Position numbers and translations under genes: made by a program. Below, piece after piece: positions 1 through 36,057 of a stretch of DNA of 36,057 nt. Position 1 is the stretch's first letter. Every line of letters starts with the position of its first letter. Under the pieces are notes generated by a model. It saw only the letters and a program-made list of their open reading frames with translations, ran no database searches and had not been told where the DNA came from. Origin of the DNA: an uncultured Atribacterota bacterium (GTDB lineage Bacteria > Atribacterota > Phoenicimicrobiia > Phoenicimicrobiales > Stramentimicrobiaceae); NCBI GenBank assembly GCA_964485485.1, contig CAZAJW010000141.1, forward strand, positions 1 to 36,057, read 5' to 3'.

Positions 1-10
1 GGTGTTTTAA

Positions 11-1288
11 ATGAAATGTTCATTTTGCGGGAAAGACCAAAGTGAAGTCAAAAAAATTGTTTCAGGTCCTAATGGGGTCAATATCTGCAGTGAATGCATA
101 CAAGTTTGCGGTTATATCTTGAAAGAGGATAAAAAAAAGAAAAATAACGAACATTTTTCTATAAAAAATATTCCTATTCCTGAAGAGATTAAAAAATATC
201 TTGACCAATATGTTATTGGACAGGAAAAAGCAAAGAAAATTCTTTCTGTTGCAGTTTATAATCATTATCAGAGAATTAAGAATAACCTCTCCAGGAATCA
301 AGTTGACAAAAAATCTAAAAAAATTGATGATTTTGTTGAAATGGAGAAAAGCAATATCCTTTTATTGGGACCAAGTGGTTGTGGTAAAACTCTTTTAGCC
401 CGAACATTGGCAAAAAAACTTGAGGTTCCTTTTGCAATTGCAGATGCTACTACTCTGACTGAGGCAGGATACGTCGGTGATGATGTGGAAAATGTTCTAT
501 TAAAGCTATATCATGCTGCAGATGAAGATATCGAAAAAGCCCAAAATGGGATAATATATATTGATGAAATAGATAAAATAGCTCGTAAATCAGAGAACCC
601 CTCTATTACCCGAGATGTTTCCGGGGAAGGAGTTCAGCAGGCGCTGCTAAAAATTATCGAAGGAACTATTTCCAGTATGCCCATGCAAGGGGGTAGAAAG
701 CATCCCCATCAAAAGAATATTGAGATTGATACTTCCCAGATACTTTTTATCTGTGGAGGTTCCTTTGAGGGACTAGAAAATATTATCAAGAGTAGAATGC
801 AGGCTCACCAAATCGGTTTTAATGCTGACATTTATGGTGATGGTAGCAGATATAGTAATATTAAATCAATCCTTCCCAGAGTACTGCCGGAAGATTTAAT
901 AAAATTTGGGTTGATTCCTGAATTAGTCGGTCGCCTGACAATTATTTCAACCATTGACAATCTCGATAAGCAAGCCCTGGTGGATATCCTGACTAAACCG
1001 AAAAATGCTGTCACTTTACAGTATCAACGGATATTACAGAACCAGGGAGTCGAGCTGAAATTTACCCGTCCAGCCTTAGAAGCAGTAGCAAAGAAAGCGT
1101 TGAGCAGAAAGACCGGGGCTAGAGGACTAAGGTCAATTATCGAGGAATCAATGCTGGAAATCATGTATCAGATTCCCTCAATGAAGAATATCAAAGGGTG
1201 TACGATTACCAAAAAAGTGATTGAAGATAATGAAGTTCCGATATTGATTGAAGATAATAATATTAAGCAAGAAAGAGAAACTGCCTGA
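11..1288 (+). CDS. clpX: ATP-dependent Clp protease ATP-binding subunit ClpX
   Basis: N-terminal C4 zinc finger (CSFC..CSEC), Walker [13 protein letters not shown] pore loop, Walker [26 protein letters not shown] motif, IGF loop. Confidence 0.98.
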
Positions 1289-1309
1289 TAAGGCAGTTTC
1301 TCTTTCTTG
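1268..1309 (+). terminator. Perfect 19-bp inverted repeat at clpX 3' end, probable terminator
   Basis: CAAGAAAGAGAAACTGCCT (1268-1286), loop GATA, AGGCAGTTTCTCTTTCTTG (1291-1309); 3' arm is pyrimidine-rich. Confidence 0.75.
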
Positions 1310-1335
1310 ACATCTTAAGACAAACATTGTAACAT
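1307..1335 (+). promoter_or_regulatory. Sigma70/SigA-type promoter for the valS leader
   Basis: TTGACA (1307-1312), 17 bp spacer, TAACAT (1330-1335). Confidence 0.7.
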
Positions 1336-1356
1336 ATCAGCAGTATTATATAAATT

Positions 1357-1573
1357 GGCAATGAAGGGATTTAGTAAATATTAATCTGATTAATTCAGTT
1401 GATATTGAATGTCCTCCCCGAGCCTTTTTCCGAAATATAAAAGTAAGTTTTATCGGTTGAACCGTTAACACTATATTGAGTGCCTGTTCTTAACATTTGA
1501 GTAACAGAGAACAGGAATTAAGGTGGTACCGCGAACCCTTTCCGTCCTTAAAAAGGATGAAAAGGGTTTTTTT
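1357..1573 (+). ncRNA. T-box riboswitch (Val) upstream of valS
   Basis: T-box AAGGTGGTACCGCG (1520-1533), CCGTTA F-box (1461-1466), Stem III CCTGTTCT/AGAACAGG, terminator AACCCTTT...AAAGGGTT plus T-run (1534-1573), putative specifier GTC = Val (1411-1413). Confidence 0.93.
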
Positions 1574-1626
1574 ATGAAAAAATTCTCATTATTTTACTAA
1601 AACAAAAAGAAGATACGGGAGAATAT

Positions 1627-4299
1627 ATGATGGAAAAACAACAGCAAAGTCAATTACAATCTGTTTATAATCCAAAAATTGTGGAAGATCACTGGTATCA
1701 ATTTTGGTTAGAAAATGATCTTTTCACTGCCAGGAATAATAAAGATAAGAAGAATAATTATTCTATTGTCATGCCCCCACCCAATATCACTGGTTCATTA
1801 CATATTGGACATGCACTTAATAATACATTGCAAGATATTATTATCCGCTGGAAAAGGATGCAAGGGCATAATGTTCTCTGGCTTCCTGGTACCGATCATG
1901 CCGGTATAGCTACTCAGAATGTGGTAGAAAGAGAAATTGCCAAAGAAGGCAAAACAAGGTATGACCTTGGAAGGGAAGAATTTACAAAACGGGCTTGGCA
2001 ATGCCGAGAAAAATATGGCTCAAATATTCTTAACCAGTTAAAAAAGATGGGCTGCTCCTGTGATTGGTCTCGCTTAAGATTTACATTAGATGAGGGATTA
2101 TCAAAGGCAGTAAGGAAAGTATTTGTTACCTTATATCAGGAAGGCCTTATTTATCGCTCTAATTATGTAATTAACTGGTGCCCACGCTGTAAAACGGCAT
2201 TAGCGGATATTGAAGTTGAACAGAGAGAGGAAAATGCCAAACTTTATTATGTAATTTATCCATTAAAAGACTCAGTAGAAGAATATATTGTTGTTGCTAC
2301 TACCCGTCCTGAGACAATGCTTGGGGATACTGCAATTGCCGTTAATCCTAAAGATAAGCGTTACGAAAAATATATTGGTAAGATAGCTATATTACCCTTG
2401 GTTGGAAGAGAACTGCCCATTGTAGCTGATGACTATGTGGACCCAGAATTTGGAACCGGTTCAGTCAAGATTACTCCGGCACATGATTTAAATGATTTTG
2501 AATTAGGCCAGAGGCATAAACTTGAAGAAATAAATATATTAAATGATGATGGAACTATGAATAAAAATGCCGGAGAGTATATTAATATGACGGCTCTTGA
2601 GTGTCGGGAAAAAATACTGGAAGACCTTAAAGATAAAAAATATTTAAAAAAAGTAGAGAATTACAAACATTCAATAGGACATTGTTATCGATGTGATACA
2701 GTGATTGAGCCCTATCTTTCAAAACAATGGTTTGTTAAGATAGAAGACTTGGCAAAACCAGCCATTGATGCAGTAGAGAGCAACAAAACAACTTTTATTC
2801 CCAAAAGATGGTCAAAGGTCTATTTTGAATGGATGTATAATATAAGGGATTGGTGTATCTCGCGTCAGTTGTGGTGGGGACATCGTATCCCAGTATGGTA
2901 TTGCAAGGATTGCGGTGAGATGATGGTCAGGATGGATGACCCTTCCGAATGTTCCAAATGTCATAGCAGGAATATCGTGCAAGATAAAGATGTTCTCGAT
3001 ACCTGGTTTAGTTCAGCGCTCTGGCCTTTCTCTACGCTTGGCTGGCCTGAACAAACTTCTGATTTAGAACAATTTTATCCAACCTCTTTGTTAGTCACTG
3101 GATTTGATATTATATTTTTCTGGGTTGCCCGAATGATGATGATGGGCCTTAAGTTCAGAGGAGACATTCCTTTTGAGAAAGTATTCATCAACCCTTTAAT
3201 TAAAGACATTGAAGGAAAAAAAATGAGCAAATCAAAAGGAAATGTTATTGACCCTTTATTGATGATTGATGAATACGGTGCTGATGCCTTAAGAATGACT
3301 TTGGCTGCTCTAACTATTCAGGCAAATTACATTCGTTTGTCAAAGGATAAAATTGAGACATTCAGGAACTTTACCAATAAGATATGGAATGTTGCCCGCT
3401 TTTCTTTAACTCACCTTGAAGACTTTAATCCCAAAGAAGTAAAGGAAGAAAATCTGCAATTTAGTCTATTTGATGAATGGATACTTTATCAACTGAATAA
3501 TACTATCAAAAAGGTTACCGAAAGTCTTAATAACTTTAAATTTAGTGATGCGGCTATGGCTATATATGAATTTACCTGGAATTATTTTTGTGACTGGTAT
3601 GTTGAGTTAATTAAGGAAACATTGTACCGTAAAGAAAGCAGTCCGGAGAAGGAAACAGCTCAATATGTTTTATGGTTCGTACTGGATAATATTCTCAGGC
3701 TACTACATCCTTTTATGCCCTTTATTACTGAAGAGATATGGCAAAAAATACCACATCAGGAATTAAGCATTTCTATTTCTAAATGGCCCGAATATAAAAA
3801 GGAGAGAGCAAAAAAGAATCTGGAAGAAAGAGTATATACCATTCAGGAAGTTATCAAAACAATTCGTAATATTAAAGCTGAAATGAATATTCCTCTTACC
3901 AGAGGCATTGATGTCTTTAGTAAAATTGTTGACAGCAGTAAGGGAAAATTAATAGAAGAGCACCTGTCTTTCATAAAGAATCTTGCTCATGTTCAATCTT
4001 TTGAAGTAAGTGATTCAATGGAAAAACCGGAATGCTCTGCTACAGGCGTTTTAGAGGATATAGAGATATTTGTTCCCTTAAAAGAAGTTATTGATTTAGA
4101 TGCAGAGGTACATCGCTTAGAAAAAAAATTACAGAAGATTGAAAAAGACATGATTATTATTAATAAAAAATTGAACAATGCAGACTTTATCCAGAAGGCA
4201 CCTGATAAAATTATTAACAAAGAAAAAGAAAAAATAAAAGAGCTAACTGATATACGTGATAGAATTCAAAAAAATCTGAAAGCACTCAAATCGGTATGA
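1627..4299 (+). CDS. valS: Valyl-tRNA synthetase
   Basis: PPPNITGSLHIGH (HIGH), DHAGIATQ, DWCISRQLWWGHRIP, KMSKS, C-terminal coiled coil; start 1627 or 1630. Confidence 0.99.
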   Translation: MMEKQQQSQLQSVYNPKIVEDHWYQFWLENDLFTARNNKDKKNNYSIVMPPPNITGSLHIGHALNNTLQDIIIRWKRMQGHNVLWLPGTDHAGIATQNVVEREIAKEGKTRYDLGREEFTKRAWQCREKYGSNILNQLKKMGCSCDWSRLRFTLDEGLSKAVRKVFVTLYQEGLIYRSNYVINWCPRCKTALADIEVEQREENAKLYYVIYPLKDSVEEYIVVATTRPETMLGDTAIAVNPKDKRYEKYIGKIAILPLVGRELPIVADDYVDPEFGTGSVKITPAHDLNDFELGQRHKLEEINILNDDGTMNKNAGEYINMTALECREKILEDLKDKKYLKKVENYKHSIGHCYRCDTVIEPYLSKQWFVKIEDLAKPAIDAVESNKTTFIPKRWSKVYFEWMYNIRDWCISRQLWWGHRIPVWYCKDCGEMMVRMDDPSECSKCHSRNIVQDKDVLDTWFSSALWPFSTLGWPEQTSDLEQFYPTSLLVTGFDIIFFWVARMMMMGLKFRGDIPFEKVFINPLIKDIEGKKMSKSKGNVIDPLLMIDEYGADALRMTLAALTIQANYIRLSKDKIETFRNFTNKIWNVARFSLTHLEDFNPKEVKEENLQFSLFDEWILYQLNNTIKKVTESLNNFKFSDAAMAIYEFTWNYFCDWYVELIKETLYRKESSPEKETAQYVLWFVLDNILRLLHPFMPFITEEIWQKIPHQELSISISKWPEYKKERAKKNLEERVYTIQEVIKTIRNIKAEMNIPLTRGIDVFSKIVDSSKGKLIEEHLSFIKNLAHVQSFEVSDSMEKPECSATGVLEDIEIFVPLKEVIDLDAEVHRLEKKLQKIEKDMIIINKKLNNADFIQKAPDKIINKEKEKIKELTDIRDRIQKNLKALKSV

Positions 4300-5612
4300 T
4301 AGATTATCAACAAGCAATTGAATATATATATGGTTTGAATAAATATGGGATTAAATTAGGTCTCAAGAACATTTCTTGTTTACTTTCTCTTTTTAATAAT
4401 CCCCATTTAAAGACCAAGGTAATCCATATTGCCGGTACAAACGGTAAAGGCTCCACAGCAGCAATGATATTTTCAATATTAAAAGCTGCCGGATATAAAG
4501 TGGGGTTATATACTTCTCCGCACCTGGTTCATTTTCAGGAGAGAATGAGGATAAACGAAAAATTAATATCTCAGCATGATGTTTGTTCTCTTCTGAAAAG
4601 GATAAAACCAGCTATAGAAAAAGTAGCCAGGAAAGAAGGATACCAGCATCCCACCTTTTTTGAGGTCATAACTACCATGGCGTTTGTTTATTTTTATGAA
4701 AACGAGGTAGACTTCTCTATTATGGAAGCTGGTTTAGGTGGACGACTCGATGCTACGAATGTTTGCCAATCCCTTGTTTCTGTTATTAGTCATATTGACT
4801 ATGACCATATGGACAAGTTAGGCAGTACCTTAACTGAAATTGCTCGTGAAAAAGGGGAAATTATTAAAGATAAGACATATGTAATCAATGCTGAACAATA
4901 CCCGGAAGCAGATAGGGTAATTAATTCTATAGCAGAAGAAAGACAGTCTCCTGTATATTCGGTGGGTCAAGAGATCAAATCATATCCGATTTATTCTGAT
5001 TTAGAGGGAAACAATTTTAATTACTCCGGAATTTATCGTAAACTTAATGATTTGCATATCCCATTGGTGGGGGAATATCAGGTTGAGAATGCTGCAATGG
5101 CAATTGCTGTAACAGAACTGTTAAATAAGATGGATTTTGTTATAAATAAGCAAGCAATTTTGAATGGTCTAAGAGATAGCCAATGGCCGGGTAGATTTGA
5201 AATTGTACAAAAAGAGCCAATGGTTATCCTTGATGGAGCTCATAATCCCAATGGAGTTGCCCAATTTAGCAAAAATTTAAGGAAGTTTGTTCCGGACAAA
5301 AAGATTATAGCGATTTTGGGTATCTTTAGTGATAAAGACTATCAAGGTATTCTCAAGAATATAGTTCCTCTTGCAGACCAAATTATCATAACGATGGCAA
5401 ATAATCCCCGGGCTACACCAACTCATATACTTGCTAGAGAAGCAGGTCGTTATATTAATCCTGACAAAATAATAGAAAAAACAACTGTTGATGCTGCTAT
5501 TCAAGAATCTCTCAAGATTTCTAAAAAAGATAGTGTTATTTGTGTAACCGGTTCACTGTACACTGTTGGAGAAGCGAAGGCTTATTTTCTCAAAAAGAAG
5601 AATGATAAGTAA
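4296..5612 (+). CDS. folC: Folylpolyglutamate synthase / dihydrofolate synthase
   Basis: HIAGTNGKGST, YTSPHL, EAGLGGRLDATN, WPGRFE, LDGAHNP, TGSLY; ATGA overlap with valS (classic valS-folC pair). Confidence 0.97.
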   Translation: MIDYQQAIEYIYGLNKYGIKLGLKNISCLLSLFNNPHLKTKVIHIAGTNGKGSTAAMIFSILKAAGYKVGLYTSPHLVHFQERMRINEKLISQHDVCSLLKRIKPAIEKVARKEGYQHPTFFEVITTMAFVYFYENEVDFSIMEAGLGGRLDATNVCQSLVSVISHIDYDHMDKLGSTLTEIAREKGEIIKDKTYVINAEQYPEADRVINSIAEERQSPVYSVGQEIKSYPIYSDLEGNNFNYSGIYRKLNDLHIPLVGEYQVENAAMAIAVTELLNKMDFVINKQAILNGLRDSQWPGRFEIVQKEPMVILDGAHNPNGVAQFSKNLRKFVPDKKIIAILGIFSDKDYQGILKNIVPLADQIIITMANNPRATPTHILAREAGRYINPDKIIEKTTVDAAIQESLKISKKDSVICVTGSLYTVGEAKAYFLKKKNDK

Positions 5613-5665
5613 AGGAAGTTATTGTCAGGAAATAAGGAGAAAAGATAAGAAGAGGAGAATCAATT

Positions 5666-6295
5666 ATGTTCAATCTTTCCAGACAGGAAAAAATTGTTTT
5701 TCTGATTATTATTTCAGCACTTTTAATAACTTTCAGTTGGAAATTGTATAGCAAAGAAAAAAGCAGTATTACCATAGTGCCAACTGCTGAGATAGGTGAA
5801 AATGATAACCGGGAAGAAAATGAAATAATTGATAAAAAAATATGTATCGTTCATATTTCGGGAGCAGTTAATCACCCTGGCGTGTATCAATTGACTGAAG
5901 GTGAACGGATAATTGATGCTGTGAAGATGGCTGGCGGGGAGATGGAAAGGGCGAATGTGGATGCTGTTAATCTAGCTGCCCACCTTTATGATGGACAAAA
6001 AATAGTGATCCCATTTATTTCAGAAAACAACGCAGATGAAGTTGCCCAAAAGGATATAGCGAATGAAGAATTACGTCAACCTGATTACTCCGTTAACAGT
6101 ACTCTATTAAATCTTAATGCTGTTACCTCTAATCAGCTAGAAACTTTGCCCGGCATCGGTCCGGCCTTAGCGGAGCGTATTCTTGCTTATCGCAAGGATC
6201 ATGGTTTATTTAAGAATATCGAAGATGTTATGAATGTTTCAGGAATTGGAGAAAAGAGGTTCGAAAGTATTAAGGAGTACATCACTGTCTATTAA
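5666..6295 (+). CDS. comEA: ComEA-family DNA-binding protein (N-terminal TM, SLBB, HhH)
   Basis: VHISGAVNHPGVY (SLBB), LPGIGPALA and VSGIGEK helix-hairpin-helix motifs, RBS GAGGAG. Confidence 0.93.
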   Translation: MFNLSRQEKIVFLIIISALLITFSWKLYSKEKSSITIVPTAEIGENDNREENEIIDKKICIVHISGAVNHPGVYQLTEGERIIDAVKMAGGEMERANVDAVNLAAHLYDGQKIVIPFISENNADEVAQKDIANEELRQPDYSVNSTLLNLNAVTSNQLETLPGIGPALAERILAYRKDHGLFKNIEDVMNVSGIGEKRFESIKEYITVY

Positions 6296-8684
6296 ACAGG
6301 TTCACACATTATCGTATATACAAAATCCCCTTCTTTTATTATTATCATCCTATGTCGCCGGAATTATTTTAGCCAATATTTTTGGCTTTCTAGATTATTT
6401 CAGTTTGTTTATTATTTTCATAATTGTTTGTTTTTTAAGCTGGCTGTCTTATAAGAATGATTGGAAAATTACCATAATTTTATTTTTATTATCCTTTCTA
6501 TTTATAGGCATGGTAAACACATCCTATCATTTGCAGCCAGTTGGCCCTAATAATATATATAATTTTAGTGGGGAGCAAGGAAATCTTTTCGGAACTGTCT
6601 GTCATGCAGAAATTAAACAAGCTTATAATTATCAGGAAATTCAAGTAAAGACTAACTTCTTTCAATTATATGATAAGCGCTACCAAGCTAACGGTCATGT
6701 CTTGTTGAGGGTATATGGTGTTGAGCCGGTTATAAAATTTGGTGATGTTATAAAAGCAGAGGTATTATTACAAGAACCTGAATTGCCCGGAAATTTTGGT
6801 GAATTTAATTATCGGGATTATTTGAAAAGGCAAAATATTTTTTTGACCGATAGTATAGAAATTAATAAGCTGGAAATTACTGGACATAGTGAAAATTTAA
6901 GTATTAACTCCCTTATTTATGGCATCAAAAATAGAATAACCCGGAAGATTGAAAAAATATATAAATCCCCTGGGAAAAGTCTAATAAAAGCAATTCTAAT
7001 AGGAGATAAAACCGAAATATCTCGAGAGTTGACCGATATATTTCAAGATGCAGGTATCATGCATATACTTGCCATTTCTGGTTTGCATGTAGGCATAATT
7101 GCTATTGTTTTGCTTTTTATTTTCAATTTGATACCGAAATATTGGATAAATGATTTATTTAAATATCTTATTATCATTATCATTATGTTAGGATATGCTG
7201 CTATGACAGGGTTTCGTCCCTCGGTAAGCAGAGCGACTTTGATGCTTGCTATTGTAATTATTGCAAAATGTTTTAATCGACCTTACCACATATATAACAG
7301 CCTATACCTGGCAGCTTTTTTGATTTTATTATGGCAGCCCCTGTATGTGTATGATGCCGGTTTTTTGCTTTCCTTTGTGGTTACATTCTTTATTATTTTT
7401 CTAGCTCCGATCCTGGAAGACAAATTAGAATATTTGCCTTCCTATTTTAGAAAACTTTTCTCAGTATCATTATCGGCCTGGTTGGGAGTAGTTCCCTTAT
7501 CTGCTTATTTTTTTTATAAAATATCTTTTATCGGGATTCTATCTAATATTATCATCATTCCACTAATCGGAGTTATCCTAATTTTGGCTTTGCTTTCTAT
7601 TTTTTTATCCTTTTTATTCCTGCCAATTGCTCAGTTGTTTTCATTGTTTAACGAAGTTTTGATTAATTTATTGCTTATAGCAGGAAAAAAATTATCATCA
7701 TTACCTTTTGCCTATCAACATGTTGCGCAACCTGGTTTAGCTTCAATAATTCTTTATTACATTATTATTTTGACGGTTTTTTATTCTATCCACTTCTGGG
7801 CCAAGTATGATTTATTGGAAAAAAAGCGCAGATTTTGGCTAATAGTATCTTTCAGTTTTATTTTGATATTTATAAATGTTCTTTTTCCATCATCTTTACT
7901 GGCTGTGCATTTTATTAATGTAGGGCAGGGTGATTGTATTTTAGTGCAAACTCCACAGAAAAAGAATATTTTAATCGATGGTGGTGGCACGCCATATAGT
8001 GATTATGATATAGGTAAAAATATCGTTATTCCCTATTTAAGGCGTGAAGGAATCAGCCAGATTGATATCATGTTTTTAACTCACCCTGATACGGACCATT
8101 TGGAAGGACTATTGCCTGTACTGAAAGAAATGAAAGTTAATTTGGTAGTGGATAGCGGTGTACAATATCAGGATAAAATGTATCTAGATTTTCTTTCTCT
8201 AATTCAAGAAGATGAAAATATTTCTTACTTTCAAACAAGAGCAGGGGATGTGATACGAATAGGCTCTGATATCGAGATTTCTATTATAAATCCTTCCATA
8301 GTCTCTAATTGTGTGCTTGAAAATGATTTCAATAACAATTCGATTGTGCTAAAATTACAATATAAAAATACAGATTTTTTATTTACAGGTGACATAGAAG
8401 AGCCCGCTGAAATAAATATATTGTCCAGAAACAATTTGCTGAAAAGTGATATATTAAAAGTTGCACACCATGGCAGTGACAGCTCTACAGGAGATTTATT
8501 TTTAGAGAAAATAAAACCCGAAGTTGCTATAATTTCAGTTGGCGCTAACAATTTTGGACATCCTAATCCGGATGTAATTAAAAAATTAGAAAAAAAATGT
8601 CAGAAAGTATTTCGGACTGACCTGAATGGTACTATTATAGTAAGAAGTAATGGTAGTAAATATTATATTAATATTCTTAGGTGA
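6234..8684 (+). CDS. comEC: DNA internalization competence protein ComEC/Rec2 (start uncertain, possibly CTG at 6285)
   Basis: HILAISGLHVG competence domain, GFLLSF, metallo-beta-lactamase domain NVGQGD, THPDTDH, LFTGD, KVAHHGS, FGHP. Confidence 0.95.
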   Translation: MFQELEKRGSKVLRSTSLSIKQVHTLSYIQNPLLLLLSSYVAGIILANIFGFLDYFSLFIIFIIVCFLSWLSYKNDWKITIILFLLSFLFIGMVNTSYHLQPVGPNNIYNFSGEQGNLFGTVCHAEIKQAYNYQEIQVKTNFFQLYDKRYQANGHVLLRVYGVEPVIKFGDVIKAEVLLQEPELPGNFGEFNYRDYLKRQNIFLTDSIEINKLEITGHSENLSINSLIYGIKNRITRKIEKIYKSPGKSLIKAILIGDKTEISRELTDIFQDAGIMHILAISGLHVGIIAIVLLFIFNLIPKYWINDLFKYLIIIIIMLGYAAMTGFRPSVSRATLMLAIVIIAKCFNRPYHIYNSLYLAAFLILLWQPLYVYDAGFLLSFVVTFFIIFLAPILEDKLEYLPSYFRKLFSVSLSAWLGVVPLSAYFFYKISFIGILSNIIIIPLIGVILILALLSIFLSFLFLPIAQLFSLFNEVLINLLLIAGKKLSSLPFAYQHVAQPGLASIILYYIIILTVFYSIHFWAKYDLLEKKRRFWLIVSFSFILIFINVLFPSSLLAVHFINVGQGDCILVQTPQKKNILIDGGGTPYSDYDIGKNIVIPYLRREGISQIDIMFLTHPDTDHLEGLLPVLKEMKVNLVVDSGVQYQDKMYLDFLSLIQEDENISYFQTRAGDVIRIGSDIEISIINPSIVSNCVLENDFNNNSIVLKLQYKNTDFLFTGDIEEPAEINILSRNNLLKSDILKVAHHGSDSSTGDLFLEKIKPEVAIISVGANNFGHPNPDVIKKLEKKCQKVFRTDLNGTIIVRSNGSKYYINILR

Positions 8685-8691
8685 TTAATAC

Positions 8692-9702
8692 ATGGCAAAA
8701 CAACAGATTACTGATTTTTTTCAATTGCAAAAGGATATAAACAGTAACTCACTAAAACCAATCTATCTTTTATATGGAGAAGAAAGTTATCTTCATAATA
8801 TAATACAAGATAATATTAAAGCTCATTTCCGTAATGGTAAGGAGTCTGTTAATTATGAAATATTTTATGGAGAAAATATTGATTTTAACCGATTGGTAAA
8901 TTCTATTAAGATATTGCCTCTGGGTACTGAGAAACAGGTTATTATTCTTAAACATTTAGAAAAACTGAGTGATTCCTATGCTAAAAAGTTAGATTTTCTT
9001 ATTAAGAGTAAATCATTCCAGGATGATAGTGTAATTATTTTAATCTTTAGTTTAAATAAAAAAATACCTACCAATATATCTTTAGAAAGAATAAAGAAGT
9101 ATGGTAGTATAGTTTCTCTAAAAAAACCCAAGTCATATCAAATTAAACAATGGGTTAATCAAAAATGCCGAGAAAATAATTTAAACATATTGCCAGAAGC
9201 TTTATATTATCTGCAAAGATTAACAGATAATGACTTAGGCAGAATTGACAATGAATTAGAGAAAATATCCTGCTATTTGGGTAAAAATTCTTCTATGATA
9301 AAAAGGGAAGATATCATTAATAACTTTTTTGGCTCAGAGGAGGTTAATATTTTTAATTTTGTAGACGCAATTGGTGAAAGAAAAACAAAATTAGCTTTAA
9401 AACTGTTAGAAAAATTAGCAGAAAACGAGTATCATCCATTATCATTATTGGCTATGATAAGTCGTCAAATAAAATTAATATTGAGGGCGAAATTATATTA
9501 TGGTAATCAAGAAAAACTAAAGGGAGAATTACATCTCCCTCCTTTTGTTATAGATAAGTTAATCCAGCAGTCGCATAAATTTAAATTAGAAAAATTGAAA
9601 AATATTTTTCGGCATCTGTTAGATGCCGAAAGAAAATTAAAAACAGGATATTTTAATCCTGTTTTGGTACTAGAACAATTGGTAATAGAAATTACCAATT
9701 AG
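8692..9702 (+). CDS. holA: DNA polymerase III delta subunit
   Basis: PIYLLYGEE N-terminus, NELEK, IFNFVDAI, ERKLKTG; conserved comEC-holA-rpsT order. Confidence 0.92.
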   Translation: MAKQQITDFFQLQKDINSNSLKPIYLLYGEESYLHNIIQDNIKAHFRNGKESVNYEIFYGENIDFNRLVNSIKILPLGTEKQVIILKHLEKLSDSYAKKLDFLIKSKSFQDDSVIILIFSLNKKIPTNISLERIKKYGSIVSLKKPKSYQIKQWVNQKCRENNLNILPEALYYLQRLTDNDLGRIDNELEKISCYLGKNSSMIKREDIINNFFGSEEVNIFNFVDAIGERKTKLALKLLEKLAENEYHPLSLLAMISRQIKLILRAKLYYGNQEKLKGELHLPPFVIDKLIQQSHKFKLEKLKNIFRHLLDAERKLKTGYFNPVLVLEQLVIEITN

Positions 9703-9715
9703 CTGATTAATTCTA

Positions 9716-10024
9716 TTATTTCTTTTCATTATCATTTTTAATATTTTTAGCTTGCTTGCTTTGGGAAAGATTTTTAAGTTTCTTTGCTAATAATGATTTC
9801 TTACGGGCAACAGTATTTTTTGCAAAAATACCTTTTTGCGCCGCTTTGTCTAAAATAGAAATACACTGATGATAACTTTGATTAGCATCTTCTATGTTTT
9901 CACTATTAAGTGAATTTTCGAATTTCTTAATTAATGTTTTAACTTTTGATTTGTAAGCAGAATTTTTTAGACGTTGTCTTTCTGATATTTTAACTCTTTT
10001 AATGGCAGATTTTATAATAGGCAT
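9716..10024 (-). CDS. rpsT: 30S ribosomal protein S20
   Basis: MPIIKSAIKR start, DKAAQKG..KNTVARKKS; start moved to the ATG at 10024. Confidence 0.96.
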   Translation of the reverse strand: MPIIKSAIKRVKISERQRLKNSAYKSKVKTLIKKFENSLNSENIEDANQSYHQCISILDKAAQKGIFAKNTVARKKSLLAKKLKNLSQSKQAKNIKNDNEKK

Positions 10025-10066
10025 ATTAGTATCCTTTTTTCCTTTCAAAAAATATTTTGCTGGTAA

Positions 10067-10095
10067 ATTTTAACATCTTTTATGCTTAAAATCAA
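10067..10095 (-). promoter_or_regulatory. Putative sigma70 promoter for rpsT
   Basis: Minus strand TTGATT, 17 bp, TG-n-TAAAAT. Confidence 0.55.
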
Positions 10096-10144
10096 GCAGT
10101 AATAAAAACGTATCTTAAGTAAATAAATCGAGGGGTTTAAAAGA

Positions 10145-11737
10145 ATGACAAATAGTAATTACCGGGTAGCGAAATATACCGGTATAGTAATGGTTGCAAC
10201 ACTATTATGTAGGGTATTGGGATTGGGCCGAGAAATGGTGATATCAAATCAATTTGGAGCAGGACTCGAGACCGATGCGTTTTTTGTAGCCTTTATGATT
10301 CCAAACTTATTAAGAAGTTTCTTGGGAGAAGGGGCTCTCAATACTACCTTTATACCTGTTTTTTCTGATTACCTGGCATATAATAATCAAAAAAAAGCCG
10401 ATGCTTTTGCCAGTAATGTTCTTAATATTTTAATCATCACCCTGGTTGTCATTATATTGCTGGGAATCTGGGGGGCACCATTGATTGTTAATATTGTAGC
10501 CAGTGGATTCAAACAGGAACCTGAAAAATTTGAATTAACCGTCCGTTTAACTAAAATAATGTTTCCCTACATTGGTTTTGCAGCGGTAGCTGCTTTATTT
10601 ATGGGTATTCTAAATTCTTACAGGCAATTTTTTATTCCGGCATTTGCACCGGCTATGTTGAATATTGGAATAATGTCTTTTGCTTTTTTTTATTCAAAAA
10701 TCTTAGGCATATATAGCTTAACACTTGGTGTAATAATTGGCGGATTAGTCCAGGTGCTAATTCATATACCGGCATTGATAAAAAAACATTTTCATTATCA
10801 GATGATTATTGATTTTCATGAACCAGGGATAAGAAACCTTTTCCTGCTGTTGATGCCTGCAATGTTTGGCCTGGCAATTGATAAGATTAATTTTGTTGTT
10901 GACCGAATTATTGCCTCTTATCTGGCACATGGCAGCATTTCAGCTCTGTATTATGCCAATCGGCTAATGCAATTTCCACTGGGCGTATTTGGAATTGCAC
11001 TTTCAATTGCCATTCTGCCAACACTTTCCAGACATGTGGCAAAAAAAGAATTTGAGGAAATGAGAGAAAGCTTTTCTTTCGGGATAAAAATACTATCTTT
11101 TTTTATTTTGCCCTCTACTGTCGGTTTGATTGTTTTAAGCCACCCGATTATCCGGTTATTCTATGAGCATGGATTGTTTAGTTCACAAGACACCAGTTTA
11201 ACGGAAGTAGCCTTGGTTTGTTATACAGTAGGACTATTTGCATTGGCAACCCTAAGATTAGTCATCAGTACCTTTTATGCCTTAAAGGATACCAAAACTC
11301 CATTAAAGATAGGTATTTTTGTCGTTATTTTCAATATAATCTTAGACCTTATTTTGGTACGTTATTTAGCCCATGCCGGAATAGCCCTGGCAACCTCAAT
11401 TGCCGCTATTATTCATTTGATTATCCTGGGTGTCGCTTTACATAGAAAAGTAAATGGAATATTTTCCGGAGCATTATTCAGTTTTTTCTGGAAAATATGC
11501 CTAGCATCTTTTCTTATGGGACTTTCCTGCTGGCTTGTTTCCCACTATTTTGACTCTATGCTTGACCTGAATGTTAAAATAGTACAGTTTGCTCAAGTCA
11601 TCATATCTGTTATTTCAGGATTAATGATTTATTACTTTAGTGGTATAATATTGGGTATCTCGGAATTTCGAAATGCGCGACAAATAATTCGTAAAATACT
11701 TAAAGGAAAATTGAAGGAAGAGGATATAAATGCCTAG
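10145..11737 (+). CDS. murJ: Lipid II flippase MurJ (MviN type)
   Basis: [53 protein letters not shown]; many TM segments. Confidence 0.96.
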
Positions 11738-13529
11738 AATAGAAGATATTCGTAATTTTTCCATCATTGCTCACATTGATCACGGAAAATCTACGATTGC
11801 TGACCGGATTTTAGAGCTAACCGAAACAATAAGTGAAAGAGAAAGAAGAGATCAGGTACTGGATGATATGGATTTGGAGCGGGAAAAAGGCATTACCATT
11901 AAATCAAAGGCTGTTCGGTTGTTATATAAAGCTGATAATGGTGGTCAGTATATTTTTAATTTAATTGATACCCCGGGCCATGTTGACTTTTCCTATGAGG
12001 TGTCAAGAAGTTTAGCAGCCTGCGAAGGGGCGCTGTTAGTCATCGATGCTGCTCAAGGTGTACAGGCTCAAACCATTGCCAATGTTCAAATGGCTTTAGA
12101 GAATAATTTAAATATTATATTGATTATTAATAAGATTGATCTTTCTACTGCCAATCCGGAAAGAGTAAGAGAAGAGATTAAAAAGATAAAGGGACTGGAA
12201 AATAGCCCCATCTTTTTAACTAGTGCTAAAGACGGAAGAGGAATCAAAGAGGTGCTGGAAGCTATTGTACAATACATTCCACATCCCAGCGGTAGTGAAG
12301 ATAAGCCTTTGCAAGCGTTGATTTTTGACTCGATTTACAATTCTTATCAAGGTTCTATTGTTTATTTGCGACTTGTCAACGGCACAGTCAAACCTGGAAT
12401 GAAAATACAGACAATGTCTAATAAAAAAACCTATGAAGTAACTGAAACTGGAATCTTTAGTCCAAAAAGAAAAAAAGTTGACCAACTTTCAGTAGGTGAT
12501 GTGGGTTATTTAACTGCCGGCTTTAAGGATATAACCCTTACCAAGGTGGGAGATACGATTACCGATGCAATTCATCCTTCAGAACAACGGCTACCTGGTT
12601 ATAAAAAAGTATCTCCTGTAGTTTTTTGCAGTATGTATCCGGTAGAAAATGATGATTACCATAACCTTAAATATGCTCTTGAAAAACTTAGCTTAAATGA
12701 TTCGGCAATTAGCTATATGGCTGAAAATTCCCCTGCTTTAGGTTTTGGTTTTCGCTGTGGTTTCTTAGGTTTGCTGCATATGGAGATAATCCAGGAACGG
12801 TTGGAAAGGGAATACCAGATTCAATTAATTACTACTACACCAAGCGTAGTGTATCGCGTTCATTTAAAAAATAAAGAAATAATAGAAATCAATAATCCTT
12901 CATCATTGCCCGAAGTGAATACCATTGATTTTATCGAAGAGCCATTTATTGAGTTGACCATAGTATTGCCAAGCCAATTTATGGGAGGTATTATGGAGCT
13001 TGTTCAAGATAGGAGAGGAATATTTAAAAATTTAGAATATCTTGATCAGGATAGAGCACGTTTAGTCTATCATTTGCCATTGAGCGAGATTATGCTTGAT
13101 TTTTATGATAGGATTAAGTCGATTAGTAAGGGGTATGCTAGTTTGGATTATCAAATTATTAGCTATCAAGCTTCACCCTTAACAAAGGTTGATTTATTAG
13201 TCAATGAGGATGTGGTAGACAACCTTTCCTTTATATGCCATAAAGATAAAGCCCATGAGCGGGCTCGAAAATTGGTGGAAAATCTCAAGACCGTTATCCC
13301 GCGTCAGATGTTTAATGTCCCTATCCAGGCTAAAATCAATCAGAAGATTATTGCCCGCTCTACTGTCAAGGCTCTAAAAAAGGATGTTTTGGCAAAATGT
13401 TACGGAGGAGATATCACCAGAAAAAGGAAGTTACTGGAAAAACAAAAAGCTGGCAAAAAAAGAATGAAAAAAGTAGGAAAGGTAGAAATACCTCAAGAAG
13501 CCTTTATGAGTGTTTTAAAGATAGAGTAA
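11730..13529 (+). CDS. lepA: Elongation factor 4 (LepA)
   Basis: [56 protein letters not shown]. Confidence 0.99.
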
Positions 13530-13544
13530 AATAGAAGTATAACT

Positions 13545-14690
13545 ATGAATTCGATAAAATTAGGCCTATATATCCATATCCCTTTCTGTAATTCCAAGTG
13601 CCCTTATTGTAGTTTTTTTTCGATTGTAGCCGAAAATGAATTCATAAAAAGAAGGTATCTCGATGCTTTAAAAAAAGAAATGGAAATCTATAGCCAAAAA
13701 TTTCCGGAAACAGTCATGCAATCTATTTATCTGGGAGGAGGCACGCCAACCACACTAAGCGGCCGACTCATTGCCGAGATATTAGAGAACTGTCATAAAT
13801 ATTTTAAAATTGACAAAGATATTGAAATAACCATTGAGAGTAACCCGGCAACATTTGATGTTAAAAAAGCAGGCATTATCTTCCAGGCAGGAGTAAACAG
13901 ACTTAGCATAGGTGCTCAGTCTTTCAGCAACAAACTGCTTAAAAATATAGGAAGAATACACGATAAAAAGGAAATAATGAATAGCTTTCATATAGCGAGA
14001 GCTATAGGATTTAAAAATATCAATATTGATTTAATGTTTGGGCTTCCGGGGCAGACAATCAGGCAATTTAATAAGACGTTAGAAGAAATTGTGCAACTTC
14101 ATCCAGAACATATCTCACTCTATGGTCTTTCGATTGAACAAGGGACTCCCTTTGAAGTATTATTAGAAAAGGGAATAATAAAAATACCTTCTGATGATAT
14201 TTCATATGCTATGTATCAAAAAGCCATTGATTTTTTTAATAACTATGGTTATGAACAGTATGAGATATCAAATTTTGCGCTACCCGGAAAGGATTGTTTT
14301 CATAACCGGATATATTGGAAAAATCAACCTTATTTGGGTTTAGGGGCATCTTCTACCTCTTATATTCAAAATATCCGTTTTAAAAACTTTAGTGATTTGA
14401 ATCAATATATCTATTTGTTGAAACATCATATTTTGCCTATTGAATCGAAAGAAACTCTGCCGTTAAAGGAAGAAATGGCTGAGACAGTAATATTGCATTT
14501 ACGAATGATGGAAGGGCTGGCAAAGAGTGATTTTATAGCGCGCTTTAACGTTCCTATAGAATCAGTTTTTGCCAAACAGTTAAAAAGATTAAAAGATCAA
14601 GGCTTGTTAGCTGATAATGAATCACACTATTTGTTAACTAGAAAGGGAATATCGTTGTCTAATATTGCTTTTATAGAATTTTTAGATTAA
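13545..14690 (+). CDS. hemW: Radical SAM heme chaperone HemW (HemN-like)
   Basis: YIHIPFC, CxxxCxxC (CNSKCPYC), GGGTP, YEISNF, HNxxYW; lepA-hemW-hrcA order. Confidence 0.93.
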   Translation: MNSIKLGLYIHIPFCNSKCPYCSFFSIVAENEFIKRRYLDALKKEMEIYSQKFPETVMQSIYLGGGTPTTLSGRLIAEILENCHKYFKIDKDIEITIESNPATFDVKKAGIIFQAGVNRLSIGAQSFSNKLLKNIGRIHDKKEIMNSFHIARAIGFKNINIDLMFGLPGQTIRQFNKTLEEIVQLHPEHISLYGLSIEQGTPFEVLLEKGIIKIPSDDISYAMYQKAIDFFNNYGYEQYEISNFALPGKDCFHNRIYWKNQPYLGLGASSTSYIQNIRFKNFSDLNQYIYLLKHHILPIESKETLPLKEEMAETVILHLRMMEGLAKSDFIARFNVPIESVFAKQLKRLKDQGLLADNESHYLLTRKGISLSNIAFIEFLD

Positions 14691-14744
14691 AAAAATATCT
14701 TTATAATATATAAAAAGGTCAATATAAATATTTTAATTCGAGGC

Positions 14745-14773
14745 TTGACAAATATTTAGGTGAGTGTTATCTT
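14745..14773 (+). promoter_or_regulatory. Sigma70/SigA promoter of the hrcA-grpE-dnaK-dnaJ operon
   Basis: TTGACA (14745-14750), 17 bp, TG-n-TATCTT (14768-14773), immediately upstream of CIRCE. Confidence 0.8.
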
Positions 14774-14783
14774 ATTTAAGTGA

Positions 14784-14810
14784 TTAGCACTCTCATCAAT
14801 AGAGTGCTAA
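14784..14810 (+). promoter_or_regulatory. CIRCE operator (HrcA binding site)
   Basis: Exact consensus TTAGCACTC-N9-GAGTGCTAA directly upstream of hrcA. Confidence 0.98.
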
Positions 14811-14825
14811 TTTGAGGTGATGAAT

Positions 14826-15854
14826 ATGGTAATAAATGATAGAATGAAATCCATTCTGAATGCAGTGGTTTACCGTTATATTACTACAGCAGAGCCAATT
14901 GGCTCTGAGATGATTGTTAAAAATTATGGTTTAAATGTTAGCTCTGCTACTGTACGTCATGACATGCAGGTATTGGAAAAACTGGGTTTTTTGAAAAAAC
15001 CGCATACTTCTGCCGGTCGTGTGCCAACAGATAAGGGTTATCGTTTTTATGTTGACAATCTAATGTCAAAAAATGTTATTAATCTTAGTAGAGCTGAACA
15101 AAGAGAAATAGTTGAACAGTATAAAATAAGAAAAGAATTTAATGAAGTCATGAGGATTACCTCTAAATTGATTTCAAGGTTGACGAATAACTTAGGGGTT
15201 GTGCTGGCACCAAATATGGTTAGTGATACACTGGAAGATATTCGTTTTATTTCATTAGATAATAACCGAGTCTTGGTTACTTTGATTACCAATAGCGGAT
15301 TATTCTTGCAGAAGATTATGAAAATAAATTATGATATATCTGAAGGTAATCTGGAAGCAATTGCAAGAATAATAAAAAGAGAATTTTATGGCAAGAGCTT
15401 GGAAATTGTCAATGATGAAATGTTAGAGAAAATTTACCAATACTATTTCAAATATCGAACACTGGAATCAATTTGGAAATTAATTGAAAATTGTTTTGAC
15501 TTCCAGGATGAAGAAGAAAACATATTTTTAGGAAATCGTTGTTATATACTAAGGCAACCTGAATTTAAGGAAATTGAAAAATTAAATTATCTTTTTGATT
15601 TTATTGAAGAAGAAAAAAATTTAGTGCAGATTATTAAAAAATCTCTTTTGAACAAACAGTTTGATATTGTTATAGGAAGCGAATTGGGAGAGAAAATAAT
15701 GCAGGATTGTAGTGTGATTACAAGGCAATATTCTATAAAAGGGAAGCCCATGGGGGCTATTAGCGTTCTAGGTCCAACTCGCATGAATTATCCTAAGGCG
15801 GTTTCTATATTGGATTTTATTGCTAACCGTTTAAGCAAGATGTTGTCTGAATAA
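14826..15854 (+). CDS. hrcA: Heat-inducible transcription repressor HrcA
   Basis: EPIGS, SSATVR, PHTSAGRVPTDKGYRFYVD, LGPTRMNY; start set at ATG 14826 from RBS GAGGTG spacing (14817/14820 are alternatives). Confidence 0.98.
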   Translation: MVINDRMKSILNAVVYRYITTAEPIGSEMIVKNYGLNVSSATVRHDMQVLEKLGFLKKPHTSAGRVPTDKGYRFYVDNLMSKNVINLSRAEQREIVEQYKIRKEFNEVMRITSKLISRLTNNLGVVLAPNMVSDTLEDIRFISLDNNRVLVTLITNSGLFLQKIMKINYDISEGNLEAIARIIKREFYGKSLEIVNDEMLEKIYQYYFKYRTLESIWKLIENCFDFQDEEENIFLGNRCYILRQPEFKEIEKLNYLFDFIEEEKNLVQIIKKSLLNKQFDIVIGSELGEKIMQDCSVITRQYSIKGKPMGAISVLGPTRMNYPKAVSILDFIANRLSKMLSE

Positions 15855-15869
15855 GAGTTAGTAATATTA

Positions 15870-16060
15870 TATAACTATGAAAACCACCTTCTCAGAAGGT
15901 GTAATGGTTAGATTAATTGGTTTCAATATGAAATAGACGAAGATAAGAAATATATTAATTTTTCACCAGGAGTTCAATGTAGGAAGTTTGATTGCTAAGA
16001 AAAAGCTAAACCTCTTTTAATGGTTCTTAAACTTAACCGCTATGCGGGTGCAATATTTAT
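15870..16060 (+). repeat. Dispersed structured intergenic element, copy A
   Basis: 5' hairpin CACCTTC/GAAGGTG with TAACTAT/ATGGTTA, core AATTTTTCACCAG, 3' CCGCTATGCGGGTGCAATATTT; similar to copies B, C, D. Confidence 0.8.
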
Positions 16061-16085
16061 TTATCTTCATAAATGGAGGCTAAGA

Positions 16086-16775
16086 ATGGACAACAACCAG
16101 AAAAATGAAAAGGATAAAAATATGCTAAAAAATAAAGAAGAATATAGGAAAATGAAAAAAAATGAATTGGTTGATATGCTAATTGATAGGGATAATGAAT
16201 TGAAAGAAAAGCAAACGAAATTAGAAAAATTTAAAAAGGCTCTTATTGATATGCAAGAAAACGAAAAAAATTATAAAGAGCAATTAATAAGGATGCAAGC
16301 TGATTTTGAGAATTATAAAAAAAGAGAAGAGAAGAAAAGAAGAGAATTTATGGAATATGCCAATAAAGACCTAATATGCCAGCTATTGTCTGTAATGGAT
16401 AATCTGGAAAGAGCTGTTTCCTATTCTCAGAACAAAGAACATCAGCCAGAAACAATCAGGGAAGGAATTAAGGGGACTTTAAAGGAATTTCGTAAAATAT
16501 TAGAAAAAGAAGGGTTAACCCCCATTAAGGCAGTTGGAGAAAAGTTTGATCCCTATTGTCATGAAGCAATCATGCAAGTAGAATCGGATAAATATCCAGA
16601 AGATACCGTGATGGAAGAAATTACTAAAGGGTATTACTTAAAATCCAATGTAATTCGACCATCAGTCGTAAAAGTATGTAAGGGGAAAACAGATAAAAAT
16701 AGTGATACTGACAGAGATAGTTCTGAAAATTCAATAGATAATAACAATAAAAATAATGATAATAATAATGATTAG
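16086..16775 (+). CDS. grpE: Nucleotide exchange factor GrpE
   Basis: [38 protein letters not shown]; start at ATG 16086 after GGAGG. Confidence 0.97.
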
Positions 16776-16795
16776 ATTTAAGGAGGAATGAAATT

Positions 16796-18751
16796 ATGGC
16801 TAAAGCAATTGGCATAGATTTGGGAACTACAAATTCAGTAGTATCCGTGATGGAAGGCGGTAAGCCTATTGTCATAGAAAACAAAGAAGGTAGCAGAACA
16901 ACGCCATCAATGGTTGCTTTCAGTAAAAAAGGAGAGCGACTGGTTGGATTACTAGCTAAAAGACAGGCGGTAACCAATTCCAAAAATACCATTTATTCTG
17001 TTAAACGTTTTATTGGTAGACGTTATAACGATCCGGAAGTACAAGAGATCAAGAAAGTACTTTCTTATGATATTGGTGAAGGCGAACATACTGATGTAAT
17101 GATAAAGGCGAAGGACAAGCAATATAGTCCGCAGGATATTTCTGCTATGATTTTACAAAATTTAAAACAGGCTGCAGAAGATCATATAGGTGAAGAAGTG
17201 AAAGATGCCGTTATTACTGTTCCCGCTTATTTTAATGATAATCAACGGGAAGCGACAAAAGCAGCAGGTCGTATTGCCGGTCTAAATGTACTGAGAATTA
17301 TCAATGAACCGACAGCTGCTTCCTTGGCTTATGGTTTGGATAAAAAGAAAAGTGAAAAAATTGCCGTTTTTGACCTGGGAGGCGGCACATTTGATATATC
17401 AATTCTTGATATAGGTGAAGGAATATTTGAAGTAAAGTCCACCAGCGGTGATACCTTTCTGGGTGGTGATGATTTTGACCAGCGTGTTATTAATTGGCTA
17501 ATTGATAGCTTCAAAAAAGACCAGGGTATTGACCTAGGCAAAGACCAAATGGCTTTGCAGAGATTGAAAGAGGCTTCCGAAAAAGCAAAATGTGAATTAT
17601 CTACATCGATTGAAACAGATATAAACTTACCTTTCATTACTGCAGATGCCAATGGTCCAAAACATTTAAATTATACTTTAACAAGGTCAAAACTGGAACA
17701 ATTAACTGAAGATCTTTTGAATAGAACCATCGAACCATGCAAAAAAGCATTATCGGATGCCAAGTTAACTGCTGATGACATTAATGAGGTAATCCTGGTG
17801 GGTGGTCAGACCAGAATGCCAAAGGTTCATGAAATTGTTAAGAAAATATTTGGTAAAGACCCTCATAAAGGAGTAAACCCGGATGAAGTTGTTGCCATGG
17901 GTGCTGCTATTCAGGCAGGTAAATTAAAGGGAGACGTAAAGGACATTCAATTGTTAGATGTAACTCCATTATCTCTAGGAATAGAGACATTGGGAGGCGT
18001 TTTCACCAAATTGATTGAGAAAAATACTACAATTCCGGCGTCACGTAAACAAATATTTTCAACTGCAACAGATAGCCAAACAGCAGTTGATATAAATGTA
18101 CTTCAAGGCGAACGACCTATGGCAAAGGATAATACCAGCTTAGGGCGTTTTCAGTTAGTCGGTATTCCACCGGCACCAAGAGGTGTTCCTCAAATTGAAG
18201 TGTCTTTTGATATTGATGCTAATGGTATCCTTAACGTTAAAGCTCAGGACAAAGGCACAGGTAAAGAACAAAAAATTACTATTAAACACTCTAGCGGTTT
18301 AACTGAAGAGGAAATACAAAAAAAGATAAAGGAAGCGGAACAGTATGCGGAAGATGATCGCAAACAAAAAGAAAAAGTTGAACTGCATAATCAGGCTGAT
18401 ACGCTTATCTATACGACAGAAAAGACATTAAAAGATGCCGGTGAGAAAATAGATGATAGTACGAAAAATGAGATCAATGACAATATCAGCCAGCTAAGAA
18501 AAGCTATGCAAGATGATAATATTGAACAAATGAAATCCGGCATAGAAAAGTTAACCAATTCTTCTCATAAATTAGCTGAAGAAATGTATAAGCAATCTGC
18601 CAGCCAGGAACAGCAACAAGCGAAAACCGATGATGCCGGGGCTTCGGCGGATAGCCAAAACCAGGAGGAATCAAGTGATTCCCAAAAAGAGGAAAAGGTT
18701 TATGATGCCGAATATAAAGAAGAAAATGAAGATAACAAAGATAAAGAATAA
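16796..18751 (+). CDS. dnaK: Chaperone DnaK (Hsp70)
   Basis: [41 protein letters not shown]. Confidence 0.99.
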
Positions 18752-18789
18752 TAAATATAATTTATAATTCTAATGATAACTTAATAACT

Positions 18790-18842
18790 GTTGAATTTCC
18801 CGAGCATGATAGAAAGAAATCTTGGAACTCGGGAAATTCAAC
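18790..18842. repeat. Perfect 15-bp inverted repeat between dnaK and dnaJ
   Basis: GTTGAATTTCCCGAG (18790-18804) / CTCGGGAAATTCAAC (18828-18842), 23-nt spacer. Confidence 0.85.
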
Positions 18843-18978
18843 GAATAAATATGTTGGCTAGTAAATAATAATAGAGCTATAATTCATTAGTTTACTACTG
18901 TTATAATATTACTAGCTGTCTAGATCTAATAATTCAATAATAATATAAAATAATTTTACCTAGAAGAGGTTATATGTT

Positions 18979-20139
18979 TTGGCAAATAAAGATTTTTATC
19001 AAATTCTGAACGTTAGCAAAGACGCAAGTCAGGAAGAAATTAAAAAAGCATATCGAAAACTGGCCTTAAAATATCACCCTGATGCCAATCCCAATAACAA
19101 AGAAGAGGCCGAAAAAAAGTTTAAAGAAATAGGGGAAGCTTATGCTATATTAAGTGACCCAGAAAAAAGGGCCAGATATGATCAATTTGGATCAGCTGAT
19201 ACTGCTAATAATGGAGCAGGTTTTGATTTTAGGAATTTTTATGGGGAAGGCATGGATGATTTTGGCAGCTTTAGCGACATATTTGAATCTTTTTTTGGCG
19301 GTGGTGGCAGTTCAAGAAGAAATTATCGACGAGCAGAGAGAGCCAGAAAAGGGGCTAATTTAAGATATAATTTAGAAATTAGCTTAAAAGAAGCCGCATT
19401 TGGTGCCGAAAAAAAGATTGAAATACCAACCTGGCAAACCTGTAGCCATTGTAAGGGGACCGGAGCAGAACCCGGAACTTCTAAAAAAACATGTCCTGAA
19501 TGTAATGGAACAGGTGAAATAAGAATGACACAAAATACCTTTTTTGGACAATCAATCAATATACAAACATGTCCCAGATGTAAAGGTAGCGGTCAAATTA
19601 TTGAATCACCTTGTAAGGTATGCCATGGAACTGGAAAGGTAAAGAGTAGAAAAACCATTAATGTAAAAATATTAGCAGGCGTGGAAAGCGGACATAGGCT
19701 CAGACTTACTGGAATGGGAGAACCTGGTGAAAACGGTGGTCCTTCCGGGGATCTATTTATTGTTCTTAATGTTAAGGAACATCCTGTTTTTAAACGGAAT
19801 GCTACTGATATCTATTGTGATCATAAAATTAGTTTGCCTAAAGCCATTTTAGGTGGAGAAACTACGGTTCCAACGTTAGAAGGAAATGTAAAAATGAGAA
19901 TACCTGCTGGCACACAGAGTAATACTGTCTTTCGATTAAGAGGAAAAGGTGCTTATAAATTAGGTACCAAAATTAGGGGTGACGAACATGTTAAAATTAT
20001 TGTCGAAATCCCACGAAATCTGAATCATAATTCCAAAAAACTGATATATGAATTGGCACAGGAAACTGGTGAAGATATTGATAAAATAGGTGAAAAAAAT
20101 TTTTTTGAAAAAGTTAAAGAAACCTTCACCAAAAAATAA
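18979..20139 (+). CDS. dnaJ: Chaperone DnaJ
   Basis: J domain with HPD, G/F-rich region, four CxxCxGxG repeats; TTG start. Confidence 0.99.
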
Positions 20140-20226
20140 TAAATTCTCATCAAATATCTCTGCTTGAAAATAATTTACTGAGCTGACTAAAAATTATTAA
20201 AATTAAAAGCAAAAACCGGAGAAAAA

Positions 20227-21564
20227 GTGAATCAAACAGTTGCCTTTAAGACAATAGGCTGTAAGGTTAATCAATATGAGACAGGCAATCTGCGACAGGC
20301 ATTTATTAAAAATGGTTATAGCGTAGTAGATTTTAAGGAAAAAGCAGATGTATTTTTTATTAATACTTGTGCCGTAACTAAAGAAGCAGAACGAAAATCA
20401 AAGCAGATGATTAGAAAAGCTGCCCGATTAAACCCTTCTGGAACTATAATTGTCACTGGCTGCGCTGTACAGGCCAATTTACGGGAAATCAAAGATTGTA
20501 ATAATTCAAAATATCATATTGTTAGCAATTATTACAAGGATGATATTTTTAATATATTCTGTAATTCGTCTTTTGAATACGTTAAAAAGTTAATCCATTA
20601 TAAACCTGCCAATCAAATTACCCGTTATGTTGAAAATGGTTTTTACAGTACAAGTAATCGCATTAGGGGATTGGTTAAAATTCAAGATGGATGTAATCAA
20701 TTTTGTAGTTATTGTGTCATACCATATCTAAGAGGAAGATCAAGAAGCAGAGCCCCAAAAGAGATATTCCTAGAAATTAATGAATTAGCCTCTAATAATT
20801 ATAAAGAAATTGTTTTGCTTGGAATTAATCTTGGTAGTTACGGAAATGATTTGGAAGATGAAAACATTAATTTAACAGAATTAATCCAAACAATTGAAAA
20901 AATATCGGGCATTGAAAGAGTTAGGTTAAGTTCAATTGAATTGCCATGGGTTACTGATGAATTAATTAATACCTTCCATAATTCCACAAAGCTTTGTCAT
21001 CATTTGCATATTCCCTTACAAAGTGGTGATAATCATATACTGAGTCTAATGAATAGAAAATATAACACTGGGCAATTTGAAAAAATCGTTAAGCAAATTA
21101 AGGAAAATATCCCGAATATTGCCATCACTACAGATGTTATCGTTGGTTTTCCCGGTGAAGATGATATTTCTTTTGAAAGAACTTATCAATTTATAAAAAG
21201 ACTTGCCTTTGCCAAAATACATGTGTTTCCATATTCCGAGAGGCCTTTTAATCTTGCTTCATTGTTACCAGATAAGGTTGAAAATGATACTATTAAAAAA
21301 AGAACCAAGAGACTGAATAATTTGTCTAAAGAACTTAGAAAAGATTTTTTTATAAAAAATATTGACCAAGATAGGACTGTTTTAGTTGAATATACAGGAT
21401 TAAAAAATAATCAGGACTATATCTGCGGTTTAACTGATAATTATATTAAAGTATGTATTTCAGGTATCAAGGCAAAAAAAGGACAGATGATAAAATTAAG
21501 ATTGAAGGAAGTTTTTGATTCTTACATTGAAGGAGAAAAAACTTACAGTTGTTACAGTTGTTAG
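20227..21564 (+). CDS. mtaB: tRNA t6A37 methylthiotransferase MtaB
   Basis: GCKVNQYE, NTCAVT, KIQDGCNQFCSYC, HVFPYS; usual position downstream of dnaJ; GTG start with GGAG RBS. Confidence 0.93.
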   Translation: MNQTVAFKTIGCKVNQYETGNLRQAFIKNGYSVVDFKEKADVFFINTCAVTKEAERKSKQMIRKAARLNPSGTIIVTGCAVQANLREIKDCNNSKYHIVSNYYKDDIFNIFCNSSFEYVKKLIHYKPANQITRYVENGFYSTSNRIRGLVKIQDGCNQFCSYCVIPYLRGRSRSRAPKEIFLEINELASNNYKEIVLLGINLGSYGNDLEDENINLTELIQTIEKISGIERVRLSSIELPWVTDELINTFHNSTKLCHHLHIPLQSGDNHILSLMNRKYNTGQFEKIVKQIKENIPNIAITTDVIVGFPGEDDISFERTYQFIKRLAFAKIHVFPYSERPFNLASLLPDKVENDTIKKRTKRLNNLSKELRKDFFIKNIDQDRTVLVEYTGLKNNQDYICGLTDNYIKVCISGIKAKKGQMIKLRLKEVFDSYIEGEKTYSCYSC

Positions 21565-21660
21565 AAAGAAAATAAAAATAATATTAGTTACTTAATTATA
21601 GTATATATAAATTAGTTTAGAAACTGATTAAAATATGAGATTTTAAAAAATATTATTGTT

Positions 21661-21688
21661 TTGATATTTTTTTGTTCTGTGCTATAAT
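21661..21688 (+). promoter_or_regulatory. Putative promoter of the nusA-infB operon
   Basis: TTGATA (21661-21666), 16 bp, TG-c-TATAAT (21683-21688). Confidence 0.7.
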
Positions 21689-21713
21689 ATAATAAATTTC
21701 AAAAATTTTTTTT

Positions 21714-21746
21714 AAAAGAGTGGTTTGTGGACCACTCTTTTGTTTT
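21714..21746 (+). terminator. rimP/nusA-operon leader hairpin (attenuator-like)
   Basis: AAAAGAGTGGT / ACCACTCTTTT 11-bp stem followed by T-rich tract; resembles the AGAGTGG...CCACTCT hairpin seen upstream of rimP-nusA operons. Confidence 0.75.
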
Positions 21747-21757
21747 GTAATTTTAAT

Positions 21758-22008
21758 ATTTAATTTAACCATAAAAAATTACCTTCTTAGACTTAGAAGG
21801 TGGTAATGGTTAAATTAAATGGTTTACCATAAAAAGATTAAGATAAGCTAGATGACAATTTTTTACCTGAAGCCCAAAGTTGGAAATAATATTGCTTAAA
21901 TAATATTATAGACTAAAATTAAATAAAAAATAGAAAGAAAAATGTTAAAAAGTTAAAACTCTTTTAAAGATTTTTAAAGTCACCCGCTATTTGGGTGCGA
22001 TATTTACT
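21758..22008 (+). repeat. Dispersed structured intergenic element, copy B (full length)
   Basis: 15-bp stem 21758-21772/21806-21820, core AGCTAGATGACAATTTTTTACCTGAAGCCCAAAGTTG, 3' CACCCGCTATTTGGGTGCGATATTTACT; colinear with reverse complement of 35691-35925. Confidence 0.92.
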
Positions 22009-22080
22009 TGTAATATTTACAAAAATATCCTAAATCATCATTCCCAAAATAAAAGGGGAGGATTAAAAGGTTAAGAAGCT

Positions 22081-23148
22081 ATGAATATAAATTTAATCAA
22101 GATATTGGACGAAATTGAAAAAGAAAAAGGCATTTCTAAAGAAGTGTTAATTGATACTATTGAAACATCTCTTGTTTCTGCATATAAAAAGAATTTTACA
22201 GAGGGTAAAAATAATATAGAAATAGTATTTAGCAAAGATACCGGTAAAGTACAGGTATTTACAAAAAAAGTAGTTGTGGATATTGTGAAAAACCCATCTT
22301 CGGAAATTGATATGGAGCATGCTACTCAGTATAAGCAGGGAGATGTTACTATAGGAGATGAAGTTGACATAGAAGTAACACCAAGGGAGTTTGGTCGAAT
22401 TGCCACTCAAACTGCCAAACAAGTTATTGTTCAAAAAATCAGAGAAGCAGAGAGAAAGGCAATTTATGAGCGTTATATTGACAAAGTCAGAGATATTGTG
22501 ACTGGAATTATACAACGTCAGGAAAACTATAATATTATTGTAGATTTAGGAAAAGCTGAAGCTGTCTTACCTCTAAACGAACAGGTAAAAAAGGAAAATT
22601 ATAGTAAAGGTAAACGCATGAAGTTTTATGTTATTGAGGTTAAAAAAACATCTAGAGGACCACGAATTGTACTTTCAAGGACACATCCTGATTTGTTGAA
22701 ACGTTTATTTGAATTGGAAGTTCCGGAGATACACGAAGGTTTGGTGGAGATTAAATGCATTGCCAGAGAAGCAGGGAAACGTTCAAAAATAGCGGTTGAT
22801 AGCAAGGAAGATATGGTTGATTCTATTGGTTCCTGTATTGGTGACCGAGGTTCCCGAATAAAATCTATAATGACAGAACTACAAGATGAAAAAATTGATG
22901 TTATTAAATGGAATGAAGATGATAAAGTATTTATTGCGAATTCACTTAATCCGGCAAAAGTCTCATTCGTACGATTGTTTGAAAAAGAAAAGAGAGCCCT
23001 GGTAGTTGTCGATGATGGACAGTTATCTCTTTCAATAGGCAAGGAAGGTCAAAATGCTAGATTGGCTGCCAGATTAACAGGATGGAAAATTGATATAAAG
23101 AGTGATTCTCAATACAAAAAAGAGAATTCAAATGAACAAAATGTATAA
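22081..23148 (+). CDS. nusA: Transcription termination/antitermination factor NusA
   Basis: FGRIATQTAKQVI, S1 domain, LSRT..LFELEVPEI, AREAGKRSKIAV, IGKEGQNARLAARLTGWKIDI. Confidence 0.98.
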   Translation: MNINLIKILDEIEKEKGISKEVLIDTIETSLVSAYKKNFTEGKNNIEIVFSKDTGKVQVFTKKVVVDIVKNPSSEIDMEHATQYKQGDVTIGDEVDIEVTPREFGRIATQTAKQVIVQKIREAERKAIYERYIDKVRDIVTGIIQRQENYNIIVDLGKAEAVLPLNEQVKKENYSKGKRMKFYVIEVKKTSRGPRIVLSRTHPDLLKRLFELEVPEIHEGLVEIKCIAREAGKRSKIAVDSKEDMVDSIGSCIGDRGSRIKSIMTELQDEKIDVIKWNEDDKVFIANSLNPAKVSFVRLFEKEKRALVVVDDGQLSLSIGKEGQNARLAARLTGWKIDIKSDSQYKKENSNEQNV

Positions 23149-23207
23149 TTGATGAAAAAAGCAGGAATATTAGCGATTAATAATATTTGTAATATACCTA
23201 TAATGTA

Positions 23208-23296
23208 AAGACGAAGAAAAAAATATCTGACAATTTTCACCTGAAGTCCAAAACAGGAGGCTATTAAAGCCAATTGCTAAGCGGGTGCGATATTTG
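23208..23296 (+). repeat. Dispersed structured intergenic element, copy C (short)
   Basis: TGACAATTTTCACCTGAAGTCCAAA core joined almost directly to TTAAAGCC...GCGGGTGCGATATTTGC; lacks 5' hairpin and A-rich middle. Confidence 0.8.
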
Positions 23297-23311
23297 CTTA
23301 GAGGAATAATA

Positions 23312-23590
23312 ATGAGAAATTCCAAAAAAATATCTTACAGAACTTGTATTGGTTGCCAGCTAAGAAAACCAAAAAAAGAATTATTAAGAATTATCAGAAC
23401 ACCTGAAGGTAGGATTGAAATAGATTTAACAGGCAAGAAATCAGGACGCGGAGCCTATTTGTGTTATAATATGAAATGTTTTGAAGAGGCAATTAAAAGA
23501 AATAGATTAGGAAAAGCATTAAAGGTAGAAATTTCACCGGAAACAATTAAATCATTAGAAGAAGAATATAAGGCAATAAGAAATAATTAG
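23312..23590 (+). CDS. ylxR: YlxR (DUF448 / RnpM) family RNA-binding protein
   Basis: RTCIGC, KKELLRI, GRGAYLC; between nusA and infB; start moved to ATG 23312 after GAGG. Confidence 0.93.
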   Translation: MRNSKKISYRTCIGCQLRKPKKELLRIIRTPEGRIEIDLTGKKSGRGAYLCYNMKCFEEAIKRNRLGKALKVEISPETIKSLEEEYKAIRNN

Positions 23591-23650
23591 TTAGAAAAAA
23601 TTCATCTAAATACAAGACAATGATTCCGGTTTATATGGAGGTCATCGAGT

Positions 23651-25597
23651 ATGAAAAAAAGAGTATATGAGGTAGCTGAAGACTTGAAAATTCCTACTAA
23701 AGAACTCATAGAATTTCTAAAAAAAGAGGGTATAAATGTGAAAAATCACATGAGTACCCTTGACAATGAAACAATAGAAATCATTCAAGAAGCTATTACA
23801 GAAGAAAGTAAGGAAGAAAAAGATAGGGATAAAGAAAAAAGGAAAGTAGTTGTATTAGAAAAAATGCCCAACCTGAAAGACTTATCAAAACACTTGAAAA
23901 TTCCTTTGTCAATAGCAATGCAACAAGTTTCTAAATTTGCTAATATTTATTCTGTGGACAAAGAATTACCATGGCAAATTGCCCAAAAAGTCTACAAACA
24001 ATACGATTACGAAGTTGATATTTCGACAAAATTAAAAAAGGCGCTTAAATCAAAGAATATAAAAAAGAATATAAAAGAGACTGAACATACATTAGTATCA
24101 AAATCCCCGGCTATTACAATTGTCGGACATGTGGATCATGGGAAAACAACACTTCTTGATATGATTAGAAAAACCAATGTTACCAAAAAAGAAGCAGGGG
24201 GTATTACTCAACATATTGGCGCTTATGTAGTAGAACTCAAAAAAAATAGATTTGTCTTTATTGATACTCCTGGACACGAGGCGTTTACTACCATGCGAGC
24301 ACGTGGAGTAAAGGCTACCGATATCGTTGTACTGGTTGTGGCAGCAGATGACGGAGTTATGCCTCAGACCGTTGAAGCTATAAATCATGCCAGGGCGGCT
24401 AATGTGCCTATTATTGTTGCCATTAATAAAATAGATAAAGCTAATGCTAATATTGATAAAGTAAAAAAAGATTTAGCAAAATATCAACTGGTTCCAGAGG
24501 ACTGGGGTGGAGATACGCTTGTAGCAGAAATATCCGCCCTACAGGGAAAAGGGATTAATGAGTTGTTAGAATTGATTTCCATACAGGCGGAAATGTTAGA
24601 ATTACAGGTTACACCAGAGCTGCCTGCCAGTGGAATAGTTATTGAAACAAAACTAGATAAAAGAAAAGGGATTCTTGGTACAGTATTAATTCAGGATGGA
24701 CATCTAGATATAGGAGATTATTTTGTTGTTGGGACTGCCTATGGAAAAGTGAAGAGCATGATGGATGATAGAGGAAATAAATTGAAGCACGTTGGGCCTT
24801 CAACGCCTGTTGAAATAACTGGTTTTAACAAAATGCCCTTAGCAGGAGATATTTTTCAGGTTGTTGCTGACGACCATTTTGCAAAAACAATTATTGACGG
24901 AAGAGAGTCAGAGGAAAAGAAAAAACAAAACAAGAGTCAAGAGATGGTTTCCTTAGATAATTTGTTTGAGGAGATGACAAAAGGTAAAATAAAAGAATTG
25001 AATATGGTTTTAAAGTGCGACACACAAGGTTCACTGGATGCTATTAAAGGTACACTTTCTAATCTGAGTAATGAAGAAGTCGAGATAAAAATTATTCACA
25101 GTGGAATTGGAGCGATAACTGAAACAGATATTATGCTTGGCTCAGCTTCTAATGCGTTAATTATAGGATTTAATGTGAAGGTTGATGTCAATGCCCAAAA
25201 GTTAGCAAAAAATGAAAAGATTGATGTAAGAATATATAATATAATATATGATTTAATTGATGAGGTTAAGGCTGCTTTAAAGGGGTATCTAAAACCAAAA
25301 TTAGAAGAAGTTGTCAACGGGAAAGCAGAGGTTAGAGAAATATTCAAAATACCCAAGATAGGCATTGTTGCTGGCTGTTATGTAACCGAGGGCAAAATAT
25401 CTACAAAAGATTATATTCGTGTCTTTCATGAAGACAGTAAGATATATGAGGGTAAAGATTTTTCGCTGAAACGATTCAAAGAAGATGTCAAAGAAGTGAA
25501 TGCCGGCTATGAGTGCGGTATAAATATAGCCAAAGTTGATGATCTCCAGGTAAAAGATATTATTGTTTTTTATAATTATAGGGAAGTGGAAAGATAA
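23651..25597 (+). CDS. infB: Translation initiation factor IF-2 (short form)
   Basis: N-terminal [53 protein letters not shown]. Confidence 0.99.
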
Positions 25598-25607
25598 AAA
25601 TAAGAGA

Positions 25608-25889
25608 ATGTTAGTAGGAGTTTGTGAACTTTTTATATATTTACCTGAAAGTCAATCTCTGAAAGAAAAAAGAAGTATAATTAAGAGCATTAAGGTTCAA
25701 TTGAGGAAAAAATATAATATATCTATTTCAGAAATTGGCCAAAAAGATATATGGAAAAAATGTACCATTGGTATATGCTGCCTTGGTGATAACCGCCAGA
25801 TAATTGATAGAATAATTGATAGTGTAATTAAGGATATTGAAAGTAATTCTAAGATTGAATTGGTAAATTTTCAGACATCAATTGTCTAA
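25608..25889 (+). CDS. DUF503 family protein (YlxP-like)
   Basis: MLVGV..SLKEKRSI..KYNISISE; conserved position between infB and rbfA; start moved to ATG 25608. Confidence 0.88.
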   Translation: MLVGVCELFIYLPESQSLKEKRSIIKSIKVQLRKKYNISISEIGQKDIWKKCTIGICCLGDNRQIIDRIIDSVIKDIESNSKIELVNFQTSIV

Positions 25890-25959
25890 ATAATATATTG
25901 AAAAAAAATTAATAAAATTAATAAAAGATAAATAGAAAAGGAAATAACAAGTAATTATA

Positions 25960-26337
25960 ATGGTGTTAGAACAAAAAAAGAAACATTTTGAAAAATTATT
26001 AAAAAGAAACATAAGCCATATTATACAAAAAAGAACTAAAGACCCAAGAATAGGTTTTGTAACAGTTACCAGAATAGTTCTGTCTGATGACTTGCATAAT
26101 GCTAGAATATTCATTTCTGTACTTGGTACTAAAGAAGAACAAGAGAAGAGCATGAAGGGCTTACATAGTGCAACCAAATTTATTAGAGCTGAATTGGCTT
26201 TTGGGTTAAAGAAATATCGTTTTACACCTTATATATCGTTTCATTATGATAAAGAATTAGAAAAAGTACATCAGGTTATGGCTCAGGTGTATAGACTGGA
26301 AAAAGAGAAAGAAACTGATAAAGAAGATGCAGAATAA
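25960..26337 (+). CDS. rbfA: Ribosome-binding factor A
   Basis: KDPRIGFVTVT, LSDDL..A.IFIS, TP.ISFHYD; operon position. Confidence 0.92.
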   Translation: MVLEQKKKHFEKLLKRNISHIIQKRTKDPRIGFVTVTRIVLSDDLHNARIFISVLGTKEEQEKSMKGLHSATKFIRAELAFGLKKYRFTPYISFHYDKELEKVHQVMAQVYRLEKEKETDKEDAE

Positions 26338-27319
26338 TAAGCTAAGCGAAATAGCTGATATTTTAAAGGAATACAATAATATTATAATCAGTTCCCATGT
26401 GCATTTGGATGGTGATGCTTTGGGTTCTGAAATAGCCCTTTATTTAATGTTAAGGCAATTAGGAAAAGATGTAAGAATCATCAACCAAGACATAACCCCA
26501 GACATATATCAATTCTTACCATGTATTGAAGAAATAGCCTCTACTGAAAAACTTGATAAAGAATATTCTTTTGATATAAAGCCGAAAACAATATTGGTCA
26601 TTCTCGATTCGAGTAATATTGATAGAATAGGTAAAATTAATATTGATATAAAACAAATAGATTTTATTGTCAACATTGACCACCATCCCAGTAATACCGT
26701 TTTTGGTAAGTATAATTATATAAATCCTCATGCTTCTTCAGTGGGTGAGATTCTTTATGGATTAGGAAAGCAAATGGGTTGTATTATAAACAAGCAAATG
26801 GCAATTCCATTATATACGGCAATTGTTACAGACACTGGTTCGTTCCGTTATGCAAACACAAAGGCAAGTACTTTTAAAATTGCCCTTGATCTAGTAAAAC
26901 TTGGTGTGAACCCGAGTCGTGTTACAGATTATATTTATAACAACAATGAACTTTCTAGCCTAAAAATACTAGGGGAAGCACTACGTAAAATTAGAATAGA
27001 TTCTTCTTCCAGAATTTCATGGACAATCGTTACCAGAGATATGCTAACAGAAACAGAATCGAAAGACGAGGAAATTGAAGGAATTGTAGACAAAATACTA
27101 TCTATAAAAAAAGTGAAGGTTTCTGCTTTTTTTAGAGAAACAAAGAATGGTTATATAAAAGTTAGTTTTCGTTCTAAAGGTGAGTTTAATGTCGACCAAT
27201 TCGCCCGAATGTTCGGGGGAGGCGGTCACCCAAATGCTGCAGGTTGTAGTGTTAAGGGGACTATAAAGGAAACAACCAAATTAATACTTTCAAAATTACA
27301 AACCGAACTTGATAATTAG
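26327..27319 (+). CDS. nrnA: DHH/DHHA1 phosphoesterase (NrnA-like oligoribonuclease / pAp phosphatase)
   Basis: DGDALGS, NIDHH, TDTGSF, SFRS, GGGGHPNAAG. Confidence 0.9.
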   Translation: MQNNKLSEIADILKEYNNIIISSHVHLDGDALGSEIALYLMLRQLGKDVRIINQDITPDIYQFLPCIEEIASTEKLDKEYSFDIKPKTILVILDSSNIDRIGKINIDIKQIDFIVNIDHHPSNTVFGKYNYINPHASSVGEILYGLGKQMGCIINKQMAIPLYTAIVTDTGSFRYANTKASTFKIALDLVKLGVNPSRVTDYIYNNNELSSLKILGEALRKIRIDSSSRISWTIVTRDMLTETESKDEEIEGIVDKILSIKKVKVSAFFRETKNGYIKVSFRSKGEFNVDQFARMFGGGGHPNAAGCSVKGTIKETTKLILSKLQTELDN

Positions 27320-27367
27320 GATAATTAGAATGAATAATTAATTGTTTCTGATTCCAATTATAATATT

Positions 27368-28306
27368 ATGATAAAAGGCATTTTAAATATTAATAAGCCT
27401 GAGGGGATTACTTCAGCAAAAGCAGTTTCAAAGATTAAAGAAAATTTAAAATTAAACAAAGCTGGGCATACCGGTACATTAGACCCATTTGCTACTGGAA
27501 TTCTGCTGGTATGTATTAATCGTGCAACCAAAATTGCCCAATATCTTTCCGATTTGGATAAAGAATACATTGGAACAATGGTGCTTGGTATTTCTACAGA
27601 TACGCAAGACCTAAAAGGTAAAGTACTGAAAATCAGGAATGTTAACCAAGAGACACTCAATATTGGCAATCTAAGAGAGGTTTTTATAAACTTTCAGGGA
27701 AGTATATGGCAAAAACCGCCCATGTTTTCTGCCATTAGACACAAAGGTTTACGACTTTATAACCTTGCCAGAAAAGGCATTAAAGTTGATTTGGATTCTC
27801 GAAAAATATTTATACATCAAATAAGTATTTTAAAAATAAAATATGATTATTTCCCAAGCATTACCTTCAAAGTAAGATGTTCCAAAGGTACTTATATAAG
27901 GTCATTATGTGATGATATCGGTCAAAAATTAGGTTGCGGCGCGTTTTTATCTCAATTAGAACGAACCGAGATAGGCAACCATAATGTAAAACAATCAATT
28001 GATCTGGATAAATTTTTGAGTATGCCAATCAAGGAACAGCTTAAGAACGTATTGACTATTGATCAAGCTTTAAATAATTTTAACAAAATAATATTGTTGA
28101 AAGATGAAGAAATTGTAAATAGGGTAAAAAATGGAAGGCCATTCTTTGAGAGTGAAATAAGTGAAATAGTTAATAAAGAAGCTAATAGTAAATATAACGA
28201 TAGATTCAGGGTTAGTTCTTATGATGGCAAATTATTAGCGATAGGTAAAAAAGTAGAAGATGATAATTACCCAAAAAAGTATAAGGTTGAAAAAGTATTT
28301 ACATGA
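27368..28306 (+). CDS. truB: tRNA pseudouridine(55) synthase
   Basis: NKPEGITS, GHTGTLDPFATG, PPMFSA, CSKGTYIRSL. Confidence 0.97.
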   Translation: MIKGILNINKPEGITSAKAVSKIKENLKLNKAGHTGTLDPFATGILLVCINRATKIAQYLSDLDKEYIGTMVLGISTDTQDLKGKVLKIRNVNQETLNIGNLREVFINFQGSIWQKPPMFSAIRHKGLRLYNLARKGIKVDLDSRKIFIHQISILKIKYDYFPSITFKVRCSKGTYIRSLCDDIGQKLGCGAFLSQLERTEIGNHNVKQSIDLDKFLSMPIKEQLKNVLTIDQALNNFNKIILLKDEEIVNRVKNGRPFFESEISEIVNKEANSKYNDRFRVSSYDGKLLAIGKKVEDDNYPKKYKVEKVFT

Positions 28307-29280
28307 AAACTATTAAAGAGAATCATAATTATAAAAAAATCAATTTTGGTGTCGATAATAATAACTTGAAAAATTATATAGCATTAGGGTTTTTCGATGG
28401 TGTTCATTTGGGCCATCAGGCTCTCTTGAAGTGGTGTGTTAAGGAGGCAAATCTTGCTAATGCTACGAGCACTGCCATTTTATTCGATGAGCATCCAGAA
28501 AAGGTTATTAAAAATTATAATAATTTTTATCTTTTGACAACATTAGAAGAGAGGATTAGACGAATTAGGCAACTGGGAATTCAGCAAATAATTATTATTA
28601 ATTTTAATGATAAATTTCAGAAAATAACCGCTGAAGATTTCATTATAAAAATATTGTTAAAAAAATTTAATATGAGTGCTGTTTTTGTTGGCTATAATTA
28701 TAATTTCGGTTTCCAAAAAAAAGGTGATACTAAGCTTATAAAAGAATTAAGTAACTATTATAATTTTAATTCATATATTATGGAACCAGAGACAATAGAT
28801 AAGAAACAAAAAATAAGTACTACAATTATTAAGGAACATTTAATAAAAGGTAATATTGAAAAAGCCAATAAACTTTTGGGATATCCTTATGAACTTAACG
28901 GAGAAGTAATTCATGGAGAAAAAAGGGGAAGCACTGTTCTGTCTTTTCCAACAGCCAATTTAAAATTAGCAAAAGAAAAACTTATACCTAAAAATGGAGT
29001 ATATATTGCATTTGCCTATTCTGAGGGTAAAAAATGCAATAGTTTGGTTAATATTGGATTTAGGCCTACTTTTAGAAAGACAAAAGACGATACTTCTGTA
29101 GAAATCTATATATTTGATTTTTGTGATGATATTTACAATAAAAAAATATTTATTTCGCTGCTAAAAAGAATAAGGGATGAGAAAAATTTTACAGATGCAA
29201 GTGATTTGGCGGCGCAAATAAAAAAAGATAAAATAATTGCTGAAAAGTTTTTTAGAGAGCATGAACATAGTTTGAGCTAA
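28303..29280 (+). CDS. ribF: Bifunctional riboflavin kinase / FAD synthetase
   Basis: GFFDGVHLGHQ, VGYNYNFG, FPTAN, GVY, NIGFRPTF, IRDE. Confidence 0.96.
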   Translation: MKTIKENHNYKKINFGVDNNNLKNYIALGFFDGVHLGHQALLKWCVKEANLANATSTAILFDEHPEKVIKNYNNFYLLTTLEERIRRIRQLGIQQIIIINFNDKFQKITAEDFIIKILLKKFNMSAVFVGYNYNFGFQKKGDTKLIKELSNYYNFNSYIMEPETIDKKQKISTTIIKEHLIKGNIEKANKLLGYPYELNGEVIHGEKRGSTVLSFPTANLKLAKEKLIPKNGVYIAFAYSEGKKCNSLVNIGFRPTFRKTKDDTSVEIYIFDFCDDIYNKKIFISLLKRIRDEKNFTDASDLAAQIKKDKIIAEKFFREHEHSLS

Positions 29281-29406
29281 AATATTATTTAAAAAGTTAA
29301 TCTTCAATACTGTTTTTATTAAATATTTTCTAAAAAAATATTCTTTAAATAGGGATATATTCAAAATAATATATTTTCTGAAGTAGTAAGAGTGAGTTAA
29401 ATAGAT

Positions 29407-29435
29407 TTGAATGAGTAAATTAATTATGGTATAAT
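29407..29435 (+). promoter_or_regulatory. Putative promoter for rpsO-pnp
   Basis: TTGAAT (29407-29412), 17 bp, TG-g-TATAAT (29430-29435); the very AT-rich background lowers confidence. Confidence 0.55.
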
Positions 29436-29588
29436 ATATATTTGAATAATATAAAAAAACATATTTCGTTATTAAGTATTTTGAGAAGAAAATACTAGAA
29501 GAAAACATATAAAAATTGAAAAATAATTGAAGAAATTTAATTATTATGCCTATATAAACATTATAACAGAAAGAGAGAGTAAGTTGAA

Positions 29589-29855
29589 ATGATTAAAAAA
29601 GAGGTTAAAGATAAAATCATAAAAGGTTACCAGCATCATGAGAAAGATACTGGTTCAACCGAAGTTCAAGTGGCTATCTTGACCGAGCAAATAAATAGCC
29701 TTACCCAGCATTTAATACAAAATAAGAAAGACTCTCATTCCAAACATGGTCTATTAAAAATAGTTGGGAAAAGAAGGAGTCTGCTTAATTATCTTAAAGA
29801 TAATGATATTGATAAATATCGTCAACTAATTAGTCAGTTAAAATTAAGAAAGTAA
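29589..29855 (+). CDS. rpsO: 30S ribosomal protein S15
   Basis: [34 protein letters not shown] end. Confidence 0.98.
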
Positions 29856-29910
29856 AAAAATATAAATATTTTTACCTTCTTGTAAAATAATTTAAGGAGA
29901 AAAGAAATTT

Positions 29911-32088
29911 ATGACCAATTCTATTACTAGAAAAACCGAAATTAAAGTCGGTGAAAAAACCATTAAAATAGAAACCGGTAAGCTAGCAAAACAGGCAAAT
30001 GGATCTGTATTGCTTACCTGCGGAGAAACAGTTGTACTTGTGACGGCTGTAGCTTCCAAAGAGCCACGAGAAGGAATAGACTTTTTCCCTTTACTAGTAG
30101 ATTATGAGGAAAAGTTCTATGCTGCTGGTAAAATACCGGGTGGTTTTTTTAAGAGAGAAGGCAAGCCAAGCGAAAATGCTATTCTAACTTCTCGGCTTAT
30201 TGACCGGCCTTTGCGGCCTTTGTTTCCTGAAGATTACCGTAATGATGTGCAAATTATCACTTCTGTTTTGTCTTATGACCAAACAAATCTTCCGGATATT
30301 ATTTCAATCATAGGCGCTTCCTGTGCTCTTTCTATTTCGGATATACCATTTAATAAACCGGTTGCAGCGGTAAGAATGGGTTATCTTAATGGAGAATATT
30401 TGATTAATCCATCTGTAGAAGAATTAAAAGAATGCCAGCTTAATATAATTGTAGCCGGAACCAAGGATTCTGTTATTATGTTAGAAGGCGAAGCACAAGA
30501 ATTATCTGAAGAAGATATTTTAATCGCAATTGAAAAAGCACAAGTTGAAATCGATAAAATTGTAGATATGCAGATACAATTTGCCAAGGAAATAAAAGAA
30601 GGTGATCTAGAAAAATCTTGGCAGCCTGACCAAATATTAATACAGGAAAAAGAAAAGTATTATCAATTCATAAAACAAAATTATTCTGATAAGATTGAAA
30701 AAGCCTTGACAATATTTGAAAAAAATGAGAGAGAAGATAATTTAAATAAAATATCTGACGAAATAATCTCTCATTATGATAATGAAGAAAAAGACAATGA
30801 ATCTAATAGTTCATTGATAAAAAGCAGCTTTGATTCAATATGCAAAGAATTAATGAGAAAATTGATTGTTGAGAAAGAAATGCGCATTGATCACCGTAAA
30901 ATAGATGAAGTAAGAACAATTGAATGTGAAATAGGAATTTTACCGAGAGTACATGGTAGTGCGCTTTTTACCAGAGGGCAAACACAAGCATTGGTAATTA
31001 CCACACTTGGTTCTGTCAGAGATGAACAGTCTATTGATACTTTAGAAGAAGACACTTCTCGAAAGTTCTATTTACATTACAATTTTCCTCCTTTCTCAGT
31101 AGGTGATGTTAAACCAAGAAGATCTCAATCCAGAAGAGAGATTGGACATGGAGCCCTAGCTGAAAAGGCTATCAAGGCGCTTATTCCTGATGAAACAGAT
31201 TTCCCTTATACTATCCGAGTTGTCTCAGAAATACTAGAGTCAAACGGATCATCGTCTATGGCAACAGTATGTGGCACCAGCATGTCCTTAATGGATGCAG
31301 GGGTTCCTATAAAAAAACCAATTGCAGGTATTGCTCTTGGTCTTGTAAAAGAGCAAGATAATTACAAAATATTAACTGATATTTTAGGGATCGAAGATCA
31401 CTATGGCGATATGGATTTTAAGGCTGCAGGTTCTATTGATGGTATTACTGCTATTCAAATGGATTTAAAAATTGATGGTGTTTCCATTGATATATTACGA
31501 GATATACTGGAAAAATCAAAAAAAGGTCGTAATTATATTCTTGACAAAATGAATAAAGTAATAGCTAGGCCAAAAGAGAATTTGTCTGATTATGTTCCGA
31601 AAATGTTCATCATGAAGGTTAATCCGGATAAAATTGGGAGCGTTATTGGTCCAAGCGGTAGAAATATAAAGAAAATTATCGAAGAAAGTGATACCGGAAT
31701 TGACATAAAAGATAATGGGGAGATATTTATTACTGCTGATACTACTGAAAAGATTGATAAGGCCAAGTATCTTATCGAAGGATTGGTAAGAGAGGTAAAA
31801 GCCGGAGAAATATATAATGGAAAGGTAAAAAGAATTACCAAATACGGGGCCTTTGTTGAAATACTACCTGGTGTGGAAGGTCTTTTACATATATCCAATT
31901 TATGCCATTACCATGTTGACAAAGTAGAAGACGTTATAAATGTAAATGACGAATTTCAGGTAAAGGTTATTGGCGTTGACCAACAGGGCAAAATTGATTT
32001 AAGCAAGAAAGAGCTAACTCCTAAAAACAGCAGAGATGATAGAGATAATGGTGGTAGTCACTCTCGCAGAAAATCTTCATATAGATAA
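29911..32088 (+). CDS. pnp: Polyribonucleotide nucleotidyltransferase (PNPase)
   Basis: DFFPL, GKIPGGFFKRE, RLIDRPLRP, RREIGHG, SNGSSSMA, GDMDFK, KH and S1 domains. Confidence 0.99.
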   Translation: MTNSITRKTEIKVGEKTIKIETGKLAKQANGSVLLTCGETVVLVTAVASKEPREGIDFFPLLVDYEEKFYAAGKIPGGFFKREGKPSENAILTSRLIDRPLRPLFPEDYRNDVQIITSVLSYDQTNLPDIISIIGASCALSISDIPFNKPVAAVRMGYLNGEYLINPSVEELKECQLNIIVAGTKDSVIMLEGEAQELSEEDILIAIEKAQVEIDKIVDMQIQFAKEIKEGDLEKSWQPDQILIQEKEKYYQFIKQNYSDKIEKALTIFEKNEREDNLNKISDEIISHYDNEEKDNESNSSLIKSSFDSICKELMRKLIVEKEMRIDHRKIDEVRTIECEIGILPRVHGSALFTRGQTQALVITTLGSVRDEQSIDTLEEDTSRKFYLHYNFPPFSVGDVKPRRSQSRREIGHGALAEKAIKALIPDETDFPYTIRVVSEILESNGSSSMATVCGTSMSLMDAGVPIKKPIAGIALGLVKEQDNYKILTDILGIEDHYGDMDFKAAGSIDGITAIQMDLKIDGVSIDILRDILEKSKKGRNYILDKMNKVIARPKENLSDYVPKMFIMKVNPDKIGSVIGPSGRNIKKIIEESDTGIDIKDNGEIFITADTTEKIDKAKYLIEGLVREVKAGEIYNGKVKRITKYGAFVEILPGVEGLLHISNLCHYHVDKVEDVINVNDEFQVKVIGVDQQGKIDLSKKELTPKNSRDDRDNGGSHSRRKSSYR

Positions 32089-32109
32089 TAGAAAATATAG
32101 TTATTGATG

Positions 32110-32583
32110 ATGAATAAAGAAATAGAAAAAATAGAAGTTAAAATAGAAAAGGATAAAGGTTGTGATGACTTGCCTTTACCAAAAGCAGCCAGTAAATATG
32201 CTTCCGGTGTAGATCTTTTTTCTGCCGAAGAAGGTGCTGTAGAAATTGATAAAGGTGAAATAATATTAGTCTCAACAGGCATTAAAATAGCCTTGCCGAT
32301 AGGCTTTGAAGCCCAGGTTAGACCTAGGAGTGGATTAGCCTATCGTTATGGTATTACTGTCCTCAATACGCCAGGTACTATTGATTCGGATTATCGTGGT
32401 GTGATAAAGATAATTCTGATCAATCATGGTAAAGAAAAATTTATTGTAAATCGTGGAGACCGCATTGCACAGCTAGTGATTCAAAGAATATTTCAGCCAG
32501 TTTTGATAGAAACAAAACAATTAGACAATACCAAGCGGGGCATTGGTGGTTTTGGACATACCGGAATTAAAACTAATCAATAA
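32110..32583 (+). CDS. dut: dUTP diphosphatase
   Basis: SGVDL, RPRSG, GTIDSDYRG, DRIAQL, RGxGGFGHTG; start 32104, 32107 or 32110. Confidence 0.97.
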   Translation: MNKEIEKIEVKIEKDKGCDDLPLPKAASKYASGVDLFSAEEGAVEIDKGEIILVSTGIKIALPIGFEAQVRPRSGLAYRYGITVLNTPGTIDSDYRGVIKIILINHGKEKFIVNRGDRIAQLVIQRIFQPVLIETKQLDNTKRGIGGFGHTGIKTNQ

Positions 32584-32638
32584 GAGATAACAATCATACA
32601 GGAATATCATTCATAGGAAAATAGAAGTAAGGAAGCCA

Positions 32639-33457
32639 ATGCACTATGTTATTTTAGGTTTAATTCAAGGGTTAACCGAATTTCTTCCAGTAAGTAGTTC
32701 TGGCCATCTGGTAATTGCCCAATACCTTCTAGGGTTACAAATACCAGGTGTTGCCTTTGAAACATTTGTTCATTTTGGCACATTGTTGGCTGTTATTTTT
32801 TTGTTTAGAAATGATATTAAAGAAATTTTACTCGCCTTCTGCAGAAGCCTTAATAAAATATATATTCCCAAAAAGTTTTTTAACCATCTTCGAGATGATC
32901 TGTTATGCAAATTTGCCTGGTTATTAGTTATAAGTACTATACCGGGAGCACTAATTGGATATTATTTCAATACTATGTTCGAAAAACTTTTTGGAAATCC
33001 AGTCATCACTTCTTTGATGCTCATTATAACTGGATTTTGCCTTTTTTTGACAGATAAATATTTGATTCAAGGTAGCAAAAAAATTAAAGAGATGAATGGC
33101 ATTGATGCAATCTTTATAGGTTTTGCGCAGGCATTAGCAATTATTCCTGGCATATCTCGTTCAGGTTTTACTATAATGATGGCTCTTAACAGACAAATAG
33201 ACCGTGAATTCGCGGCAAAATACTCTTTTATTTTGTCTGTTCCGATTATTATAGGTGCTTCAATATTTAAAGTTAAAGAAATATTTCATCTTGAAATAAA
33301 TGTTAATTTGTTGCTCATTTCTGGAATAACTGCTTTTTTATCAGGTTATTGGGCTATGATATTTTTTATAAAAATGCTAACAAAATATAAATTGCGATTA
33401 TTTAGCTATTATCTATGGATTATTGGAATCGTGGTAATCTTTATTTATTTATCTTAA
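32639..33457 (+). CDS. uppP: Undecaprenyl-diphosphatase (BacA/UppP)
   Basis: QGLTEFLPVSSSGHL, PGISRSG, SFILSVP; hydrophobic. Confidence 0.97.
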   Translation: MHYVILGLIQGLTEFLPVSSSGHLVIAQYLLGLQIPGVAFETFVHFGTLLAVIFLFRNDIKEILLAFCRSLNKIYIPKKFFNHLRDDLLCKFAWLLVISTIPGALIGYYFNTMFEKLFGNPVITSLMLIITGFCLFLTDKYLIQGSKKIKEMNGIDAIFIGFAQALAIIPGISRSGFTIMMALNRQIDREFAAKYSFILSVPIIIGASIFKVKEIFHLEINVNLLLISGITAFLSGYWAMIFFIKMLTKYKLRLFSYYLWIIGIVVIFIYLS

Positions 33458-33474
33458 TACTAAAGGTGGGGGAA

Positions 33475-35688
33475 ATGGCAAAAAATATTAAGAGGCATTA
33501 CTCAATAAGAAAAAGAGCTTTAGGTATCATCATCATTGCAATTGCTATCTATTATTTATTTTCCATATTATTTCCTGCAAGCAGCTTTCTATTTATTAAT
33601 GTTATTATAAATAATATTAATAAATTAATCGGGCTTGGAAAATATTTTATTTTCTTATTCTTAATAGTAGAAGGAATATGCCTTTTATTTAATTACCGTT
33701 TTCAAAATTATTATAATAAGATTTTCGGGATAACAACTTTAGTATTAATAATCCTGGTTTTCATTCATCTAAAATTAATCTTTATTGATCATGCCTATTT
33801 ACTGGCAAGAGATGGAGCAGGTGGTGGATTATATGGATTCTATCTAGCAAGATATCTTAATAATTATTTTGGTTTAACCGGGGCATATCTTTTCCTTATT
33901 GCCCTTGGCCTAATTGCCATTCTATTTATCACCGATGTTTCTTTTCTTTATGCCATTAGCTTATTCTTCAGTAAAATTTACCAGATACTCAGTAAGCTCT
34001 TTTCCGGCATAATAACAAAAAGAAAAGTAATAGAAAGACCAAATAAAGAAAAAACTATTAGTATTTATTCAGATAAGCAAGACGAACCCAAAAAAAGTCC
34101 GGAACCTATTTTTAGCAAGAAATTTCCTTCCAAAGCGAAAAAAAATAGTGAGCCGGCGATACAGGGGAAGATTAATTTCTCTGTTAAAAATAAGGATAAT
34201 ATTAATGGAAAGGCTAAAGATAACAAATATATTATACCACCTACTAACTTATTAAATGAAGTAAAAAAAGAGCATAGAGCAAAAGGTCAAGAAAAAATAA
34301 AGAATAATATCATATTGCTGCAAAAAACATTAGATAATTTTGGTATCCAAGGAGATGTAATTGGAGCAACACAGGGACCGACAGTTACAAGATATGAAAT
34401 ACAGCCGGCACCGGGTGTTAAAGTGTCAAAAATTACCAATCTCAGTAATGATATTGCTTTGGCCTTTGCTGCAGCTTCCGTGAGAATAGAAGCACCAATT
34501 CCAGGCAAAAATGCCATTGGTATTGAGGTACCTAATAGGGAAAAAGATACTGTATTACTAAGGGAAATTCTTGAATCAAAAGACTATCAAAATAACTCAC
34601 TTATTTTGCCTATTGCATTAGGAAAAGATATTGGTGGAAAGAATATTATCGCAGATTTAGTTGATTTGCCGCATTTGCTTATTGCTGGTTCTACCGGTTC
34701 CGGAAAAAGCGTGTGTCTTAATTCAATTATTTTAAGTTTATTATATCGTTTTGGACCTGAAATGATAAGGTTTGTGATGGTTGATCCAAAGAGAGTTGAA
34801 CTAAATGTTTATAATGGAATACCTCACTTGATTATTCCAATTATCACCAATACAAAAAAAGTTGACAAAGTATTGAACTGGGCTATTTCTGAAATGGAAA
34901 ACCGATTTAAAATATTTGCTGAAGTAGGTGTCCGTAATTTAAAAGGATACCATGAATATATGAAAAGTATAAAAACAGATGAAGAACCTTTACCATATAT
35001 AGTTATTATTATTGATGAATTGGCAGACTTGATGTTATCTTCGCCAGTCAAGGTAGAAGAAGCTTTATGTAGATTAGCACAAATGACCAGAGCTACCGGA
35101 ATTCATTTAATTATCGCTACCCAGAGACCTTCTGTAGATATTATTACCGGCTCGATAAAGATAAATTTCCCATCACGTATTGCTTTTGCAGTTTCAACAC
35201 AGGTGGATTCAAGGACCATTTTAGATGTTAACGGAGCTGAAAAATTATTGGGAAATGGTGACATGTTATTCTCACCAATAAATGCGTCTAAACCAATACG
35301 TGCCCAGGGCTCTTTTGTTTCTGAAAGAGAGATTAAAAATATTGTTTCCTTTTTAGAAGATAATGGACCTACACCTGATTATAAGGAAAATATCCTTAAT
35401 CATAAAAAAACCCAGGAAAGTTTAATAGAAGAAGAGAATGAGGAGGAAGAAGAAGATGAATTGTTTGAAGATGCCGTTGATACCATTATCAATAATAACC
35501 AGGCCTCAATATCAATATTGCAAAGAAAGTTAAGAATAGGTTATACCAGGGCTGCCCGCTTGATAGATATTATGGAAAAAAAAGGAATGGTTGGGCCATA
35601 TGATGGACGGAGTCCAAGGAAGATACTACTTTCTAAGGATGATTATTTATCAAGAAAAAATAATTATGATACTCAGGAAAATGAATGA
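33475..35688 (+). CDS. ftsK: DNA translocase FtsK/SpoIIIE
   Basis: N-terminal TM region, GPTVTRYE, RIEAPIPGK, PHLLIAGSTGSGKS, DPKRVEL, ATQRPSVD, gamma domain LQRKLRIGYTRAARL; start moved to ATG 33475. Confidence 0.98.
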   Translation: MAKNIKRHYSIRKRALGIIIIAIAIYYLFSILFPASSFLFINVIINNINKLIGLGKYFIFLFLIVEGICLLFNYRFQNYYNKIFGITTLVLIILVFIHLKLIFIDHAYLLARDGAGGGLYGFYLARYLNNYFGLTGAYLFLIALGLIAILFITDVSFLYAISLFFSKIYQILSKLFSGIITKRKVIERPNKEKTISIYSDKQDEPKKSPEPIFSKKFPSKAKKNSEPAIQGKINFSVKNKDNINGKAKDNKYIIPPTNLLNEVKKEHRAKGQEKIKNNIILLQKTLDNFGIQGDVIGATQGPTVTRYEIQPAPGVKVSKITNLSNDIALAFAAASVRIEAPIPGKNAIGIEVPNREKDTVLLREILESKDYQNNSLILPIALGKDIGGKNIIADLVDLPHLLIAGSTGSGKSVCLNSIILSLLYRFGPEMIRFVMVDPKRVELNVYNGIPHLIIPIITNTKKVDKVLNWAISEMENRFKIFAEVGVRNLKGYHEYMKSIKTDEEPLPYIVIIIDELADLMLSSPVKVEEALCRLAQMTRATGIHLIIATQRPSVDIITGSIKINFPSRIAFAVSTQVDSRTILDVNGAEKLLGNGDMLFSPINASKPIRAQGSFVSEREIKNIVSFLEDNGPTPDYKENILNHKKTQESLIEEENEEEEEDELFEDAVDTIINNNQASISILQRKLRIGYTRAARLIDIMEKKGMVGPYDGRSPRKILLSKDDYLSRKNNYDTQENE

Positions 35689-35690
35689 TT

Positions 35691-35925
35691 GAGTAAATAT
35701 CGCACCCGCATAGTGGGTGGCTTTAAGAACCTCTAAAAGAGGCTTAACTCTTTTTCTTTCGTTTTTTGATTTAATCTTTGGCTATAATGTTTCTTAAGCA
35801 ATAGCTTTTCAACTTTGGGCTTCGGGTGAAAAATTGTCATCTAGCTACTATTAATATTTTTATGGTAAAAACAATCTATTTAACCATTACCATTTCTTGG
35901 AAGGTGGTAATGGTTAAATAAAATA
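35691..35925 (-). repeat. Dispersed structured intergenic element, copy D (full length, inverted)
   Basis: 16-bp stem 35877-35892/35905-35920; reverse complement contains AGCTAGATGACAATTTTTCACCCGAAGCCCAAAGTTG and CACCCACTATGCGGGTGCGATATTTACT. Confidence 0.92.
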
Positions 35926-36030
35926 TATTAATTGAAATAAAAAAAGGAACGTATTATTATATTAGTAAGTGTGACGATGCTTTAACAATAAATCATATGA
36001 TTGATAAAATATATTTAATAAAAAATAACT

Positions 36031-36057
36031 GAAAGGAGGATTTGATAAAAGTAAAGT
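36031..36057 (+). other. Strong Shine-Dalgarno of the next gene, which runs off the window
   Basis: GAAAGGAGG at 36031-36039; gene not identifiable. Confidence 0.5.

Follow-up and report, generated by a model that had tools for sequence, protein, structure and literature searches.

Repeats in the operon spacers of an uncultured Atribacterota bacterium are probably gene-less derivatives of a small IS200/IS605-family insertion sequence

The window analysed here is a 36,057-nt stretch of contig CAZAJW010000141.1, part of the incomplete metagenome-assembled genome (MAG) of an uncultured Atribacterota bacterium (hereafter the source genome; 96.5% complete, 357 contigs). Pfam matches place HrcA, GrpE, Hsp70, NusA, YlxR, IF-2 and FtsK among the proteins encoded beside the repeats, and the five gene names given in a first-pass annotation made from the sequence alone (HrcA, GrpE, NusA, YlxR, FtsK) therefore hold. 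Between these genes lie four copies of a repeat carrying the motifs described in that annotation, all of them intergenic, whose boundaries we adjusted using empty-site comparison and the family consensus. Copy A (15871-16060, + strand) sits between hrcA and grpE and comprises a left hairpin, a module that we call CORE and a right end; directly 5' of it is a TTAT (15867-15870, +), its putative transposon-adjacent motif (TAM). Copy B (21765-22007, +) is full length and lies between an intrinsic terminator (21713-21742) and nusA, while the 5'-truncated copy C (23203-23297, +) ends 14 nt 5' of the ylxR start codon and consists of a CORE fragment joined to the terminal right end, having neither the 5' hairpin nor the CTCTTTTA hairpin. 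Copy D (35693-35917, - strand), again full length, is convergent with ftsK. Aligning the four copies recovered the ordered modules, with B and D colinear over about 240 nt, and no match to a Y1, TnpB or IS110 transposase was found on the window's contig, as had been noted for the window.

Both ends of the repeat fold. The inner left-end hairpin of copy B (ACCTTC..GAAGGT, 21781-21801, +) lies within a longer palindrome specific to the miniature element and gave a DNA fold z-score of -3.28, with 1 of 200 shuffles folding as well; RNAalifold supported the left-end hairpin on 46 full copies. At the other end of copy B, an AAAG 'guide' tetranucleotide (21976-21979, +) stands 5' of a right-end hairpin predicted by DNA folding and equal to the family consensus hairpin (CACCCG..TGGGTG, 21981-21997, +), and the last four bases are TTAC (22004-22007, +), the putative transposon-encoded motif (TEM). 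The long left-end palindrome of copy D (35877-35920, -) folded as DNA at -14.3 kcal/mol (z -7.0, none of 200 shuffles as good); its right-end hairpin (35703-35719, -), also drawn from DNA folding, is weak as a fold alone (z -1.38 over a 72-nt stretch) and is supported by family conservation. Subterminal hairpins at both ends are thus features of the family (RNAalifold and DNA folds), as are conserved tips, the left one TTTATTT/AACCAT and the right one GGGTGCG/ATATTTAC, and comparison of these family tips revealed no terminal inverted repeats.

Searching the source genome with an nhmmer model built from the four-copy alignment gave 155 matches at E<=1e-5, and a second round gave 207 at E<=1e-4, which resolved into 174 non-redundant loci spanning 27,312 bp, or 1.17% of the 2.34-Mb assembly. 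The genome-wide repeat family predicted by the first-pass annotation is therefore borne out, and, judged by sequence comparison, the similarity among copies is far beyond chance. Of the two diverged members whose inclusion had been least secure, copy A stood (best within-genome match 78.9% identical over 199 nt, E 1e-39), while the search returned copy C in two pieces, at model positions 68-127 and 205-248; as C was in the seed alignment, this is not a fully independent recovery. Copy number and module make-up vary among loci: nearest-neighbour identity reaches 92-97% in some subfamilies, and short, internally deleted forms retain both tips. The median distance from the preceding stop codon to a copy is 41 nt and from a copy to the following start codon 57 nt, and only 8 of 139 matches that include the 3' end overlapped a crude ORF call by more than 15 nt. 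In a sequencing-library assembly, depth piled up about 20- to 35-fold at copy B, as expected of a repeat.

Comparison with a second genome of the same genus (G001) revealed filled and empty versions of several sites. The flanks of copies A, B and C are 90-94% identical there, and all three copies are missing: at copy A the flanks are joined directly after ...ATTAT, so that the TTAT is kept at the empty site; at copy B the alignment ends at 21766 and restarts at 22008, taking out exactly the copy; and at the position of copy C there is a T-rich stretch of about 6-8 nt. The site of copy D is also filled in that genome (L084 1227-1487), and at least four copies of G001 are missing from the source genome. 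Five clean junctions (A, B, L002, L092 and L101) fit insertion 3' of TTAT or TAAT with no duplication, and four other filled/empty pairs (C, L091, L097a and L097b) are complex. Target duplication was also not seen in the copies themselves, the variable bases beyond the tips on one side of a copy failing to match those on its other side. No copy was found at nusA or grpE in 10 loci of five relatives. Copies A, B and C look like recent gains, though their closest copies in the source genome are only 79-85% identical.

The two ends of the repeat recur around a transposase gene in sister-family Atribacterota genomes and in metagenomes, where the left module, a gene for a 147-aa TnpA and the right module make up a 578-bp insertion sequence (IS). 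At locus L138 of genome G036, for example, the left module (model 3-91), tnpA and the right module (model 162-248) follow one another on one strand, and the product of this parent tnpA scored 149.8 bits against the IS200/IS605 transposase model NF033573 (cut-off 55). Both modules flank 4 of 4 complete tnpA copies in Atribacterota genomes, and a fifth, truncated copy has the left module. Among 80 metagenome loci, the left module was present in 67 of the 73 with room upstream and the right module in 60 of the 64 with room downstream, with both in 61 of 80 and a median length of 578 bp. The left end of this IS has a 9-bp hairpin and its right end two hairpins, the tnpA stop codon lying within the loop of the first (fold z-scores: left end -3.2, right end -4.85). 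Matches bearing CORE occurred at only 4 of the 80 IS loci, all from neighbouring elements.

The cognate tnpA was found in 4 of 86 genomes of the phylum, all in the sister family. It was not found by tblastn (E<=1e-3) in the source genome, nor in the 21 other host-family genomes searched; these are incomplete MAGs, and repeats are often lost in assembly. The source genome also had no left and right module pair around a gene. The missing cognate gene bears on current activity and not on ancestry.

TTAT precedes 43 of 53 parsed left ends in the source genome and 46 of 51 parsed IS copies, and the left guide, an A run, is consistent with TTAT and invariant. TTAC ends 63 of 111 parsed copies in the source genome. 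Across 61 IS copies, guide and end paired as AAAG/TTAC in 36, AAAC/TTAG in 16 and otherwise in 9, TTAG never occurring with AAAG, a pattern that perhaps reflects two subfamilies and so few independent events. Within the source genome, the same covariation of guide base and end base was absent (G/C 34, G/T 16, A/C 11, A/T 5).

With high confidence, we interpret the four stretches as copies of a non-autonomous, gene-less derivative (a palindrome-associated transposable element, PATE, or MITE) of a small IS200/IS605-family IS. The analysis itself shows the size of the family, ends held in common with tnpA-bearing elements, the empty sites, the TTAT preference and, across the IS copies, the guide/end covariation. 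The first-pass annotation had left a choice between a miniature mobile element and a multi-copy structured RNA, and the 174 loci, the clean presence/absence against a same-genus genome and an IS200-type parent that has the same two ends all support the former. The miniature element retains the left end of the parent up to the tnpA start codon and the right end from the A/G-rich tnpA tail onwards, with CORE, a module of about 60 nt missing from the parent, between them. By analogy with the known mechanism of the family, TnpA supplied in trans would bind both hairpins on one DNA strand, cut 3' of TTAT at the left and after TTAC at the right, and excise the single strand as a circle, which would then be pasted 3' of another TTAT, mostly in the single-stranded lagging-strand template, with no target duplication. 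Such a mechanism would explain why inverted terminal repeats are lacking, why empty sites are clean, why copies are oriented on one strand and why internally deleted forms keep both tips. We infer both this single-strand chemistry and a transposase that acts, or formerly acted, in trans in this lineage.

Orientation is where a competing cause fares best. Where the genes on either side of a gap run the same way, 89 of 94 loci point in the gene direction, and 85 of 99 lie on the G-rich strand by a local GC-skew proxy. It is possible, if doubtful, that this one-way orientation arose by selection, reverse copies presenting terminator-like hairpins with T runs that would be polar in operons and so be lost. 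A consensus scan did place terminator-like sites on the reverse strand at the left hairpins of copies A (15901-15885) and B (21801-21781), the A-run variant, which yields a T run in reverse, is present at 29 of 68 left ends, and gene direction is followed slightly better than the skew proxy. Right-end-only copies are also biased, however (26 to 4), and copy B is gene-sense although it follows an intrinsic terminator, where polarity should not matter. A bias is moreover already predicted by the family's mechanism, IS200/IS605 elements favouring the lagging-strand template according to the relevant section of PMC7290912. Per large contig, one strand holds a median 98% of the coding bases, and with 300 majority-strand against 15 minority-strand gaps only 1-2 loci are informative for gene versus replication direction; the two directions coincide almost fully, so that mechanism and selection, which are not mutually exclusive, cannot be separated as causes of the orientation.

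CORE raises a further idea, which we consider improbable though less so than the readings that follow: strongly conserved across genera and missing from the parent IS, it may be an acquired functional part, e.g., an RNA or protein-binding domain, which with the reverse-facing terminator hairpin could make the copies insulators or regulators of operon spacers. If true, selection on CORE function could explain how the element persisted and spread in a family whose genomes yielded no cognate transposase. Two other ideas were set aside. A small ORF from the CORE ATG is not conserved in copy A, and the ATG is a relic of the tnpA start codon; a promoter in the right end, suggested by a TG-extended -10-like motif, was not called there for A, B or C in a consensus scan.

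Mobilisation of REPIN-like repeats by a domesticated, RAYT-like Y1 transposase of the source genome, instead of an IS200 TnpA, seems very unlikely. The source genome does have five Y1_Tnp matches, its three complete Y1 genes reach 50.6-79.9 bits on the REP-associated tyrosine transposase model, whose cut-off is 80, and 39 of the 41 relatives have Y1 genes, whereas no genome searched in the host family yielded the cognate IS200 tnpA. Yet the repeats beside these Y1 genes are different hairpin repeats: one, with a GGGGACGGTTC core, occurs at 12 sites and borders the genes on contigs C122/C291 and C321, and the other, with a GGGCAGAC..GTCTGCCC core, borders the gene on C222. Scanning six contigs by sensitive nhmmer (five with Y1 genes plus the IS110-bearing C246) found a module of our element only on C222, about 4 kb from the gene, and a canonical IS200 TnpA with exactly these ends exists. 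We therefore rejected the RAYT-like Y1 proteins as the cognate enzyme on the strength of their other flanking repeats, although they could cross-mobilise the element. Two further enzyme systems were set aside: TnpB with its omega-RNA, since no PF07282 match was found in the source genome, and IS110 with its bridge-RNA, since a single partial IS110 gene is present in the source genome, the occurrence of IS110 among 41 relatives does not follow that of the repeat, and modules occurred at 0 of 30 IS110 loci.

We give slightly less credence still to a multi-copy functional structured RNA (a cis-regulatory leader, a processing or stabilising element, or a small RNA) kept for its fold in operon spacers, with mobility incidental. 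Nearly all copies are gene-sense in operon spacers and so are probably co-transcribed, several hairpins are conserved, one CORE pair is C-G in 35 copies, U-A in 15 and U-G in 13, and CORE has a strongly conserved apical sequence missing from the parent IS. One 193-nt contig from an RNA library has CORE and right-end pieces, a weak point as DNA can contaminate such libraries, and a run search returned no RNA run with more than 6% of the sampled words. The conserved hairpins, however, are those of the IS ends recognised by the transposase, which leaves the RNA option with no support of its own, and RNAalifold did not support a consensus CORE fold. Copy number and module make-up are also variable, and the essential operons that hold A, B and C lack them in the same-genus genome, as do all 10 nusA and grpE loci of the five relatives, so these operons do not need the copies. 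Comparison with Rfam, proposed in the first-pass annotation, produced no family match to the copies: a gathering-score scan of the window returned a T-box at 1352-1552 as its sole match, and permissive scans around B, C and D (E<=10) gave chance-level, miRNA-like hairpins far below gathering scores. Finally, a MITE of the conventional sort, moved by a cut-and-paste DDE transposase, is hardly credible. It would fit the length of about 250 nt, the many copies, insertion at AT-rich sites and the internally deleted variants, but the tips are not inverted copies of each other, no duplication extends beyond the conserved T-rich motif, the empty sites fit simple insertion, the elements lie on one strand only, and 0 of 30 IS110 loci in relatives have modules.

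IS608 is the mechanistic paradigm of IS200/IS605, and its left end uses the same AAAG/TTAC pairing seen here. The element resembles that family, and its IS200 type (tnpA only), in several ways: its autonomous relatives encode a Y1 HUH TnpA, both ends have subterminal hairpins while inverted terminal repeats are lacking, copies insert 3' of a short motif and duplicate nothing, the tetranucleotide on the 5' side of the hairpin foot seems to match the cleavage motif, and copies are oriented on one strand; it differs in that the window copies have no tnpA, a longer left palindrome than the parent and the extra CORE. BOX elements of Streptococcus pneumoniae, of which a 2-Mb genome has about a hundred, are likewise modular intergenic repeats in variable combinations and are co-transcribed with their neighbours, but the likeness is, as far as we are aware, one of appearance with no sequence relation, and we know of no parent IS identified for BOX. 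REPIN/RAYT systems also pair hairpin-forming intergenic repeats with Y1 transposases, and the source genome has RAYT-like genes, but the repeats beside those genes are different ones. Nor does our element have the form of a REP doublet, and as parent it has a multi-copy IS200 where REPIN/RAYT systems have a single-copy domesticated gene.

Also close are PATEs, reportedly described in Haloquadratum walsbyi, which resemble our element (as do those of the ISGst family and Halanaerobium) in being ends-only and thought to be moved in trans. The relevant sections of PMC7290912 define PATEs as short ends-only IS200/IS605 derivatives and, with those of PMC10055086, describe the family's hairpin, guide and lagging-strand features; the parts of PMC10055086 on ISGst elements describe PATE-like minimal forms and the same kind of guide/end covariation. 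The copy number here is much higher, 174 loci against the one PATE-like sequence in the available account of Halanaerobium, the host-family genomes searched yielded no cognate tnpA, and the element is modular with an added CORE. Our literature search found no paper joining Atribacteria, Atribacterota or Atribacter with repetitive elements, MITE or IS200. The element is thus of a known kind, newly recorded in this lineage, and not a new kind of system: the novelty claimed in the first-pass annotation stands as far as Rfam goes but was set too high, the element falling within the described IS200/IS605 family.

What appeared to be a mystery RNA family becomes an annotatable mobile element, so that in several uncultured Atribacterota genera some 170 loci per genome can be masked or labelled. 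This should aid MAG assembly, because a contig end is no more than 60 nt away at 20 of the 174 loci, and should also prevent false non-coding RNA calls. The family also offers a natural data set on how Y1 transposases read their targets: its IS200 is very small, at 578 bp, the target is a clear TTAT, guide and end covary among the IS copies, and the ends-only derivative is abundant. For the organism itself, recent insertions in essential operons (hrcA-grpE, upstream of nusA, and nusA-ylxR) are evidently tolerated.

We aligned the four copies in the window (A, 15871-16060, and B, 21765-22007, both on the plus strand; C, 23203-23297, plus and 5'-truncated; D, 35693-35917, minus) and found the stretches to be as the first-pass annotation had described them, with ordered modules that align and with B and D colinear. 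The genes flanking these copies encode HrcA, GrpE, Hsp70, a radical-SAM protein, NusA, YlxR, IF-2 and FtsK by Pfam. A strong intrinsic-terminator-like hairpin (21713-21742, plus; 13 pairs, then a T run) ends the transcript of the radical-SAM gene just before copy B, which therefore lies between this terminator and the nusA leader; terminator hairpins likewise stand directly 5' of several other copies (e.g., at locus L097b and on contigs C298 and C40), and tRNA 3' ends directly precede two (contig C227 and locus L092). Scanning the whole window at Rfam gathering scores returned no match to the copies and a single match elsewhere, a T-box leader (RF00230, 1352-1552, plus; 99 bits, gathering score 93) lying shortly before an 890-aa ORF at 1627-4299, while permissive Rfam scans around B, C and D gave chance-level matches only. 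Adjoining the counterpart of copy D in a same-genus genome, G001, is a stretch of about 720 nt (L084, 505-1226) without an ORF of at least 60 aa, bounded by the element on one side and by two small genes on the other; its equivalent in the window's genome lies beyond the end of the window.

Searching the whole genome assembly (G000; 2.34 Mb, 357 contigs, 34% G+C) with a profile of the four-copy alignment gave 155 matches, and a second round gave 207, which reduced to 174 non-redundant loci covering 27,312 bp (1.17% of the assembly), bearing out the earlier claim of a genome-wide repeat family. By module make-up (H5, the 5' hairpin; CORE; E3, the 3' end), these loci comprised 46 with H5+CORE+E3, 46 with CORE+E3, 43 with E3, 15 with H5, 9 with CORE, 7 with H5+CORE and 8 fragments. 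In many short forms the left tip is still present, fused to the right hairpin end; these are therefore internal deletions in which both tips are kept. Median nearest-neighbour identity between copies was 85%, with some subfamilies at 92-97%. Beyond this genome, an exact 18-mer of the right end occurred mostly in MAGs titled Atribacterota, and copy D as query matched in 19 of 41 relatives and, phylum-wide, in 21 of 86 genomes, these being G000 itself and 13 of 21 others in its own family (f1), 7 of 30 in a sister family (f2) and none of the 34 from the five remaining families.

A parent element emerged from 29 loci around Y1-transposase genes in relatives, which were scanned with the repeat profile. 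Only one, from a genome of the sister family (L138 in G036), was complete, with left module, a 147-aa ORF and right module on one strand, the ORF being an IS200/IS605 transposase (NF033573; 149.8 bits, cut-off 55). The start codon (ATG) of this tnpA falls within the motif with which CORE begins in the miniature copies, and the loop of the CTCTTTTAG hairpin contains its stop codon (TAG). Of the 86 genomes from the phylum, 4 carried the cognate tnpA, every one of them in the sister family, with both modules at all four complete copies and the left module at a truncated fifth; it was not found in G000 or its family f1, which leaves the picture less than tidy. A metagenome scan added 213 relatives, and among the best 80 of these the left module accompanied 67 of the 73 with room for it, the right module 60 of 64, and both modules 61, with a median element of 578 bp. 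CORE-bearing matches appeared at only 4 of these best 80 of 213 loci, each in a neighbouring element, so that CORE is confined to the miniature form. The same holds for the long left palindrome, the parent folding only a 9-bp inner hairpin. One CORE pair alternates between C-G and U-A, and the consensus CORE fold was unsupported by RNAalifold. Of the sequencing runs searched for expression, none yielded RNA evidence that could be used.

We also compared the element ends, and the insertion sites with those of G001. The conserved part starts at TTTATTT/AACCAT and stops at GGGTGCG/ATATTTAC, with T as the usual next base, and its two tips are not inverted repeats of each other. With flanks in G001 90-94% identical to the window, A and B are exactly absent there, and a short T-rich stretch takes the place of C; across five relatives, the nusA and grpE loci held a copy in 0 of 10 cases and the ftsK locus in 1 of 5 (G001 only). 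By parsimony, A, B and C are gains, with which their identity of only 79-85% to the nearest G000 copies does not sit neatly. In the reverse comparison (17 G001 regions, fetched from the list of copy D matches and holding 18 copies), 6 copies had a same-site copy in G000, at least 4 sat at sites empty in G000, and the remainder reached contig ends or were complex. The five junctions that are clean (A, B, L002, L092 and L101) all fit one rule, namely insertion 3' of TTAT or TAAT of a unit running from TTAACCAT to TATTTAC, without duplication; in G000, 43 of the 53 left ends that were parsed are preceded by TTAT.

Copies at shared sites were usually less alike between the two genomes than copies at different sites (L084, L094, L098, L100, L102, L103), the same-site copy being the best G000 match for only one of seven G001 copies at shared sites, with flanks matching the syntenic contig; this low likeness points to sites being reused or to copies undergoing exchange. 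At L146 (G001 contig C133; 1148-1391 and 1476-1903), the end of a full miniature element is followed directly on its 3' side by a different IS200 copy, whose TnpA shares 39% identity with the cognate enzyme and which has CCCACCTG..GGTGGG hairpins of its own; element ends may be targets for further insertions. Three metagenome loci (L178, L179, L180) carry an apparent second left end (TTCACCTTAA...) immediately 3' of the IS right end, suggesting tandem insertion because the terminal motif of the IS resembles the target motif.

We then considered the guide, the tetranucleotide 5' of the hairpin foot. On the left it is an A run facing TTAT; at the IS608 left end, AAAG is paired with TTAC. On the right, the 61 two-ended IS copies combined guide and last four bases as AAAG/TTAC in 36, AAAC/TTAG in 16 and otherwise in 9, with TTAG never accompanying AAAG. 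The pattern appears to be the guide-to-cleavage-site relation described for the IS200/IS605 family; passages of PMC10055086 report that TAM/TEM and guide sequences covary and describe PATE-like (palindrome-associated) minimal elements. The covariation may rest on few independent events, and it was absent among copies within G000.

Orientation is strongly biased, with 89 of 94 loci in gaps between co-directional genes lying gene-sense, in every module class (71 versus 4 among copies whose 3' end is present). The genome itself has an extreme strand bias: across 28 contigs of at least 15 kb, a single strand holds a median 98% of the coding bases and is G-rich in 28 of 28, and gaps number 300 on the majority versus 15 on the minority strand. 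Adjacent gene pairs on such contigs are 84% co-directional. Insertion into the lagging-strand template predicts such an orientation bias, as stated in PMC7290912, and the locally G-rich strand carries 85 of 99 loci. Another possible cause is that reverse copies are selected against, given the reverse-facing terminator-like hairpins called in A and B, and in G000 the two causes cannot be separated.

The Y1 genes that G000 does carry are RAYT-like (REP-associated tyrosine transposases) and have hairpin repeats of two other families on their flanks. The second repeat family has a GGGGACGGTTC core at 12 exact sites (contigs C122/C291, C321, C246, C320, C43 and others), with hairpins on both sides of 264-268 aa RAYT-like genes in a classical RAYT/REP layout; one copy adjoins a partial IS110 gene on C246. 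A third repeat (C222, C26), of GTAG-preceded palindromes with a GGGCAGAC..GTCTGCCC core, brackets another Y1 gene on C222. A further gene (L106; C72, 162-1136; 324 aa) fuses a Y1 transposase domain (PF01797) to a DnaA C-terminal helix-turn-helix (PF08299).

Our literature search turned up no publication dealing with such elements in Atribacterota. The high novelty first assigned to them does not stand, the element being a derivative of the known IS200/IS605 family, and the proposal of a miniature mobile element holds, given a tnpA-bearing parent with the same end modules and clean empty sites in G001: the elements are a non-autonomous IS200/IS605 derivative (PATE/MITE), of an already known kind.

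Follow-up and report, generated by a model that had tools for sequence, protein, structure and literature searches.

The window, by which we mean the whole stretch of DNA analysed (36,057 nt), is contig C141 in the assembly of an uncultured Atribacterota bacterium (2.34 Mb, 357 contigs, 34% G+C, 96.5% complete, 7.2% contamination). A profile hidden Markov model (HMM) with 247 positions, for which 45 full copies served as input, detects four copies of one repeat in it. Copy A (15871..16060, plus strand) lies between hrcA and grpE, for which the HrcA and GrpE domains were confirmed, and is internally deleted with both ends kept (HMM positions 3-245, E = 1.6e-35). Copy B (21765..22007, plus strand; E = 4e-52) is full length and occupies the leader of nusA, with a terminator-like hairpin on one side and the nusA ribosome-binding site on the other, directly after the target TAAT (21761-21764); the NusA domains were confirmed. 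Copy C (23203..23297, plus strand, left edge approximate) is short and decayed, lies between nusA and ylxR, and was matched by the profile as two pieces (23207-23262 and 23257-23298).

Two other features of the window deserve mention. Ahead of copy B and nusA, a strong sigma-70-like promoter (TTGATA-16-TATAAT, 11 of 12, with TG) stands before a 13-pair hairpin with a T-run (21661-21742). This hairpin is kept in genomes G001, G006, G007 and G008, its 3' arm and T-run are conserved in G002, and it may be a NusA-type leader terminator. The idea that copy B had split a promoter of the empty site was dropped, since that promoter was not listed in the consensus scan. A T-box leader occupies 1352-1552 (Rfam RF00230; 99 bits against a gathering score of 93), and the gene downstream of it encodes an 890-aa class I tRNA synthetase with a valyl-tRNA synthetase C-terminal arm. 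The T-box was the sole match in a scan of the whole window at the Rfam gathering thresholds, which returned nothing on the repeat.

Copy D (35693..35917, minus strand) is a full-length, non-autonomous element of ~225 nt placed antisense after ftsK. Its profile match covers 35692-35922 (HMM positions 2-247, E = 6.5e-55), and each boundary is ambiguous by one T, so that 35692-35916 is equally possible. The target tetranucleotide TTAT (35918..35921, minus strand) forms its left flank, outside the element. The palindrome of its left end (LE; 35877..35920, minus strand) is a long 'TTACC' variant without the AAAA guide run, found in 10 of the 46 full copies; folded as DNA it reaches -14.3 kcal/mol (z = -6.90), with none of 200 shuffles as good. 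A loose Rfam scan of 35600-36057 gave only chance-level matches of microRNA type on this palindrome, and no terminator-like site was called in copy D.

An initial annotation of this DNA had described two subterminal hairpins at the 3' end of copy D, in a minus-strand string that maps to 35692-35745, and both hairpins were confirmed. The first, CCTCT-TTT-AGAGG (35730..35742, minus strand), has a counterpart in the parent element described below that overlaps the tnpA stop codon. The second, CACCC(AC)TAT(GC)GGGTG (35703..35719, minus strand), is the presumed TnpA-binding hairpin and is homologous to the CCACC...GGTGG hairpin found at both ends of IS200-clade elements. Directly 5' of its foot stands AAAG (35721..35724, minus strand), the presumed right guide tetranucleotide, and 5 nt past its nominal foot stands TTAC (35693..35696, minus strand), the presumed right cleavage tetranucleotide, followed by T35692; the fourth base of AAAG pairs with the fourth base of the terminal TTAC. 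As single-stranded DNA, the 62-nt right end (RE; 35689-35750) folds into these two hairpins with -8.1 kcal/mol (z = -2.34; 4 of 200 shuffles equally good). The second stem of copy D is weakened by one G-to-A change, and the homologous right end of the autonomous element folds with z = -5.21 (0 of 200 shuffles as good). A repeat search within the window found the right end of copy D again at ~16000-16062, 21823-22009 and 23257-23299.

An abundant family of intergenic repeats

A regular expression for the terminal 15-mer, with up to two mismatches, matched 123 times in the genome, and the profile HMM matched 229 times, or 183 once overlaps were removed. Together the 183 span 27,283 nt, or 1.17% of all assembled bases, and are spread over 101 of the 357 contigs. 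They are matches rather than elements, as copy C is counted twice and one locus was assembled three times (C289, C307 and C301). Repeat loci with the same flank assembled two to three times, these three contigs and also C48:6791 and C133:11061, point to redundancy or strain mixture (contamination, 7.2%). Matches accumulate at contig ends: 42 of 183 lie within 300 nt of one, a zone that holds 9% of the bases.

By class, 46 matches are full length (~245 profile positions), 49 are without the LE (5') hairpin, a class that includes a few contig truncations, 50 are short right-end matches, 15 consist of the LE (5') hairpin only, 12 are left parts and 11 are of other kinds. The 5' palindrome, TTTATTTAACCAT...ATGGTTAAATAAA, stands alone at 15 places in the genome, for example C16:4828-4886 and C308:88-150. 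Many 'short' copies are internal deletions in which both termini persist, some of them joining the LE hairpin directly to the last 25-30 nt; this retention is expected if both ends are needed in cis.

The edges of the repeat are sharp. On the right, conservation drops from ~0.8-0.9 to 0.3-0.4 directly after ...GATATTTACT, the very boundary at which the initial annotation saw similarity among the copies stop; on the left, it begins abruptly at TTTATTTAACCAT. Each end has a subterminal hairpin, and the CCACC...GGTGG form is common to LE and RE. In the alignments the left and right ends are not inverted repeats of one another, and terminal inverted repeats are lacking.

The stems show one-sided decay. 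In the first RE hairpin, the stem cells of 129 copies comprise 655 Watson-Crick pairs, 90 G-T, 62 A-C and 81 others. In the second, the seven stem pairs show G-T over A-C by only 98 to 52, and compensatory changes are almost absent. RNAalifold on the 45 full copies returned almost no consensus structure.

The 95 long copies have a median pairwise identity of 72% (5th-95th percentile, 61-85%), and in a younger subfamily copies from different loci are up to 97.6% identical. By sequence, copies that have the LE hairpin do not group apart from those that lack it, the nearest neighbour being of the same class in 44 of 95 cases, against a chance expectation of 49.5%. The LE hairpin is flanked by direct repeats, ACCATAAAAA. 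The simplest reading is that loss of the LE hairpin is recurrent, through slippage, and not inherited; copies without it are probably dead.

The repeat is almost exclusively intergenic: the midpoint falls inside an ORF of at least 100 aa for only 2 of 168 copies, in an assembly that is ~77% coding by the same crude ORF call. It is also strongly oriented. The majority of coding DNA within 5 kb runs in the same direction as the repeat for 142 of 168 copies, and between co-directional genes every long copy shares their direction (21 of 21 full and 18 of 18 hairpin-less, 39 in all), as do 30 of 35 short ones. The distance from the right end to the next co-oriented ORF has a median of 87 nt (n = 101). 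According to a passage in PMC5027513, the IS200/IS605 family inserts into the lagging-strand template. The bias may come from such a mechanism or, equally well, from selection. On the antisense strand of copy B, the LE hairpin followed by a T-run was called terminator-like, and the A-run of at least five that would give rise to such a T-run is found in 30 of the 46 full copies.

A transposase-bearing relative and its recognition rule

We searched 41 related genomes for Y1_Tnp domains and scanned the loci obtained with the repeat profile. On contig C36 of G036, one 570-bp unit contains the left end of the repeat (HMM positions 2-89, E = 4e-14), an ORF of 147 aa and the right end (HMM positions 147-245, E = 1e-11), whose two hairpins overlap the end of the ORF. 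The encoded protein, which reads MSKWKKLSHTIYQCKYHIVW...HIHMIL..., scores 149.8 bits against the NCBIfam model transpos_IS200 (cut-off 55) and 141.9 bits against Pfam Y1_Tnp, and in its alignment with ISDra2 TnpA (2xm3; E = 2.8e-28) the HUH motifs and the tyrosines of the two proteins coincide. The element encodes TnpA alone. In a protein search of 52 genomes of the order, this TnpA recurred in six genomes, every one from the sister family, with identities of 88-100%. Complete 570-bp copies number four, in G036, G049 and G050 (two in the last), and truncated ones lie in G025 and G044. All four complete copies have TTAT before them and T after them. The ends of the sister-family element are homologous, but not identical, to those of the repeat.

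No cognate TnpA was found in the window's own genome (tblastn best E = 2.9), and at the level of at least 88% identity it was found in none of 21 same-family genomes, against 6 of 30 in the sister family. These are fragmented metagenome-assembled genomes whose contigs break at repeats, and the missing tnpA is therefore not taken as a true absence. The initial annotation had proposed a search for tnpA or tnpB genes flanked by the same ends: tnpA with homologous ends was found in genomes of the same order, none was found in the own genome or the 21 of its family, and the own genome gave no match to TnpB-type domains.

The own genome gave five Y1_Tnp matches, namely three RAYT-like genes (C122:2203-3030, C72:99-1136 and C321:1830-2627) and two fragments; the C72 protein has a DnaA C-terminal helix-turn-helix. 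The other Y1_Tnp loci of relatives (G001, G007, G009, G011, G014, G015, G019 and others) were rejected as parents, being different IS200/IS605 elements: their TnpAs are 31-45% identical, and the repeat ends do not flank them. Among them, a tnpA of G001 that adjoins a full repeat copy belongs to another IS with other hairpins. This element (L024, G001:C133, ~1389-1935) lies immediately beyond the right end of a full-length copy, encodes a TnpA of 39% identity and has the hairpins CCCCACCTGTAAAGGTGGGG and CCACGCCTGTAAAGGCGTGG.

TnpAs 56-70% identical to the parent's occur in Bacteroidota, Spirochaetota, Truepera and other groups, in elements of like layout. The left end reads TTAN, ~10 nt, a 4-nt run and a CCACC...GGTGG hairpin, and the right end a 4-nt run, a hairpin of the same type, 5 nt, TTAN and then T. 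Throughout this clade, the base just 5' of each hairpin, the fourth of the run, is Watson-Crick complementary to the N of TTAN. At the right end, complementarity was found in 37 of 37 parsed loci (G-C 20, T-A 12, C-G 3, A-T 2), out of 83 loci of which the unparsable ones were dropped and with a regular expression that demanded TT at the opening of the right tetranucleotide. At the left end it was found in 69 of 71 parsed loci (A-T 25, C-G 24, T-A 20), out of 80 from which 7 without a parsable hairpin and 2 too close to the locus edge had dropped out. Complementarity between guide and cleavage site is the recognition rule of IS608. The repeat follows it, with AAAA/TTAT on the left and AAAG/TTAC on the right. 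Covariation of guide and cleavage site was absent within the own genome, where 70 of 113 show complementarity and 64.6 would be expected (Fisher p = 0.27); decay of the copies once inserted would account for this, yet it lends no support.

Empty sites, target and distribution

The nusA region of G001, a genome of the same genus, is collinear with the window at 88-93% identity, but copies B and C are absent from it. The empty site of copy B is exact: G001 reads ...CTAAT^TTGTAATATT, whereas the window reads ...TTAAT, the element (TTAACC...TTTAC) and then TTGTAATATT. In a longer view, ...TAGTATCTAAT is joined to TTGTAATATTTAC in G001, and in the window ...TAATATTTAAT is followed by the element, from TTAACC to ...GATATTTAC, and then by TTGTAATATTTAC. 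For copy C, G001 reads ...CTATATTTTAT^TTAGAGAAT, with the junction ...TTTTAT^TTAGAG, and the copy in the window ends ...GATATTTGC^TTAGAGGAAT. Copy D is absent from G002 and G006, in which the end of ftsK runs straight into the ATTGAAATAAAAAAA flank. The comparison of orthologous intergenic regions that had been proposed at the outset thus finds presence at these loci to vary among relatives. Neither outcome that the initial annotation had named as fatal to its reading is borne out: the lineage does contain autonomous elements with homologous ends, and the repeat is not invariably present at the same loci.

A repeat copy of G001 (L050, G001:C148, ~9900-10260) has the same right-end junction with the end of ftsK as copy D (window 35689-36057). 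Its interior is of another subtype and its left flank is unrelated to that of copy D, which may mean that two copies have recombined or that a further insertion took place.

The empty sites end in TAAT or TTAT, and no target duplication was seen at them, a single T being unassignable to element or flank. Save for this one ambiguous T, the alignments and the empty sites agree with the initial annotation, which had reported neither terminal inverted repeats nor a clear target duplication. Among the 90 copies whose left end was parsed by regular expression, the four bases before TTAAC.. are TTAT in 60. Of 120 copies, 64 have TTAC as their last tetranucleotide, and in 115 the base that follows the last tetranucleotide is T. 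The contigs of four metagenome DNA runs held no polymorphic empty allele of copy B; the only joints in them came from other copies with internal deletions, and there was a depth spike over the repeat.

The distribution of the repeat is patchy. It is present in 19 of the 41 related genomes, comprising the own genome, 13 of 21 of the same family and 5 of 19 of the sister family, and was not found in three genomes of this set that are 98-100% complete.

Nature of the repeat and relation to known systems

Taken together, our results make it very probable that the repeat is a gene-less, non-autonomous MITE or 'PATE' derived from a 570-bp insertion sequence of the IS200 group (IS200/IS605 family). 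The reading of the right end of copy D as that of a non-autonomous IS200/IS605-type element, put forward in the initial annotation, is supported by the homologous 570-bp copies that bear tnpA. Two features of the family speak against this reading: 49 long copies are without the LE hairpin that it requires, and compensatory changes are almost absent from the RE hairpin. Of the parent, the derivative keeps both ends, a few bases at the start of tnpA and the last part of that gene. The left end has a presumed AAAA guide followed by a hairpin, and the right end two hairpins, a presumed AAAG guide and the terminal TTAC. By analogy with IS608 and ISDra2, TnpA would bind the CCACC...GGTGG-type hairpins on the single-stranded top strand and would be directed to its cleavage sites by base pairing between each guide and the tetranucleotide at which the strand is cut. 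The top strand would be excised as a circle and inserted 3' of TTAT in a single-stranded target, with no duplication. Mobilisation by TnpA acting in trans is inferred, since no cognate tnpA was found in the own or 21 same-family genomes, and the repeat may or may not still be mobile.

The initial annotation had named as a weaker alternative that the repeats are guide-RNA (omegaRNA) scaffolds of TnpB or IscB, with the variable 3' flank serving as the guide. Such RNAs do derive from IS200/IS605 right ends, and the similarity among the copies ends exactly at the right end. However, searches with Cas12f1-like_TNB (PF07282) and OrfB_IS605 (PF01385), which give matches in 8 of 14 control genomes, gave none in this 96.5%-complete genome, no Rfam family matched the element even at a loose threshold, and the 570-bp parent holds tnpA alone. 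We consider this explanation extremely improbable. Hardly better placed, though a little less remote, is the proposal that the repeats are REP- or REPIN-like and are kept or cross-mobilised by the RAYT-like Y1 proteins of the genome rather than by an IS200 TnpA. The genome has three such proteins (265-345 aa), which score 79.8, 70.6 and 50.4 bits against REP_Tyr_transpos (cut-off 80), and no cognate TnpA was found in the own or the 21 same-family genomes. The contigs with these genes (C122, C72 and C321) measure only 2.3-3.0 kb, and two of the genes come within ~100 nt of a contig end. No copy of the repeat was detected by the profile on these contigs, whose shortness leaves the flanks incomplete. 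The ends of the repeat match those of the tnpA-bearing IS base for base in architecture. REPs are palindromes of 20-40 nt with a GTAG or CGTC head. Furthermore, Y1_Tnp occurs in 39 of the 41 genomes (RAYT-like and IS200 types pooled), the repeat in 19.

A third explanation sees in the repeat a vertically inherited cis-regulatory RNA, such as a leader, a stabiliser or a processing site, and not mobile DNA. The placement of the copies speaks in its favour, as they are intergenic, often with a start codon no more than ~100 nt downstream, the 39 long copies that stand between co-directional genes all run with them, and copies A, B and C lie within or head the hrcA-grpE and nusA-ylxR-infB operons. 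Against it stand a genome of the same genus in which such loci are empty, the patchy distribution across genera, the homology to a transposase-bearing element, the decay of the stems on one side without compensation, and the lack of relation among the genes downstream of the copies. As an origin, an inherited regulatory RNA is refuted, and we give this reading next to no weight; later co-option of single copies is possible. The repeat might also have outlived its transposase as a tolerated, perhaps useful, one-way insulator or 5'-UTR module in transcripts of the window's family, a speculation that we regard as unlikely. If it were true, transcription would pass through sense copies in two essential operons (hrcA-[A]-grpE; [B]-nusA-[C]-ylxR-infB) and would stop at the antisense LE hairpin with its T-run, and any recent spread (97.6% identical copies at different loci) would need cross-mobilisation by the RAYT-like Y1 enzymes.

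As a miniature derivative of an IS200-group element, the repeat belongs to a known class of selfish mobile DNA, newly documented here in Atribacterota; a literature search of main texts found no paper joining Atribacter* with IS200 or MITE terms. The phylum gains a very abundant IS200-derived miniature element together with a compact 570-bp parent. Much of the intergenic repeat content of these Atribacterota assemblies, and many of their contig breaks, can be put down to this element, and its identification should keep the hairpins from being annotated as regulatory RNAs. The clade around the parent TnpA is in addition a natural demonstration, with four different base pairs, of the guide/cleavage rule of single-strand transposases, and the rule could predict the targets of IS200-group elements from sequence alone.

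Enterobacterial IS200 (IS200 group of the IS200/IS605 family) was compared by way of an IS200F copy carried by a plasmid of Salmonella enterica (locus L147). This IS is likewise small and TnpA-only, with an LE hairpin upstream of tnpA and a TnpA 46.5% identical over 86% of the query. The likeness to the enterobacterial IS200 right end, noted in the initial annotation, holds for IS200F: a hairpin with a CTATG loop is followed by ATATTTATT, and the element ends CCTCCGGCTATGCCGGAGGATATTTATT. The corresponding stretch of the repeat is CTATG and then GATATTTACT. In contrast to IS200, the repeat carries no tnpA, and its stems read CCACCCG where those of IS200 read CCTCCGG. IS200 is ~700 bp long, and the Atribacterota parent, with 570 bp, is shorter.

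With IS608 and ISDra2 the system shares a Y1 HUH TnpA, subterminal hairpins and complementarity of guide and cleavage site. PMC5027513 states, in one of its passages, that the left end of IS200/IS605 elements inserts 3' of a specific tetra- or pentanucleotide. Both IS608 and ISDra2 also carry tnpB, and their targets are TTAC and TTGAT, compared with TTAT, perhaps TTATT, here. They are the mechanistic models of single-strand 'peel and paste' transposition.

REPs and REPINs resemble the repeat as abundant intergenic hairpin repeats tied to a Y1 HUH enzyme, and the genome does have RAYT-like genes. The repeat differs in being far longer, in its distinct left and right ends, in having a true IS parent and in not flanking the RAYT-like genes.

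Also close are PATEs (palindrome-associated transposable elements), which have reportedly been described in Haloquadratum walsbyi. In an account given in PMC7290912, PATEs are short IS200/IS605 derivatives with palindromic ends only, thought to be moved in trans by a transposase, and one PATE is recorded there for Halanaerobium hydrogeniformans. The PATEs described stem from tnpB-bearing IS605 or IS1341-type elements and number a few per genome. By contrast, the Atribacterota repeat derives from a tnpA-only element of the IS200 type and has 183 matches in 2.34 Mb.
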